From contig NC_089435.1 in NCBI RefSeq assembly GCF_026210795.1, forward strand, positions 4,464,001-4,528,000: a DNA stretch of 64,000 nt, in the 5' to 3' direction. Below the pieces are notes generated by a model. The model was not told the origin of the DNA, made no database searches, and saw nothing but the letters and a program-made list of their open reading frames with translations. Shown in pieces: positions 1-64,000 of the stretch. The stretch comes from Rhizophagus irregularis (lineage: Eukaryota). Made by a program: the position numbers and the translations under genes. The number at the start of each line of letters is the position of its first letter. Positions within the stretch are counted from its first letter, which is position 1.

Positions 1-2
1 TT

Positions 3-329
3 TATTCTGAAGAGGAGGAGCTTATAGAGGAAATCATCAATGAAACACGCTATAATGAGGAAAATCTTGATGGCCAGCGGTTAACTTTCAATAATATACA
101 ACAAATCAGAGCCGCTATTCAAGCTGACCAAGATGAATATGATGATTTTATCTTACAGCAGAATACGACTAACGGGACACCTTCCTCCGGTCCTTCTGGT
201 CATCCACGAACTTTGGAGGACCATGCCCCGAGACTTGCAGAGCTTAATATTGAGTTGTGTAGGGAATGTCTCATGCCTGTAAGCCCAAGTGACTTAACGG
301 ACAAGTTGTGCAAGGACTGCGCTTCCTAA
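3..329 (+). CDS. 3' part of an acidic protein with a C-terminal CxxC...CxxC zinc ribbon (5' end outside the window)
   Basis: Open frame from the window edge ending ...ELCRECLMPVSPSDLTDKLCKDCAS* (TAA 327-329); absent from the ORF track because it lacks a start codon. Confidence 0.55.
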   Translation, partial: YSEEEELIEEIINETRYNEENLDGQRLTFNNIQQIRAAIQADQDEYDDFILQQNTTNGTPSSGPSGHPRTLEDHAPRLAELNIELCRECLMPVSPSDLTDKLCKDCAS

Positions 330-338
330 TGCTCAGTC

Positions 339-372
339 CTCCGGTCTTCCGGTCTTCCGGTCTTCCGGTCTT
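339..372 (+). repeat. Short tandem repeat (CCGGTCTT x4)
   Basis: ctccggtcttccggtcttccggtcttccggtcttt read directly. Confidence 0.85.
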
Positions 373-497
373 TCCAACGGTTGATCCCTTAATGCCAGTT
401 ATTTTTTTTTCTACAAATGACAGGTATTTAAAGATAACAATATATAAAAAAGATTGTGAAGGATACTAAGTGAGCGAATAATCAAAGAAAGATAGCC

Positions 498-872
498 ATG
501 TCAACATCAATCGTAATAAACCAGTGTCAGAACTGTGGAGTATTCTCTGCAAAAGCGGCATATAGAGGATTATCCAGCGTGTTGTATAGACAGATTATAA
601 AGAAGATTGGCGACGAGAGTGAACCTTTACAAGCCTTGGGACTTGCCAGGGATAAGTTGGTCCAGATTATCCGTCGGGCAAGTAATGCGGATTTTACGCA
701 ATTATTCACACAAAGACTGGATATGAAAATTATGGACGGAGATTCATACGAGGATACTAGGAAGTGGCTTCTTGAACAGCTTATAGCCATTGGATATGAC
801 GGTGGGGAAATTGCCTTATATCAGTTCTTACGAAATACATCGGATGGTATTGACGAACCACTACATTCATGA
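498..872 (+). CDS. Hypothetical protein of virus-like cassette 1 (N-terminal CxxC)
   Basis: 124 aa ORF with ATG start in a compact intronless context. Confidence 0.45.
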   Translation: MSTSIVINQCQNCGVFSAKAAYRGLSSVLYRQIIKKIGDESEPLQALGLARDKLVQIIRRASNADFTQLFTQRLDMKIMDGDSYEDTRKWLLEQLIAIGYDGGEIALYQFLRNTSDGIDEPLHS

Positions 873-1031
873 GAAGTATGTAAGTCGTAATGAAATCCGA
901 TGACTAAAAACTTTGCCTCTCGAGCCTTAGGAGCTATTGGGTTAAAAGCTAGGATGTTACGGATTGACTTCGAAGGACGTAAAAAAGCGCCGCGATTCTT
1001 GGGGCTTCTGCAGAAGAACTTCGCGAGATTC

Positions 1032-2255
1032 TTACAAAATACTATTGATTCCTACTCGTAATGCTCGACGGTCCATATGACCCTTAGAAAAGATCTGTAA
1101 AAGGACCCCGATGCCTTCTATTATTTTTTTATTATCCAAAGGGTGACTAGACTTCAGGACTTCATATCGGGAGAATAACTCCTTTACGGTCTCAGGTTTT
1201 GGAATTTTAGTCTTTGTGGTCCTATCCCGTACTTTTGCTAAGAAGTTTTGGAAGTCTGATCCCAGGGTCTTACCAGATAGTCCGTAGGCTTCCCGAAAGA
1301 CGTACTTAATCCAGGTATCTGTGTTCTTAGCTATAACACCGGATACGAGGAGGTGTTTTCTTTCTTTAGGCGATGGATATTCCCGAGCAAACTCGATTAG
1401 CTGGGAGGACTTTTTTGCTTCAGCTACGGCCTTCTGGCCATAAGGACTAAACTTCGATCGAACTGGGTTCAAACTCGGATTGAATGGAGATCGAACTGGG
1501 TTCAAACTCGGATCGAACGGAGATTGAACTGAGATCGAACTAGGATCGAACTGAGATTGATCAGTGATCGAACTGAGACTAGTATCCCATCTAACCCGAA
1601 TAGATAACGGATCGCTCTTGGATCTTCTAAGATCAAATACTATAAATTCACGTTGTAGAGTAAGGTCATCGATTACTGGAGCTAGTGACTCCGATTCTTC
1701 TGTATACTGGCGGATGATCCTCTTAGTATCGGTCAAACTTCCGTGACCTCCATGTAGGGAAATATAATTCACATTTTCACGAATAGCCTTGGGAATGGTA
1801 AAGAATCTTTGGGCCACATAGATACACGAGATATTTTTGTGACGCCCGTGTGTAAAAAATCCAGTGATGAGATCCTGGGTTTTTTTAGGCGCATCCATCA
1901 AATCCTCGAAGATTACCACAGTAGCCTGGATGGAGTTGAAGTCCTTAACATTTGGAATCTCACTATGGGATACTGCGGTAAACGGAATTTCTTCTTCTTT
2001 GAAAAAATCACGTACGACTGCCCACTTCGGTTCATCGAGGTATCTGCCAACTAGAATTACCGCATCACATAATATGTACCTTTCGCCATCCTCCTTTGCC
2101 TTCTTGTCTCCCATTAACAAATTAATGATCATAGTTGTTTTACCCGAATCAGAACTTCCTGCTACGGCAAGACGGAAAGGCCATGATGGGGCAAACTCAT
2201 TACCCTGTCTCGAGTCGGTCGTGTACTCGTCCAAATTGTATACATAAAGATCCAT
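1032..2255 (-). CDS. A32-like (FtsK/HerA superfamily) DNA-packaging ATPase
   Basis: [16 protein letters not shown] (Walker A), VVIFEDL (Walker B), FFTHGRHKNISCIYVAQ (arginine finger and sensor motifs), IPKAIREN; intact 407 aa; C-terminal extension contains 11-aa repeats. Confidence 0.92.
   Translation of the reverse strand: MDLYVYNLDEYTTDSRQGNEFAPSWPFRLAVAGSSDSGKTTMIINLLMGDKKAKEDGERYILCDAVILVGRYLDEPKWAVVRDFFKEEEIPFTAVSHSEIPNVKDFNSIQATVVIFEDLMDAPKKTQDLITGFFTHGRHKNISCIYVAQRFFTIPKAIRENVNYISLHGGHGSLTDTKRIIRQYTEESESLAPVIDDLTLQREFIVFDLRRSKSDPLSIRVRWDTSLSSITDQSQFDPSSISVQSPFDPSLNPVRSPFNPSLNPVRSKFSPYGQKAVAEAKKSSQLIEFAREYPSPKERKHLLVSGVIAKNTDTWIKYVFREAYGLSGKTLGSDFQNFLAKVRDRTTKTKIPKPETVKELFSRYEVLKSSHPLDNKKIIEGIGVLLQIFSKGHMDRRALRVGINSIL
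1455..1580 (-). repeat. 33-bp (11-aa) coding tandem repeat inside the ATPase (SQFDPSSISVQ/SPFDPSLNPVR/SPFNPSLNPVR)
   Basis: Repeated gatcgaactgggttcaaactcggat. Confidence 0.8.
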
Positions 2256-2286
2256 TTGAATTTTATTCTAATTTAGTTTAAATACG

Positions 2287-4459
2287 ATGTCGACACCAAT
2301 TGCAATTTATACTCCTTCAGAGCCTACTGGACCGCTTCCTAGGGATTTGCGTGATATGAATAATATACCATTAGTTGCGGTAATTAAGGATCTAACAGAT
2401 TTTTTAACTGTCAGTGATCGCATGGTTGTTAATCGAGATGTACAAAATGCAAACCATCATCTTAAACATGCTCTTAATTTATTAATTCATCGCTGTAGAG
2501 AAACATACGAAGAACGCGATATATTAAAAGCAGAACGTGATCGATCTCGAAAAGAACGTGATGAATTACAAGATGAACTCGAGGTTCAAACGGGTTTGTT
2601 AGGTCTTACACAAGATGAGCTAAATAACGTACAAGATACTATTACTAGTTTAGAAGCTAATTTGGCTGAATTGGAACGTGAGTTTGGTGGTATGCGGACG
2701 ACTAATCGTCGACTTCAGCAGCAATATAATCTTATGAGAGGAGAACGTAATAGAGCTATAGGTGAACGTAATAGAGCTATAGGCGAGCGTGATGTGGCAC
2801 GAAATCGGCTTGTATATGCCAATAATCGGGTTCTTTTTGGAATTCGGACATTGGGACGTCTTAGGAATCGACTTTTCCAACAAATAGCCGCTCTGCGTAT
2901 CCAAGTACAATGGTTTCGGATTAGACAATTGAACCTTCCTCCACCTCCTCTCAACCATCCACAAAATACGATATGGCTGCCGTTGGTATAGCTGCCCCCA
3001 TATTTCATGGTCGGGAAGATGAAGATCTTAATCTTTTTATTGATAACTTTTTAGGGTATATTAATACCGTTGGTATTGATCCATTGGACGATGCCGGTGC
3101 GCCTCCTGGTCGGGTGCGAGCGATGGGGGTTCTTCGTAGCTGTATGAGAGATGAAGCGGCGAGGTGGTTTGATGCAGAACTTACTGGAAAAAATTGGGAA
3201 CTCTCGAATATTCGGTTAGTGGCTACTGCAAATGGTGGAGCCGGTGCTACTCGCCGAGGCGTTCAGAGCTTTAGCTGTTCCTGAGGTTGCTAATGGATTA
3301 CATGTTGGTACTTACTTACCCGGGTCTGATGTTGATGCATATTCAAGGATTTTAGCTAATGCGGCGAGAACCGTTGGAGAAACATTTTTCCCATCACGCG
3401 CTGATATCGTTAGAACGAATTTTAAAGTTGAAGAGCAGTGGAGGCGTGCGGGCGGACGTCCTACTCATCAACCCGTTAATGGGTTGGGAAATCATGGAGG
3501 TCCATTTAATGCTGCTGTCCAGAATCAACCAATAGTCTTACAGGGGATTCTCCTGGATCAAGCATTTATGCATATGCGTACAAATTTTCCAACCATCGTG
3601 GAAGAAAGACTTCAAATACGATTTAGTAACCTTTACCAGGAACAAGGTGAACCTGTTCGATCTTACTATAAGCGAGTTGAGAGGGCTGGGGATATTGTAG
3701 GATATAATCGAATTATGGTTACTGACCAGTTCTATAGAGGACTTTTGCCGGAAAACGTTATTGAAGCTTCCAGAATCGGGCGGCACCTCTTAATACATTA
3801 ATCGATAGATTGAGTGATCTTGAGCGACGAAAGGGCGAAATGTTCTATGGATTACAAAGGCGTCAGGGTATTGAAAAGGCTAAAAAGAGGAATTGGCTGG
3901 CTATACTCATCCCGTGACTCCACACGAAGGTGCTGTAATACAAAGGTCGACAGACGTTATTACTCAAGAACGATTACAAGAATTGCTCAAGGCACAAGCC
4001 GAGGAACTTACCAAGAATTTCCAGGCACAATTTAAACAATTACAAGCATCTAAGCCAGTTCGTAAACCACCGGTCTATAGACAACAGATTAAACCTGTTC
4101 GGTCAAAGCCACGGCCACGCGTTGTTCAGGATCCTGATTGGGATGATGGTTATGTAGATCATGATTTTGGTGATGACCCTGGTGACCCTGATGCTCCTGA
4201 GTGGACTAGTGAGGATGATCAACATGTTATTGATCTTATTATGGGATATGAGACGTCTAAAAGATTTCCAAAGAGACTTCAGAAGGCTAAAGATAGACGC
4301 GATGATCTGGAATTAGCCTGAGCAATGAGAAACCTCGATCTTAATGATGATGCTATGGATATTGATACTAATACCGCGAGTTTTGATGACTTGAAAATTG
4401 TTCCCGATGAGGAAGGTGGTTTTCGGATTTGTGCGGTTCGAAGTACAAAAAAAAAGTAA
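2287..4459 (+). pseudogene. Coiled-coil + Ty3/gypsy-like Gag capsid polyprotein (frameshifted)
   Basis: Overlapping ORFs 2287-2991, 2973-3284, 3232-3801, 3893-4321. APIFHGREDEDLNLFIDNF...SCMRDEAARWF resembles the CA N-lobe; LYQEQGEPVRSYYKRV...DQFYRGL resembles the Retrotrans_gag major-homology region. Frame continues past TGA 4319 to ...RSTKKK* at 4459. Confidence 0.7.
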
Positions 4460-4522
4460 ACTCGGATAAGGGTGTAAAGTATCTCGAAACTTCTTAAATC
4501 TGTTCCAAAAAAATCAGTTAAA

Positions 4523-5179
4523 ATGACTCCTATCAAGATTCCTGTGAAGGTTACTAGTAGTAAGCCCACACTTATAAAAGCCGTCACCAAAAATGATTCA
4601 TTAAGTTTATTAAGGTCTGCAGATTTTAGGAAATTACTCCGCGAGATTCTTCGGGAAGAATTAAAGTCTGCTCGTAAAAGTACGGAGATTCCGGAAGACC
4701 TAGTTGAGGAAAAACAAGAAGAGGATATCAGGGAAGATGACCCGATGGATATTGACATAGCTCGTTTGGAGAATACTAAAGATCTTTTAGCGCTGGATGG
4801 GAACGTCAATGGGATAGCAATTCAGTGTTTAGCAGACACTTGTGCTAACGCGTCTTTTATTCAGAGGGAAGCCGCTGAAGAATTAGGGTTGGATATCGAC
4901 AAGAGTATTACACATAACATATCCGGCGCTCCAGGTTCTGGTAGGACATTCGGCATGGTAAAAGGTGTGTCAATCAAACTAACCCCTGATTGTGTAATCA
5001 CTGAGAATCTCGCAGTTTTAAGCGATTACAAGCATAGGGAGATTGGATTGAGCCGGACGTGTCTGAAACGTTACAATTATGATGTCCATGAATCACGTGA
5101 ACATATCGCCCTTACTTGTAATGAGAAGAATGTTTTTATCCCGATAGTTTCTGATGTGAATCGAGGAGACAAAAAATAG
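4523..5179 (+). CDS. Retropepsin-like aspartic protease
   Basis: EDDPMDID linker, then LDGNVNGIAIQCLADTCANASFIQREAAEELGL...ISGAPG...EIGLSRTCLKRY; retropepsin pattern with DTC at the DTG position. Confidence 0.8.
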   Translation: MTPIKIPVKVTSSKPTLIKAVTKNDSLSLLRSADFRKLLREILREELKSARKSTEIPEDLVEEKQEEDIREDDPMDIDIARLENTKDLLALDGNVNGIAIQCLADTCANASFIQREAAEELGLDIDKSITHNISGAPGSGRTFGMVKGVSIKLTPDCVITENLAVLSDYKHREIGLSRTCLKRYNYDVHESREHIALTCNEKNVFIPIVSDVNRGDKK

Positions 5180-5193
5180 GGAATATTTATTTT

Positions 5194-6296
5194 TTATTCC
5201 CAAAATTTGCGAATTAAATCGGGAACATCCTCCTCTAATCTACTAGCGGGTTCCCAAGTGGCTTCGGTATCTGGGTATCGTTCCCACTTGATTAGATACT
5301 GGTCTTGACCCTTCCTGATGCGATGCCGGAGTATCCGCTCAGGTACAAATCTTCGGGTTGGCCCTTGCCCTTTATCACGGACTCAAGGTGGGAGATGCTC
5401 ATTTTCTGGAACAATCTGCAACTCTTTTCTTTTCGAGTGTACGCACATCTGGATACACCTAGACGCCCGTGTGGTCCATCAAGAAGATACGTAGGAGGCT
5501 GTTCGGGTGAGAGGATCATTTTTTTGATGACACGGATATTGGGATTCCATCTTATGTCACCTGTACGAAATTTTCCATGGAGTTTATTCCCGAGTACTGA
5601 AATAGGTTCGTCTAACTTGACTCGGACATGTATTCCTTCAGAGAGAAGTTCCGTCTTTTTTGACACCTTGGGTGACCCAGTCGGAATGTCTGGAGGATTT
5701 CTTTGCCAGATTTCATCTATTTTACTAACCACATCATGGAAATCTTCTGACCATTCCACGGATGTCACCCCAGTCTTCAACTCCTGTGCCACCATTCGTT
5801 TTAGGAGAGGTTCCTGGATTGCTTGGATGGCTCGTTCAGGCGTATGATTGCTGTTTGTGTCTTCTGGTTCGCCGAACCTCATCATTACCCCTAGGCTGTT
5901 CAGGAAAAAATCACGTACCTGGTCGTTAGTGAATTCTGATCCGGAGTCTGTCTCTATTCGATGTGTTGGTGGCTTAATGCGATTTCTTCTGTAGATTTTA
6001 ACAAATCCATTGAGAACCTTATTTGCGGTTTTATCCTTTAGGGGCTCTGCATCGACTCGTTTACCCGCGACTTCTACCACTACGAGGAAATAGTGGAATC
6101 CTTTGGGGTCGACTGGCATCTCTGCGAGATCTGCCTGATGCGTCGCATTTGGTTTTCATACAACTACTCGTGGACGCTCTGATGACTTCTCCTTTAGGGG
6201 CTTTTTGTATAGGTTGTAGTGCTCCTCACCTTTTAGAATTCGTGCTGGTACTCCGGAGAGATTGTAGTATTTGTAATAATTCTCTAAATGCGACAT
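5194..6296 (-). pseudogene. rve (DDE) integrase with C-terminal chromodomain, Polinton/adintovirus-like
   Basis: ATG at 6296; HQADL (D1), IETDSGSEF (D2), ERAIQ (E); in another frame the C-terminus reads QYLIKWERYPDTEATWEPASRLEEDVPDLIRKFWE* (chromodomain). One in-frame stop and frameshifts. Confidence 0.88.
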
Positions 6297-6340
6297 ATTA
6301 CGACAAATTAAAGGAAAGATTTTGGACTTCAAATCTTAAG

Positions 6341-6661
6341 ATGACACGATTTTACTGCCTAAAGTGTAAGAAGGAAACCGAGACTGCTAGTGAAATACAA
6401 GATATGACCACAAATGGGCGTTACCGGCTGCATGGTGATTGCACAGTTTGTGGTATGCATAAGAATACTTTTACTGGGATAGACTGGGTTATCAAAAAGA
6501 AAACCAAGGAGAAGAAAAAAGAAACTGCGGCTAAAAGACATCAGACGGCGTACAATCGGCAATGCAAAAAACTCGGGCAGAAAATCTTAGATTCTGATGA
6601 CACGTGTAAGCAGTGTATTGATAAATGCCTTAAGGAGGCAAAAAAGAGGAAGACGGATTAG
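6341..6661 (+). CDS. Small Zn-ribbon protein (DUF5679-like, seen in Polinton/adinto-like elements)
   Basis: MTRFYCLKCKKETET...NGRYRLHGDCTVCGMHKNTF; the likely start is ATG 6341 inside ORF 6023..6661. Confidence 0.7.
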   Translation: MTRFYCLKCKKETETASEIQDMTTNGRYRLHGDCTVCGMHKNTFTGIDWVIKKKTKEKKKETAAKRHQTAYNRQCKKLGQKILDSDDTCKQCIDKCLKEAKKRKTD

Positions 6662-6670
6662 TACCGCCTT

Positions 6671-7186
6671 CTAAAAGTATTCCTCATCATCTGAGTCATC
6701 GAGAGATACCTCTCCATCATCTGATTCATCATCCGAGTCGTCAGGAGTGCGACCTTCCTTAAGCAATTGGATGTTGTACGTTATTTGAGTCCATTTCTCC
6801 CAGTCGGACTCTTGCGTTATAAAGCCGCATCTGAGGAGTGCTCTTTCTATTACTACCATCCCTGCAAACCTGGTGTATTTTTTCTGATCGGCTTCATTGA
6901 AATTGTCAATGGCTTCTTTGTAGTAGTCTACTGCCTGTTTGTATACCTCTTCGGCTTCTTTATGCCGCTTCCACAACTCGGCTTTACAACAGTTATACCA
7001 GAGTCTGTTAATCTTGAGATGTTTTCCGAATTCTTTAACCGGAAGGTTTCTGACCATCTCTGCTACTATGTCCGGGTCATTGAGGGGTGATGCCTGAATT
7101 TGGATCCATTTACGGATTCCATAGATGTCTACAAGATCAAGCCCGAGGTCTTCGGCAAGAGAAGTGGCGGCGTGTAAGTTTATCAT
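6671..7186 (-). CDS. Hypothetical protein with acidic tail
   Basis: Intact 171 aa ORF converging on the Zn-ribbon gene with a 9 bp gap. Confidence 0.6.
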   Translation of the reverse strand: MINLHAATSLAEDLGLDLVDIYGIRKWIQIQASPLNDPDIVAEMVRNLPVKEFGKHLKINRLWYNCCKAELWKRHKEAEEVYKQAVDYYKEAIDNFNEADQKKYTRFAGMVVIERALLRCGFITQESDWEKWTQITYNIQLLKEGRTPDDSDDESDDGEVSLDDSDDEEYF

Positions 7187-7251
7187 TGTATGTTACTTAT
7201 AGTTACCTAATCTTCAATTGCCGAATATATTTTTTCTGACGGGGGTAAGTG

Positions 7252-7560
7252 GTCATAGTTCGGGTGCCATAGTTCGGGTGCCATAGTTCGGCTGCCATAG
7301 TTCGGCTGCCATAGTTCGGCTGCCATAGTTCAGGACATAGGGAATCATACTTGGAGGGTCTAGGTGAGTATATAAAGGGTAATCATAGCGTGAATCGGGT
7401 TTTGGGGTCTGAGGGGCTGACTAAGGCTGCCATAGTATTATTATAAGATTTTTCGTACTATGGCAGGTACTATGGCAGGAGATTCTGTTTGATTTCGGCT
7501 TTATTCACGTTTTTATTCCGTTTTTAAGTAGTCTGCCATAGTTGCCATAGTTGTCATAGT
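7252..7560. repeat. Subterminal 14-bp tandem repeat (GCCATAGTTCGG(G/C)T, about 6 copies) plus dispersed GCCATAGT/ACTATGGC motifs
   Basis: Tandem copies at 7252-7340; the core recurs in both orientations at about 7428-7560. Confidence 0.9.
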
Positions 7561-8086
7561 AAGTTATATATAAGAAAAAATGTAGAAAAAAAATAAGTGG
7601 AAAAATACCGTGGCAGACTACGCGTACTGCGGCAGGTAAACCTGCCCCACGGAGGGGGGATGTAGGTACTGCGAGGCCGTTGAGGCCGAGGTGGAGGAAC
7701 GTAGTGACTACACTACCAGCCCGACGACTCTGAATACATAATCTGGCTACTACACTATAATCTACCCCTTTTATTTTGATGCTATCTCTATTCACATTCT
7801 AGCTATATTTTTATACCTTTCTTGATATCTGTATTTTTCTCTTATGTATGATTTTATTATCACGTTATAATCTAAATACCCCACACTTTAACCTAGGTAC
7901 CTCTTTTTTCTTCCTGTTTCTACTCTATTTGTAATTTAAGTTATATATTGTTGATACTGACCTTTCACGTCTGATTGAATGTCAAATTCTATATTGAAGT
8001 ACTTACCCTTTGTGCCTATTTGGTTGCCTTTCTAGATGCTGAAATGTGGTAAAAAAATATGGTGTCGAGTGGCGCAGTATTTCGAT

Positions 8087-8360
8087 GTAAATCTGCGATT
8101 AATTTTGGCTGGACACTATGTCATAATTCCAGCCGATCTTTTGGGCATGTGATTTGAGGATCCAGCCTGGCGCCATGGTAGTGACCTGATAGTGACCTGG
8201 TAGCTACCGTAGAACTGTCATGGAACTGGCAGGGAACTAGAGTGGTTCTATTAGTTTGCCAGTTCCAGTTCACTTTTATGCCAGCTTGGATGCCGAAATA
8301 TTACCTAAAGTTCTGGCTGAAATTATGAAATAGTGCTGGCCAAAATTAATCAAAATTTAC
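8087..8360. repeat. Long imperfect inverted repeat (fold-back), arms about 80 bp
   Basis: gattaattttggctggacactatgtcataattccagcc pairs with ggctgaaattatgaaatagtgctggccaaaattaatc; inner pair ggaactggca/tgccagttcc. Confidence 0.8.
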
Positions 8361-8402
8361 TACACATCATTTTTTTTTTCTAAAATGGATGTTGCGAGTA
8401 GA

Positions 8403-8760
8403 TACGTATATTGTTAGGAGTGTCATATGATAGTAGTCCCAGAGGGCTCAGTGACAGGTGATTCTTTACGCATATATTGTTAATTTATTGCGCCTAAAGT
8501 TTTTGTGATACTCTACGCATATATTGTTAGAAGAATCATATGATAGTAATGCCAAAGGGCTCTGTGTCAAGTGATACTCTATACACATATTGTTAGGAGA
8601 ATTATATGATAGTGATCTCAGAGGGCTCGGCGTCAGATGACATCCAGCACAGTATCAATTCAGGGATATTCTATTAGTTCACCCACCATGAATGCCAAAT
8701 TATTGTATCCAAAAATCTTGCTGAAATTATTGTTAACTTACTGCGCCTAAATTTTTGATA
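8403..8760 (+). repeat. Degenerate ~65-bp tandem repeats
   Basis: Unit like atattgttaggagtgtcatatgatagtagtcccagagggctc…gtga in three copies; attgttaa-tta-tgcgcctaaa-tttttg occurs twice. Confidence 0.75.
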
Positions 8761-8945
8761 TCACGTGGCCAGGCTTTAGTCTTCCCTTTTCGCAACTTTT
8801 AAGGGATATTTGAGAAATATTTGAGTGGCATTTGGGGTTTGGGCTAGTGGATCATTTGGTTAGAGAATTGGAGGTGCCAACTTCGTATCTCTTTTTGGTA
8901 TACCTTTATATTACGTGAAGGCTATATCATACCCGAGTACTTATC

Positions 8946-9005
8946 TAAAAATGAAGCCTTCTGCCATTTTTATATAATATAATTCCGCAAAAGGCTTCAT
9001 TTTTA
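8946..9005. other. Hairpin/palindrome: 19-bp arms (1 mismatch), 22-nt AT-rich spacer
   Basis: TAAAAATGAAGCCTTCTGC-cattttt atataatataattcc-GCAAAAGGCTTCATTTTTA. Confidence 0.9.
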
Positions 9006-9140
9006 CAGATATATCTGGATGTCTTTCTTTTACATTTCTCCTACTAAGTTCGCTATCATTTCTTTTTGTATTTATCGAAAAAAAATAATTAAACATTTCC
9101 GAATTTTATAAAGTAATATAAACATTTTCAAACTAACAAC

Positions 9141-12100
9141 ATGCATACACCAACTAATTTTGACCAAACTGATCACACCGGAACTCTCACCCGCTACGAC
9201 AGCGCCAGCCCTTTAGCTGGTATCCCATCACGTAATGATATTGTGGCAGAATTCGATAATGGGATGACCACTATACTTCAACAAAGCCTATCCGGCAAGC
9301 AACCCATACATTTCATGCCTACTGAAGTTAGTGATGATATCGAGGGGTATTCCTCCTATATCTTGCATATCACTGGTTCTTTGATTAATAGGCAAAAGGT
9401 GGTCGTGAATATCACAGCATCCGACCATTCTTCGATGTTGAAGTACCTGAAAACTATTCCCCCTCTTCACTTAAGACCATATTAGCACGCATTTTATCAG
9501 TTACACTCAAAAATACAACAAAATTTGGGGTTGAGGATATTCGTGCTTTTCCACTTCAGGGTTATTATACAGAAAAGAAAGCATATATCCGTATAAGAAC
9601 GTGGAACTACTTTGATCGGTATAATGCCCTAAAAGCAGTTCGTGAAGTCGGCATTCGTACAGTCTCAGATGATCTAAACTGCCAGTATTATTACTGCAAA
9701 GTAGCTCGTGAAGAACGATTACCTCTTTCAAGCTGGGCCGTATTAAGCAATTATTTATACGAATTCATCCCAGATGGTACTTACCTATTTCGACTATCTG
9801 TGGATAATTATAATCCAATAATATAAGTGAGGACAATTATAATAATCCATTATTCTCCTCAACACTTACGAGGGATCGAACCCTCATACTCACATGGGAT
9901 ATTGAGACATATAGTTCACGAAAAACAGGCGAGGTGCCTAACGCAAAATATGATGAAGACAGAGTGTTTATGATTTGTATGACAGTGCATTGGAAAGATG
10001 ATCCCGAACCGTTAAAACAAATCTGTCTTGTCGATGTTGAAACAGCACCAGAGCCAAGCTGAATCACAATTGTATGTGGATCCCAGACAGATTTACTAAA
10101 AGCATTCGCTTTATGTTGGAAACTTCTAGCTCCGGATATACACATAGGCTTTAATGATTCTCAATACGATTGGTGGTTTATTGTAGAGAAAGCTAATAAA
10201 TTAGGAGTTCTCGAATGGATGTTCAATCATATGTCATTCAAGCCATCGAGCCTGGAAAAAATTATAAAATGGGAATATCGATATAATATGATAAAAGTAA
10301 ATGATGGAAAATTCCATTCGAAACATCTTAAAATTCCGGGATGTGTAGCTATTGACGTCCGACCCTGTTTTATGGGAATTTATTCTAAGGCTGAAAAGAG
10401 TAGTTTAGCATTTTACCTAAATGAATGTGGGCTCGAAAGTAAAATGGATATGCCTATTCACCGCATGAACAAATATTATGAAAGGGCATTAAAAAAGCCA
10501 GATTCCATGTTGGCCGAACAAATGCGCGAAGTGGCCAAATATTGTATTATCGACGCTCTTAGTTGCCAGCGGTTAATGGTAAAGCATAATGCAATTAATG
10601 AGTATAGAGAGGTGGCATCCATAGCCTTCTTATTATTATTTGATGCACATTATTTTGCGGGAGGTATGAAGGTTTGCAATTTTTTAAGTGCTAGCGCATG
10701 GCAAAGAGGGATCCTAACCAGTATGATTTCAAGCCAACAAACAGAAACTGGAAAATACCCTGGAGCCTATGTTTTCCCACCAGTAAAGGGTCTCGAAAAT
10801 AGACGTCCTGTAACTGGTTTAGATTTCGCATCGTTATATCCGAATCTTATCATAATATATAACCTCTCACCCGACAAAATCATTTTATCTCAAGAGCATG
10901 CCATATCTGTAGAACAAAGCGACAAAAAGCTTCATAAGATAGAGTTTCTATTTAATAACAACCCCTAACGTGCCTGGTCAGTTCAGCATAACAATATTTC
11001 TGAAGAAAAAGGACTCTATACTAGCGTATTGGAATATTTATCAGGTAAACGAAATGAGATGAAGAAGCGTCTTGCACCTTTGAAAGAGAAAAAGGAAGAC
11101 ATGGACTTGGTAATAAGTTCAATGGGTAAAAGTTTGTCATTATCAGAAGCCATCGAGCAGATCTTAGCGAATGCAGAGGTAGAAAAACATAACGGTTTTA
11201 CTAAAAATTTATATCATTTTATTCATAAAGAAAAGCATGAATTCATAGCAGAATATGATTCTATTTGTTTCGACTGTTCTTGTTTGGATAAGAAACAATA
11301 TGCTTTCAAGATATATATGAATTCATTCTATGGTACGGCTGGAGATAGTAAATCCCCTTCTTCTTACGTGAACTTGCTGGGGGTGTTACTTCGGCTGGAC
11401 AGAGAAATATCAAACTCGTTGCGGATTTCGTCAAGAGAAAGGGATTTAGGATAAAATATGGTGATACGGATTCCTTGTATTTAGTCTGTCCAGAAGAACG
11501 CTTCCAGAGGTGTGATGAGGCTTATGATAGTGGCAACGGGATCTCAAAAGAAGAATATTGGTCTCGAATGGTAGAAATCTCTATGGTGAAAATGGAAAAA
11601 CTTCGTGATGAAGTTAATGACTTTCTCAAGGAAGATAACGGATCCCCTTATCTTAAAATGGCATATGAGGAAGTCTTATTTCCGGTAGTATTTACTGGAA
11701 AAAAAAAATACTATGGTATCCCGCATGAAAGCAAGCCGAACTTTAATAAAAAGCTTTTCATTCAGGGAGTTGAGGTTGTAAAGTGGGGGCAGTCTAAACA
11801 CTTTCGTGGGATGGGTAAGAAGGTCATGGAAGAATCTATGAGACTGGATAATACTCGCACCTTGCATCAGATTGTGGAGAACGTGCTTAAAGAAACCATA
11901 AATGATATTCACAGATAGATCTTAATGGGGTGATTAAAACTGCTGTATGGAAGCCTGATAAGAATAACAAGAGTGTCCAGCATTTTATTTCACAAATGCG
12001 AGACAGACATACTCGTGAAGAAGCAGATGCCAAACGGCTCATAAAAAGAGGGCTAACATCTGAGCCTTATCTTTATGAAATCCTAGAACCGGGTGAGCGT

Positions 12101-12937
12101 TTTGAGTATGTTGTAGTTGAGAATGATTCATCAGATAAGGTCGGAAATAAAATGGAGTATCCAGAAGTAGTGAGGCGATTAGGTAAAAAGATCAATATCA
12201 GCTATTATCTGAAAACCGTCGTCAGCCTTTGTGCACGATTTATTAACTATGATGAAAGTTTCCAGCCATCATCTGAAATTGTGCTGGAGGCCTTAAAAAA
12301 GTTGAAAGATGCTAATAAAGCGGGTGATAATAAAGCGGATGACGGTGGGGTGGATGGAAATGACCTGGATGAAGACGAAGAAGATGAAGACAAAATGGAT
12401 GAAGATGAGGTATCAAAAATAAGAGATGCCTTAGCGCAGAAATCGGCTGAAAAGTGGATTAAGGGGTATATCAAAAGCCTACGTGATGGTCCGAAAAAAG
12501 ATAAAACCATCATATCTCATTTATGGGAAGGGGCACGCATTTACGTGAAAAAAATATTTGATACTACTTATGCCGACAAGGGAGAACACCTAACTAACAA
12601 TGCTTATTACCAATCATTCCTCAATGCGCTAGATAAGCAAGAAGAATCCATCCGCTTAAAACTTTCATCATTGCTTAAAGAAATTTCTGAGGTTGATATA
12701 GAGTATAGAGACAGTATGTATAAATTAGTTACTAAGAAGCGAGCAATGTCCTTAGAACAATATTTAATATCATATTATTTGGATGAGTGTAAGCTACTAG
12801 CAGATTTCTGAAACACATGGTACAAAGTAGTTGGCCTAGAAATTATACGCTATCGAACATTATCGAAGTTACAGGATGACAAAAAAGATGATTCGTCCAA
12901 AGCGGATATAGACGAGATCATCGAATTATATGGATAA
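9141..12937 (+). pseudogene. polB: Family B DNA polymerase, nucleic-acid-primed (Pol delta/NCLDV, asfarvirus-like type), intronless and disrupted
   Basis: Exo[10 protein letters not shown], ExoII IGFNDSQYDW, ExoIII YCIIDA, region II RPVTGLDFASLYPN, region III KIYMNSFYG, region [16 protein letters not shown]; several stops and frameshifts. Confidence 0.93.
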
Positions 12938-12950
12938 ATACTCTTAGCGG

Positions 12951-13481
12951 TGTTAACTGATTCAGTACGTTGAATAGATTAACTATGATTTGCAGTCAGG
13001 GAGATTAAGTACGTTTAACTATGACTGAAATCCAATCAAACAAGACACGCTTAAAATAGGGAGTTCGTTTATAGTGTAAAAGGTTATACTTTATTATAGA
13101 ACTTTATAATTACAAGAATAAGAACTAATAGGAACTAAGGTTAACTAATTCGAACTGAAGGAACTTAACTTATAACGAGGGAAAATACCAACGTTATTTA
13201 TATAAAAGTTACTACATATAAAGATATAATAAATATAATAGATATAACTAATGTAATAAATATAACTAATATAATAAATATAATAAATAAATTAAATATA
13301 ATAAATAAAATAATTATATCGATTATATTAAATATAATTAATATAATAAATATAATAGAAATAATAGGCTAAGGAGGCTGCGGCTAGGTCGGCTTGGCAC
13401 AGTTGGGTACAGTAGATCCTAATTTTCCACATGATCTTCTGGCGCAGTAAGTTGTAACTCTACACGTGACTAGGGGTAACA
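12951..13481 (-). mobile_element. Solo LTR (TG...CA) with 4-bp TSD GCGG
   Basis: gcgg|TGTTAAC ... GTAACA|gcgg (12947-12950 and 13482-13485); internal TATA-like and AATAAA motifs on the minus strand. Confidence 0.75.
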
Positions 13482-13586
13482 GCGGGATGTGGCAATTTCA
13501 ACTAAGAATACTTAGCCGTTAAGGCACTTCGCATAATAAAATTTACATATTTTTTCTCGTGTAATAATACCGGCTAACTTCAATTT

Positions 13587-14645
13587 CTATCTTCGAACTT
13601 CTGGCCTCTGATCATAAATCCCAGCCTCAGAAATGTTCGGAGACGATAAAAAATAGTTCCAATTAGGAGAATACTTGGTATTACTTTTTTCTTTCGGCTT
13701 AGCACTCCACAAATTCCATATTTTTTTCCCAAATACGAAGTACATAATTGCAATCAGTAAAAAGATAAGTATGGAATATATTATCAACGGCGACATCAAG
13801 GAGCTCGCAACGATAGGAATAGCTGATGGTAAAGATACCGTTTCTGCGCCATCTACAGAAATAATTTGAGATGAATCATTCATAGGCGGGGGTGGAGGGG
13901 GTATTTCATTATTTTCCTTCAATTCTAACTGGTCCCTGAAGGACCTATTTTCCTCCCTTAATTTTGATCACGCTGAATACAAAGCATCTATTTCCCGTCT
14001 AAATATGCTATTTGATGACTCTATCCTCTTTTCCATACATTCTATTGTATATTCTTTTGAATTACGGTCCTCCTTCACCTGTTCCAATTCAAGCCTGAGA
14101 GAATCAATCTCTTTAGGATCGGATAAGCTTATTTGGACTGGCTCCTCTATCACCTCTCCCATTACATCCAAATCATGATATGTACGCTCTAGATCTATGT
14201 CCTCCAACTTACCTTCCAATTCACGTATTTTAGTTTCAAGAGAAAGAATCTGGACCTTGTCAGCGGATGAAGCTTTCTGGGCCAAAGTCGCCTTTCTCTT
14301 CAGTGTTTTAATCTCTGATTTGAGCGATTGGATTTTAGCAGTATATTTGACTTCAAGCTCACGTTGACTTTTGGAATGAGACTTCCGTTCAGAAATAAGT
14401 TGGGATCTAACCTTAGTACTGGACGCGTTTAACTGGCTAGCTTTATTTTCAAACTCCTTTTCTCGCTCATTGTACTTATCTACCAGCTTTTCGCTGAGAT
14501 CATTAATTTCGGCTTTAGATTTAATAGCAGAATATAATTTTTCTTTAAGCTCTTGCTCATATGTACCACCAAGTCGTTGTCTGACCCCCTTAAAGGAATC
14601 ATTATCTTTATTATTGATATTTTTCAAGATATATACATTGGTCAT
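13587..14645 (-). pseudogene. Coiled-coil protein with polyproline and a C-terminal transmembrane segment (one premature stop)
   Basis: ORFs 13968..14645 and 13587..13922 are in frame across TGA 13968 (…LYSA*SKLREENRSFRDQLELKENNEIPPPPPP…LIIYSILIFLLIAIMYFVFG). Confidence 0.65.
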
Positions 14646-14707
14646 AGCCTTTTTTTTTCGGCTTAGTTGCTAATATAAAAAAAATGTGTCTAAAAATTTC
14701 TGGACTG

Positions 14708-14860
14708 AATCTACCGAAAATATATCGATAGTACTGAATACACCGAATATACCGAATATATCAGATGGATCGAATGTACCGAATGTACCGAAAATAAATC
14801 GATAATATCGAACAAAAATCAATTGAATATCGAAATTATATCAAAAATACACCGATAATT
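14708..14860. repeat. Cluster of ~9-bp (T/C)ACCGAATA-like motifs between divergent genes
   Basis: caccgaatat accgaatata…cgaatgtaccgaatgtaccgaaaat. Confidence 0.65.
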
Positions 14861-14916
14861 TTTCGAAAGATTTTTTTATATCTATCTGTAAAAAATACTT
14901 CGGTATCTGCGTTCAG

Positions 14917-15350
14917 ATGCAACCTCCCTATCAGCTGAAGATATTCAGGATATTATTAAAGCTAAAAATTCAATGAAGCGAGCATCAGAAGCTATGGCTA
15001 ACAAGTACAAAATATCATCACGACGGGTATATCAAATATAAAGAGGAGCCCATCCACAAATAGATCCTAAAGACATAAATCGATTTTCGGAAGAACCTGG
15101 TTCGCCTCAGCAAGCAGACCCTGTGGAATGTAATGTTATTTCTGGAAGTAAGGTAAAAAAGTTTGGAGGAAAAAAAACTAAGTCTAAATCCGTTCGTATC
15201 TCTGAGTTACCTGTTATTCAGACACCACTAGCTTCAATAAGCTCAAAAAGTTTAAATATAAGCAATGAGGAATTAGAAGCATTTTGTGAGAAAGAAGATA
15301 AGAGAGGCGAAAAAATCACAGAAGAAATGAATAGGATACTAGCCACGTAA
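14917..15350 (+). pseudogene. Small putative HTH DNA-binding protein, disrupted
   Basis: LSAEDIQDIIKAK...SEAMANKYKISSRRVYQI*RG resembles a helix-turn-helix and runs in frame into ORF 15123..15350. Confidence 0.4.
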
Positions 15351-15463
15351 AAGATATTTTTCATTTAGTTCATTATAACGTAATAACAACTCCTCACATA
15401 ATTCATTGAGATTTTCTTTAGACTTAAGAGTGTTATATAACATTCTTTCAAGTTCCTCATAAC

Positions 15464-16279
15464 TCACTTTTTTTTTAATGTCTCATTCGCGCTCAAGTCC
15501 ACTTGGTCCGGAATCGAGGATTCATCACATTCGGGAGTAGTGGTTATACAATTCACCTCGAGCTTGTTCTTGACTTTGTGCATGGTGACTGGAATAATTA
15601 AATCCTTACCGTTATGAGAAATCTTTAATTCATCTTTGTCCCAGTCAATTGCACATTTATATTTCTTAAGAAGAGGATTCGAAAATATTAGCATTGGCTT
15701 AGAGTATTTTACAACTATAAAATCTTCATATATAGTAAATCTAGGAGCTAAGGTTATCGGTAAATTGTGGACGACTCCAATAGATTCAACTGGCACAGTA
15801 GCAATACCACTAAGATCATGTTTTATGGATTTGTCGATTCTATATCCTACGCGTTCAACAATATCAGGTGTTATAATGGGAAGTTCGGCACAAGAGTCCA
15901 GTGCCATAGCTGGAATTTTAAGACGCTTAATCTTGCATTTTATAGATGCAATGCTTGTGGTGGGCTCCTTCTTTTTGACGAAATCTATCTCCATAGGTCC
16001 ATCCAAAACATCCTCTTCATCTGAATCTTGAGCTAAGGCAGGTGCACACTTTTTAGCTTGCTGAATTATGTACGGAAGATAATTCTCAAATTCAATTTGA
16101 ATGATTTTGCGAATAGTTTCTTCTAAAGACACACGCTTACCATGACTATTTTTATCTGATGAGGCATTATGGGTAGAAGACAAATTATTGTCTTGCTTTA
16201 CCTTACGAAGATCATATTTATTAGACACCTTAGACTTTGAGGATTTATCAGAATACTCACGTTGCTCAGTGTAATTCAC
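15464..16279 (-). CDS. Retropepsin-like aspartic protease (in the -1 frame relative to the upstream Gag-like ORF)
   Basis: DGPMEIDF linker; KIPAMALDSCAELPIITPDIVERVG...LSGIAT...MLIFSNPLLKKYKCAIDW. Confidence 0.82.
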   Translation of the reverse strand: MNYTEQREYSDKSSKSKVSNKYDLRKVKQDNNLSSTHNASSDKNSHGKRVSLEETIRKIIQIEFENYLPYIIQQAKKCAPALAQDSDEEDVLDGPMEIDFVKKKEPTTSIASIKCKIKRLKIPAMALDSCAELPIITPDIVERVGYRIDKSIKHDLSGIATVPVESIGVVHNLPITLAPRFTIYEDFIVVKYSKPMLIFSNPLLKKYKCAIDWDKDELKISHNGKDLIIPVTMHKVKNKLEVNCITTTPECDESSIPDQVDLSANETLKKK

Positions 16280-18687
16280 TTTTTTTTTCTATGACTTATG
16301 TAAATATTCATATCACGATTTCCGGAGTCTGAACCGGCTGATGAATTATCAGAGTTATAATCATTGTCCTCAGGTTTTGATATATCATCATCAGAAAAAA
16401 TGGGATCAGACTGTTCATCTACTGTAGCCATATGAACTCGACTACTTCTGGATTTGGAATCTTTAGCGAATTTAGCCAATAAGGCTTCGATTTGTCCTAA
16501 TCTTTTTTCCAATCCTCCAAAAGGTGAGGACTCTGAGCGTTGTCGCTATGGTGTTTTGGTATCTCTGGTATCTTTTCTAGCAAATTTAGCTAAGTGGGCT
16601 TCAATTCGTTCTAATCTTTTTTCCAATCCTCCATTATTATAGTCTGAGAATTCTGAACACTGATACTGAGCTGATTTGGTATCTATGGTATCTTCTCTTA
16701 CGAGTTTGGTGAGTTTGGCTAAATTAATTTCGATTACTCCTAATCTTTTTTCCAATTCTTGATTAATATAATTATCAAAGATTGAAGCATTATTTGAATT
16801 AACTACATTTTCTGATAGCTGTAAACGTTGGGCAAGTTTAGAATGCACCTGCATTGATTCCGCTAACTATGCCTCCAAAGAAGCTATTTTGGAATTTAAC
16901 TTTTCAAAATTGGCCGAGACTTCATTATTCTGGGAGTGTAGTACTTGAGCCGGTTGTGTTAGTTGTGCTTGTAAAGAGGCTATTTGGGAATTTAATTTTT
17001 CAATTTCAGCTGAAGAATTATTCTGATAATTTTGGCCTCCATTTAAATTGGAAGCACGCTCCAGCCACATGTCTTTTAGATTTGTAAAAAATGCATTAAT
17101 ACCAGCAGGAGCGATAGCCCGCATCTATGTATAAAGATTACCTGACAAGTAGTTCTTAAGAAATCCTATAGTTTGTGCATCACCATCCGCTACACCTAAT
17201 AATAAAGGTCGGATTCTTTTTTCATAAGTATCTGGCGTGTCTGAGGGTAGAAATTTTTCTTGAGTTAATCTTTGAAGTACCGACTGCCGACTACCTACTG
17301 TTTCTCGTTGATAATGTGATCTCATCCAAGCACGTAAAGTAGCTGGAGAATTAATATTAGCATTTCCATTATATGGATCTTGGGCAGGAACTGGTAAATA
17401 TTTTCCTCCCATCTGAGCTTTAAAAATATCACATTTGACAACATCATCGAAATCTCCAGTATTTGCATTTTCAAGAACAGTCATATGTTCTTGTGCAAAT
17501 GATATTGATTGAATAAGTCTATCTAAATAATCATCAGGAGGTTCTTGGCCTATATAGGGCTTAGTTTTTGCAAGAACCGGTGCAATCATAGTTAATACTG
17601 GTAAACGTCTAGCATCTGCCATATTTCCTAATGGGTTATTCTGAAGCGCCAAAATTTGTCCCTGCAAATTTAAAATATTCTGGTTTCTTTGCCTAATCAC
17701 TAGCTGGAAAACAAACTTTTCACGTAGCAATCCACCAATGCGGGTTTGTTTTCTTGCTATAATAACTAACATCCTATTTACCTGGTTTTGGGCATTGGTT
17801 TGCAACTGTCAGGTATTTTGCTGAAGACGGTTAGTATCTCGCTGATACAATAGCTGTTTAGCAAATTTTTCTCGCAATAATCCTTGGACACGCCTATTTT
17901 TATCCTGATATGAAAACATCCAGTGACGAGATTCTTGTCTCTCATTATTATAGGCCAGCATAGCCAAGTTCTGCTCTCCTTAAGCATTATCTTTTTCCCT
18001 TACAGTTCTTTCAGCCTGAGCTCGGGATTCATTTAATAACTGCTGGAATCGCAGATTTTCATTTCTCATATCCCTTAACTGCTGTATAAGAACCCATTCC
18101 TGCTCATTTGTTTCGTTTAATATGTTCTGATATTAATCCCGCTCAGTTGTGGCATTTTGCAAAGTAACCCAAATAGTATTTAACAAGCCCCTGATACCAT
18201 CTAAAATATTAATAGGATTTGGCAGTAGTGTACCGGCACCTCTAATATGATTTTCAATCTGATCTAACCCTCTGTTAATATTTCCAATAAGATCAGCTGT
18301 TGCCATATCTAAAGCATTTATTGAGATTTTTTTATTTATGAGAATCCGGATTCTTGCCTTAAGACGTTCTACCTTATTTTCAAGCTCTATGATTCGGCCA
18401 TCTTGAATAGACCTAACCTCATCTTTGAATTTTTTATCTTGTTGTAAGATCCTAAGCTGTTTTCGCAAATCAGATATTTCCGATTTAAGTTTCTCTACCT
18501 CTTTTTCATGGGCTATGATAGTATTATCCTGTAATGAGATAGTTTGATAACATTGCTCTAGCTCCTTCACAAGAGAACAAAATTTTTTCTCATTACTTTT
18601 ATTATTGGAAATTTCATCCTGAAGCTCACTACGAAGCTCCTGGTTTGTATCTAAGAGTTGTGAATATGCTGGATCGAATGTTGACAT
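16276..18687 (-). pseudogene. Coiled-coil + Gag-like capsid polyprotein with internal repeats
   Basis: Collinear ORFs separated by single stops; KPYIGQEPPDDYLDRL and LQRLTQEKFLPSDTPDTYEKRIR are Gag-like; LEKRLxxIExxLAK repeated three times; ends …SHRKKK*. Confidence 0.65.
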
Positions 18688-18737
18688 GATATTATTCAGC
18701 CCTGATTTATAGAACCATCATATAATCGTGTTTAAGA

Positions 18738-20395
18738 ATGAGTCAACTGCAGATTGTAATAAATCCCGATGAAGAGCTCCATATAGTCTGTAGACTTCTG
18801 TTTTATAATATACCTGGCTTTTATACCAATGCCAAAAACCTATATAATGCATACCAGAAAGAAGGATATTCTTTTCGATTGTGAGATATTGCAAAGTGGT
18901 TAGTGTATCAATATATCCATCAAATTTATCGACAACCACTACCATGCAAAGCTGAAGCAAGTTTTTCAAAGATTAAGATTCCAAACAAGGTTCAGCAGTG
19001 TGACATTCTGCTCCACACTCACGATGATCAGGATGGTAGAAGGATATTCGTTTATACTTTTCTAATCATAGATGTGGCAACACGTTTTAAGGACGCACGC
19101 TCAATAATATCGAGAAATAGTTTAGAAATCTGGAATGCGATAAAAGAAGTATTTGAGGATCTTTCTAATCCTCTCACATGGCCAACATTATTAATGACTG
19201 ATGGTGATGCTTCGTTTCGGAGTGCATTCTTTTGAGAAATGCAACAATACAATGTCCCAATACGTGTTGTCGACCTTTATAGTTTTGAGAGCTTGGCTTT
19301 GATTAAAGCGTTTAAGAAAAGAATAGCAGAATTAATATATAAAGTCCAATATGCTATAGAGGGACGATTAACTGACGGAGAGCGATCAAGACTATGGAAA
19401 AAAATTCTTAAGAAGTATATTGATTATTTGAATAACAGTAAGACACACCTTATTGGGATGTCTCCAGCTCATGCTATGACTTTGGAAGAAGTTAAATCAA
19501 AACCTTCTAGGAAAGCTAAGCGCACAATTGGAAAAGATGAGGAGATAAAGTTACAAAAGGGTACAGCGGTTAGATATTTGTTAAAACCAGGTGAATTGGA
19601 AGGAGACCATAGGCGTAGAGCAACTGATCCATACTGGAGCTTGCGTGTCTATAAGATAAAAAGAGTTGTTATTAGGAAGAACCCGCCACAGCCAATCTTA
19701 TACTATCTTGAAAATGGACCTATTGAATCTACTGCTCATTTGATGGGACGAAATCCCAAAAGACCTTTCAAATTTGAGGAACTTCAAGTAATCGAGGAAC
19801 CTGATAAAATCAAATATCCACCAGATGAATTTATGTGGAAATATTATCCTACTGAATTCGTTCACTATGTTCAAGTTGCTAATGATAAATTGACTAAAGC
19901 CGATCAATATGCTAAGAAGCGTGGTGGCCATTGTCTGGAAAAGACCGGGCGAATAAATGGACATAATGTATACCTCTGGTCCTGTGAAAATGGTGTGCAT
20001 CAATGGGAGTATCTATTAAAGTATATCATGAAAAAATTTGAGTGGTGTCCTCTATGCCACCATACTACTGAAAGAAATTGCCGATACATTTTTAAGGATT
20101 TGCTAGGCAAGAAATTCCCATCCTGCAGACCATCATTTTTGAATGGAATGCAATTAGATGGTTATAATGAAGAATTAAAATTGGCTTTTGAATATCATGG
20201 ATCCCAACACTATAGTCTTAATTCAATGTTTCATAAGAGAGGCCAGATAGATTTAGATGAACAAAAATCCTGAAGCGAGACATATGTAAGCAAGAAGGTA
20301 TATGTCTTATCTCGGTGCCCTACACATGTGACCTTTTTCCCTACATTAGGTATATGCTAATCAAAAAGGGATATTTGGATGATGCAAGTGGGTAA
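18738..20395 (+). pseudogene. Polinton-type rve integrase fused to a Zn-ribbon + PD-(D/E)XK-like endonuclease domain
   Basis: N-terminus LFYNIPGFYTNAKNLY...AKWLVYQYIHQIY; QQCDIL (D1), LMTDGDASF (D2), [25 protein letters not shown]; then [10 protein letters not shown]...[10 protein letters not shown]...WCPLC...[21 protein letters not shown]; stops near 18886 and 19233, frameshift near 20270. Confidence 0.85.
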
Positions 20396-20481
20396 CCCAA
20401 TCTATTGGGCAAAGCATTTATTGCCAGAACTTGAGAAATTGTTACATTATTTTTCGATATAATAATTAGTTGGATCAAATC

Positions 20482-21261
20482 ATGAAATACGTAATATTCG
20501 CAGCGGACGAAGTCAAGCCCTCGAAAAAATATCAGGGTGATCTTCATGCACCGGCATGGCCTTTTCGAATTATAGTTGCAGGGGCTAGCAATTCGGGTAA
20601 AACGAATATGATTCTAAACCTGCTGGTGATGAACAAATTTTACTATATGTTTAGGAAAAAAAAGAGTTCTAAAATAGGTGAGCGCAATGTTAAATGCAAT
20701 GACGTGATACTTTGTGGCCACCATCTTAACGAGCCTAAATATAGAATTGTTCGAAACTTTTATAAATATCTTGCGCAAGATAAATCCAAGCCATACTATT
20801 AAGATATTACATTCTCTACACTCACTCCTGATAAAATTCCAGATCCAAAAAAGTTCAATGTTAAAAGAAGTAAACTAACGATATTTGAGGATGTCTGCTC
20901 AGACCCTCCAGCTATACAGAAAAAAATTATTCCATATTTTAGTAGAGGTCACCACGAGAATATTTCTTCTATTTATGTCTCACAAAAATTTCACAGGATT
21001 TCTACGGATATTCGTGAAAATGCAACGCATATTGTACTCTTCAGTAGTGGAGGTTCAACCCGAAAACTTGCTAACATTATAAGTCCTTATACAGATGCTG
21101 ATCCGCACAAAGCTTCAAAGGTCATCGATGGTTATTTGAAATAAAAGGAATTTGTGGTCATCGATATAAATAAACCGAGATCTGAATCCTTTTCACTTTG
21201 ATGGGACACTCCGCTCAATTTGGAAAAGGAAATCGAATCGTTGGGCAATACTTCCAACTAG
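20482..21261 (+). pseudogene. Second A32-like packaging ATPase, disrupted
   Basis: APAWPFRIIVAGASNSGKTN; read-through gives TIFEDV, YFSRGHHENISSIYVSQ, DIRENA, EFVVIDI; three in-frame stops. Confidence 0.88.
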
Positions 21262-21288
21262 CTGTGCCGACAACCAATTACCTGATAA

Positions 21289-21993
21289 TCATTTACCTGC
21301 CAAATCCCGAAATGTGTATTTTTTCTGAACCTCTAGGTCATATTCAGATTCTCTATGTCGTTTCGCCCATAAATCTCTTTCACAATTGCTGGAATACGTT
21401 TCCGGTTCTGTAGTTACATCACTGTACTTCGTGTAAGAAAGAATCTGATCAACAAAAGCGATAATTTTTCTATCCTTGGCAGAGATAACATCCTCCAAAT
21501 GCCGTCATTTATTCTCTAATAGGTCAATAGACTTTTCAGCCAATGCAAGAGCTTTTTTCGTATCAGGGATTATACTCTTGAAATAAGCTACCGAATTTGA
21601 TAATTTGGCGACTTTCTCACCACTTTCCTCTAAAGACTTGGTCATAGCTACCTCACGAGACTTATACTGTTCTTGCAAATCGAGAAGCTCTTCAATCTTT
21701 TTTTCCAATACCTGCTTTGATATACACAACTCCTCATTTTCTTGCCTTAACGAAGTTTCACAGTCGCTAGTAATAGGCTTCATCTTCTGACACTTTTTTT
21801 GCTTAATATAATTTCCAACCGCCTTATTTAACAAATCTTCCACTTCGGGATGGATACTACTTGCCTGTTCTATCGATAATGGATGTTTTTGTGAAGTAAG
21901 ACGTTGCCATGTATCTATTTTGATGGAACGAAAAAGCTGGTTAAGTTGCTTTGAGTAATATACGTGAAAAGATGGCGTTAGTATACCGGTCAT
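21289..21993 (-). pseudogene. Hypothetical coiled-coil protein (one premature stop)
   Basis: ORFs 21505..21993 and 21289..21498 are in frame; convergent with ATPase 2. Confidence 0.5.
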
Positions 21994-22199
21994 TTCTTAT
22001 AGATAATAAAAAATTTTGAGAATTTTATAGATTCAGAAATTTGCCAAGAAAATTTTCTGGGACATAATGATGTTTCTCGAGGAAAATGCTAAGAATTTTT
22101 TTATTATCTAATACACTGCTTTATTAATAATATAACTTAATAAAAATTACATGTATGAAATCTCTATTCTATGAATTTTTGGGGGTCGTAACTGTTACT

Positions 22200-24061
22200 A
22201 CCATTTCACTAGAACTATGCTCACTATCCCCAGAGTCAGAACTATATAATGTTTTGTGAATCGTACATGTGACGGCCGTTCTCAGAGTCATCAACGCATG
22301 TATAAGCGGGTATACGGCATTTGGGGAAGTCATATGCAACGGAATTGTTGCCTCCTCTATTAAACAGTACTTGTAAATTCCTGATTCTTTTCACATAGCA
22401 TAAAGTTCTATAACATCGCCTAGAAATGGATCGAGCGGAATATGAATGATTTATGAATATATAAAAAAATAGAAGTAAATTATTCGTACCTGCGATGTTA
22501 ATAGTGAATATGGTCAGATTCTGCCTCCTCGATAGTTGGTTAAATATCTTTTTAAGGTTTTTTATATTCCTCGTGGTGTCGATAGAATCCTTGGAAAAAC
22601 GTATTAATTTTTTGTGATCACGATCCCGCTTATCTTGACTGGAATTAGGTCTACCGATCTCAAGATAAACAATTTCAAGTTCAGCATTTTTCTGAACTGG
22701 GCTACCATCATATAATCGGCTCTTCAGGCAATTTTACGAGAACCTTTTCGTATGGCACTAGCTGAACTCCCTTCTTCACTCCTTAATTTAGAAAACATTA
22801 ATTATAGCAGATATGATAGTGGAGTAATGAAACTTTTTGAGCTAAGCCTACCATATATCCCATGCTATCGGGTTTCCTGGTAAATCGCTCATCATTATAT
22901 TTAGTAATGGCGCAAGCACCTCACAAACATATGATCCTTCATTTATCAATTTCCCTTCTTTATATATGCATCATATTTTGGCGATTTCCAAACCTTGAGC
23001 CTATAATTATTTATTGGTTAATGAGCAAAGTAAAAAATTATATAAACAGATTTCGGCAATAATTGCTCGCCAGTGACTTACATAGATTCTAATATCCGTT
23101 TTGTTAAATCTTGTAATTCTTCGGGCTTATCCAACCATTCTCCATAATTAATATTACCCAAAAGTTCGTCTATGTTAATTTTCAATTCTTCGTTTTGGAT
23201 AAATTCTTTATAAGCTTCCATTATATCATGATTCTGTTCTAACTTATATTTTTGAAATGGTTCCTTAAAAATATCAGAAACTGATCCAGGCATATTTGTA
23301 AAGGGTTCTGACTTGATATCTAGAACACCTGAACAAATCGGATGATCGAATCCAAGATTCTTCACATTTATTTCCTCAAGTTCTGTTTCTATTCTCTCCC
23401 ACATGGTTTTCTCATAACTAGCGCTCTCAGTCATGCATCGTCCAATGTCACGCTTCAAAGATCGTAAATTTGTATTTGCATCTTCATACCAGGCTTTTGT
23501 ATCGATTACTAACGCTTCCATTTCTGAGAGTGAACATAGATCTTTGAATGCAGTTGCGACCTAAAATGTATTTAAAATTAGTCTCCAAGGCTCGTTTGAC
23601 AAATAATTTATTTTTACATCACGGGATCAGATTAGGTTTTCATTTTCATAAAGTCTCAAATGCCGGCAAAATGTTTGGTATGTAGCTATATGGTATAAAA
23701 CTAGTTACTACTGTGTGGGAAGTAATAATATTACAACAGACATCAGCCTCTTCGCTAGTGATAATACCATACTAGAAAACCTAAAAAAAACATGTCATCA
23801 TATCCATATATTCATTATGAAAATAGTTTATCACATTACCCGTTTCGCCAGTTTTTTTCCAGTGCCGAAATTTTGAAGCTTCTTTTTTCGTTCAATGTTC
23901 TCTGAGGGGACTTGTTCTAAAACTCTTTTCAGAACATTTTCAAAGTTCTCTACCTCCTTTTCAAGAACACCTGTCCATCCACCTTGCTCCACTCATACGA
24001 ACAATGCTGTGGAAATCCTGACGATACTGAGAGGCTCTCTCGTTAAAAGGAATTCTTCCAT
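22200..24061 (-). pseudogene. Intron-containing host-type gene with a PD-(D/E)XK-like C-terminal domain, decayed
   Basis: Exon 23078..23521; downstream RADYMM...LEIVYLEIGRP...DKRDRDHKKLIRFSKD; GT-AG intron-like segments; exon structure uncertain. Confidence 0.4.
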
Positions 24062-25000
24062 ATTTTAATATAGTGAAAGTTAAATATTAGTGAAAAGCTT
24101 GCTAGGCGAAGTAAAAAATAATGTACAGTAAATTTTAATACCTTTTCGTCATACTGCCTTTTTAAATGTCTCGCATTCCCACATTCTCATTTCTTTGAGC
24201 ACGAGTTCTGTGTTTGGGAAGAGATAGGAGAAATATGCAAGGCACTTTACGCCAAAATTTTGTGTTCGAGAATAAGGGCATGTGGAATGTGCATTGAAGA
24301 TCTAGATATTTTCAAAGGGTATTGGGGATAATGCATATACGAAGTTTTTTTTCCGCCCGACCGCTTAATACTAAGATCCAGTAACATATGTTCAGCTCAG
24401 AATATAATAGAAATAGTCCGTCCTTCCAGAGCAAATATTCATATCAGTAATGCTATTCCGTGAGAAAAAATTCGAAATATTTTTTGGGGGGATCGATTTA
24501 TGTGTGAAATTATTTTGTCATACAAGCATAGTTTCACAGATGATTTGTGGAGTATCATCTATTACATCATATATACTTAACGAGGATCGAAAACATGCTA
24601 ATTTATGTCGCACACTGTTCTCCTACATGAATTGTGGCGGAGCAAAGTAAAAATAAATCGATTTATTGTATTATTATAATAATTATGCTAAATACTGAAT
24701 ACATGGTATACTGTATTATTTTGATAAATAATTTATGGCTCGAAAAACTCGTTGCACATATTCAACATTATTGTTAATATCTGAGAAATCTATAATAGTT
24801 AAGTCTCCATCGATAGTACTAATATAGGAAGATTTGAACATGTCAATTTCTAGCGAATTACATGGATATAGTTTACCTTCCTTTTTACATTTATATCACG
24901 CATATTCTGAAATTTTAACAAAGTTTGTAACAATATTGTTATAATAGTCTTTAGTAGTACGGTAATGTCCAGGATTTGCTAGATATTTTAGCATAATAGT

Positions 25001-25894
25001 TCAATCACTATAACCAACGAATCTATAATCTTGCTGATACGATTTTATAAAAGTAACTATATATGCTACAGTAGTTAGTCGAACATATAACTGGTCTTTC
25101 TTATTTTCTGCCCAATTATGTGGAGTATAATGACAATACAAATCACGCAATCTAGGTTCATTCTGATGATGTGCAGGTACATCTCTGGCTAGAATTCTTC
25201 GACCAAAATAGTTTACATATTGATCATCAGGAATTCTTATATCACGAGGAGTTATACCTAAATATTTCTTCTCGTCAGGAGTATTATCATTTCTCACTAT
25301 ATTTCAAACTCGTTTTACCCAAGTTTCAGGTCTCAACTTAAAAGTTCTCCAAGCCCGTTGGATAACTTTTGCACTATTAATTAAACAATTGACATACCTT
25401 TTCCTATTTTCAAATTCATATGCATAACTAAATTTAGCCCAGTATTTACTGAATATAAAACCAAATATTTGATAAATCTTTTCAATCTCGTCATCACTTA
25501 GTTCTGATGATACTCCTTTTTTCACATTTTTCTGTATAGGATTAGAATATGCAATATGCCTTTTTGCTGTTTTAGCAATACATTTCTTCAGATGATCATT
25601 ACCACATTCAATGGTATTTTCACGAATAATTACTAAGGAGTCACATACAGTGCAATAAATATGAAATGAGCATCTCCCAGTTTTAAATTTCCCATCTTTA
25701 TATGATCTTTCAATCATTTGAATAAATCCATTCTTCGAAAAGTATTTTGGGTTATATTCGAGAAGTTTCTTAAATGGATAATGAACACAAGAACACCACA
25801 TTTCTGGTGTTTCACCACTATACTTATATTGCAGATTGTTCAATGCCTGCACTACTGCAGGATTCAAACCATTATGGTTGTTAGATTTAGCCAT
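25001..25894 (-). pseudogene. Hypothetical intronless protein with CxxC and an IQ-like motif (one in-frame stop)
   Basis: ORFs 25304..25894 and 25001..25297 are in frame; HIYCTVCD, SAKVIQRAWR. Confidence 0.5.
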
Positions 25895-26213
25895 TTTACA
25901 GATATAGGGAGTTTATAGCGAATTTGATGATTTATAGCGGTTTTAAAGACTTATAGCTATAGCAAGTATATTATAATAAAATATCATATTCATTTTTATT
26001 CGATTGTTCAGGTGAAAACAGATTCATATTTTTTTTGATTGCTCAAAGAACTTTGGGTGAAATAAAAAATAAAGGCCGAGACATGGCTCATCCCATTATA
26101 ACGATGTTTTATTATTTCTGAAATAAAAAATGTTGCCCAAGCAACTGATACATAAAGTTGTGAATATATCGCTGTTACATTAATGCAAATAAAAAAATAT
26201 TAATTATCTGTGG

Positions 26214-26705
26214 CTAGTACAGTCCTGATTTTGCTACAATCCATTCACTCGAACTAGATCTAATATCAGCAATAACAATTGCATGATCTTCAACTGCCAC
26301 AGGTTGCTTTTCAGGAATAGTTGCAATTTGTGTGTCACTCTCGTTCAAAGCGAAAAGTTGAGGCCTAATAGATTCCGGATCAGCTAATACAAAGTATAAC
26401 CTGTCTTTATTATATAACCCGTCTCCATTATATTGGACAGCAAGCCCTCTTCTAACATTAGTAATAGTATATCCGCCGGTGCCTTTTTCTTTTTTAACAT
26501 ACCATCGCTGATCTTGATTTACATCATCAAGATTGCAGAGACCAATTCGATCAGCAAATACTGTCCAATAATAATATGGAGCTTCCTTCTGTTGAATGGT
26601 ATAGGTTCCATCTTGAACAGCATCTATAGTACCACTAAAAGAACTATTAAAAAAGTAAGTATTAATAATAAATAATTAGCAAGAGAAAAATTTTACTTAC
26701 GACAT
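26214..26705 (-). CDS. Two-exon 144-aa beta-trefoil / ricin-B-lectin-like protein (not in the ORF track)
   Basis: Exon 1 ATGTC 26705-26701, intron GTAAG…TAG 26700-26644, exon 2 26643-26214: MSSFSGTIDAVQDGTYTIQQKEAPYYYW…NQDQRWYV…GGYTITNVRRGLAV…SSEWIVAKSGLY*; QxW motif. Confidence 0.7.
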
Positions 26706-27199
26706 TTCGTTGTAATACAAAGTTTTTTTGATTTAACGAGGTTTAGGAGGCCTCTTTAAATAATGATGAAGCCATCTTGATTTGTGTACCAAGTTGGTAT
26801 GTGCAATGTTGACAATTCATGTATCACACATACCAAGACTTGGCATGAGAAATTTTATGTTTTAATCGCCCCAAAATTTGATGTTCAGATAATTTTTTTC
26901 ATTGTATTCCTGCATATCAGTAAAGGCTTCAATGGAGACAAAAACAATTTGCACATGATAAAATTCGCTTAATATACTTAATCAGTGCCAAATCAGTTTG
27001 TGCATGAGAAAATCATATTTACACGGAACTTGGAAATGGGACTTAGAATGAAATGTTCAAGGTATACATCGTGTTTTTATGCGATCACAGATGACAATCA
27101 TTTTGCATTGGCGATTATATGATAAGATTTTTATTTTTCCGGAAATGTGTATGCGTTATGGATTGCACAAATGTATCAACTGACCATCGCCTTTGCAAT

Positions 27200-27790
27200 T
27201 CACACATTTTAAAAAATCAAAGTAAAGCTATTTATTATATTTTTCGTAAAGTAATACATGAGAAATAGGCCGGCTAAGAAAAAAATGAAAGTAAAAATGA
27301 TAGAGTAGTAGGATGTTTCAAGGGAGGAAAGGCATAAAAGAACATGCCTGCTTGATAAGCCTGCTGAGCCTTAATCCATGTAGTGGGCAGTTCCTTTACC
27401 TGAATGTAAATGTGATTACATATTAATAAAAGATACAGTATTGTGATTATCTCAAATGGAAGTATAAAACGGGAATCATTTTAATTCTTCGATTGTTTAC
27501 ACGCATAATGACGCTATTATGTATTTCCCTCAAATGAAAGTATAAATCGGGAATCATTTAGTTTACTATCATGAGAGTTAATAATCATCTGAATAACACA
27601 TGTATTGATTTATATTTACATTTGTAAAACGCACACATTTTAAAAATCAATCAAAACATTCTTTATTGCAAAGTAATACATGAGAAAGGGCCAGCCTGCT
27701 ATGTAAAAATGAAAGTAAAAAATAATAGAGTAGCAGGTTGTTTCAAGGGAGGAATTTTGCCGAGCCCCAACCCATATAATGGCAGTTCCT
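27200..27790 (+). repeat. Diverged direct duplication (~27200-27400 vs ~27631-27790)
   Basis: Both copies share cacacattttaaaaa, aaagtaatacatgagaaa, aaaaatgaaagtaaaaa, tgtttcaagggagga, ggcagttcctt. Confidence 0.75.
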
Positions 27791-27796
27791 TCCCCG

Positions 27797-28759
27797 CTAC
27801 TCTGCATTATTATTAAAACTAGCTACCCATGTGTTTATCTGATTAACAGTACCAACTGTATTGCGACCAACACCACTATAAAAATTTTTCACTGTTGAGA
27901 TTTTAATACTCCCTCCAAGACTACGAATATCTACCGCTATCGAGTAACACATCTCATCAAAAGTATAATTCCTCACCTTCATAAGTCGATCAAAGTGTTG
28001 TTTAAAGCGAATTTTAATGTCTCCAGTAATATCAAAAATTCCAGATAAATTGGAACTTCCAGAAGAAGAGCTTGGAGACAAATTAGTTGAAGAGTCTCGC
28101 GAATTAGTTTCAGATTCATTGGTCGAATTAACTTCAGATTCATTGAACACACTTTGTTGGTCAAAATCGGATCTTTGAACTACTGCGTAATGTTGATTTG
28201 TTTCGTTTTGGAGATTTTCGATAACAACATTAATTCTGCTAAATTCATTATGGCAGGCTTCTTCGATATTATTAACTTTCGTAGTTATGTTATTGACCAT
28301 TAAAAAAATTTTCTGTGCCTCCCTAGTGAAGTCATCATCACATGCCTTATTTTTTTCAGCTTCCGCGGTAAGTTTACTATTAAGTTCAGTGTTAATTTTG
28401 CTGAACCCCGCATTAACTTCTTCATTAAGTTTATTATTAAAATCATTATTGATCCTGCCGAGTTTCGCAGTGAAAGTAGAATTAATATCGGAAATACATG
28501 TGTCAAATTTATCATTAAGTTCAGTAAAGATCTGGTCATAAAGTGACCTCTTTCTGATTTCCGGTATATTATTTAGTATACCAAGATCGATGAGAATTTT
28601 GATGACATGTGCGGAAAGTTCATCGGAAATTTTTTGTTTGAGATTTGACCACATGGTAGCGATCCCCATGATTAACACTGGACCAATGAACAAAAAAACA
28701 GCGGTTAAGGTCAAAAAAGGCATGACTCCCGAAGAGTTGAGCAATGATAAACTGGACAT
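27797..28759 (-). CDS. 320-aa protein: N-terminal TM segment, coiled coil, Ser-rich linker, possible C-terminal HTH
   Basis: Intact ORF; FLTLTAVFLFIGPVLIMGIA is hydrophobic; C-terminus YTFDEMCYSIA…IKISTVKNFYSG…TVNQINTWV. Confidence 0.7.
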   Translation of the reverse strand: MSSLSLLNSSGVMPFLTLTAVFLFIGPVLIMGIATMWSNLKQKISDELSAHVIKILIDLGILNNIPEIRKRSLYDQIFTELNDKFDTCISDINSTFTAKLGRINNDFNNKLNEEVNAGFSKINTELNSKLTAEAEKNKACDDDFTREAQKIFLMVNNITTKVNNIEEACHNEFSRINVVIENLQNETNQHYAVVQRSDFDQQSVFNESEVNSTNESETNSRDSSTNLSPSSSSGSSNLSGIFDITGDIKIRFKQHFDRLMKVRNYTFDEMCYSIAVDIRSLGGSIKISTVKNFYSGVGRNTVGTVNQINTWVASFNNNAE

Positions 28760-29809
28760 GATTAGGCGTAGTAATTTTATTAAGAGATTTTATTGGTGGA
28801 TCAAGTTTTTTAGATATACTTTTTTTAATATGCAATCTCTTGCGTAAATGCGCTGGAAAAAAGGTTTATTTTATACTGTATACCTACTACGCGCGAAAAG
28901 AGAATTTAACCCGATTTAAATATTAGATCAAATAAAAAATTACGTTGCTTCATTATGTGTACTTGTCATTATTACATTTTTTCATAATTATATTTTTTCC
29001 ACCTAAAGCAATAAAATGACAGCCTGGATCCCGTCCAATAATAACAAATGTCTCTCCCTTGAATTGTAATAATAGCGCTTAAAAAAATCCGAAGAAATCC
29101 GATTGATGCCTAGTTGGTAACTGATTTTTTCAATTTGATACCAATCGGGCTGCCCGATTGATAGTTGATTTCTGCCAAAATCCAACAACAACCGGCTATC
29201 ATCCGGGCTGCCCGATTGGTGACAAATTGAGAGTCAATTGATGGCTGAACGATGGTCAATTAATGGTCAATTGATAACCGATTGATGACTTATTGGATTT
29301 GCTTAATCCGACAGCAATCGGGCAGTATCTGATTAATGACCGATTGGTAGCGTATTAATGACCGATTGATAATGTATTGATGACTGATTAATAGCTGATT
29401 TGTAATAGCCGATTGGTAAAATCAGTTTTATAAAATGTTTATGATGCACCTATTTTATTTATTATATATTTATTTACGCATTATTAATTACAAATTATTA
29501 AAAATAATGGTTTTAATTCCAGCCTACATGCGCTTTATTAATTACAATTTACAATATATTCAAAAATTTGATTGTACAATCATAGTTGTAAATATAATTT
29601 ATTTCAAATGGGAACTTATATCAATGTATACAATCATAATAAAAGTAATATGATTAAGCGAAAATCGGTACGTTTTTGTTTCTGATTGTTCTGATTGCTA
29701 ACAGGAACGAATTTAAAAATAAAGAATTAATAAATGTTATACATTAAACGAACAAACAAGTTATTAGAAATAAATGGTGATGAAATCTTGCTTACCAAAC
29801 TCCTAACGA

Positions 29810-30890
29810 ATGTCCGTCAGAAATCGAGTTTTCCAATTACTGAAAGTAGGAACAGCTTAAAGACCATCATGTTAATCATCGAATGAATGAAATTCGTCAA
29901 AATCGATAGATATACAAATTCGTTTCTAAAAATGAAATAAAATACGGTTCATTTCTGATTTTTTGAGAAATCTTGCGAATTAGAATATGAATAAGGACGT
30001 ACATTAATCAATCAATCAACATGAGCAACTATTTAATAAAGAACCGCTGACAAATGCAATAATTAATTTTTGCTCCTCGGCACAGTACTTCTACATTTCG
30101 TCAGAAATCGAGTTATCCAATTGCTGAAAGTAGGAGCAATTTAGATCTGACCGAAACGTTAATTATTGACACGTTAAATATCTCAAACGAATTGTGCTAG
30201 GAATGAACTCACCTTTAAAGTTCGTCAAAACCGGTAGTTACACTTCGCTTCTGATTGAAGAAAATGAATTTAAAAATATATGTCGGTAGGGTGAAAATCG
30301 GCAGTGTTTATTTCCGATTTTCGAGAAATCTCATGTATTAGCTAATCCTACAAAATATGAGTAAGGTGTACGTTAATCAATCAATCAACGCAACCATTAA
30401 ATGGCACGATCATTATTACATCTTCATCGCTAGCAAACTGAAGGCTTTTCACTCCTTTTGATATACATGAAAAAATACACATAACTATGTTATATATCAA
30501 AAAAAAGCATACCTATTTTACTCCATTAGCCCACCATAAAACTGGTCATAGTTACTGATATCAGAGATGAGTTTGCCGATTGCTGAAAGTAGGAACAATT
30601 TAAAGATACCGTCACGTTAATTATCTAAACGAATTGTGCTAGGAATGAACTCACCTTTAAAGTTTTTCAACACCGGTAGATACACTTCGTTTCTGATTGC
30701 AGAAAACGAATTTAAAAATATATGTCAGTAGGGTGAAAATCGGCAGTGTTCATTTCCGATTTTTGAGAAATCTTATGTATTAGCTAATCCTACAAAATAT
30801 GAGTATATCAATCAATCAACGCAACCATTAAATGGCACGACCACTACATCTTCACCGCTAACAACAAACTGAAGGCTTTTCGCTCCTTTT
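29810..30890 (+). repeat. Degenerate direct repeats (three related copies; ~30100-30460 vs ~30560-30890 are closest)
   Basis: Shared tcaga-at-gagtt…ctgaaagtagga, aacgaattgtgctaggaatgaactcacctttaaag, aatcaatcaacgcaaccattaaatggcacga. Confidence 0.8.
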
Positions 30891-31964
30891 GTCTTTGAAG
30901 TATCCGTTACGAGATAGTATTCCCAACGTGTGATTTTACAAAAAATGTCCGCCCTTGATGTGGAAGGTACTTAGGAACCACCTCGTCTTCCGATTAATGA
31001 GACCCTAGATCAGAGGAGGCTAGCCTATCAGGTACAAGCACCTTACAACTTCATCCCTAGGTCGTCAAAAATCTCGGGTGGTTCCAGACCACAGCGTACT
31101 ATATGTAAAAATATGCATGAAAAAAAATACATAACTAGAATGTTATATCAAAAAAAAGTATACCTATTATTACTTACCATAATACCATTAGACCCATCAG
31201 TCAGGCTTGCCTCTAAATGAAGTTTATCAAAATCGGTATATATACATTTCATTTCTGATCGCTGAAAACGAATAAAGTTTATTTCGTTAGAAGTGAAGAT
31301 CAGTACAAATATTCGCTTACCATTTTTAAAGTTACACTCAGTAAAATGAAAATTGAAAGAAATATGCATTGTCGTTCTATATTTCACTTCGATTGAGTGT
31401 GAGGAGCAAAGAAGTATTAAATTCATCAAAAAATCGGCATGTTCTCGTACCTATAAAAACAGGAGGATATTTGAAACACAACTCAATGAAACCTGTTTTA
31501 CAAAAAGGAAATAGTGAAGGTTAGCGATAAATAACAGTTTCCGTATCTGTCTCCAGAATAAAATTGGAATATTCCCGTTCACGATTGTTGAATGTGAAAG
31601 TGCTTATTATTATTAATTTGTTATAAACTCGTACAGCTAAGTAACTGACATACCAGTATGTCAACCATTGTCAGTGAATGAGTCCAATAATTTCACACCA
31701 TATATTATGGGCGTAGAAAGTAAATGGTGATATAATAAGCAAAAATAAACAAAAAATAGGCAACGCATTCGTAAGATGGTATAAGAAAAATTCACAAATA
31801 GGCAAAACGGCAAAAGAAGAAAAATTCGCAAATAGGCAAACGGCAAAAAGAAGAAAAATTCGCAAATAGGTAAAAAGGTTTTGTTGTAAACAAAATGTGC
31901 TTATTTCCATATTTATCGTAATCAAACAGAGATCTGGCCAATCAGATTAAATTTTGATGATCCA

Positions 31965-32373
31965 GATTATACATGTTGCCGAAACTTTTTTTCAATTTCG
32001 GCTTCATTTCGGCTCCAAAATATAGCTACTTATAGATATATCAATAAATTTTTTTAAACCTCAGATAATTTGGGCCAGATCTGCAGCAACTTTTAGCAGA
32101 CTTCAGAAAATTTCGGCATAATCTGTAATAATTTCGAATCGGACTTTAAAGTTTTGGCCATATATTAAATATAGGTTGTCTGAAATTCCAGAGCCCTGCC
32201 GAAATTATGTAAGTTGGTCGAAATTCCTCAAAAGTTCTTTCATAGGTTCTTCAGACCCGGATTAACCTATTTGAAGCCTAATTTCAGCCAGATCTATGAA
32301 ATCAGATGATTTTGCTTTGAAGAGTTTGTCATGTGGGCAAAATAGCCGAAATATTTCGGCAACATGTATAATC
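31965..32373. repeat. Inverted repeat: perfect 20-bp arms around a ~370-bp core
   Basis: gattatacatgttgccgaaa (31965-31984) and tttcggcaacatgtataatc (32354-32373). Confidence 0.8.
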
Positions 32374-32684
32374 CAGATCACTAATCAAATTGGACTATTT
32401 GCGTATTATAACAATATATTTGCAAATACGGATACCGATTTATTAGTTAGCCCGACTCGTGAAATTTACAAAATTTAGCAACTTTGCGTATATATGTCGA
32501 TTTCTAAATTAATGTCAAAAATAATCTGGCTGGTAATCCGCAGCTAGATTAGCTTGATATATCGGTATATCGGTATGATTGTCAGTTGATGAAATAAAAT
32601 AAAAAAATTAGGTATTGTGAAAATTGAACCAAAAAGGTTGTCTCAGTCTTTAATTTCTTTTCAATCTGTTTGACTCAAGCATTA

Positions 32685-32812
32685 TATTTACTGATATATT
32701 TATTAAATTTACTGATATTTATTAAATTTACTGATAGATTTATTAAATTTACTGATATATTTATTAAATTTACTGATATATTTATTTATATTTATTAAAT
32801 TTACTGACATAT
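32685..32812 (+). repeat. ~20-bp minisatellite (tttattaaatttactgatata)
   Basis: 5-6 tandem copies immediately after the stop codon of the accessory gene. Confidence 0.9.
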
Positions 32813-32813
32813 T

Positions 32814-34230
32814 TCATTTATTTTGTAATTTACTAATCGCCTTGGCAACTGGATTTTTTAATGGCCCATCGTAGCCTAATTTCATCCAACTAGGCGCGCT
32901 ATTCAGCACCGTTTCTTCAACGTATTCACTAGGCTTGTACACCTGTTCACGCTTTTTGTCGCCTTTTGTTGTATTACTGTCAACATAGTACAAAAATCTG
33001 CGCAGTTTTGTTTTAAAATGAATTAGCATATGCCAGTTATATGTAACCCATTTCAATAAATTCACTTACAGTACTGGAGCGCCATCGCAGGTTACGCACG
33101 ATGATTATGTTTTGCTCGTCCTCGTTTTCTGAAATTTCTGGGCTATGATAGCCGTTTTCTGTGATTATTGGCCGCAATTCTTCGTTACTAAACTTTTCAA
33201 TCAACAGATCATTAATTTTTTTTAAATTGTTGATCGTCTTTGATCTTTTTTTTCTTTCTATTTTATAAAAAACTCGTAAATAAATAATGATGATTAGGAT
33301 GATTAGTAAAATATAACATTTATATTTACCTCCGATCATCGTGAATTTTGGTGTTTTCGTCCTGTTTCTTTCTTTATATCATTTTCTGATTTATTTTTGA
33401 CCCGAAGATTGTCCCTTTTGTGGCGGTGCCGCTGATGGATCATCTCGTATATGACACCTTCCCCTATGGTGTAGGTGTCAAGATCCAATGTTTTCATTAA
33501 ATTTGGCACAATCGTTTTAACTACAAGATCCTTTTGAAGCTCGAACATTTTTTCGATATCTAATTGAGTTTCCTGAAGCATTCTTGCCTGATTCCAGAAT
33601 AGATCTCTCTAAAAATATATTATTATCAGTAAATTTATAAAAAATAAAAAATACAGCGAAAGTTTTGTTTACCCTTAATGCTTCTCTCAAATCTTTGGGC
33701 ATTTCAGATACATGTTGGTATCGTCGTTCTTTTGACCTTTTTCTTTTCTTGTCATCTCTTAGCCTAGAATCAGAATCAAGAATTTGAGTGCCTTCCGGGT
33801 TTAATTCTATCAATTGTATATTGACCATTAAGCAGTGAATCAGAATGTTTAGAACACAATAAGCAGAATTATACGACATACTAAATGTACCTAGTTCCGA
33901 TTCCGATTTTGATTCTGATTCCGAACTAGATTCGTATAAGATTTCTGATTCTGGGCTGCTTTTTGTATAAATTTATAAATATATCTCAATTTTTGATAAG
34001 TTAACTGACACGAAGGGTTACTTACTCTTCCTTACGAAGCTTTTTGTTTCCTATTTTGTAAACTCTATTGAAAGTTATGTTGAAAAAAAAAGAGAAAGTT
34101 ATGTATCAGTTAGCCTCCGAGGTTCTCTGGGATAAAAAAGGTCCGGTTCTTTATCTATTAGGAAGCCTTGTTAGTAGAGGGCTCAGAAGCCTTCGGGCTT
34201 TTGACTTCGGTCGTTGCAGAAATCCAACGA
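32814..34230 (-). CDS. Multi-exon CACTA accessory gene A (exon limits approximate)
   Basis: Spliced segments MPKDLREALR / GVIYEMIHQRHRHKRD / ITENGYHSPEISE…VRNLRWRSST / LRRFLYYVD; paralogous to gene B. Confidence 0.55.
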
Positions 34231-34751
34231 CAAGATTTTATAACTTTACTTACTATAAAGGACTGAAAGAACTGAAAATTTTAGACCAAAAAAAAAAAGA
34301 CTTATAATATGGTAAAAAAGAACAACGTTTCGCTCTGCAATATAATTAATTCGTGAATGTCGGTATCGTTCTTAACCCACCACACGATGCTGACCCGCAT
34401 AATATATTTTAATAAGGGTCAAGATGATGTCACCAGAAGGGTCAAGTCCAATATTTTTGCAACTAAATCATTTGAGCGAATTACCAAAATGGACGGACCG
34501 CGTGATAATTTTCTGGTTTCGCTATAGTAAAACCCGATTAATATTAATTTTTCATTAATACCCTGTACAATTTCCTATCTTCACATGCCATTAAGCAATA
34601 ATAGTCTATTCAGACCGGACTAATATATGAAATTGTACATATTAAAAGCTCTTTATTCGTCGATTTTGACATTCATAAATAGGCTATAAGATACATACGT
34701 AGAAATTCTCAAATTTTTCATTGAACGCTTCGATCTTACTAAAACATAATC

Positions 34752-37700
34752 ATGTCTACAAAACTTAGATATAAAGTATCATGTGATTGCAAGGAATGCA
34801 ATGGCAAATATGTTGATGAAAGAACCAGAAAAAGACATCTAGATTTAGAGCGTCATTTAGCGTCTAGCGTTTCCGGATTTGTCCCTTTTTTACCCGGAAA
34901 CAATCGGATTAAGCCAGCACATACCATCTATCATAGTCCGATCGTAAAAGAATCATCAAGATCAAAAGAAATGACCGGACAAGAAGAGTCAACATCATTT
35001 AATAATAATTATGAATCAGATTTTGCCAGTTTTATCCCTCAAAAAAGGCGTAGACAAGACCAGTTTCGGGAACTGGAAACCAATAAGGAAAGCAATGAAC
35101 TGATTAATGAATATGAATATGAAGGTGACATTTCTCCAGAAGACAATATGGATTTGGATGACGATCCTGTTGAACAATTTGCTGCGCCCGAAAATGATTC
35201 AGAATTTGCATATCCCGACACAAATGTTAATATTGCGGATTCTTGGATATTAACATGGATATTTAAATATCAAGCAAGATTTTGCTTGCCGGATGTTGCA
35301 CTAGATTCTTTAATAAAGTTTTTTCATCAAGTATTAATGGATGCTAATCAGACGAGATTCAAAGATTTCCCGTCTTCTTTATACACTGCGACTAAGTTAT
35401 TACGAATCGACAACCAATCTATGACTTACGCAGTATGTCTGAGCTGTAATACATTATATAATATAGCTGATGTTGTTGCAGATGAAGGATTTAAATGTAC
35501 GCATATAGAATTTCCAATGAAACTGAAGGAAAAATTTTGCGGAATGGAATTAACTGTGCAAGTACCGTATGGTAATGGAAATAAAAGACGCCCCAAATTG
35601 TTATTTCCATTGCTGAATTTGAAAATACAGATAAACAATTTGTACCAGAGACCAGAATTCAAGCAACAACTACGAAAATGGACCAATCGGGATGTAAATA
35701 ATGGTATGTTAGCAGATATTTATGACGGTAAAATCTGGAAAACTTTTCCAGACACTTCAGACGTCCCATTTTTTACACCGGAGACTGCAGATTTCCACTT
35801 GGGAATTATGATTAATCTTGATTGGTTTCAGCCTTTCGAGTCATCTGTATACAGCTGTGGGGCTATTTATGGGGTTATTTGTAACTTACCGCGTGAAATT
35901 AGATTTAAAAAAGAAAATATGTTGACGCTTGGTCTACTACCAGGACCAAGCGAGGTTAAGTTACACAAAATTAACCATTATCTCGCTCCGATTGTTGATG
36001 AGTTATTAGAGTTCTGGGATGGGATTGAGATTCCCGCCACTGAAAAAAATATCCGATTGGCATTAATATGCTGTTCGAATGACATTCCTGCGGCGAGGAA
36101 GCTCTGCGGTCACATATCAGCATCAGTGAGCTGCCATAGGTGTTATAAAACTGCAAATTCAAATGGAAATGGAAATAAGTCAAATTTTGGCGGCTTTGAT
36201 GATATGGTTGACTGGTTTGTAGAAAGAGATTTGGATGAACATCGACGGAATGCTGAGCTTTGAAGACTGTGTAAATCTGAGGAGGAAAGAAAATGTCATG
36301 TGAGTTCAACCCATGTTAGATGGTCCGAACTGCTTCGATTGCCGTATTTTAATCTGATAAGGTACCTTGTCATAGATCCAATGCACTGTTTGTTCCTCGG
36401 AATAGCCCATTGGATAATTAAAAAATTATGGATCGATGGCAACAAGATCACGAAACAAGATCTAGAAAAAATGGAAAAGCGAGCAAAATACATACAAATA
36501 CCCACGGATTTGGGGCGTATTCCAAATAAAATCGCAACTGGAGAAGGATTTTCCGGATTTACGGCCGACCAATAGAAAATGTTTGTTCTAATTTATGCTA
36601 TCCCGTTGATGTGGGATTTGCTCGCTGAACCAGATCGACAAATTTTGGGAAATTTCGTTAGAGCTTGTTCTCTGCTAGTTTATCGAATTATTGACTGTGA
36701 CATATTGAACGATGCTCACGAACATTTGCTCAAAGTTGCAACGTTAATTGAAGAAAATTATGGTCTGGAAAGAATAACCCCAAACCTCCATTTGTGTCTT
36801 CATATTGCCGATTGTTGCCGGATTATAGTCCATTATATTCTTTCTGGTGTTTTTCCTTTGAAAGAATGAACGGTATCTTCGGTAGGTATTTTGTGAACTG
36901 TTTAATCGTTTAAGCTTGCTAATAATTTATTAAATAATATATCAATAGGCTCTTTTCCCAATAGTAATCGTCAAATTGAACCCAAACTTTTACGAATTAT
37001 AATGTGGAATTGGAGACTTGATAACCTTGTATCCGTTCAATCAAATAATGTTAAGCTTCAGTTGTTGAAGCTTTAAAATTAATTCAACCACGATCAACTT
37101 CTGGAAGTTTGGCAGCTTACGATAATTTTAATTACACTGAGCTGTATCAATTTAGAAAGGTATTCTTCCAAGAAGTTGATGAAACGATTGTCGGTAGCGA
37201 ACCATTTCCTGGAGAAATGCTTACGCCATGTAAAAATCGGGTTGCCTTGCCTGATGATATTTATCAAATCCTAACCGAATATTATAATATTGCTTACGAC
37301 TTGCAATTTGTAACAATTGCTGAGTCAACATCAACCAGTTCAAGAGATGCAATAGTTGTGCCAAATATGGTTGATCAATTTGGGCGGGTTAGGATTTCAG
37401 CAGAAGTGTTTAGATCGGCAATGGCACCCCGATACCTGAAAAACGCGAATGTTTTGGCAAAATTTATCCAAAACAATGAAACGACTGACTTATTTCCAGG
37501 TCAGGTACAGTATTATTTTGAACATACTGTGAGAATTTCGGGTGAACTTAAAACACATCGATTAGTATTTGTTAAATGGTATAAACTGGCGCCAAACCAG
37601 AAAACCCGATTTTATACAAGTATTGATGGTGATGAAAAAAGCTCAAATATTGAACTTTGGCGAAATGAATTTTATGAGATAGAGTGAGATTGTTTAATTC

Positions 37701-37810
37701 CAATTCATTACTTATATAGTCGCTTTGTATCTGGTGAATTTGTAATTGGCAAAAAGAATCCTATCACATATAATGCTGTAATCCCAATAAATAGGCAGTT
37801 TCATTTGTGA
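34752..37810 (+). pseudogene. CACTA/EnSpm (Tnp2, Transposase_21-type) transposase, disrupted
   Basis: ADIYDGKIWK, MINLDWFQPF, ICNLPREIRFKKEN…LLPGP, NDIPAARK…CHRC, DPMHCLFLG, GFTADQ, TPNLHL…FSFERMNG, GQVQYYF; several stops, frameshifts and one intron near 36882-36948. Confidence 0.92.
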
Positions 37811-38830
37811 GAATTTTTACTGGTATAATAGAATTCTATTGTTTGGTGAAAATATAAATTTTAAATATGCAGATTTACTTTAACATTTAATGGAAGTGTA
37901 CGATGTATTATATTTTTATTTTGAGTAATTAATTAGTTACACGACTATTTCAATTCAAGTAACTAAAATGATAGTTAAATAACCCTTCGGCTGTTGTTAA
38001 TATACAAAAAAGATCAGAATATCAAGACTCGGGCTGGTCCAAAGGACTCACGGCATCCAAGCCAACTGGTCCAGAGAACTCACGGTCATGGTCAAATATT
38101 CTGGAAAGTAATGCATACAGCAGGTACTGAATTCAGAAATATAATCCAGGTATTACATTCCCTAACCAATACGCCACTGCAGCATTAAAGTTACAATAAA
38201 AAAGTTCTAATATAATTTATTTGATTGATTTTCTTATAAGGTAATCATGCATGAGTAATTAGTCTGTAAGCAGCAATAAAAATCGTGCCGATTATAAAAA
38301 ACTCATGATAAATAAGTTCATCAGCTTTCTGCCGGTCATCTCTTACGTTTGAAAGTTTTTTTGAAAGTGGATTGTAATTTCAAAAATTTATTACAGGTAT
38401 ACCGATAATGATCAAATGGAACAAATTTACTTGAAAATTTAATGCATATCCTTCAATTTTAATAGGTCGGTGAAAACAAAGATTACATTCAAGTCAGTTT
38501 CTTTTTTACGGTTATCGATTTTCTTTTATATAAACCGATTCCGCTTTAATATAATAATAAACATTCTTAACAATTATCTTATATATTCATACCAGTTTTT
38601 TCTTATAGTTATTGGTCTTTCGTACGAATATCACAATATTCTGTTTTTATATCTGCATTTTTTTTTATCTCATTTTTTTGTAAATAGTCAAAGGTTATAA
38701 ATTGATTTTTATTTTAATCCTAGGGGTTATAATGGGCCGAAAGCATAAATATAGTAGCCTTAAATACATTAGGCAAAACCTGATATGAAAGAATAAGAAT
38801 TTAACGCGAGTAAATGACTTTTTACAAATA

Positions 38831-39151
38831 ATGTCGAATCACGCAACGATCAGGGATATAGAATCTCGGAAAAAGGTTGTAGAATTAGAAAACTGTAATC
38901 GTGCGTTAACGGAAATCATGAGTATGCAGAAAGAAGCAAATGATTTTCTACAACAAAAGATCAATATATTAGAAACTCAGCTATCCCTACTTAATAATTC
39001 AGAAATGGGAACTTTATTAAATAATCAAGAAGTGAATTCGTTCAGCAGTGCTCTGATGTTAGCATCCTCTGTCAAAATAAATAATATCAGAAGTGAGGAG
39101 GGTGAGGAGGATGAAGACGGTAAAATTAAAATACGTGAAATATGCGAGTAA
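38831..39151 (+). CDS. Small coiled-coil hypothetical ORF within the CACTA element
   Basis: 106 aa ORF; heptad-like composition only. Confidence 0.3.
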   Translation: MSNHATIRDIESRKKVVELENCNRALTEIMSMQKEANDFLQQKINILETQLSLLNNSEMGTLLNNQEVNSFSSALMLASSVKINNIRSEEGEEDEDGKIKIREICE

Positions 39152-39188
39152 GTCTTATTTCGATATAATATTTGTCAAATAATAAAGT

Positions 39189-39436
39189 CAAATAATAAAT
39201 AATAGAAAAGTTTGTAAATCAATGATATATCTTATTAAATAACATATAACATATACCAGTGTTGCTTAATTTCTGCAAATTTCGCGTATCATATTACATC
39301 ATTACATCGTTACAGTCAAATAATAAATTATAGAAAGTTGTAAGTCAATGATATATCTTATTAAATAACATATAACATATACCGGTGTTGCTTAATTTCT
39401 GCAAATTTCGCGTATAATATTACATCATTACATCAT
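39189..39436 (+). repeat. ~122-bp tandem duplication
   Basis: caaataataaat…tcaatgatatatcttattaaataacatataacatatacc…attacatcattacatc occurs twice. Confidence 0.9.
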
Positions 39437-39634
39437 TAGTCTAATGATTAATTGTCAAGATTTTAATTTATTAAATTTATTAATCATTTAATTGTTAATT
39501 GTTAGAACAATTGAAAATTGTTAAAATTGTTAAAAATAATGAAAATAATCGATCTGAAAAAAAAATACTGATTTCTTTCTATACTGTGGATATTTTTATG
39601 TTTTTTAAAAAAATTTAAAAAATTTGAATTAAAT

Positions 39635-41661
39635 ATGTCCAATAAGAAAGATTTAGAGAAAGTAGATGAGCTATTGGGTAAGTTGATCGGCGGACAGCAG
39701 ATATCAGGATATTACTAAAAACTAATGATTATCTAAATTAATAGCTTTTACCCAACAAGCCAAATATTTTTTTGAAAAAATTGCGAATATTATACAAGGA
39801 CAACAAGAACAGCAAAATAATGAACCCTACGGGGTGCCAGGTTCTTCACGGGCTGTTTCTTCACGGGCTGTTTCTTCACGGGGTTCTTCACAGGCTGGTT
39901 CTCAACAAGAACCAATTCTTATATCGTCAGATGAGGATATAACAATTAAAATGGAAAAAAGCGACACTGCTGTAACTAGCGGTATTAGTGAAAAAGGTGA
40001 AGAAAGCGCTGTAACTAGCGCCACTAATGAAAAAGAAGATGAAAGCGCTGGCGCTGTAACCAGCGCCACTAATGAAAAAGAAGATGTAAGTGCTGTAACC
40101 AGCGCTACTACTAATGAAAAATACAGGGGTACTAAAAAGGCCATCAAAAAAAAAATACTAACGATGGCGACAAAAATTCCAGAAAAGCCATCAGCGATAA
40201 AGCAAAGGGAAAAGCCCCAGTCCAATCAAGTTCAGACGATTCAAGTGATTCAGACAGCTCCTATAACTCAAATAGTTCAAATACTCCCTTCTATTTGATG
40301 AAGAGTGATATGCCAAAAGATCTAAGAGAAGCCTTAAGGGTAAATAAGGATATCTCAAATTAATTTTATATATATTTATTAACTGATATTGTTGATTTTA
40401 TATAGAAGGAAGTTATTTGGAAGTATGATGCGTTACCAGAAGGGAGAAGGATTGATTTGGGTCAAACATTCACTAATCAGCGAAATCGCATTATTAATGA
40501 TATTATACCTAGTATAATGGAAAATATTAATAATAATATATTTCCTATTTCTAACGAAATTTTATATGATATAATTTACTCCCTTCATCGTCATCGACGT
40601 GAAGAGCACCTTAAAAAGAATCGGTCATCGTCAAGAAAAAAATTGCAAGAAAAAAGAAAACATTCCAATACCAGACGCCACGACGTGAGTAAATAAAGTT
40701 TTGTACAGTGTATATATTTGCTTAATACTAACTTCTTATCTAATACAGAAAAGATTAAAAGGGGAAGACTAATAAAACATTTACAGATGGTGAAAAATTC
40801 ATTAGTCAAGAAATTTAAGGACGAAGACTTACAATTAATAATTGACAATAACGCTTACCATTCACCTGAGGAATCTGAGACTGATTGCGAAAATGGGAGA
40901 AGCAATATTCTTGTCAAAGATCTTAAGTGGAGATCTGACACAGTGAGTATTTCTTCCTGCTTTTATTATTTTTAATTTTACCATTTCTGACTATTTTTAA
41001 TTTTACTAACTATTTCTACCTATTTTTAATTTATTTACTAACTATTTCTAACTATTTCTAACTATTTCTAACTATTTTTAATTTTACCAACTATTTTAAT
41101 TTTTTTAAGTTACGATTATTTTTGCGTGAATATATTGATCGATTAAGAACTGAACAACCAAATAATAGAAAATTACGTGAGCGAGTTACGGGCAATTGTT
41201 TTTGTAATAATGAACTAGCGGCGCCTTTGTTGGCGCCGCATTGGACTCATTCCGGATATAAAGGAAAGTTAAAGATTGCAGTCACCCAGCAGCTGGACCA
41301 GCGTCAAGACCAGCAGTATGACTTGATGAAATTTGCGGAAAGTGAAAAGTCCTTTAATGATGGATATGATGCTGACGTTGGAGAAGGGGAGGAAGAAATG
41401 GAAGAGACTGTTTTATTAACAAGTACTGACCAACCTTCCAACCAATCTTCCAACTAACCTTCTAACCAATCTTCTGACCAATCCTCTAACCAACAACCTT
41501 CTGATCAATCCTCCAACCAACAACCTTCCGATCAATCCTCCAACTAACAACCTTCCAATCAATCCTCCAACTAACAACCTTCCGGCCAATCTTCCAACCA
41601 ACCTTCTGGCCAACCTTCTGACCAACTTTCTGACGATAATTATCTTGAAATGGACGATTGA
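39635..41661 (+). pseudogene. Multi-exon CACTA accessory gene B with repeat-rich termini
   Basis: MPKDLREALR / LYDIIYSLHRHRRE / IDNNAYHSPEESE…VKDLKWRSDT / LRLFLREYID; SAVTSATNEKE repeats; C-terminal QPSxQ repeats (41429-41634) carry TAA stops. Confidence 0.6.
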
Positions 41662-42921
41662 TGGTAGTGATTGTGGTGGTGTTATGATGGTGGTGATTTC
41701 CTATATTTTGTATTCTATTTACCTATTTTTCACTAATAACCGATCCCCCCTCCCCTGCTTTTGCGAATTTTATGTATATTAATTAGTACATACAGTTAAT
41801 TTTTTTTTTCTAAAAATACTTCCTTCAAATAATATTATTGTAATATTTCTTTTTTCAATTATTTCTTTAATCATCCAACGATATTCTTTTTTATAAAAAT
41901 CTTCAACTTTCTGCCTATTTTTTCTTTATTAAATATCATTCCTTGTATATTCCCTTGTTCATTTTGTACACATTATTTCATCATGTATAGTCAAATGATA
42001 AATTTTCAGTGGGTAATTAGGAGAATTATTAAATCTTTTAATACAATTGGTGACAAAATTGTTTATTATTTAGAATAAATCATTTACTAGCTTATGCAAT
42101 ATAAAAGAATGTGGGTACATACATTTTTATTATGATTTCCATCATTGTTCGGTTTACTAGTAACAGTTAAAATAAGTCAGCCAGTAGTATTGAATTTTTA
42201 TTCTTCGATAAGTCTTAGATCAGATAAAATCATAAAGCACATTTATTGAATGAGCATCAATCGGCTACATACAAATCATCTATTACAACTATTTGCAAAA
42301 TAACGGACCAGCTAATTCAATTTTCGATTGCGTATGAATATTTCATACGCAGCCATACGCAGTTATATACGCATAGTTAACTGCTAGAATTATTGTGATA
42401 TAACTGCGGATGATTACATATGAAAAACTCAAAAAATGAGTTTGACAGTCTGAGCAGATATTACCATGCGTATGACTGCGTATGAAAATTTCATACGCAG
42501 TCGAAAATGAATTAGGTGGTCCATTATTTTCGCAAATAGCTGTAAGTAGTCCGTTATTTCGCAAATAGCTGTAATCTGTATCAATCGGACATATGCCTGA
42601 TTGGTACCCGATTGACAATAATTCGACCTGCTGATAGCCGATTGATGACTGATGGTCAACAATATCCAATCGGCAACCAATCGGTCAACTTCCAATATAG
42701 ATGACAGATGGCTGATTGTTTACCGATTGTTAAACTGGCACCAATCAGTCACCAATCGGCACCAATCGGTCATACAACTGATGTGTAGCCGATTGAAATA
42801 AATGCCTGATTGATGACCAGTTGGTATCTGAATGAATGAATCAGTAACAGATCAGCTACCAATCAGGTACCAATCAGTTATATGACCGATTGATGACCGG
42901 TATATTATATTTCGACCTGTG

Positions 42922-44546
42922 TCATCGAAAAGCTTTCTCTTCTTTTTTGTGTCCTCCCGACTTGCCATCCCAAAGTCAATCAGGTAGATGTCGCCATTGT
43001 CATTAATTAAGATGTTTTCCTCCCGAGTGTCATTGTGGAGGATATTATGCTTGTGAATCGCTTCTAATCCCTTAATAGCCCTCGACCTTTGCCGTTTCAT
43101 TATTTTATGGTCGCTCAACATAGTGCCGATAATGGTCAAGCCGATAACGAAGCTCATACCTCCTCCATAATATCCATAACAGATCAGCTTTGGGATATAC
43201 TTACCTTGAATATCAGCTAGATCTTTATAAATCTCGACTTCTTTTTGCATTTCTTCCAGGATATACGATGGAGCCTTCGATAAGTCTGCACTCTTCAGAG
43301 CAATCATATCTCCACGAAATTCGCATAGGAGGGTTTTCCCACTTCGTCCTTCACCTAATATGCTCTTGAACTTGAAGTCTGAGAAGCTATAATTGTTCTG
43401 CTTAACAGAAGTGTTAGAAGATGATTGTTGATTCGCAAAGGTGCTGGAAGATTGTTGTTGATTTAATGAGGAGTTGGACGATGACTTTGAGTGTGACCGA
43501 AGAGTACGTGAATCATTGTCCCCTTGAACCGGTACTACTACTTGAGGTTTAGGAGACTTGGGATTCTCTTTCGCCCGTCGAGTTAGATATGCATATGCCT
43601 TGAGAACTGGTGGAGATTCGGACTGAAGTGAGAGAGTTTTTGAGATCCAGAGATCTGTATGCTCTCGACGTAGGAACTAGTGATTATCATAGGTGGTAAG
43701 AATGCCATATCTAAGTTCGTTTCCTCCCATATAATTATAGATTTGTTGAACTACATCCTTGCCCTTACTCGTCTGATAAAACTCAGAAAATGTCTGTTCG
43801 CCCATATCTTCTAAAACATGCTTTCTTTTAGCCTCCATCACCAAGATCAATGAACCCACGAGATGACAGTTGAAATCTGGTATGCCGGGAGTGTCAGTAG
43901 ATTTCCTTGAATATACATAGTCTGGTCCTGTAAGATCATTCAATATCATACAAATATTAACATTTATGGCATTACGAACATCCTCTTCATCGACCACAGC
44001 AAATTTATCATTAAATCTTGGCCTCTCAAATATCGGCTGTTGGTCGAAGCGGAATTGATTCACTTTATCGAAAAAGTCCCCCCAAAGCTGTACACTTGCA
44101 GGCGGGTCACCAACAGCCTTTGTAGTGGTCTTCGAGGTAACGCAGTCCGTAGAATATGTTATGGGTGGCGGAATACACGACAACGCCTCTTCCAAGCTGA
44201 GAACTGGAAACGAATATGTGTTATTATTACTAGGGCAAATGACGAAAAATTAGACTATACCAGACACTCCAGACACTTACGTGGCAATTTTACGATGACA
44301 TGGATATGTTCTTCGGGAGGTGAGTCTGGGAAATATTTCGAAATCTTTCTTATTGCCAACAGCTCGTCACTGTCCTGGAGTATTAGATTTCTTAATTGAT
44401 CGTCCTGATCGCCAGGGATTGACACCTTCCATAGCTTGAGCCTGTCTGCGTCTATACCAGCAAAGTCATTTTGTTCTATCAATATCTATGGCAAAAGCAC
44501 TAGCGGTCGTATTTCCTTTGACGAGACATAGTAAAGTGATAGACAT
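42922..44546 (-). pseudogene. Crinkler (CRN)-type effector-like gene: N-terminal ubiquitin-like CRN domain, REase-like domain, protein kinase; 3' end cut by the CACTA element
   Basis: MSITLLCLVKGN…LKLWKV…HIHVIV; PDFNCH…MEAKR…QQIYNYM…YGILTTYDNH*; LGEGRSG, IALK, HNDTREENIL, LIDFG. Confidence 0.85.
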
Positions 44547-45379
44547 GTTTTCGGCTTATACAAGAGACCGATCACCACTTTGCATCATAAGTGCAAATCA
44601 CTGCGCCTCCCTAACCGTGAAGACTCTTCTCACTTATCACCTGACGTTTTTATATAGGCTAGTGGCTAGATTAGTTCGGATAAAAATATTAGATTTATGC
44701 TTTAGCGTCTTCGACTAGTCCATGGACCGCACCATTACACGTGACCCTTTCTCATGTACAGTACAATAATAATACTTTATTTATGAAATAAAAATGTTGC
44801 CGGAACCGGCTTAACATTACATAAAAACTATTACATAGCATGATAAAAAAATACTAATTATTTCAGAAAATGGACAGCGCAAGCGGATCTCCTGTAGGGA
44901 TCGCGCGAAGTTTGCTTTCTGATTCGCTAGAGTCCAATATCCGAGGGAGGCTTTTTTTCCAACTCCACCTGGGGGTATATGATGATGTTAATAGGTTTTA
45001 AGCCGGCTATTTTACCTTCTTCTAGAGGAAAAGGCGATGCAAAGTCTTCTTCCCCCAAGGAAAAGCATTGAGAAATTTTTTTTGCGGGTCCATCCATACC
45101 CCTTGTCTTTTTTCAGGTTTATCGCTATTCACAGTATTGATTAGAACATTATTTTCTTGAAAGAAATCTTTCCTATATAGTTCGATGTTTATTTCTTCTA
45201 AATCTGGCCGGTCAGTTTTGATCTTAGCTTCCAGGTCACTAACGGTCAAATCCCTATCAATTATTACATTGAAAATTTTGACCTCACTACGAACGAAGCA
45301 AGTGAAGGTGCTAGACTTCTTACTTTCCTAAATTCATGGTCCATTGTGAGAACTTTTCGCTTGCATGTATACAAAACTT

Positions 45380-45785
45380 TGCCAGGCTGAAAGCACTCAG
45401 GGTAGGCGCTTCGCATGGCATATACATACCTTATTTTGCGACATTTTACGGATATTATTTTTGCGGAAAGTTGGCTGAACTTCCACATACCCCTACATGC
45501 TTTATATCTTGCTGGGAAAAAGTTAAGGAGGTATGAGGCGTAATTAGTATTGTCGTCTGATGCCAAGAGTTTTATGAAAGCACATGCAAATGGAATCCTC
45601 ATACCTTTTCACATGGAGATCTACCGGAAAGACATATACTTGGTTTTATGCTTGGCGATCTCAAAATTGTGAGTCCACCAGACCTTCATAACATATGCTT
45701 TTACCGTAACTATTTACTTTTAGAGTTGGTCCTGTGTTGCTTGTAGACATTCTTTCACATTTTTCTCATGTTTGTTTGGGAAAAA
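45380..45785. repeat. Dispersed repeat, copy 1 (matches 49468-49808)
   Basis: Shared aacttccacatac…tacatgcttt…ttgctgggaaaa…taattagtattgt…ataccttttcacatg…tcaaaattgtga. Confidence 0.85.
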
Positions 45786-47060
45786 ATAAGAATAGGAAGT
45801 TAATATTTGTTTGCAAGAAATTCCCCTGTCGCACAGACTTGCCTGTGTGATTAACAATTACATCATTGTGCTTCTGATTTCGGACTATTGCTCCGGACTG
45901 GCGATCCCTTATCCGGTTTAACTTTATTATATGGTAGATCGGGATCGGAAATATCATACGGCAACGGTTTATTAATATCTGATTTTAGTAACTTTACCAT
46001 GTTTCCAACTCCTCCAGTCTATTCATTAGTGCTTGGGCTGATTCTGCAAGCTACAAGTTTATAATTGTTTTGAACTCACGAGTCTTTCAGCTACTTTTCT
46101 ATGCGTGTATGTCGAAAAAATTAAAATTTTCGTTTCGTCTGTGTAACCTTGATTTTTTGGCTTCAGTTTTTTTGGTGCTTGATCAGCCTGTGTAACATTT
46201 GAGTTGGCTCCCGTTTATTTATCTAACCTACTCCAGAAATGCCAAGTCGGGTGATTTTCACCATTGCGTAATTACACTTGGATGGCAATGTTGATCATTA
46301 CATTAGTTCGGACCAATAAACAGATTTTTATGATAAGTTGCAAGTTCAACCTGTCGAAATGCAAAAATCGACTCTTTTTAATATGCCGGCATTTGATTTT
46401 CCAAAAACCGTCTTGAAATCAAAGGAGTTACAACTAACTTCCTTAGTAATTCTGGGAATACTTACTTATCGTTTCATTAGTAGTCGTCATATTGGGAAAG
46501 ACCAGAAGACTGTTGAGAGCCGAATGCGTCGAAATCGGCGAAAGGATCCTGGTAAGAAATTTGAAACAACATTTTCCTTCATATAATAGTAATATATGAT
46601 GAACTGTTTCAAATATTTCTTGGCTCATCTTAACATATTTTCTTTTCTTATTAAACCCAAAACAGATAGAACCAATATTAGACCGTCAGGACACGGACCA
46701 GAAACATATGATCCCCGTATAGATTATGATGACCTCGTGTGGCAACTATATTATGAATCGCATAAGGGAGAAGAGGAAGCTGAAGAATTAAAAAGAATGA
46801 TGGATTCATTGGGAAAGTGATTTATTGTAGTTATTCTACACCAGCTAACAATAATGTTATCTAATGTATACAGTAACATTTATTTTAAATTTTAGTTAAT
46901 TACAATTATGTCATTTAAGATATATCATGTGATGCTATTTGCTAAAATACTAGATTCTCAATTTAACCTTTTGCATGAAGAGATTTTATTAATAATAATA
47001 ATGCTATGGTGACATCATTGCCATTTGAGATTTTATAACATTATCTACGGTAAATAGAAC

Positions 47061-47678
47061 AACAGGGCGGACATCCTCATATTATCACATTATTGCCGAT
47101 CATTTTGCCGATCATCTATTTTAAATATTATCACATAAAAAATACCATTTTTTTGCAAATTTAACTATATAAATTTTATTTGTTATCAAAATTTATCCAA
47201 AGTCCGAAAATTAATGTTTTCAAATCCAAAAATTAACTAAAACCCAAAAATGGGCTGAATTTTAATAATAATTAGAAAATTGAAATTATTTTAATGATAT
47301 TGTGACAACCAGTGATTAAAATTTAATGTTTTATAGCTTTTTAGATTCATCTCGTCAAGACAAACATTTTGATAGTAATTTTATAATTTTTTACGCCAAA
47401 TTGATTGAGAAATTGCATTTTGAAAATTTCTATTTATTATATAGATTATAACAAATATAATTGCAAGTATAAATTTAGCCATAACTTCTTGATTACCTAA
47501 AATTAGGAATGATTACTTCGGCCATTGATTTTAAATCAGTTAAACTATAACCCATAAAAGTTTCAAGCTTCGGCCAAACTTCTGTGACTTTGGCCGAAGT
47601 TTTAAAGTCTGATATCACCCAATTTACTATAAGATCGGCAAATGATCGGCAAGGTGATATAAGGATGTCCGCCCTGTT
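47061..47678. mobile_element. Non-autonomous DNA transposon (MITE) with 9-bp TSD, MULE-like
   Basis: TIR AACAGGGCGGACATCCT / AGGATGTCCGCCCTGTT; TSD AAATAGAAC at 47052-47060 and 47679-47687. Confidence 0.88.
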
Positions 47679-47701
47679 AAATAGAACTAAGACTAATTTT
47701 A

Positions 47702-48181
47702 TTAACTATACAAATAATTAATGGTTTTTTCAAGCCCTGAACGAAATAAATCTCGTCGTCTAATAAAGATGTGTGCATCGGTGCCAGTTACTAAATTTAT
47801 GCATTCGAGGGCTTCATTGTGTTGTATATGAAAGTTTCTATGATCCGGATACCACTTTTTTTTATGCGCAATCTTATTTCTAGCCGATCTGTAAATGACC
47901 ATCCACCTCATTTCATCAAAGGTTACATCGCCGAAATCTTCACCAATCTCTAAAAGATTGTATTTAATTTCATCATCACCTTCTTTGCTAAGGTCATACG
48001 CTTCATAAAATAGATGCGAGAATGATTCATATCTCTTGCCGTATCTTGTTTCGTATTCTTTAATGATAACTTTCTGCCACTGCTCCATGATCTGGCAAGT
48101 GTTATCAATAGAGTCTCGAGAAGCTTCCCCAAAACATTTCTCTACGGTATCTTTATTAATAATTAGTGTTAGATTCGACAA
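47702..48181 (-). CDS. Terminal exon of a hypothetical host gene
   Basis: 159-aa open frame with upstream intron-like segments; RSARNKIAH is a possible HEPN-like RxxxxH motif. Confidence 0.4.
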   Translation of the reverse strand: MSNLTLIINKDTVEKCFGEASRDSIDNTCQIMEQWQKVIIKEYETRYGKRYESFSHLFYEAYDLSKEGDDEIKYNLLEIGEDFGDVTFDEMRWMVIYRSARNKIAHKKKWYPDHRNFHIQHNEALECINLVTGTDAHIFIRRRDLFRSGLEKTINYLYS

Positions 48182-48501
48182 GGATAATCAATTCCATTCA
48201 TATTATGGGCTTTACTTACTTTGAATTATAATTAACTTATCTCTATCATTTACAGCAGATGATACGTCCTCGTATATTCTTTTGTATATAGTGACGGTAT
48301 CCGTAGTCCCAACAGAATCTTTTTTTGGTAACAATTGTTACCGGCTTTTTGTAAAATCGTAGCCATAATCTGTATTTATATTAAGAAAAACTTCTGTACG
48401 TAAAACAAACATGATATTTATGAGTAAAATCACTTACCAATAATAAAGGTATGACACATAAGCCACCCACGTGAATCGAAAAAAATAAACCTATGTGAGT
48501 A

Positions 48502-48745
48502 CAGGGACGTTAATTCGGGACAAATCTGTAATTCCTAGCTCAAATTACAAATATAAGTTCAGGCCGTACCAATCCCAGCCTTACGTGAACTTAATACGTG
48601 ATTTTTACGTAAAATTATTTCTTGTCGCCCAAAAGGAGATCAATTGACATAACATATACCAAATTATGCAACGCTTTCTTAATCCAGCATCTTCTATGCG
48701 GTAAATTTATTTAATTTTGCAATTTGCATAAAATCAACGTCCCTG
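48502..48745. mobile_element. hAT-like MITE with 8-bp TSD
   Basis: TIR CAGGGACGTT / AACGTCCCTG; flanks TGTGAGTA (48494-48501) and TGCGAGTA (48746-48753) match at 7/8. Confidence 0.78.
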
Positions 48746-49467
48746 TGCGAGTATGCGATCCGCCCGATAATTTTACTAGGCAGTTACCGGAGAAATAATA
48801 GGACTCATCACTGGTGAGACTTTCCTTTCGTATCTTCTGTCACAATAATAACCTTTACCATACCCATCATATTCATTATACCTCCTCTTCAAAATCACTG
48901 TCGTGACTACAGTCATCATTCACCTTATCTAGTACCTTTGGTGCCTCTTCATTCGTTACTTTCTCTGACTGAAATATGGGATCATCAAAATACGCCTCAC
49001 CATCATAATATACCTTATCATAGTCAGTATGGATATCTGCCTTAGCTGTTATTTCTGAGGGAACGTGATTCTGATTTTCATTCGGATTGACTTGATCAAT
49101 AATATATTGTATTTGAGGATTAAGTTTCTTATAATTAGACCTACACTCCACGATTTTATTGAGAATATGCTTGCTTTGTTATGATCAATTTATTTCTTGC
49201 AACATTCACTTGGCAAATTGTCAAGTTTTTCGATGCTTATTGATCCGAGAATTAGGAATTTCATCCGCAAGAGAAGAAACTCGATTGTTATTAGCATTAG
49301 ATATCGGTACTTCGAAGATATCACTCGCTTCCTCACTAAGGAGAAACTTTTCAAGCTTGTCAGAAGTCTTGGGCTTATCAGGCACCTCGGTCTTATCGAA
49401 CATTTCACTTCCCTAAATATAAGGCCCATAGTGAGAAAAACTCGCTCCCATACATACATAACTTCTA

Positions 49468-49808
49468 GCATATACATACCTTAATTTTTTCGCGGGAAAC
49501 TTCCACATACTCCTACATGCTTTATAACTTGCTGGGAAAAAATTAAGGAGGTATGAAGCGTAATTAGTATTGTTGTCTGAAGCTAAGAGTTCTATGAAAG
49601 CGCATGCAAATGGAATTTTCATACCTTTTCACATGTAGATCTACCGGAAATACATATAGTTGGTTTTACGCCTGGCTATCTCAAAATTGTGACTCCCTCA
49701 GCCTTTCATAACATATAGTACTTTTGTCGGCACTATTTACTTTTAGAGCTGGTCCTGTGTTGCAACTAGACCTCCTTTCACATTTTTCTCACATTTGTTT
49801 GGGGAAAA
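49468..49808. repeat. Dispersed repeat, copy 2 (matches 45380-45785)
   Basis: The derived minus-strand ORFs start alike (MRIPFACAFIKLL / MKIPFACAFIELL). Confidence 0.85.
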
Positions 49809-50002
49809 AAAGATAGGGGTATTGGTTAGCGAATATATATGCGAAATTAATATGCGAAAATGTCGCACAGACCTTTTATGTGATTCGATGGCGCTGTGCA
49901 TGGCTCAGCAAATTCTTCCGAGCTGGTAATCACCGCTCCGGGTTGATGATCAGTATTCCGGACTCAAAATTGAATGTATGCTAACCAGAGATAAACACAA
50001 TC

Positions 50003-50487
50003 ATGACAAGAAATACTAATAATGAATTTGTTCAAAGCGAAATACTTGAAAATCAACTATATGAAGTTCTTTTGTACAAGAAGATGGAAGTATTAGCTAT
50101 TCAGGAGCGCATAGCCGAAAGAAAACTTGGTATTAATGACAATGCAATCCAAACAGCATTGAATCAAAGCAAGAAAGCGGAAATACTTGATTATTCACTT
50201 GATTATACAAGTAAACTATTGTTTGATTTGGTGGAGAAAATTATATCGATAGAGGAGGATCTTGAGACTGGTGGCCACCCAATGCTTATTATATTACATC
50301 GATATAGAAAAGATCTTATGGATGTATCAATAGGGGAATTTTCACTTAGGGAAAAATAAGTGAAAAATACCATTTGCTTTTATATCTGGAAGCGGATATA
50401 AGCATGATTCAAGCTTATCTTGATATTGTCGGTTATACTAATGAAGAAACGATAAAAGAAGATGCTGAGAAAGATGTGAGAGCATAT
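50003..50487 (+). pseudogene. Hypothetical gene interrupted by the Academ-like element
   Basis: ORF 50003..50359; coding-like sequence continues to …DAEKDVRAY at the insertion point. Confidence 0.35.
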
Positions 50488-53400
50488 CAGTCACTGGAAA
50501 TGTCACAAAAAAAGTGGGCAAATTTTTTTTATTAAAGGTCGGCAAAAAAAAAATTGTGGCGCAGTAATATCTTTAAATGTATATCACATATATATAATTT
50601 AAGTTGGCTGAAATTAACTAGATCGGGTTAAATTTGCCGATCAATAATTAATAATTCCGGCCAAAATTTTTGTAATGCTGGTAAATTTTATAATGCCGGC
50701 CTAAATTTTGCGAAAATTAAAAAATAAAGGTATAACGTAACACTACATTTTTATAATATGACGTTTAAACTTAAATAACAAAAGTAAAGGCACATGACCT
50801 CTACTTTAATTTTATTAAAAAGTTTTCTTATAGCGTTTATTACCTGACTTGGATCTCTCCTGGAAGTTGACATACTTTTTATTGTTAAAAGTAACGAAAA
50901 GTAGAAGAAACTTTAGAATTTATTAAACGCGGTAAGAAATTTAAAACTCTAAACCAATACTAGTAGAAATATATGTATTTTTCTTACTTAAAAATTCAAT
51001 AAATAACCTTTTTTTAATTTTAAATTTATTAGACAGTTATTTGATAATGAACCCAGCAAATAATGATGAGCTTTTTAACGAATATGAGAGCTTAGAAGGA
51101 AATTTGGTAGCTGATGAAGATTTGGTAGATAAGGACGAAGTTTTTTATACTTATGATGAAAATTATGAGGATATAAGTGACATAGAAAATAATAATAATA
51201 ATGAACCTTTGTTTGAATTAGATTTTAATACGCTCACGAAGGTTAAACAATTTACTCAACAAAATACTTCTGACGAAGAGGATGAAAGTATAACAAGTGA
51301 TACAGAAAGTAATTTTTCTGAATCAGAATCTGATGAAGAACATGATGAAATTATTACTCAATTAAAAGATAAACAAGAATTAAGTCCATGTGTAATAATC
51401 GATGTATTTGAAGGTAAAATTCAGCGATGTAATTCTACAACAAATTTAAGAAGACTTTGGCAAATGGTTGGTATGTGGCAAATTGATGAAGAAGAGATTA
51501 AGAAAAAGCATTTTTCAATTAAAAATTTAGGTGTCTGTTATACACACTTTATGTTTGATCAAAATAAATTACATATAACAAATTTAAAGCAAACTAAAGA
51601 TTATACTGAAAGTATTATTCATCGTCGCCGTTGTTTATTTTGTAACAAAAATAAGTTTTTTTTTAGTCGTGGTAAAAATTGTATACATCATTCATATATA
51701 GTTATGGGTAAAAATATTCAAGTTCCTTGTATAGGACAAAAAAAATGTGGCGCTTTGCAAGAATACCATCCTCTTGTAATTTCAACAGAATCAAGTAAAT
51801 ATGCACGATATATATGTATGGTGTGTTATGAAAAAAAGGGTGGGTATGTTTACCAACGTGTTGGACGAGGTGTAAAAGAAGATCCAAACTGTGACAATAT
51901 GTCACATCATGAAAATGATATTAAAGAAATATTAGAAGCAATCGGACATTGGATTCTTAATATTGCGACTTGTGAAAAATCAATGTGGCAAAAAAAAGTT
52001 TTAATACATTTAGTTCGTGTTATTACTCAACTTAATCAAGAAAAATCTAATAATACATCAGATATATTAATACCATTGGCAGATACAAAAACTGAAATAT
52101 CTTCTTTATTTATTATTCTAATTATTCTTGCTTTAATGAAATTTAATTATAATTTAGATAAAAAATTAAATCCTAAAAATCTTACACCAAAAAATTTTTT
52201 TGAATTTGGAGAAGCATTAGCACATTCAACAATACTTGCAAAAAATGAATTAAAACTTCATAAAAAATCGCTTGAATCACCTATTTCTATAGAAGAATAT
52301 TGTGCATCATTTCCTTTGTGTTTGGTACAATTTTATAATGGTCTTCTAGAAACTCTATATAAAACAAAAAAGAAAATTATAGACTGAAAAAAAAAGCATC
52401 GTGAACAACAACCAAAACCTCTAAATTATGATAATATTAATAAACAAGTTACATTTTTTGTTTTAATAATCTTAAATATTGCATTTAAAGGATGGAATAT
52501 CTGGTTACCTCGAACAATGGCAAGTCTTTGTCATAAGCCAAAACTTTTGTCATCTTTGCAAGGGATTTTAAAAATAGTCAATATTACTAGCCATACTCAA
52601 AGACACGAACGTAACTTAGAAAAAATTCGCGCTCTTTTAGTGGATCCAACTAGTTGAATTCTTCATGGAGAAACTATTTGGAATCTAGGTATAATTGACA
52701 ATATAGATTTTAAGGAAACTACATTTGGCTATGGAAACATTTTTGATGCTATTAGAGGTAATTCACATGCTACATTACGCATGTTATTTCAATATCAATT
52801 ACCTGAATTACCTGAAATTCTGGAAGTGCAAGAAATAATTCATGATCAGCAACAACTTTTCAGACAAAATTCTTTTTCACAAAAAACATTTCATACTTTT
52901 AATTTAGTTTTTGAAAAACTGCTTGCCTTTAGTGAAAATTTTACATACCAGTCAGATTTTGATGAAAGTGATATACGTAATCAAATTATGACATATTTTA
53001 AAGTTGGATGTAATTTTTCGCCAAACATCATAATTCGTAATTAACAGTGCAGGACCATGCGTGAGTGATTCGCAATACGTAAATGTTTGAAGATGTATGA
53101 AAATGAAATTAGTATTGGAAATAATAATTATATTAATGTTGTTGCTGATGAAGCAATATTTAGACGTGGGATTAGTTTTTGTAAAACAAATAATAAAATA
53201 AAAATGATACTTGGGCAGTGGCATACAAGTAAAGATATGATGTCTACGCTAATAACAATATTTTCAGGCTACGGTATATTTAATATGGCAGGAATATTAG
53301 GCGTTCAATTTTTGGATAAATTGGAGAAGGGTGTAGATTTTAGGGCTACTTCAAAAGTACTGGAATTAATTTGGATTGCAATTGGGCTGGCAATTCATTT

Positions 53401-54030
53401 ATATGCAAAAAAGAAAGAAACAATTATTAAATGATATATTAGAAGAAAATAAACTTATAAAAATTTGGTACCTATATTTTCAGTGGGCTAGTTACTGGCG
53501 TGCACATTGGTTTGGAATCCGATGGGGTATTTTTGATTTACAGCATGAAAGCTTAAAAGCCTTTTCTCCATTATTTTCCATTGCTGGTAAATCAAACTAT
53601 GCTAGATCCGTAACACACCATATTTATTGTATTGAGAATAATTCTAGACTTCATGCAATGCTTCGTGTAGCACCATCCGTTAATTTAACAAACCCTGGAC
53701 ATTTTTTTGCATATGACGAAGCCTTGGAAACAGATGGCGTTAAATTTGTAAAACAGAATGTAACAAGAATTCCTACAGATTCAGAAGAATTAAAGTTAAA
53801 AATAAAAGCCACCCAATTAGAAAAAGAACGAACAGATATGTTGATTTGTGATTAAATTGATGATTATGTTCAAAGTTCCAAGCCACATAATATTCAATCT
53901 CGAAAGGAAAAGATTTGGGAACTTGTACATCAGTTGATTAATGCATTTGAATCTGAAAATCCTCTCAAAAATCCAATATTTGAATTCTGTAATAATTTGA
54001 ATAATAAAGGAATTGATCAGTTAGTTGCTG

Positions 54031-57000
54031 CAGGACCCCGGAAAATACATATACAGGTCACATTTAAGTTTTGGCGAATTCATGAAAATTTAAGGGGTAG
54101 TCATAATTTTTAGTTTTGGCGAATTGTATGAATTTTCTCATAATCATATTATACGTTTTGGCGAATTGAATGGATTTTCTCATAGTCATATTATTCGTTC
54201 TAGCAAATTTATCCTGTTTTGGTATTTTTTTTTTTTCACCCTTTCTCACGATCAGAAGTATATATTTTGAAACCAACTACGCGTTTTTTTTACAAAAACT
54301 AAAACTTTACTTTTATAATGTTGAAGTGGAAGCATACTCGAACTCGCTTAAGTGATAATAAATTTTGTGCAGCTATTATTAATAAACGTGAAGTATTTTG
54401 CAAATGTGGACAAAAGGTTATTCTTGATAACGACTATGATGAGAAAAGGCTTAACGAACATTCTAGAAACTCTAGATGTAAAATAAATAACCAAAAACGA
54501 CAACTTGGTTTACCTGGTTTGTTTCCTGTCTTACCTAATCCTAAAAAAGTAAGAGAAGACTTAGAAGACTCATCACCGCCACCACCGCTACCATCACCGC
54601 CATCATTTCCAAATAAACCATGTCCTGGACTCCATTCTGAACAAATTGTTACTTATATTAATCGAACACCAGCTACATATGGAGGTGCGTACGACGACGA
54701 AGTAATTGGAAAAGAAATGTTTCCAAATAAGTTTCCAAATAAACTACCATTTAATTCTAAAAAGCTCAATAAGGAGGAAATAACCGATTTTAATCAGCAA
54801 ATGATTGTTGAATCAGAATGGTTTATTGATCGTCTTAGTAAGAAAAATTAGTTAACCGTATGACGATCATTTATCAATTTATTAATACTGACGTTTAATT
54901 TAGGAATGTGCGTTCGATCAGTCAACTGTGAGAAAAAAACTTATGGGCAACCCTGTTCACCATGTTCCCATATTTATTTTAATTCAACTTTTTTGAATCG
55001 TTTGCATTGTGTAGTTCCCGATCCAAAAAATACTAAATTTACACCGAAATTTTATTATGAAAATAATCCGTTATTAATATATCTAAAAAATGGTCATATT
55101 AAACAATTAAATGAATTCCTTAATACCGAGGATTCATCTGTAGGATTTTGGATGGAACTTGCTAATAAAGCTGTTCAAGGTGCATTTGACCAAAAACCAG
55201 TATTTAAAGGACTTTGCTATATTATGTTACAAGCTGCAGAACGTAAAGAACAAGAAAAAGGCTTACGAAATCTCAAATATCCAACTGAATTTTTAAATTT
55301 TCTTATAGTGTTGGGAAGTATTAGTTTAAAAGCATTGGATTTGTTCCATCAGAATTTAGCTGGTATGACAATTCGTACAATAAGGTAATAATGATAGTAC
55401 AATTAAAATTATCTAATTAGCATGATTATATCTATAATTAAGCATAATTTTTTATATGTACTATATAGGTATCATAGAAGTATTTCTGAAGACGCTATTA
55501 ACAATCCCGATCTTTGTCATGAGAATGTTGCTCGATTTAAAAGGCTCTTAGATTCATTACACTATAAAGGTCCTGTTGTAGCTATGACGGATTGTACAAT
55601 TTTAAAGTCCGGGTTGCAATATTCAACAAATTTAGGTTGTATTGTTGGATCAACTCTATACTGAAATGATTGCAAAATTGAAACCTATGATGATATATAT
55701 AAAAAGATTTCTGATATCAAGCAAAGAAATGCGATTGCAAAATATGTTAGAGTTTACGTTCTTCAGGTAAATTTATTAAAAAAATTGATTTGAATTTTAA
55801 TTACTATTATTAAATTTAATTGATTTAAATTATTAGGTACCTCTTCCAAGGTTTCCACCCGTAATTGTGGCATTAATTCCAACTGGAAATGACAGTGCTA
55901 ATAAAATTTTAGCACTTCATCAGAAACTTATTGATATCGCAGCAGATTTTGAATTACCTATAATTTCTATCGGATCAGATGGTGCTGCTGCTGAATTTCA
56001 GGCACAAAATTTACTACAATCAATTAGAACAAGAAACCGTGTTCAGCATCGAAATTCCCGATATGGAATTAATTTCAACTGTCCTGTATTTCCCAAAGTT
56101 GGACCTATAGTTCGTATTCAGGATCCTAAATATGGGAAAAAAACAGCAAGAAATGCAGCTATGTCTGGTGCTCGTTTACTTACATTTGGTAATTCTACAG
56201 TACGATTTGATCAGCTGTTAACGTTATCTTTTCAAGAAAATAGCATTATGTATAAGCGAGATGTAATAAAATTGGACCGTCAGGATGATAATGCTGCGTA
56301 TAGAGTATTTTGCTCAAAAAATTTGGCACAAGTATTAGATGGAGAAAAGGGATTATCATCTGAATTTTGAGGATTATTTGTATATCTCTTTGTTATGGGT
56401 ATGTATAATGTATTAATTTTAAAATCTTTTATTACTTATTTTGAAATTTGGTTTATTAATTAATATTAATTTATTTTAGGTGAGCTTCTCGATAGTTACC
56501 TTAATCGAAACATTACACATTATGAGAGGATCGAAATGGCTATGACAGCATATTTTTTTTTACATTTGTGGAAGTATCATATCGAGACTCTTAGTGATCT
56601 TTATCCTTCATATATATCTATTTCAAAAAACTTTTTAGCAATGCAAACTTTTAATATTATGATTAGTTTAGTTGAATCTTTGGTTCTTTTAATTAAGATT
56701 CACAGAGATTACTATAAAAATATACCTTTATTACCATGGAAGATGGCACCGAATCTTGTGAACATATTTTTGGAATTTCTCGACAATTTCGTTCTGATTT
56801 TAATTATTTGGAAATTCTTCAAATGGTTCCAAAAATTAACCAATATCTTAGGTCTGTTCAATCAGATAATTTGCTATTTAGAAAGGAAAAAATTGTACGT
56901 GAAGGTAAATTTTATGATTAACATATATTCTGTGATTATTTTTAGTGAAATTTAAACATTAATGACAAAAAGCAAAAAAAAAATTATATTATTTTTTACT

Positions 57001-58473
57001 TATCACGAAACTTACATTATTATCAGGTTATGACTTTAATGAATATGCAGAAATTAATCTTTCAAACAATAATCTTGAATGTTTACGGTATTGGCCATCT
57101 GATATTGAAATTGATAATGCAATTAGTATAGGTTATAAGAGAGCTATTCATCTAGCAAAATATTTGGAAATGACAGCCGTATCTGATGCTTATTATTTCA
57201 ATATTCATAAGAGATTTCCGGATTTACAGCTTGATGATTTTTAGGATGATAATCCAAATCCTAGAATTATGGATAGTAATGATGAACTTAATGTGGATAA
57301 TTTGTCAACTAATCAATGTATAAATCACGCAATATCTAAAATGAATATAAATCGAGAAGAAGAAATTAATTCTGATGATTCGCAAATTACATTTCTGATG
57401 GAAAAAAATTATAATTGTCAAGTAATTGTAGAACTTGTAGAAAAATTACCTGACATTCCATGGTTTCCAAATGGTAAATAATAAGTAATAACAGTAATTA
57501 ATTCTTCATTTTATTGCTAATTTTGTATTTTATATTTATAAATAGATCCTAAATTCAACTGTAATTATATATTGGATGGTGAATTAAATGTTGATTTTTT
57601 TTTTGGATTTACGTCAAAGCCATGATGCCTATACGAATAGAAATCTTGAACGAACAAAAACTGTTTTTAAAAACAATGAAAATAATACTTTAGATAAACT
57701 TGATGTTAATATAGCCAGTAATTTGGTTTCATATTTAATGAAAAATGATGATTCTACCTTGACTAAATCACGAGAAAATAGATGGAAATCAAATAAAAAG
57801 ACTGATAATAACACAAAAGGTAAACTAATCTATTAATCGTTAATTGTTAAAAGATGAATTTTTTTCATATTGTTTCTATTTTTAGATCATCCACGTGCTG
57901 ATAACTCTGCTTTTTTACCGTTACAAATCAGATCTTTCGTAATAGCTAAATTTGACAATACATTTTGTGTTGCTCAAATCATTGCCATGTATGAACAAAA
58001 GTCCTTGATGCATTCATATACTGATACTCCTGTTTCAGATCTCAAATCTCTTTCTTATGTATCTATGAAAATTTTCTTTCATGTTAATGGTGCAATTTTT
58101 TCAGAGATTCGGGATCATCATTTTTTAATTTTTTCTCATACTAAAGCTTCTCATATTATTCATCATTTGGTATTAAAAGATGTTATTATTAGTGAAGAAG
58201 CATTAATTCTTAAAGGACAAGCAAAGGAATATTTTAATGCACTCCTTAAAAGTAATAATAAATAAAATCTTAATAAATATAATAAATAAATTTTTTTTCT
58301 ACATATTTATTTACATATAAAAATAAAGTCATGCTTTAGTTTTGGCGAATTAATACTAAATTTGTATGTAATAATTCAATTTTTGGCGAATTCAACTGAT
58401 TTTAAGGGTAGCGAAATACCCATAATTTTGTGCAGATTATTTATGACCTATATATGTATTTTCTGGGGTCCTG
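54031..58473 (+). mobile_element. P-element/THAP9-like DNA transposon with 30-bp TIRs and TSD TTGCTG
   Basis: CAGGACCCCGGAAAATACATATACAGGTCA vs the reverse complement of 58444-58473 (28/30 match); TTGCTG at 54025-54030 and 58474-58479; TTTTGGCGAATT subterminal motifs near both ends. Confidence 0.88.
54318..58265 (+). pseudogene. Multi-exon P-element-like transposase, disrupted
   Basis: VAMTDCT (D), IGSDGAAAE (D), IQDPKYGKKTARN (DxxHxxKxxRN-type, H changed to Y), DRQDD, ESCEHIFGISRQ (E); several GT-AG introns. Confidence 0.75.
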
Positions 58474-60303
58474 TTGCTGCATATGAAATTGGTATTAAAA
58501 GGTTGCAAACAATAGTAAATCAAGAAATTCTTTTGACAGAAAATTATACGACTGTTGGAAGAAGAGCAAGGAACATTACACGCGTTACACTTGCTGATAT
58601 TGCTAAAATGAAAAAAGAAAGAAAAATAGAAGAAAGGGAGGAAAGAGAAAAGGCGAAGAAAAGTGGAAGGGGAAGGGGAAGGGGAAGGGGAAGGGGAAGG
58701 GGAAGGGGGAGAGGAAGGGGGAAGGGGGAGGAGGAAGGGAAAGAGGAAGAGGAAGTGGTGATGAAGAAGCAACTACATAACATATTATACAAATAATTCT
58801 TTGATTAACACGTTAAAAAAACTATTTTTTTAATATATACAGTATATAATAAAACTTTAAATTACATAATAATTAATGTAATACAATTAGAATTAATAAA
58901 AAAAAAATTATTAAAAAGTAATTAAAATACTTTGATCATCCTACGAATTTGCTAAATCAACCTATCAACCTACATGTTTATTATCATTCTAATATTAAAA
59001 AAAACATTGGTCTACGCGAAAAAATAATAATTTTTAAAACAATTTATACAAAGAAAAGTTATTGACTTACGGTTGCAAATAAAAGGATGTGTGGCATCAA
59101 TCATTTAATATTCTTATCCTTTGAATGCTTAGAAAGAGAGAACAAAAAAAAAATTAGTGAAAATGTAACCCAAAAAAATATTATACAGCTTATAAAAAAC
59201 TATAAATTACAAAAAAAAAATATCTTTTATTTATCTTTTTACCGCATTTAACTTTATAAAAGTTTCTTACCATAGTAAAAAATCGGGGTTTTCATCCTTT
59301 ACGTGAAAACTGTCTAAATAACCACTTTTACGACCTTAGAAAAATTTTTTCCTCTTGTAGATTTACATATATCTATACTGTTAGAAATGTATTTTTCTAC
59401 ATATCCCAACTTGGATCTTGAAAACCGCTCATTTTTAAGGTGTTTTTCTATAAAAGTAAAAAAAAAATTTTTTTTTATAAAAAAAAAAAATAATGATAAA
59501 AATTGATAGAACACATGATGGTCTATCAACTTCATAATTTACATAAGCATGATGGTTTGGAATTCGACGATTGGTTACAAAATGAAGAGGTGCAATCAAT
59601 GTTATACAAACTTAATTTAATATAAAAATGATCTGCATGTGACATTTCCAACGACTGATATATTCAAAAGTTTTAGACGTTCCAAGTTTGGTAATACAGA
59701 AATTCATCAATAGGGATAAAACGGTTTATTTTACTAGAGAGGGATTACTGTTATTTCTGAAGGTCTCTCCTCAACAATAGCATGAAGTTTTCATAAAAAA
59801 TTCAGCTGGTACGGACCAATGCCCATGTCTAGAATATACTTCTCCGCTAATTATTTACGTCATATTTCAGCGAACGGACCAATTCACTATTTATTATAAA
59901 ATTACTATAAATTAATTACGTCTGTCAAAATACATTACGTCTGTCAAAATAAATTTAATTAGTATTTTGTCATTTTGACGAAAAGTATAGTCTAGAACAG
60001 GTTAGTTAATTTATATTTTTTTGTCCTTTGCATAGTAATTTTTATAATTATTTGGAAGAGATTGTCCAGGATATAAGTCTTTTCCTCTCAATTCAATATG
60101 CTTTCACAGAATAGGTGCACCGCATCTGTACCATAATCGGGAAACAAATAGGGCGGGATAAAAAAATTTATCTACCGCTAGGAAATATAGAATCCACTCT
60201 AATAGTTCTGGTAAATTTATAACACCTAAATGTGCCATAAATAATATATGCTGTATCTTTAATCGAAAAAATGTGATTTTGCATCAATGATCACTACTCC
60301 GGA

Positions 60304-60830
60304 CTATTGGTTGGACCAGATTTGACTTTGATATGGGAGGATCACAAAATTATCATCTATTGTTAGTGTCGAATTACACATATTTAAGCGTACACTATTT
60401 TCTCGCATCCATGGTGAGCCCAAAAGTATTTCAGGAAATTGATCAGGCCAATCTGGTCCAGTAACTATAAATTCAGTGGGTATGATTTTATGCTTCTCGC
60501 CATCATTTAAGATAATACGTAGATTAACCTTTCCTAATGTGGAATAAGACTCATCTAGAAACCCATATACTCTAGGAATACTATTGTCTTTTGCGTATGT
60601 TATTTTCACAATTTTTTCACTAATGAAATTTGCATTAGCGCATATGTCAATCCTAAATCAAAAATCTGTAAGAATTACCTTTTTGGGCTGTTCAAGATTC
60701 ACCTCTCTTTCCCATATGTCATTTATACCGCTAGCATGTTTTAGATCTGGAAGATACTTTAAAATAAATGATATCAACTCTGATGGAAGAAGCTCAAGTA
60801 AATTCGATTCATGCATTTTTATATGATAGA
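60304..60830 (-). pseudogene. Third retropepsin-like protease, disrupted
   Basis: F*FRIDICANANFISEKIV…VYGFL…TLGKVNLRI…PTEFIV…EILLGSPWM. Confidence 0.7.
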
Positions 60831-60886
60831 AGAATTTTCAATCAGAAAATATGGTTAGTTATAGCACGAAGTGATAACTAGTTAAA

Positions 60887-61327
60887 TCAGACTTTTTGGA
60901 TCAGATACCTTCTTGGCTTCGCCTTATTATCAGATTCTCTCTTCGCGCATATTATTTTGCCTGGATCCACTTTCTTTTCTGGTAGCGCGTGATCAGAATT
61001 GAATTCCTCAGATGAACTGGACTCAGACGAAGTATTTATGGATTCTTTACTACAATTGCAATGTTCCATAGTAAATAGTTCGTCTACATTATCATCCAGT
61101 CACTTTACACATTCTTCTAGTAGTTTAACTCTCTTTTTAAGCTTTCTATGCCGAGAACAATAATGATCTATCCTTTTTGCTAGTGCTCTATTTTCACTGG
61201 AAAGTACACTATATACTTCTGCATTTTGCTCATTTAGTCCAAATGCCTGGGCTAATATTTTCGTATATCTAATAACTTCCTGCTCGCTAGCTATACTATC
61301 GGATGAATGCTTTTGATCGGCTATCAT
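60887..61327 (-). pseudogene. Hypothetical coiled-coil/Ser-rich leader upstream of the protease
   Basis: Two short in-frame ORFs collinear with the protease. Confidence 0.35.
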
Positions 61328-61448
61328 TTTCGTGATGTATTCTATATGCTAGATCTTGACTTGAACGAAAAAAAATAAAATTATGCATATTGATATCCCA
61401 ATTCGATCCCTCTGGGATCCCTCTAACCCTTATATGTGAATAATGTGA

Positions 61449-62602
61449 TTAGTTTTCATCGAAGAACATGAATGGGTTTGCTTGATCGTAAGGCATTCCA
61501 CGAGGTCTGTAATTTACTATAGTATACCTCTGCGATGGCGCAGTGTTATTTTTAGGACTATGTCGAAGTGCTTAACTAGCAATAGTATTAGCTTTCAATA
61601 GATTCCTAACTCCACTCGCTACAACCGCAAATACAGCTCCTAAATTACGTAAAAAACTAGAAAGTAATGGCTTACCAGTTTCGGGAAGAAATTCAGCTTT
61701 TTTCAGAAACCTACTCAAGATTCCAGTTCCAGGCGTCCCTGGGTCTCCTAACCGTCCGGAAGATATTGCTTCCTGAATCTATGTAAGCAATTGCTTTGCC
61801 CGTTCTTCATTCTTTTCAAGTGATCTAAACACTCGAGGAATATCCTGTTGATCTTGGTTTTTTACATATCCTGTTACACCTCCATTGGATATACGCAAAT
61901 CTTTAATTTCAGCTGGACGGATACAGAGCATAATCATTACATCAGCTAGGGCCTGTTTGTCGGGTGTATTAGATACATCATACGAATCCAATCTCTCCTT
62001 AACCAATTCTAACGAGAAGTGGTTCAGATAATGAATTCCTTCATCTTCGCATAATAAACTCTTCTCCTTTTGGATTTTATTTGATAAAGTGGTCATCCCT
62101 GGAATCTTCGTAGCTTCGATTATTACCTTTGGGGCATTAAGCTTCCGCAATTCCTTTTGAAGCCTACTGAGACTAGATGTGCAGGCAACCGGATTAGGGG
62201 ATGTCTCAGCTAATGCTTTAGCTATAAGTTTTACTTCTTTTTCACTAAGGCTATCCCGCATAATACGCTGAGCCGTTTCTCTAATAATTTCTCCTTCTGG
62301 GATAATATCTGATACTTGGTAGGCGCTTTTAGCACAGCATATATTCACTTCCGCTTCTGTATCTCCTTCTTTAGGGGTTACTTGACTTTTAGTTCGACTA
62401 GTTCTTTGAGAAGGTATCAACGCAAATGCTTGTTCTTTACTAAAGTTATATCCTTTTTGAAGATGATCGTGAGCCTGACGCCTTTTCTCTCTATCACCTG
62501 GTAAGAGTCAAGTATTTCTGGCGCATACCGGCTAAGCTCTTCGAGACTCATTTCATTGGTAAGTCTGTGGTCTGTAACGAACTTGGTTGTAATAGCAGAC
62601 AT
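61449..62602 (-). pseudogene. Protelomerase/telomere-resolvase-like tyrosine recombinase, disrupted
   Basis: MLCIRPAEI (R), VTGYVKN (K); read-through past TAG 61779 gives FLRNLGAVFA (R) and ALRHSPKNNTAPSQRYT (H…Y); one frameshift near 62420 and two stops. Confidence 0.7.
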
Positions 62603-63034
62603 GATGTGGTAAGTAGACTATGGTGGTAGTTAGATTAATCTGTGGTATTCAGATTATATATTGTGGGATAAAGTTCAATTCGAAAATATATAACTTATGG
62701 GAGGTCTTTTTGAGGCCACCTGCTCCAGCTGAAATATGTTTTGCATATATTTGAAAATTGTGGGTAAATAGGATATGCGGAAAAAAAGACATAGTCATAG
62801 AACCCCCATTCCAAGGCTATAAACGAATTATCTATACCGATTCACATTTTAGTAAAGTGCACGCGCTAGAGCTAATATATGTTCCAGTCCTAAAACGTTT
62901 GTCTTGGTGAATGCATCATATAAAGCACTTGGTCTATATTTCGAAGGAGCTAGATTCGGATGGTAGAGGAATTTTATGAGTATATTATTTCTCTAAACTT
63001 TCGTCTCTTCATGCCTCCAGCATAATTTTAATAG

Positions 63035-63358
63035 TTAGCATAAAGTAAAATCGTGCCAATTAGCTTTGAACAAAATCTGCAATAGGCTTATTTTTTTGTT
63101 AACCACTGCTAGTAAACTCCTTTCTGATACGATACCCCAAATACGATAGGAAATGAAAGAGAGATGTCTTCTTAATATTGGTAATTCATGTAAAGGCGGA
63201 ATCAAAAGCCTTTCTTCTCTCCAATGCATATAACCATCACATAATAATTTACGATATGCTGGCCCATTTATAATGATCATGCGATTAGATTTGGGATTAT
63301 AGATTTTTTCACAGGTTTGACGCTCGCGAACTTCTGTTAGTTGATCTAATGTATCCAT
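63035..63358 (-). CDS. Small protein with an NCLDV 2-cysteine-adaptor-like motif
   Basis: KIYNPKSNRMIIINGPAYRKL fits the NPxTxRxIxxxGxxYxxL pattern. Confidence 0.55.
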   Translation of the reverse strand: MDTLDQLTEVRERQTCEKIYNPKSNRMIIINGPAYRKLLCDGYMHWREERLLIPPLHELPILRRHLSFISYRIWGIVSERSLLAVVNKKISLLQILFKANWHDFTLC

Positions 63359-63469
63359 AGCGTCAGTATGAAAAGTTGTTTATGACTTATCTTAATACCG
63401 AATAATTTAAATACAATTTTTATTATGAAATTAAAAGTGAAAAAGGTTTTTATATCCTAAAATACTTAT

Positions 63470-63757
63470 ATGGATCGTGTTACTTGCCCGTATATCAAGA
63501 GAAATGGTTCCATTTGTGGGGGAGTCTGCACTTGTTTAACTGGCTGTGCAAGGCACTGGAAATTATATGAAAAAAATATGAAAAAAAAACCCTGCCTTAT
63601 TTGTGGATTTCCTACTGATGCTGATTCGGGGTATTGCTCCAAATATTGTTCCAGATATTCTGCAAAGTTTCATGCACTGAATTATCGAATGAGGCAGAAG
63701 TGTGAGGCTGAGGCCCTTCAACCCGAAATTCCCTCTGAATTGTCTGCTGAGGAGTGA
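63470..63757 (+). CDS. Small Cys/His-rich zinc-finger protein
   Basis: CPYIKRNGSICGGVC…GCARH…PCLICGFPT…GYCSKYC. Confidence 0.6.
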   Translation: MDRVTCPYIKRNGSICGGVCTCLTGCARHWKLYEKNMKKKPCLICGFPTDADSGYCSKYCSRYSAKFHALNYRMRQKCEAEALQPEIPSELSAEE

Positions 63758-63872
63758 GCAAAAAATTTTATTTCATTCATTAGATGATTATTATATAAAA
63801 TTTTGGCAGAAGCCTGCATCCTGGCTGGAGTGATGCAAGAATAGAGATATTTTTTTAATAATATATACCAAA

Positions 63873-63926
63873 AGATGAAGCCTTCTGCGGAATTATTATA
63901 TAAAAATATGGCAAAAGGCTTCATCT
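63873..63926. other. Hairpin homologous to 8946-9005 (16-bp arms, 22-nt spacer in the inverted orientation)
   Basis: AGATGAAGCCTTCTGC-ggaattattatataaaaatatg-GCAAAAGGCTTCATCT; a degenerate half copy lies near 63787-63820. Confidence 0.9.
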
Positions 63927-64000
63927 ACCTGATTCATAATCGAATAGTATTAGAACATATCAAATAAGTCCTGAATATCTTCTGTGATTTGCGTGATATT

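What the first reader, a model, noticed from the sequence alone, without database searches (positions are those of the whole stretch)
1032..21261. Two independent cassettes pair a dsDNA-virus packaging ATPase and Polinton-type integrase with retro-type Gag and protease, without RT or a jelly-roll capsid
Seen: cassette 1 (1032-6661) and cassette 2 (15464-21261) each encode an A32-like ATPase, an rve integrase and a coiled-coil/Gag-like/retropepsin polyprotein. The genes are tightly packed (31 bp ATPase-to-Gag, 14 bp protease-to-integrase, 50 bp Gag-to-integrase). The two copies are highly diverged and differently ordered, which argues against one chance insertion. Established: Polintons/adintoviruses combine ATPase and integrase with double-jelly-roll capsids, an adenain cysteine protease and protein-primed PolB, whereas Gag plus retropepsin normally travel with RT/RNase H. 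Inference: this may be a chimeric DNA virus or self-synthesising transposon lineage in which a retro-type capsid and protease replaced the jelly-roll/adenain module, so DNA would be pumped into a Gag shell. Polinton-like and giant-virus-derived sequences are already known from AM fungi, so novelty has to be checked.
Basis: partly seen in the sequence, partly recalled or inferred. Interest (0 to 1): 0.93.

Follow-up and report, generated by a model that had tools for sequence, protein, structure and literature searches.

The report
Fungal Polinton with retroviral-type capsid
These are broken copies of a virus-like DNA transposon of mycorrhizal fungi whose relatives carry a DNA polymerase and a DNA-packaging motor but, in place of the usual DNA-virus coat, a predicted retrovirus-type coat protein and its protease, so it likely packs DNA, not RNA, into a retrovirus-like shell.

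Summary
Cassette 1 is one arm of a young, multi-copy Rhizophagus-type element that runs off the window's left end. In soil-metagenome relatives (ATPase mostly 55-67% identical) the order integrase > < protease < Gag < coiled-coil | ATPase > is conserved: 19 of 19 contigs long enough show Gag beside the ATPase. Longer contigs add a mavirus-like protein-primed PolB, an SF3 helicase and an inverted repeat (about 14 kb). None of 227 ORFs is RT, adenain or a jelly-roll-sized unknown. The type-1 Gag model matches retroviral/Ty3/Arc capsids (top 33 rows). An A9 run plus stop joins Gag to protease in 8 of 8 lineages. So this is a Polinton whose capsid and protease module was replaced by a retro-type one. 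DNA pumping into a Gag shell is inferred and untested, and Gag and ATPase partly recombine apart. Cassette 2 rests on one copy and its Gag was not folded. The PolB between the cassettes belongs to another family. Prior art: Glomus Polintons are known, and a figure legend in Starrett 2021 lists Gag/retropepsin plus S3H, probably this element, with no discussion in the text I read.

The parts
3..329 (+). C-terminal part of a Zn-finger / 2-cysteine-adaptor family ORF of the element; runs off the window's left end
   Evidence: Homologue of ORFs downstream of the ATPase in L016, L022, L046 and others; 2C_adapt 0.0016 in L046
498..872 (+). Conserved unnamed ORF of the element (possibly DNA-binding; no family hit), shortened here
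   Evidence: tblastn 1.8e-8 from the L016 homologue; family of 18 ORFs in the loci
1032..2255 (-). A32/FtsK-type packaging ATPase, intact, with a lineage-specific helical C-terminal domain
   Evidence: Pox_A32 2.8e-10; model of the L021 homologue matches viral A32 ATPases and STIV2 B204, Z 12.1
2287..2991 (+). Coiled-coil protein, head-to-head with the ATPase (31 bp); its end overlaps the CA start codon
   Evidence: Coiled-coil Pfam hits; conserved in loci
2973..4459 (+). Gag with CA fold (about 100-residue insertion in the N-terminal lobe, no CCHC knuckle); broken by frameshifts and a stop
   Evidence: Model of intact homologue L021, pLDDT 80, matches CA structures; CCHC in 0 of 118 homologues
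4447..4455 (+). A9 run just before the Gag stop; predicted -1 slip site into the protease
   Evidence: A9 plus stop in 8 of 8 lineages, -1 frame open in 7 of 8
4478..5179 (+). Retropepsin (DTC motif), ends in a stop with no pol ORF behind it
   Evidence: Asp_protease_2 5e-8
5194..6296 (-). Polinton-type rve integrase with C-terminal chromodomain; one stop and frameshifts
   Evidence: rve 1.5e-8; 62% to intact L016 integrase, Chromo 6e-17 there
6341..6661 (+). DUF5679 zinc-ribbon protein, head-to-head with the integrase
   Evidence: PF18930 1.7e-17; same position in L016, L021, L023, L035
6671..7186 (-). Unnamed 171-aa ORF, probably accessory
   Evidence: No family and no hit in the loci
7200..7756 (.). 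Candidate terminal repeat with 14-mer tandem array (7240-7345); possible end near 7756, not confirmed
   Evidence: Repeat D8; ends in ...ACT like L049's ...CCT; contigs show no sharp boundary
9141..12811 (+). Decayed RNA-primed-type PolB; probably a separate asfar-like family, not part of the cassettes
   Evidence: DNA_pol_B hits; best PDB hit 8ywg/9l8u 1e-78, then Pol delta 5e-10; no similarity to the element's pPolB
15464..16288 (-). Cassette 2 retropepsin, in the -1 frame of Gag 2
   Evidence: Asp_protease 7.5e-4; 27-35% to type-1 proteases
16280..16288 (-). A9 run before the Gag 2 stop; predicted -1 slip site
16276..18687 (-). Cassette 2 coiled-coil plus Gag-like protein in one frame, six in-frame stops; CA identity only weakly supported
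   Evidence: 85% to intact P0002; N-lobe vs type-1 profile Prob 71%, C-lobe colinear but Prob 2%; CCHC in 25 of 99 homologues
18738..20273 (+). Cassette 2 integrase, two stops, with a C-terminal Cys-rich and nuclease-like extension (by eye) instead of a chromodomain
   Evidence: rve 0.0014; extension has no Pfam hit
20482..21261 (+). Cassette 2 A32-type ATPase, three stops, no C-terminal domain
   Evidence: Pox_A32 in two pieces; 38-43% to type-1 ATPases

Best explanation
This is a Polinton/Maverick-type DNA element of mycorrhizal fungi whose relatives keep a protein-primed polymerase, helicase, integrase and packaging ATPase but carry a predicted retro-type capsid and a retropepsin instead of jelly-roll capsid and adenain genes, and which likely packs its linear DNA into a Gag shell. 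Steps: (1) shown in relatives: gene set, order and a terminal inverted repeat, about 14 kb; (2) inferred from family knowledge: the excised linear DNA is copied by the short TP-vOTU-palm pPolB with the SF3 helicase, as in mavirus; (3) predicted fold plus conserved signal: Gag is made in excess and a minority Gag-protease arises by a -1 slip at A9 (ribosomal or transcriptional), then the protease matures the shell; (4) inferred, untested: the ATPase drives the DNA into that shell, with the coiled-coil protein as possible adaptor; (5) inferred: the chromodomain integrase inserts new copies, the particle moving between nuclei of the coenocytic hypha. The window holds one arm of a young, decayed copy (cassette 1) and a decayed copy of a distant second type (cassette 2). 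Odds: coherent element with this gene set 0.9; Gag particles carry the element's DNA 0.6; ATPase fills them 0.45.
For: Linkage: 19 of 19 metagenome loci with at least 1.6 kb upstream of the ATPase have Gag there by tblastn with window and database queries; 42 of 45 with at least 350 bp have coiled coil or Gag by HMM (HMMs partly built from these loci); Gag seen in 17 of 27 sequence clusters. 26 of 46 NCBI contig lengths with an ATPase hit also have a Gag-1 hit (proxy) and 7 ATPase/Gag accession pairs lie within 3 numbers (partial lists). Replication genes: pPolB in L016, L038, L046, L049, L055, SF3 helicase in L038, L046, L049. Inverted repeat: L021 1-123 is a 100% inverted copy of L049 9718-9840, and the two contigs are 98.8-99.8% identical where they overlap. 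No RT, adenain or unassigned ORF over 250 aa among 227 ORFs in 23 clusters, bar one bacterial ABC gene. CA fold: top 33 VIA rows are all CA, best Z 10.0, rmsd 2.0 over 74 (PEG10 C-lobe), first unrelated row Z 4.7. A9 plus stop in 8 of 8 lineages; 13 of the 14 A8+ ends among 194 ORF ends are Gag ends. dN/dS 0.03-0.63 for ATPase, CA, protease, integrase, pPolB and coiled coil. A viral contig (L062) shares the pPolB, helicase and integrase (30, 28, 40%) but has a cysteine protease. One lineage (L015/L019/L024) swapped in a long pPolB yet kept Gag beside the ATPase.
Against: No particle, expression or binding evidence. Gag and ATPase are only weakly co-diverged (Mantel rho 0.28, p 0.014, 15 loci): window vs L001 is 91% in ATPase but 47% in CA, L015 vs L022 is 81% in CA but 68% in ATPase, which fits a loose rather than lock-and-key partnership. 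Retro-type shells have no known portal and normally co-assemble around RNA (own knowledge). The CA match rests mainly on a 70-residue helical lobe; Foldseek E-values are only 0.05 or worse. The complete element is read from two overlapping contigs, and only 123 bp of the repeat is seen at both ends. L034 has no integrase in the 600 bp behind its protease. For cassette 2 no second locus was found, its Gag was not folded, and an unbiased profile comparison with type 1 first gave Prob 1.9%. Loci were fetched by ATPase, so Gag copies that sit beside RT could not appear.
Confidence: 0.5

Rival explanations
1. Same element, but no pumping: Gag co-assembles around the DNA-integrase complex (or carries integrase and mRNA) as an intracellular shuttle, and the ATPase does another DNA-translocation job.
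For: Discordant Gag and ATPase divergence; retro capsids co-assemble (own knowledge); type-2 homologues keep a CCHC knuckle in 25 of 99.
Against: Type-1 Gag has no CCHC in 118 of 118 homologues; the ATPase is under strong purifying selection (dN/dS 0.03-0.13) and stays beside the Gag block through a polymerase swap.
Confidence: 0.25
2. A capsid-less self-synthesising transposon that borrows a jelly-roll or giant-virus capsid in trans; the Gag-protease is cargo kept for another use, such as interfering with retrotransposon assembly.
For: Asfar-like giant-virus traces exist in this fungus (PMC10640383, passages); truncated Gag restriction factors are known (a Ty1 example is row 29).
Against: A regulated Gag-protease junction is conserved in both types, as expected of a maturing shell; no MCP homologue was found in five R. 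irregularis genomes with NCLDV marker models (passage).
Confidence: 0.15
3. A true jelly-roll capsid gene exists in the element but lies outside the contigs seen or is too diverged to recognise.
For: Only one lineage was read end to end, from two contigs; small ORFs were not folded.
Against: In L021/L049 every ORF over 250 aa is assigned, and the only unnamed one is a coiled coil; adenain is also missing.
Confidence: 0.06
4. Chance nesting of LTR-retrotransposon remnants inside Polintons.
For: The genome is rich in both classes (PMC8647823, passages); the window copies are decayed.
Against: Same order and spacing across lineages 65-75% identical in DNA, intact ORFs under purifying selection, no LTR or RT.
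Confidence: 0.04

Closest known systems
[quoted passage not shown] 5 of Starrett et al. 2021 (PMC8502044)
   Same: The legend of Fig. [quoted passage not shown] Probably (about 0.85) the same family.
   Different: I could not see the figure, so which genome carries those labels is not confirmed. Section 3.4 does not discuss it. No linkage survey, fold test, slip site or selection analysis appears in the passages read.
Polintons/Mavericks (Polintoviricetes, adintoviruses), including those reported from Glomus intraradices
   Same: pPolB, rve integrase with chromodomain, A32 ATPase, terminal inverted repeat, size about 14 kb. Fungal A32 ATPases group with Maverick-Polinton ones (10.64898/2026.06.19.733378, passage); Mavericks are expanded in Glomerales (PMC11952901, passage).
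   Different: No double-jelly-roll MCP, penton or adenain found; CA, retropepsin and a coiled-coil protein instead. Capsid-less Polintons described earlier also lost the ATPase (nine elements, PMC4028283, passage); this one keeps it.
Mavirus-like virophages
   Same: Short pPolB (about 620 aa) with vOTU-like Cys/His, little room for an exonuclease domain, first Asp of motif C replaced (HTDG), and a separate SF3 helicase (compared with the description in PMC11161782, passages).
   Different: Mavirus has jelly-roll capsids and a cysteine protease and needs a giant virus; no direct sequence comparison with mavirus was made.
Ty3/gypsy retrotransposons and retroviruses (Ortervirales)
   Same: CA fold, retropepsin behind Gag in the -1 frame, chromodomain integrase, CCHC knuckle in some type-2 Gags.
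   Different: No RT, RNase H or LTR; the integrase is a separate gene on the other strand; replication genes are DNA-to-DNA.
Transpovirons and Ginger transposons
   Same: Capsid-less relatives of Polintons or of Ty3 integrases.
   Different: Neither is described with a packaging ATPase plus Gag (transpovirons: passage; Ginger: abstract start only).

Membership tests
Polinton/Maverick | Protein-primed PolB | tested here: met
   PF03175 1.8e-6 in L049, 0.001 in L046; five aligned copies; Atlas nearest clusters DNA_pol_B_2. In relatives; outside the window.
Polinton/Maverick | rve integrase | tested here: met
Polinton/Maverick | Terminal inverted repeats | tested here: met
   123 bp, 100% inverted, between L021 and L049; one lineage only; not confirmed in the window
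Polinton/Maverick | 5-6 bp target-site duplication | not testable with these tools
   No copy with both flanks
Polinton/Maverick | A32-like ATPase | tested here: met
Polintovirus / PLV / virophage (Preplasmiviricota) | Double-jelly-roll MCP and penton | tested here: not met
   No unassigned ORF over 250 aa in the TIR-bounded L021/L049 element or among 227 ORFs; small ORFs were not folded, so a penton is less firmly excluded
Polintovirus / PLV / virophage (Preplasmiviricota) | Adenain-like maturation protease | tested here: not met
   No such Pfam hit in the element's ORFs, whereas the same scan finds it in L062
Ty3/gypsy / Ortervirales | CA fold (type-1 Gag) | tested here: met
   (predicted model)
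Ty3/gypsy / Ortervirales | CA fold (cassette-2 Gag) | tested here: inconclusive
   Not folded; profile matches weak
Ty3/gypsy / Ortervirales | Retropepsin | tested here: met
Ty3/gypsy / Ortervirales | Reverse transcriptase / RNase H | tested here: not met
   None in the loci, none in the precomputed domains of 99 + 118 Gag homologues or in the 45 of 144 new representatives scanned
Ty3/gypsy / Ortervirales | LTRs | tested here: not met
   No long direct repeat flanks either Gag block among the 20 largest families shown
Any virus | Particles holding the genome | not testable with these tools
   Needs EM and particle sequencing

The most novel reading that the evidence does not exclude
A cross-realm chimeric virus lineage: a varidnavirus-type DNA replicon and packaging motor that pumps linear dsDNA into a protease-matured retrovirus-type capsid, with no reverse transcription, active across arbuscular mycorrhizal fungi.
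Probability: 0.4. Interest if true: 0.93.

Novelty: new variant of a known kind. Interest (0 to 1): 0.78.

Why it matters
Capsid type and packaging motor are treated as one inherited module that defines a virus realm. A Polinton that lost its jelly roll and adenain, took a retro-type CA and protease, and kept its ATPase under selection would break that rule and give a direct test of whether an A32 motor can fill a foreign shell. It would also explain what the young, expanded Mavericks of Glomerales are, suggest a way for DNA to move between nuclei in these fungi, and offer a DNA-carrying Gag particle of about 14 kb capacity. A 2026 preprint still reads these ATPases as ordinary Polinton-like viruses from fragmentary assemblies.

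Tried and rejected
No whole genome is held, so no genome-wide copy census. Viral contigs: nothing with ATPase 1, the ATPase alignment, pPolB, Gag 2 or ATPase 2; only L062 with the integrase. Genome contigs gave one spurious P-loop match. Sequencing runs: no RNA holder listed. Contigs laid on 7570-8400 show multi-copy sequence on both sides of the candidate end and no sharp boundary or target duplication. Complex prediction (ATPase with CA and coiled coil) was not available; nothing was folded. The Atlas answered only for the pPolB. No stimulatory RNA structure behind the A9 run (z -1.5 to +0.3 against mononucleotide shuffles), so a classic pseudoknot frameshift is not supported and polymerase slippage remains open. 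(Gag 2 against A2) was circular and is not used. PDB sequence search with the Gag-2 alignment found nothing; the Retrotrans_gag hits come from an alignment that also held type-1 rows. The BFVD search with the CA model found no close MELD-virus entry. The predicted intron that joins coiled coil to CA in NCBI gene models was rejected as likely artefact, since the skipped stretch is conserved as protein. The PolB between the cassettes was considered as their replicase and rejected as unlinked. Five look-ups of earlier findings returned nothing. Kapitonov and Jurka 2006 was not held; the Starrett supplement was cut at 4 MB and Table S1 was not in the part searched.
Full report
1. Observation. Six-frame reading and Pfam confirm both cassettes and the 31, 14 and 50 bp gaps. 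Cassette 1 reads ATPase(-) | coiled coil(+), Gag(+), protease(+), integrase(-) | DUF5679(+). Cassette 2 reads protease(-), coiled-coil-Gag(-) | integrase(+), ATPase(+). Most genes are broken. The two sets are distant (ATPase 38%, protease 27%). Named homologues are from Rhizophagus irregularis and other Glomeromycota, so the host is inferred to be R. irregularis or close. ATPase 1 is 96-100% identical to 15 listed R. irregularis protein clusters, a young multi-copy family.

2. Linkage is not chance. With no genome on hand I used three routes. Contig lengths: 26 of 46 NCBI contigs with an ATPase-1 hit also have a Gag-1 hit (a proxy on truncated lists). Accessions: 7 ATPase/Gag pairs lie within 3 numbers, for example CAB5188301/302 and GET65743/744 (partial lists, no rate). 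DNA: an ATPase alignment fetched 61 metagenome loci, which fall into 27 clusters at 90% DNA identity. All 19 loci with at least 1.6 kb upstream of the ATPase have Gag there, head-to-head, by tblastn with window and database queries; 42 of 45 with at least 350 bp hit coiled-coil or Gag HMMs, and the three misses have a divergent short coiled-coil-like ORF (these HMMs were partly built from the loci). Gag is seen in 17 clusters, protease in 6, integrase in 3. The loci were chosen by ATPase, so they cannot show Gag copies that lack it.

3. The whole element. Longer contigs extend the map beyond the ATPase: an F-box-like gene, two conserved small genes that match window 498-872 and 3-329, then a protein-primed PolB and a D5-like SF3 helicase. 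Cassette 1 is therefore one arm of an element whose replication genes would lie left of the window. L021 and L049 are 98.8-99.8% identical where they overlap, and L021 1-123 is a perfect inverted copy of L049 9718-9840, giving a TIR-bounded unit of about 14 kb with a repeat of up to about 820 bp (inferred). All 227 non-nested ORFs of 100 aa or more in the 61 loci fall into 23 clusters; none is RT, adenain or an unassigned ORF over 250 aa, apart from a bacterial ABC gene on L004. The pPolB is about 620 aa with a Cys/His pair near the N-terminus and HTDG in motif C, as described for mavirus in PMC11161782 (passages); its nearest Atlas clusters are Mucoromycota and viral DNA_pol_B_2. One lineage (L015/L019/L024) has a 1193-aa classical pPolB instead but the same Gag-ATPase block. 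A viral contig, L062, shares pPolB (30%), helicase (28%), integrase (40%) and ATPase (28%) and has a cysteine protease and a fibre-like gene but no Gag or retropepsin match; no MCP was identified on it either. It shows what the ancestral morphogenetic side probably looked like.

4. The Gag. An intact homologue (L021, 260 residues, 45-row alignment) folds at pLDDT 80. Against 48,161 chains the top 33 rows are all retroviral, Ty3, Copia, Arc, PNMA or PEG10 capsids: best Z 10.0, rmsd 2.0 over 74 residues, first unrelated row Z 4.7; the N-lobe also aligns (Arc N-lobe, Z 4.2) around an insertion of about 100 residues. Foldseek gives the same families with weak E-values. Type-1 Gag has no CCHC knuckle (0 of 118), type-2 homologues often do (25 of 99). 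Gag 2 was not folded; its N-lobe matches the type-1 profile at Prob 71% and its C-lobe is colinear but not significant (regions chosen by me; a first whole-region test gave 1.9%). The family is large: 1,389 clusters at 50% identity, the best 150 all under 920 aa.

5. Expression signal. In 8 of 8 lineages, both window cassettes included, Gag ends in exactly nine A's and a stop, and the -1 frame runs into the protease in 7 of 8 (cassette 1 has a later break); 13 of 14 such ends among 194 ORF ends are Gag ends. No downstream structure was found, so either ribosomal or polymerase slippage could make the minor Gag-protease. This is how maturing retro-type shells set their protease ratio (own knowledge). 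The protease ORF ends without a pol gene.

6. Selection and exchange. dN/dS is 0.03-0.13 for the ATPase in the four pairs where it could be computed, and 0.03-0.63 across CA, protease, integrase, pPolB and coiled coil (one pair saturated). The ATPase model is a FtsK/HerA/A32 fold. Against a tight motor-shell fit, CA and ATPase distances agree only weakly (rho 0.28, p 0.014), with clear swaps.

7. Mechanism. Best reading: a self-synthesising Polinton whose DNA is copied by pPolB and helicase, packed into a protease-matured Gag shell, likely by the ATPase, and reinserted by the integrase. Gene set and fold are shown or predicted; particle formation and pumping are inferred. Rivals are co-assembly without pumping (0.25), Gag as cargo of a capsid-less or helper-dependent element (0.15), a hidden jelly roll (0.06) and chance nesting (0.04).

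8. What is known. Polintons in Glomus intraradices were reported in 2006-2007 (seen second-hand in passages of PMC11296320 and PMC11952901; originals not read). Starrett et al. 2021 (PMC8502044: passages, all of section 3.4, part of the supplement; figure not visible) define 'Matrix/Capsid/NC/Pro' and 'S3H' in the legend of Fig. [quoted passage not shown] This is probably the same family. A 2026 preprint places Glomus and Rhizophagus A32 ATPases with Maverick-Polintons and has no occurrence of 'gag' (passages). Ten full-text searches listed no paper whose title or abstract start treats the Gag replacement; subscription journals, Repbase and unseen supplements are not covered. PMC10640383 (passages) reports 15-33 asfar-like polB copies per genome, which fits the PolB at 9141-12811 (that the top PDB hit is the ASFV polymerase is recalled).

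9. Verdict. A real, conserved, selected chimera: a Polinton by polymerase, integrase, ATPase and TIR, not a jelly-roll virus, and not a retrotransposon. Probably glimpsed once, never worked out in what I could read. New variant of a known kind; interest 0.78.

Noticed in passing
window 9141-12811 (+): Decayed RNA-primed-type PolB, best PDB hit 1e-78 to a 1206-aa polymerase; likely one of the multi-copy asfar-like polB genes of this fungus.
   Followed up: partly
window 8942-9014 and 63861-63924: A 60-bp hairpin-like motif upstream of the PolB recurs 55 kb away, near a tyrosine-recombinase-like ORF (61779-62507, by eye) and a 2-cysteine-adaptor-like ORF (63035-63379, by eye); possibly ends of another element family.
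   Followed up: no
window 60304-60657 (-): A third retropepsin-like fragment by eye, no Pfam hit, not tied to either cassette.
   Followed up: partly
window 13206-13375 and 13587-15350: AT-rich 9-mer array, a coiled-coil/membrane-anchor ORF and an HTH-like ORF between the PolB and cassette 2; which element they belong to is unknown.
   Followed up: no
L007 479-512, L012 3943-3976, L016 5040-5073: The 30-55 bp gap between the head-to-head coiled-coil and ATPase start codons is partly palindromic, suggesting a very compact two-way promoter.
   Followed up: partly
L024 2154-5732 (-): A 1193-aa classical pPolB with an endonuclease VII domain replaces the short pPolB in one lineage.
   Followed up: partly
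L062 (IMG/VR contig): Virus-like contig with the same short pPolB, helicase and integrase plus cysteine protease, ATPase and an 835-aa fibre-like gene; no capsid gene identified in the 13.9 kb held.
   Followed up: partly
L021 128-472 (-): A 115-aa ORF next to the terminal repeat whose end resembles a CA C-lobe by eye; no family hit.
   Followed up: no
P0462: An intermediate Gag: type-1 CA fused in frame to the coiled coil, as in type 2.
   Followed up: partly
window 34743-37687, 42852-44249, 26214-26675: CACTA-type transposase remains, a kinase gene and a ricin-type lectin domain: ordinary fungal repeat landscape.
   Followed up: no

Follow-up and report, generated by a model that had tools for sequence, protein, structure and literature searches.

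Why do two Gag-like genes in one stretch of the Rhizophagus irregularis genome each end in a run of nine A's, and how might the protease gene beyond the run be expressed? Recoding between Gag and protease is textbook biology for retroelements, in which it is ribosomal and mostly structure-driven. The window, the whole 64,000-nucleotide stretch analyzed here (contig NC_089435.1, positions 4,464,001 to 4,528,000), carries two such cassettes on opposite strands. In our reading, the nine A's that close gag, and in the cassette-2 family close the protease gene as well, are a likely programmed slip site, the following gene being set back by one base; host RNA polymerase II would probably insert one additional A in a minority of transcripts. 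We give this reading a probability of about one half.

The gag-protease junction in the window

The initial annotation described A9, a G and a stop codon closing both Gag-like frames, with the cassette-2 protease starting in the -1 frame at the tract; both descriptions are correct (Table 1). At either junction the Gag frame reads KKK* and the -1 frame KKKVN, and in cassette 2 the latter is free of stops between the A9 and the protease stop at 15464. For cassette 1, one further indel near 4495 had been called for. The extra base lies at 4476-4478: one base fewer is present at 4476 in 2/2 covering contigs of sequencing run X1, in 2/2 of X5 and in 15 contigs of X12 (depth 22,869 of 35,149), and the cassette-1 homologs P0126, P0134 and P0135, which read KKKV.S.KG[VIL]SISK at the junction, support the same position. 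This base is private to the window's cassette-1 copy or to the assembly. The A9 itself (4447-4455) shows no listed indel in any of three DNA runs, with the threshold set at 3%. Depth at the junction in X18 is only about 2; a 2,420-nt contig of X1 is identical to 15423-17842, and X1 is possibly the window's own source. The cassette-1 family is represented in DNA by run contigs matched to the window and otherwise by protein C-termini, among which P0164, P0234, P0135 and P0142 have other frames at the junction, as judged from protein records alone.

Table 1. Annotated features of the two cassettes and their surroundings, by position in the window
Feature	Position	Strand	Remarks
A32-like ATPase beside cassette 1	1032..2267	-	Pox_A32 E 3e-10
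Gag-like gene, cassette 1 (coiled-coil, capsid, tail), decayed	2287..4459	+	Retrotrans_gag E 0.0019, below cut-off
Slip site 1, cassette 1: ACA AAA AAA AAG TAA	4447..4459	+	A9 4447-4455, G 4456, TAA 4457-4459
A3 with one base more than other copies, cassette 1	4476..4478	+	DNA-run contigs and homolog peptides
Retropepsin-type aspartic protease, cassette 1	4478..5179	+	Asp_protease_2 E 5e-8; LADTCAN motif at 4829
rve integrase beside cassette 1	5292..6155	-	E 1.5e-8
Family-B DNA polymerase, broken into several frames	9195..12931	+	PF00136/PF03104 type
Coiled-coil gene downstream of cassette 2	13707..14669	-	
Small conserved ORF facing ORF3	14907..15350	+	relative of the 158-aa ORF of locus L022
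ORF3, 45 codons, likely coiled coil, -1 frame after site 2	15339..15476	-	
Slip site 2, protease 2 end: TTA AAA AAA AAG TGA	15464..15476	-	A9 15476-15468
Linker and aspartic protease, cassette 2, open -1 frame	15464..16288	-	Asp_protease E 7.5e-4, below cut-off
Slip site 1, cassette 2: AGA AAA AAA AAG TGA	16276..16288	-	A9 16288-16280, G 16279, TGA 16278-16276
Gag gene, cassette 2, 803 codons, decayed, 6 internal stops	16276..18687	-	capsid region 17622-17038
Integrase-family gene upstream of cassette 2	18735..20377	+	59% to rve protein of locus L068
A32-like ATPase, cassette-2 element	20473..21231	+	weak Pox_A32 matches

The upstream frame had been called Gag-like, and structural modeling bears this out. 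The capsid of an intact relative, L052, is predicted to adopt a two-lobed retro capsid fold (pLDDT 90), and the top 36 rows returned by VIA-align are all retroviral or retrotransposon CA or derived domains, including PEG10 CA-CTD (Z 10.8, rmsd 2.3, 80 aligned) and Copia CA (Z 9.1). Foldseek gives the same ranking, yet no E below 0.001, and a sequence search of the PDB with the capsid region yielded no match. Many Gag relatives have a CCHC knuckle. The model supports a true retro-type Gag with a capsid fold upstream of the protease. The cassette-2 protease carries PMEIDF at 15997 and LDSCAE at 15901; the D-[ST]-G-like motif of the retropepsins is DTC or DSC in the window and DSG in many relatives. 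The cassette-1 Gag has two frame breaks, one at about 3220 and one within 3800-3880, and, near 4319, a premature stop. The two copies in the window are decayed, and the products of the slip sites are probably not made by them. Neither this decay nor the second A9 after protease 2 figured in the initial annotation.

The nine-A tract in related loci

A single metagenome scan identified 78 loci of the cassette-2 family, 45 of them covering the site-1 junction. These loci are related and many are decayed; they comprise 20 non-redundant junction flanks and, at 80% protease identity, 11 clusters. Viral contigs, scanned with the two proteases and the two alignments, yielded no relatives, and a like scan of genome contigs yielded none. 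The protease is in the -1 register in 41/45 loci, with one locus in-frame and three in +1. The tract is exactly A9 in 37 loci and A10 in four more through a G-to-A substitution that keeps the frame. The following base is G in 35, C in 7 and T in 3, so that the claim of a conserved A9G holds for the A9 and is too narrow for the G. A functional role for this G was rejected, as the base varies at both sites.

Is the run merely what an A-rich lysine tail would produce? Counted on the coding strand, the 78 loci contain 69, 34, 93 and 13 A-runs of seven, eight, nine and ten, against 85, 42, 6 and 7 T-runs of these lengths. Among 35 distinct Gag tails, none of 92 other Lys-Lys pairs has the pattern nnA AAA AAA, despite the use of AAA for 174/324 lysine codons. 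The nine A's occur in two codon phases: nnA AAA AAA AAN, the commonest at both sites and in the distant cassette-1 family, and ATT AAA AAA AAA TAG in L052, L059 and L068. The codon 5' of the tract specifies G, E, A, S, T, I or L among the loci (R and T in the two window copies), with A as its third base in all but the three phase-shifted loci. A stop codon lies 0-2 codons past site 1 in all 41 loci with the -1 register, and for 90 nt beyond the site the -1 frame is stop-free in 37/41, the other two frames in 0/41 and 1/41. Tract-to-protease spacers are divisible by 3 in 18 of 22 distinct lengths; the remaining four are single loci, one base off. These patterns support a protease kept in -1 by a conserved A9 tract in lineages that have diverged, and the conserved site shows that Gag and protease were co-expressed under selection in these elements. 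The C-termini of Gag homologs (50% clustering) are mostly truncated or spliced; 2/25 have a terminal KK motif, and about 8 more, as a weak indication, end a few residues past a KK run preceded by an acidic tract.

Site 2 is less strict than site 1. The next ORF is in the -1 frame in 56/68 loci, in +1 in seven and in-frame in five; the tract is A9 in 50/68, and the base after it is G in 25, C in 22 and T in 21. ORF3 shares 14/30 residues with the coiled-coil gene downstream. Some copies have an AUGA overlap that would suit stop-restart, but GTG, TTG, ATA and GTA also occupy this place, and stop-restart was therefore rejected.

Probable slippage, by polymerase or by ribosome

The initial annotation invoked X XXY YYZ frameshifting and suggested folding the downstream RNA. 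The in-register heptamers, A AAA AAA and A AAA AAN, are present at both window sites and in the -1 loci, and the -1 register is as described, but a classical heptamer with a 3' stimulator, a hairpin or pseudoknot placed 5-9 nt downstream, is unsupported. Folding revealed no structure 3' of site 1 (mean z -0.07 and +0.22, n=20) or of site 2 (-0.53 and -0.21, n=23 and 21), and a simple scan, covering local RNA stimulators, found H-type pseudoknots in 0/20 and 0/24. With neither hairpin nor pseudoknot found, this is not a classical retroviral signal. For a nine-A run that occurs in two codon phases, with a dispensable G and no 3' structure, polymerase slippage fits at least as well, and the best reading is that the A9 run itself is the signal. 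Bacterial RNA polymerase is described as slipping efficiently on A/T runs of nine (PMC5009743). In human cells from one patient, a genomic A9 gave A10 transcripts, seen in five direct-RNA reads, and about 15% frame-restored dystrophin (PMC12946587).

How would an element profit from a stuttering polymerase? An mRNA without a slip would encode Gag with a KKK end, one with a single added A would encode Gag-protease, and slips at both sites would yield a rare Gag-protease-ORF3. Slippage in a minority of transcripts would give the high Gag:protease ratio expected of a retro-type capsid that presumably assembles into particles. The element has PolB, and with no reverse transcriptase seen, a slipped transcript would have no way back into its genome, so that slippage at the transcript level would cost the element nothing, as in bacterial IS elements. 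The points counted against polymerase slippage are the overlapping heptamers, the nearby stop, few RNA reads, the related and decayed loci, and the laxer site 2. As for the RNA, two polyA runs matched cassette 2 with 2 and 3 reads, and no read crossed the junction; one run gave 0 reads on cassette 1.

The gag-pro pair here probably comes from an LTR retroelement, a class with ribosomal frameshifts, and we regard -1 frameshifting by the ribosome without a 3' stimulator as a serious possibility, if short of an even chance. tRNA-Lys would slip on overlapping A AAA AAA and A AAA AAN, aided by the neighboring stop codon and by the slow decoding of poly-Lys. The predominant codon phase, shared by both sites and the distant family, consists of just these two perfect heptamers. 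A AAA AAC, present at site 1 in 7/45 loci and matched by a C after the run in 22/68 at site 2, is listed among the heptamers most shift-prone for mammalian ribosomes (PMC5009743); ribosomes are reported to slide along consecutive AAA codons (PMC4363877), and serial double -1 shifts are described for MMTV and HTLV-1 (PMC7075266). However, in addition to the missing 3' structure, the site-1 majority form A AAA AAG is described as favored by E. coli (PMC5009743), a single heptamer could do without the first three A's, yet these are conserved, and all nine are retained even after a change of codon phase.

Three further explanations have low probabilities. Replication slippage in DNA could produce rare in-frame copies whose protease would serve the others in trans, the host being multinucleate and the copies many, and the in-frame and +1 loci at both sites might be such variants; yet the four site-1 exceptions are single tips amid -1 relatives in the tree, the in-frame L034 has an additional frame break in gag just upstream, and the cassette-1 tract has no listed indel, making phase variation very improbable. 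Alternative splicing from a GT after the tract, as in NCBI gene models, could also join gag to protease: a donor-like GT lies at +0 or +3 in 42/45 site-1 loci, and the 79 long Gag-Pro proteins recovered are without exception NCBI eukaryote gene models, none with a continuous KKK-V junction. This GT is forced by AAG plus the stop, and it is missing in 3/45 site-1 and 34/68 site-2 loci; moreover, the supposed intron has an open -1 frame and multiple-of-3 lengths, models of near-identical copies join at differing points, and A9 is left unexplained. We consider splicing barely credible, and the data suggest false introns across the junction in many public gene models. Sequencing or assembly error in a homopolymer, or a single gag-pro frame undergoing neutral decay, might be suspected from two pseudogene copies in a window with 27 A/T runs of nine or more. 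The initial annotation would have read the tract in this way if most copies had Gag and protease in one frame, which is the case in one locus of 45. Tract length and register recur in short-read-derived contigs and across many samples, and A9 spikes over T9 on the coding strand; the family data refute this explanation.

The host element and its relation to known systems

The elements in which the cassettes sit are of Rhizophagus type and carry PolB, an A32-like ATPase and an integrase. The best PDB match of the PolB is 8ywg (1206 aa, E 9e-235), which we take to be the African swine fever virus polymerase; the matches form one 1206-aa polymerase group, followed by Pol delta and archaeal PolB. 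No reverse transcriptase was matched among 72 ORFs scanned, no LTR-like direct repeats were found in window positions 1-26000, and no terminal inverted repeat in 1-34000 was convincing, in decayed copies of which the cassette-1 element may extend past the window. There was no jelly-roll capsid match among the ORFs compared. LTR retrotransposons share the Gag-Pro, whereas RT/RNase H and flanking LTRs were not found here. Polintons and MELD-related elements share PolB, an rve integrase, an A32-like ATPase and a 10-20 kb cassette, but the PolB here is PF00136/PF03104 and not of the protein-primed family, and neither inverted repeats nor a jelly-roll capsid turned up in the comparisons above. An element bearing Gag and retropepsin is indicated by "Matrix/Capsid/NC/Pro" in the Fig. 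5 legend of Starrett et al. 2021 (PMC8502044), in which, as far as its text goes, no recoding site is mentioned.

Like gag-pro-pol of MMTV and HTLV-1, the system has a retro-type capsid, a -1 protease and two serial A-rich sites. It differs in that a nine-A run with a free last base takes the place of a signal with a 3' pseudoknot or hairpin, the third ORF is a 45-codon peptide and not pol, and PolB, A32-like ATPase and a separate integrase are present where no RT or LTR is seen. Programmed transcriptional slippage at A9 or T9 is described for Thermus thermophilus dnaX, IS elements and Shigella spa13 (PMC5009743), which share the nine-base run, partly overlapping ORFs and DNA replication of the element; here, the element is eukaryotic, nuclear and presumably transcribed by Pol II. 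Here a DNA-replicated element appears to solve the problem of Gag:protease stoichiometry with a bare nine-A run at each of two successive sites. If transcriptional, this would be selected, productive Pol II slippage, in contrast to the DMD A9 and APOB A8 cases, which are accidental rescues of disease alleles (PMC12946587). If ribosomal, it would be a natural structure-free poly(A) frameshift, a kind usually avoided by cells. No prior description of these sites was found in searches of the main texts of the open-access literature.

Tentatively, and with somewhat less confidence than in polymerase slippage itself, we suggest a widespread Glomeromycotina DNA-element family that combines an asfarvirus-like replicative polymerase, A32-like ATPase and integrase with a retro-type Gag, and in which the ratios of Gag, Gag-protease and Gag-protease-ORF3 would be set by programmed, conserved Pol II stuttering at two A9 runs. 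Asfarviridae-like polB genes, 15-33 copies per genome in variable places, are reported from R. irregularis (Zhao et al. 2023, PMC10640383), and there and in Gong et al. 2020 (fundsbetaviruses, PMC7017919) such genes are read as traces of giant-virus infection. The main texts of both contain no occurrence of gag, and integrase, protease and frameshift are likewise absent from that of Zhao et al. With the host shared and 8ywg as the element's best match, these scattered polB genes gain a likely identity.

Nine-adenine runs at the gene junctions

In both Gag-like/aspartic protease gene pairs of the window (cassettes 1 and 2), the Gag frame ends in KKK and a stop, and translation of the -1 frame gives KKKVN across a run of nine A's (site 1). 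The initial annotation had read the two Gag ends in this way, and its coordinates and reading were borne out. Its placement of the cassette-2 protease also held: the -1 frame is open for 274 codons from the run and through the protease. In cassette 1 this frame reaches a stop after 18 codons. The one-base indel proposed there exists as an extra base, but it lies in an A3 at 4476-4478 and not near 4495, because homologous proteins read KKKV.S.KG[VIL]SISK across the junction. Among contigs aligned to 4300-4700, the base at 4476 is absent from two of two covering contigs of DNA run X1, possibly the source of the window itself, two of two of X5, and 15 contigs of X12 (depth 22,869 of 35,149). This base thus occurs in the present copy or assembly alone, and the register of the family is -1. 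No indel inside the cassette-1 A9 was listed over the same interval in the three runs. Both cassettes are degraded: gag2 has six stops, gag1 two frame breaks and one stop, and the family-B DNA polymerase gene (PolB) is fragmented.

Is the -1 register kept in the family? One metagenome scan yielded 78 cassette-2-family loci, 45 of which span the junction; the other 33 comprise L023 (deleted across it), L035 (upstream sequence unrelated) and 31 that end before it. Gag frames were assigned by reading translations and verified by the lack of upstream stops. Among these interrelated loci (20 non-redundant flanks; 11 clusters at 80%), the protease register is -1 in 41/45 and +1 in three. Only one locus (L034), with a further break just upstream, has Gag and protease in one frame, an arrangement that a homopolymer error would have made the majority. 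The four off-register loci are isolated tips amid -1 relatives in the protease tree (38 rows; 9 rows without a usable core). The run is A9 in 37 loci, A10 in four, A8 in two, and A11 and A7 in one each, and the A10 loci carry a G-to-A substitution that leaves the frame unchanged. Of the A9G put forward as the conserved signal, the A9 is kept but the G is not constant (G 35, C 7, T 3). Three loci (L052, L059, L068) hold the run in another codon phase (ATT AAA AAA AAA TAG), still with nine A's and still -1. Ninety stop-free nucleotides follow in the -1 frame at 37 of 41 loci and in the other two frames at 0 and 1. The spacers of 40 loci fall into 22 distinct lengths between 225 and 387 nt, 18 of them divisible by three. 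As controls, coding-strand A-runs of lengths 7-10 number 69, 34, 93 and 13 in the 78 loci (T-runs 85, 42, 6 and 7), and of the 92 Lys-Lys pairs located elsewhere in 35 distinct Gag tails, none reads nnA AAA AAA.

A second A9 run (site 2) ends the cassette-2 protease. Behind it, 45 codons are open in the -1 frame (ORF3), beginning KKKVSYEELE and similar to the first part of the coiled-coil gene that lies downstream, with a rough pN/pS of 0.5 (25 sequences). At 68 covering loci the register is -1 in 56 (55 by script, plus L052 assigned separately), +1 in seven and in frame in five; the run is A9 in 50, A8 in 11 and A10 in seven, followed by G (25), C (22) or T (21). The end of the cassette-1 protease has no A-run of at least 7. 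A further A9 just upstream of the coiled-coil gene ATG is A7 in L038 and is therefore probably no slip site.

Possible routes into the -1 frame

The recoding design is real and conserved, in an unusual fungal DNA element, and we put the probability of programmed access to the -1 frame at A9, by polymerase and/or ribosome, at about 0.87. How is that frame reached? RNA polymerase slippage has an even chance of being the route: one A added to the transcript would give exactly the -1 frame. Such slips in retroelement RNA would be fixed in the genome, a fate that a PolB-replicated element would escape. Bacterial RNA polymerase is described as slipping efficiently on nine A or T, which T. thermophilus dnaX and IS elements exploit (PMC5009743); an A9 in the genome of one human patient led to A10 transcripts and ~15% frame-restored dystrophin, with ~11% cited for APOB A8 (PMC12946587). 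Ribosomal -1 slippage is somewhat less likely, though not far behind. The usual codon phase gives two overlapping heptamers beside the stop, and ribosomes slide along AAA codons (PMC4363877), but no folding signal or pseudoknot was found downstream. Over the 50 and 80 nt that follow the run, folding gave mean z scores of -0.07 and +0.22 for site 1 and of -0.53 and -0.21 for site 2, close to control windows, and a simple scan found H-type pseudoknots at 0/20 and 0/24. Classical -1 signals have a 3' stimulator; the A9 sites show none, and the classical heptamer of the initial annotation gives way to an A9 run that by itself appears to be the signal. Polymerase and ribosome may both contribute, and the design may work as retroviral gag-pro recoding does.

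Splicing from the GT behind the tract, joining gag to protease, is unlikely: that GT is imposed by AAG plus stop, it is missing at 3/45 site-1 and 34/68 site-2 loci, and the supposed intron acts like coding sequence. The long Gag-Pro proteins recovered, 79 in number, are without exception NCBI gene models, and these bypass the junction at differing points; one (P0245) has the continuous-junction pattern, itself without the linker start. RNA-run reads crossing an A9 site number 0, from totals of 2 and 3 reads on cassette 2 and 0 on cassette 1.

The element and its Gag

Proteins of Rhizophagus irregularis match the window proteases at 94-98% identity, and relatives also occur in R. clarus, Diversispora, Entrophospora, Gigaspora, Cetraspora and Paraglomus; the two window proteases share 25% identity. 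Cassette 1 is flanked by an A32-like ATPase on one side and an rve integrase on the other. The cassette-2 gene order was assembled from L045, L043, L022 and L053, and PolB, A32 or integrase relatives occur in 11/13 loci of at least 3 kb. Gag-Pro, an A32-like ATPase, an integrase and a PolB of RNA-primed type (~1200 aa) make up a conserved gene set. The PolB is of PF00136 type, its best PDB match being 8ywg (E 9e-235), which we take to be the African swine fever virus polymerase. No reverse transcriptase matched among 72 ORFs scanned, and repeat searches found no LTR in 1-26000 and no convincing TIR in 1-34000. The element may be a DNA virus, or a transposon, that carries a retro-type capsid; the asfarvirus-like polB genes scattered through Rhizophagus likely derive from it.

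Zhao et al. 2023 counted 15-33 such copies per R. irregularis genome, and their main text is without gag, integrase, protease or frameshift (PMC10640383), as that of Gong et al. 2020 is without gag (PMC7017919). Starrett et al. 2021 named Gag/retropepsin-like genes in a figure legend about MELD-related elements (PMC8502044). A word search of 10.1101/2025.09.02.673565 gave no match for any of five terms. Literature searches brought up no earlier description of the A9 sites, and the recoding design has apparently not been described before.

Positions of the junction sites and other features
Feature	Position	Strand	Detail
Site 1, cassette 1	4447-4455 (A9)	+	ACA AAA AAA AAG TAA
Site 1, cassette 2	16288-16280 (A9)	-	AGA AAA AAA AAG TGA
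Site 2	15478-15464	-	TTA AAA AAA AAG TGA
A9 before coiled-coil gene	14658-14650	-
L026 peptide	L026 ~1062-1173		C2H2 zinc-finger-like, -1 frame after site 2, replacing usual ORF3; A9 kept in another codon phase
Cassette-2 element	9195-21231		A32, integrase, gag-pro, small ORF, coiled-coil gene, PolB
A10 in PolB	11699-11708	+	close to frame change; may be decay or assembly slip
Three-copy ~70-nt repeat	8402-8661		near likely element border
9-nt AT-rich tandem array	13206-13375		near likely element border
DUF5679 gene	6014-6661	+	E 2e-17; adjoins cassette-1 integrase
F-box-like gene, second integrase	L052:7256-9259		adjoin intact gag-pro in related element
Three ~56-nt repeats	16455-16770		GLEKRL repeats in Gag-2 tail, where relatives carry CCHC zinc knuckle
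M-x-I-[DY]-x	15997; 16310	-
M-x-I-[DY]-x	4742; 4355	+
480-aa ORF	50945-52387	+	weak reovirus VP3 guanylyltransferase match (E 8e-5)
Transposase_21 ORF	34743-36263	+	CACTA-like
Protein kinase ORF	42852-43676	-
Beta-trefoil lectin-like ORF	26214-26675	-

A model of the capsid region of L052, an intact relative (pLDDT 90), matches the PEG10 CA-CTD (Z 10.8, rmsd 2.3, 80 residues) and Copia CA (Z 9.1), as well as Arc, Ty1 and retroviral CA; Foldseek put the same families on top, but with every E at least 0.001. In both families, an M-x-I-[DY]-x motif stands behind an acidic tract at the Gag C-terminus and the protease N-terminus, a candidate protease cleavage site.

What the first reader, a model, noticed from the sequence alone, without database searches (positions are those of the whole stretch)
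9141..13587. The element-associated polymerase is NCLDV/asfarvirus-like, not protein-primed, and abuts cassette 2 once a solo LTR is removed
Seen: an intronless PolB of about 3.8 kb with WDIETYS, FNDSQYDW, DFASLYP and YGDTDS. Excising the 531-bp solo LTR leaves only ~115 bp between the polB stop and the stop of the convergent gene. Established: Polintons use protein-primed PolB; these motifs match Pol-delta/NCLDV-type enzymes (the asfarvirus resemblance is recalled, not searched). Inference: a ~14-kb integrating element has captured a giant-virus polymerase.
Basis: partly seen in the sequence, partly recalled or inferred. Interest (0 to 1): 0.75.

Follow-up and report, generated by a model that had tools for sequence, protein, structure and literature searches.

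The report
Fungal Maverick-like element, giant-virus polymerase
In a root-symbiotic fungus, a broken copy of a DNA-copying enzyme related to that of African swine fever virus sits in a conserved gene order with retrotransposon-type capsid and protease genes, an integrase-like gene and a packaging ATPase, which likely makes many of the 'giant-virus fossils' in these genomes copies of one self-copying mobile element rather than traces of separate infections.

Summary
Observation confirmed: polB at 9141-12937, a 531-bp solo LTR with a GCGG duplication, and 114 bp left between the two stop codons. This polB copy is dead (4 frameshifts, 3 stops). It is asfarvirus-type: ASFV polymerase E 1.5e-108 versus Pol delta 8.5e-14. 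Glomeromycota copies form one clade inside asfarvirus-like viruses. That origin is already published (fundsbetavirus; 15-33 copies per Rhizophagus genome). Not found in the papers searched is the context. All 6 of 6 metagenome loci reaching past the polB stop continue into the same cassette. Intact copies about 67% identical keep the order polB, coiled-coil/TM gene, small ORF, Asp protease, Gag. At least three other Rhizophagus loci link polB to the integrase. polB is under purifying selection between copies (dN/dS 0.09-0.27). A covarying palindrome precedes it, and in one locus an origin-binding-type replication gene lies upstream. Best reading: a Maverick-derived, self-copying element family with a giant-virus polymerase and retrotransposon Gag-protease in place of pPolB and jelly-roll capsid. 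Open: ends, TIR/TSD, primase, capsid, and an integrase whose catalytic Glu is a conserved Lys.

The parts
8948..9003 (.). Palindrome (about 17-bp arms) around an AT-rich TATATAA core, about 140 bp upstream of polB; likely replication origin or promoter element
   Evidence: Present in 4 of 4 metagenome loci that reach 200 bp or more upstream of the polB start (L001, L005, L011, L016; tandem copies in L011 and L016) and at window 63.87-63.93 kb. Arms differ in sequence but stay complementary: covariation 0.525 vs 0.181 shuffled, 0/500.
9141..12937 (+). Asfarvirus-type family B DNA polymerase, intronless, pseudogene (4 frameshifts, 3 in-frame stops)
12951..13481 (.). Solo LTR, 531 bp, TG...CA, 5-bp terminal inverted repeat, 4-bp GCGG target duplication (12947-12950 and 13482-13485); later insertion into the element's spacer
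   Evidence: empty sites in L014, L020, L023
13587..14645 (-). Coiled-coil protein with a hydrophobic C-terminal segment (likely tail anchor), convergent with polB; one internal stop
   Evidence: homolog is a 405-aa frame in L010 (35% over 99 aa, E 7e-11); atlas gives only generic coiled-coil hits
14917..15350 (+). Degraded small ORF; intact 149-aa counterpart in L010-L012
   Evidence: tblastx 14994-15047, 61% over 18 aa, same position; no Pfam or PHROG hit
15464..16288 (-). Retropepsin-like aspartic protease (D-S-C motif), in the -1 frame overlapping the Gag end at an A-run
   Evidence: Pfam Asp_protease E 7.5e-4, below its curated cut-off; 72% identical to L010; same -1 overlap in L010 and L011
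16276..18687 (-). Coiled-coil + retrotransposon Gag-like polyprotein in one frame, 6 internal stops; the L010 homolog has a CCHC zinc knuckle
   Evidence: atlas top hits are Retrotrans_gag clusters, score 0.95; no Pfam hit for the window piece; knuckle
18738..20395 (+). rve-fold integrase with D-D-K in place of D-D-E, fused to a C-terminal zinc-finger/nuclease-like domain; broken here
20482..21261 (+). A32-like packaging ATPase, 3 internal stops
   Evidence: Pfam Pox_A32 weak on the window pieces, E 1.8e-7 on the intact 95% relative P0124
21505..24261 (.). Repeated region continuing past the ATPase (coiled-coil ORF 21505-21996 and others); probably still element, variable between copies; right end not located
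   Evidence: Contigs of 4 runs cover 30 of 30 bins, many at 80-95% identity; one contig joins 21995 to 24157 with 5417 other letters between

Best explanation
This is a dead copy of a multi-copy Glomeromycota element family in which an asfarvirus-type DNA polymerase sits in a conserved order with a Gag-protease pair, an integrase-fold gene and an A32-like ATPase, and the family likely copies itself as a Maverick-derived mobile element. Shown: polymerase type, one clade across six fungal genera, gene order at other loci, purifying selection, the palindrome, and the -1 Gag-protease overlap. Inferred mechanism: an ancestral Maverick-type element (rve integrase + ATPase) swapped its protein-primed polymerase for an RNA-primed-type asfarvirus PolB. 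It would then replicate from an internal palindromic origin opened by an origin-binding helicase, with the primase likely borrowed from the host or encoded outside the stretch seen. It would re-enter chromosomes through its own atypical D-D-K integrase or through D-D-E relatives in trans. Gag and protease replace the jelly-roll capsid and cysteine protease, and may package or chaperone the DNA.
For: PDB: ASFV polymerase 367 bits vs Pol delta 54.5; family profile 1248 vs 99. Trees: 25 fungal-type rows in one clade, FastTree 1.0; 15 rows, SH-aLRT 99, inside the clade with ASFV. Of 24 metagenome loci, the 6 that hold the polB stop plus downstream DNA all continue into cassette 2; L010-L012 (one near-identical family, about 67% nucleotide identity, intact 1216-aa polB in L010 and L011) keep the order as far as each contig reaches (L010 and L011 to Gag, L012 to the protease). 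Of 17 NCBI integrase loci listed, 2 lie within 5 accession numbers of a polB on the same contig (GBC36908/GBC36912; CAB4476468/CAB4476463), and 2 lie on contigs of the same length (16,394 and 30,681 bp) as published polB contigs. Eight gene models fuse integrase and ATPase. dN/dS is 0.09-0.27 in 17 of 18 pairwise comparisons, the other saturated. The ASFV genes flanking polB have homologs in 44 and 36 of 66 viral loci, while the three window segments tested match none of the 66 loci.
Against: No TIR or TSD found and neither end located. Catalytic Glu replaced by Lys in 44 of 45 close relatives that cover all three positions. No primase and no capsid gene found. The origin-binding gene lies upstream in only 1 of 3 loci with enough flank (L005 yes; window and L016 no) and is identified through a 52-aa tail. 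No single fetched contig other than the window holds polB through ATPase. 12 of 17 integrase loci had no known polB neighbour, though only 10 of the 120 listed polB clusters were looked up. L007 and L024 are polB fragments with unrelated flanks. The context of the second fungal polB sub-clade (P0029-P0035 group) is unknown.
Confidence: 0.68

Rival explanations
1. The unit is a small integrating dsDNA virus (Polinton-like or a strongly reduced asfarvirus relative) whose jelly-roll capsid genes lie outside the stretch seen or are too divergent to detect; Gag-protease is an accessory.
For: A32-like ATPase retained and multi-copy; another copy has 5.4 kb of unseen DNA after the ATPase; a 2026 preprint places Glomus/Rhizophagus A32 ATPases with Maverick-Polintons; Mycodnaviridae contigs pair NCLDV polB with polinton-like integrases.
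Against: No capsid hit among the window ORFs scanned; Zhao et al. found no MCP in five Rhizophagus genomes; integrase and ATPase queries found 0 loci in IMG/VR.
Confidence: 0.14
2. polB is passenger cargo in a non-autonomous or integrase-dead DNA element that spreads by another route (in trans, by the C-terminal nuclease, or by segmental duplication), and the polymerase does not copy the element.
For: D-D-K integrase; no primase, TIR or TSD; the same palindrome and replication-gene tail occur at 63.9-64 kb with no polB beside them; cassette 1 has ATPase, Gag, protease and integrase but no polB of its own in the window.
Against: Strong purifying selection on polB even between close copies (dS 0.15-0.46, dN/dS 0.14-0.27); both catalytic Asp of the integrase kept; order kept across about 35% nucleotide divergence.
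Confidence: 0.12
3. The polB copies are independent relics of repeated asfarvirus-like infections (the reading of Zhao et al. 2023) that landed by chance among transposon debris.
For: Published interpretation; a genuine 1.5-Mb asfarvirus-like insertion exists in one strain; truncated copies with unrelated flanks exist (L007, L024).
Against: One clade across six genera; 6 of 6 loci share the downstream cassette; no match of the window segments tested to 66 viral loci, whereas true asfarvirus-like contigs keep ASFV neighbours.
Confidence: 0.06

Closest known systems
'Fundsbetavirus' PolBs of Rhizophagus irregularis (Gong et al. 2020, PMC7017919; Gallot-Lavallee and Blanc 2017, PMC5294986; Zhao et al. 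2023, PMC10640383)
   Same: Same asfarvirus-related, multi-copy, often broken polB genes (15-33 per genome).
   Different: Those papers treat them as virus fossils. Gong's Supplementary Fig. 2 shows only coiled-coil-type neighbours (SMC_N, Smc, Mplasa_alph_rch) and no integrase, Gag or ATPase link. Zhao's ViralRecall-based screen reported A32 as not detected.
Polintons/Mavericks (features as listed in Jeong et al. 2023, PMC10748475; Glomerales Maverick expansions noted in PMC11952901 and PMC8647823)
   Same: rve-fold integrase, A32-like ATPase, a family B polymerase, multi-copy, size class of 13-25 kb or more.
   Different: Polymerase is RNA-primed-type asfarvirus PolB, not pPolB; no jelly-roll capsids or adenovirus-like protease found; Gag and Asp protease present; integrase D-D-K; no TIR found. 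Known PolB swaps in nematode Polintons are pPolB for pPolB.
African swine fever virus DNA polymerase (PDB 8YWG; PMC11417396, search listing only) and uncultured asfarvirus-like viruses
   Same: Best solved relative, E 1.5e-108; sister groups in the trees are large viral contigs with ASFV-like neighbours.
   Different: The viral neighbours of polB are absent; the gene sits in a fungal repeat family.
Ty3/Gypsy LTR retrotransposon gag-pro
   Same: Gag-like domain, CCHC knuckle in L010, Asp protease in the -1 frame at an A-run.
   Different: No reverse transcriptase or RNase H hit and no flanking LTR pair; the integrase is on the opposite strand and its relatives look Maverick-type (that likeness is recalled).
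Mycodnaviridae of zoosporic fungi (PMC13533422, passages)
   Same: NCLDV-type polB together with a polinton-like integrase in fungal genomes.
   Different: Those are giant viruses of up to about 350 kb with MCP and many core genes, and the paper calls other fungal EVEs distant from them.

Membership tests
Asfarvirus-type PolB (fundsbetavirus) | Closest to ASFV polymerase; groups with asfarvirus-like viruses | tested here: met
Host Pol delta / alpha / zeta | Best similarity to a cellular replicative PolB | tested here: not met
   Pol delta 54.5 vs 367 bits, 99 vs 1248; no zeta entry among the 60 of 125 rows shown; not included in the trees
Polinton/Maverick | Protein-primed PolB | tested here: not met
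   PF00136 and PF03104 hit; no protein-primed family hit at E 0.01; TPR1/TPR2 not examined on a model
Polinton/Maverick | Retroviral-like integrase with D-D-E | tested here: inconclusive
   Fold matches retroviral integrases (model pLDDT 69.6); triad D-D-K in 44 of 45 close relatives, D-D-E in 30 more distant ones
Polinton/Maverick | Genome-packaging ATPase | tested here: met
   Pox_A32
Polinton/Maverick | Jelly-roll major and minor capsid proteins | tested here: inconclusive
   No hit in Pfam (44 ORFs) or PHROGs (18 proteins); ends unknown and these ORFs were not folded
Polinton/Maverick | Adenovirus-like cysteine protease | tested here: not met
   Only aspartic-protease hits
Polinton/Maverick | 100-1500-bp TIRs and 5-8-bp TSD | tested here: inconclusive
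   No match above 15 bp exact (24 bp at 87.5%) between 6.5-9.1 kb and 21.2-34 kb; the left end looks truncated, so absence is not decisive
Giant endogenous viral element (asfarvirus) | NCLDV core genes around polB | tested here: not met
   0 tblastx hits of window 1-8900, 13490-25000 and 60000-64000 to 66 viral loci; no core-gene Pfam hit other than polB and A32
Ty3/Gypsy retrotransposon | Gag and Asp protease with -1 frameshift | tested here: met
   frameshifting itself is inferred from the overlap
Ty3/Gypsy retrotransposon | Reverse transcriptase/RNase H and flanking LTR pair | tested here: not met
   No such Pfam hit; no second copy of the 531-bp LTR in the window
Solo LTR | TG...CA ends, TSD, empty sites in related copies | tested here: met
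   parent retrotransposon family not tested
Origin-binding (UL9/CyRepA1-type) replication protein upstream | Homology of the gene before the palindrome | tested here: inconclusive
   L005 tail matches P0354 (E 6e-9); P0354 hits CyRepA1 at E 4.9e-25, below its cut-off, and PHROG 4913 'replication'; no Pfam hit; the UL9 likeness is recalled

The most novel reading that the evidence does not exclude
A chimeric DNA element with no described counterpart in the papers searched: it copies its DNA with a giant-virus polymerase from its own palindromic origin, loads it with an A32 ATPase into particles built from a retrotransposon Gag matured by an Asp protease, and inserts it with an integrase that works with a D-D-K active site. 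It would be a 'DNA virus in a retro-capsid' that has spread through arbuscular mycorrhizal fungi since early in their history.
Probability: 0.2. Interest if true: 0.93.

Novelty: new variant of a known kind. Interest (0 to 1): 0.76.

Why it matters
It would change how a published signal is read: many of the 15-33 asfarvirus-like polB copies per Rhizophagus genome would record amplification of one mobile element family, not ongoing giant-virus infection. It would be a Maverick-type element running on a non-protein-primed polymerase taken from a giant virus, a gene flow from NCLDV into the Polinton world. It joins retrotransposon Gag-protease to a DNA-virus ATPase and polymerase, and shows a conserved D-D-K integrase. 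It also offers a concrete identity for at least some of the Maverick expansions reported in Glomerales. The claims can be tested at once on existing chromosome-level assemblies.

Tried and rejected
No whole genome is held for this window, so genome-wide synteny could not be counted. IMG/VR scans with the fungal polB, integrase, ATPase and replication protein found no loci. No RNA holder was listed among sequencing runs; expression is untested. Contigs were laid only on 13490-25000, so polB and the LTR site were not checked in reads; contig depth was not used as copy number. The single-sequence fold of P0354 failed (pLDDT 34.5) and was not used. The sigma-70 scan is irrelevant for a fungus. G. 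rosea tags C2G38_2208733/2208747 look adjacent but lie on contigs of different length (143,026 vs 142,917) and were rejected. GES77180/GES77203 (23 genes apart on a 141-kb contig) was counted only as weak. L021 and L022 matched only through a spliced tail of P0006 and were not counted as polB loci. Sequencing error as the cause of the breaks was rejected. Earlier scan notes: three look-ups were empty and one gave unrelated animal Mavericks. Three papers asked for by id were not held, among them Pritham et al. 2007, which reported a Glomus Maverick and may already describe part of this cassette.
Full report
Observation. The window is from an arbuscular mycorrhizal fungus: the best protein hits are Rhizophagus irregularis at 85-93%. 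The four motifs lie where stated. The polB gene runs from 9141 to 12937 and is colinear with single-ORF relatives of about 1216 aa, so it is intronless. It is broken by four frameshifts and three in-frame stops. Three gene models from public assemblies skip most of these lesions, so they are real. Every gene of cassette 2 except the protease frame is also interrupted. The LTR is 531 bp (12951-13481), ends TG...CA, is flanked by GCGG, and leaves 114 bp between the convergent stops. Three metagenome contigs (L014, L020, L023) show the empty spacer.

Polymerase type. Read through with X, the exonuclease/palm part matches PDB 8YWG at E 1.5e-108 (367 bits) and Pol delta at 8.5e-14 (54.5 bits). 8YWG is the ASFV polymerase: the code occurs in PMC11417396 (search listing). 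A 42-sequence profile gives 1248 versus 99 bits. Pfam gives PF00136/PF03104 and no protein-primed family. A FastTree tree of 93 rows (18 of the 68 extracted locus ORFs dropped, mostly near-duplicates and partial ORFs) puts 25 fungal-type rows in one clade (support 1.0). They come from Rhizophagus, Gigaspora, Cetraspora, Diversispora, Paraglomus and Entrophospora. The sister group is uncultured viruses, within the clade holding ASFV (L029 is a full-length match to 8YWG). An IQ-TREE quick tree of 34 of these rows agrees (SH-aLRT 99). The viral relatives keep ASFV's polB neighbours: 44 and 36 of 66 loci have homologs of the 2477-aa and 1340-aa flanking ORFs (pp220 and G1340L, names recalled). The window segments tested match none of the 66 loci. 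The trees hold no Pol delta, zeta or pPolB rows. Paraglomus, Diversispora, Gigaspora and Rhizophagus each appear in both fungal sub-clades, which fits an old, diversified family.

What is known. The asfarvirus affinity is published: Gallot-Lavallee and Blanc 2017 (PMC5294986, passages); Gong et al. 2020 'fundsbetavirus' (PMC7017919, parts 1-2 of 3 of the text and supplement parts 2-3); Zhao et al. 2023 (PMC10640383, parts 1-3 of 5 and a supplement search). Zhao et al. count 15-33 polB copies per genome and read them as widespread, ongoing infection. Maverick expansions in Glomerales are mentioned without gene content in the passages seen (PMC11952901, PMC8647823). A 2026 preprint notes Maverick-like A32 ATPases in Glomus/Rhizophagus from fragmented assemblies (passages). 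Nine literature searches listed no paper that links this polB to the cassette; most listed papers were seen only as listings, and Pritham et al. 2007 could not be read.

Linkage. The metagenome scan gave 24 loci. Six hold the polB stop and downstream DNA, and all six continue into the cassette-2 spacer or gene. L010-L012 are one near-identical family about 67% identical to the window in DNA. L010 and L011 have an intact polB followed by the coiled-coil/TM gene, small ORF, protease and Gag in the same order and orientation; L011 reaches the coiled-coil before Gag and L012 ends in the protease. Two loci (L007, L024) are truncated polB pieces in unrelated DNA. For the far end, 17 NCBI integrase loci were listed. 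GBC36908 (a fused integrase-ATPase model) lies 4 numbers from polB GBC36912, and CAB4476468 lies 5 from CAB4476463, each pair on one contig. These are 88/94% and 80/83% identical to the window, hence other copies. PKC54170 and PKC57876 lie on contigs of 16,394 and 30,681 bp, the exact lengths of two polB contigs in Gong's Fig. S2; that they are the same contigs is inferred from length. PKC54170 clusters with CAB4476468 and may be the same insertion, so at least three other loci are supported. One pair is weak (23 apart). Twelve had no known partner, but only 10 of 120 listed polB clusters were looked up. Eight gene models fuse integrase with ATPase. Contigs of four runs cover all 30 bins of 13490-25000 with many divergent copies, and one joins 21995 to 24157 across 5417 other letters. 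The unit therefore extends past the ATPase and varies. No TIR or TSD was found.

Signs of function in the family. polB shows dN/dS 0.09-0.27 in 17 of 18 comparisons (one saturated), also between close copies. Gag is supported by the atlas (Retrotrans_gag, 0.95) and a CCHC knuckle in L010. The protease overlaps the Gag end in the -1 frame at an A-run in both the window and L010/L011, the usual gag-pro layout (established knowledge), but no reverse transcriptase was hit. Upstream of polB, all 4 loci with enough flank carry a palindrome around an AT-rich core, with arms that change in step: covariation 0.525 vs 0.181 shuffled and at most 0.208 when slid (8 related sequences, structure drawn from the window copy). 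In L005 the palindrome follows the tail of a protein whose longer relative P0354 matches CyRepA1 plasmid replication proteins (E 4.9e-25, below cut-off) and a PHROG 'replication' family. I read this as an origin-binding helicase (likeness to herpes UL9 recalled). It is absent upstream in the window and in L016. The integrase model matches retroviral integrases. Its third catalytic residue is Lys in 44 of 45 close relatives covering all three sites; 30 more distant sequences have D-D-E; 131 sequences were aligned, the rest partial or variant.

Mechanism. Most likely (0.68) a Maverick-derived element replaced its protein-primed polymerase with an asfarvirus PolB once, early in Glomeromycota (single origin shown by the tree; donor and direction inferred). 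It would replicate from an internal palindromic origin (inferred), insert through an atypical or trans-acting integrase (inferred), and use Gag-protease where Polintons have jelly-roll capsids and a cysteine protease (presence shown, role inferred). Polinton features are taken from PMC10748475 (abstract and introduction) and PMC11071308 (passages). It works like a self-synthesizing transposon, but it fails Polinton membership on pPolB and protease and is inconclusive on capsid, D-D-E and TIRs. Rivals: a small virus with unseen capsid genes (0.14), passenger polB (0.12), independent infection relics (0.06).

Verdict. The polymerase's origin is known; its place in a conserved Gag-protease-integrase-ATPase element, with a likely origin module and a D-D-K integrase, was not found in print. 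New variant of a known kind; interest 0.76.

Noticed in passing
window 1032-7186: A second, distantly related cassette (A32 ATPase 39% identical to the cassette-2 family, coiled-coil, Gag, Asp protease 27%, rve integrase, DUF5679) in a different order, followed by 14-bp tandem repeats at 7240-7345 and 66-113-bp repeats at 8407-8661. polB is linked to cassette 2, not to this one.
   Followed up: partly
window 60300-64000, minus strand: Tail of the same replication-protein family at 63956-64000 and the same palindrome, followed by a small Cys-rich ORF, an ORF with a tyrosine-recombinase-like motif (recalled; no Pfam hit) and an Asp-protease-like ORF. Possibly a related element with another integration enzyme and no adjacent polB.
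   Followed up: partly
window 18738-20395 and relatives: D-D-K replaces D-D-E in a whole integrase subfamily reaching Gigaspora and Racocetra (down to 44% identity), while both Asp are kept; a nearby Glu six residues earlier might substitute.
   Followed up: partly
window about 19900-20395: The integrase C-terminus is a zinc-finger plus endonuclease-like domain (PHROG endonuclease hits, best E 2.5e-14) that the more distant D-D-E relatives P0255-P0268 lack.
   Followed up: partly
window 34743-37687: Transposase_21 (CACTA-type, name recalled) gene broken by stops.
   Followed up: no
window 45478-45796 and 49498-49817: Direct repeat pair of about 320 bp, 87% identical, 4 kb apart; possible LTR pair.
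   Followed up: no
window 26214-26675: ORF with a ricin-type beta-trefoil lectin domain.
   Followed up: no
window 42852-44249: Protein kinase-like gene with internal stops.
   Followed up: no
window 54031-54067 and 58437-58473: 37-bp inverted repeat pair, 86%, around a 4.4-kb segment with degraded ORFs; possible TIR transposon.
   Followed up: no
L016 225-399: TGCTATC-rich tandem repeats upstream of the palindrome array, perhaps near an element end.
   Followed up: no
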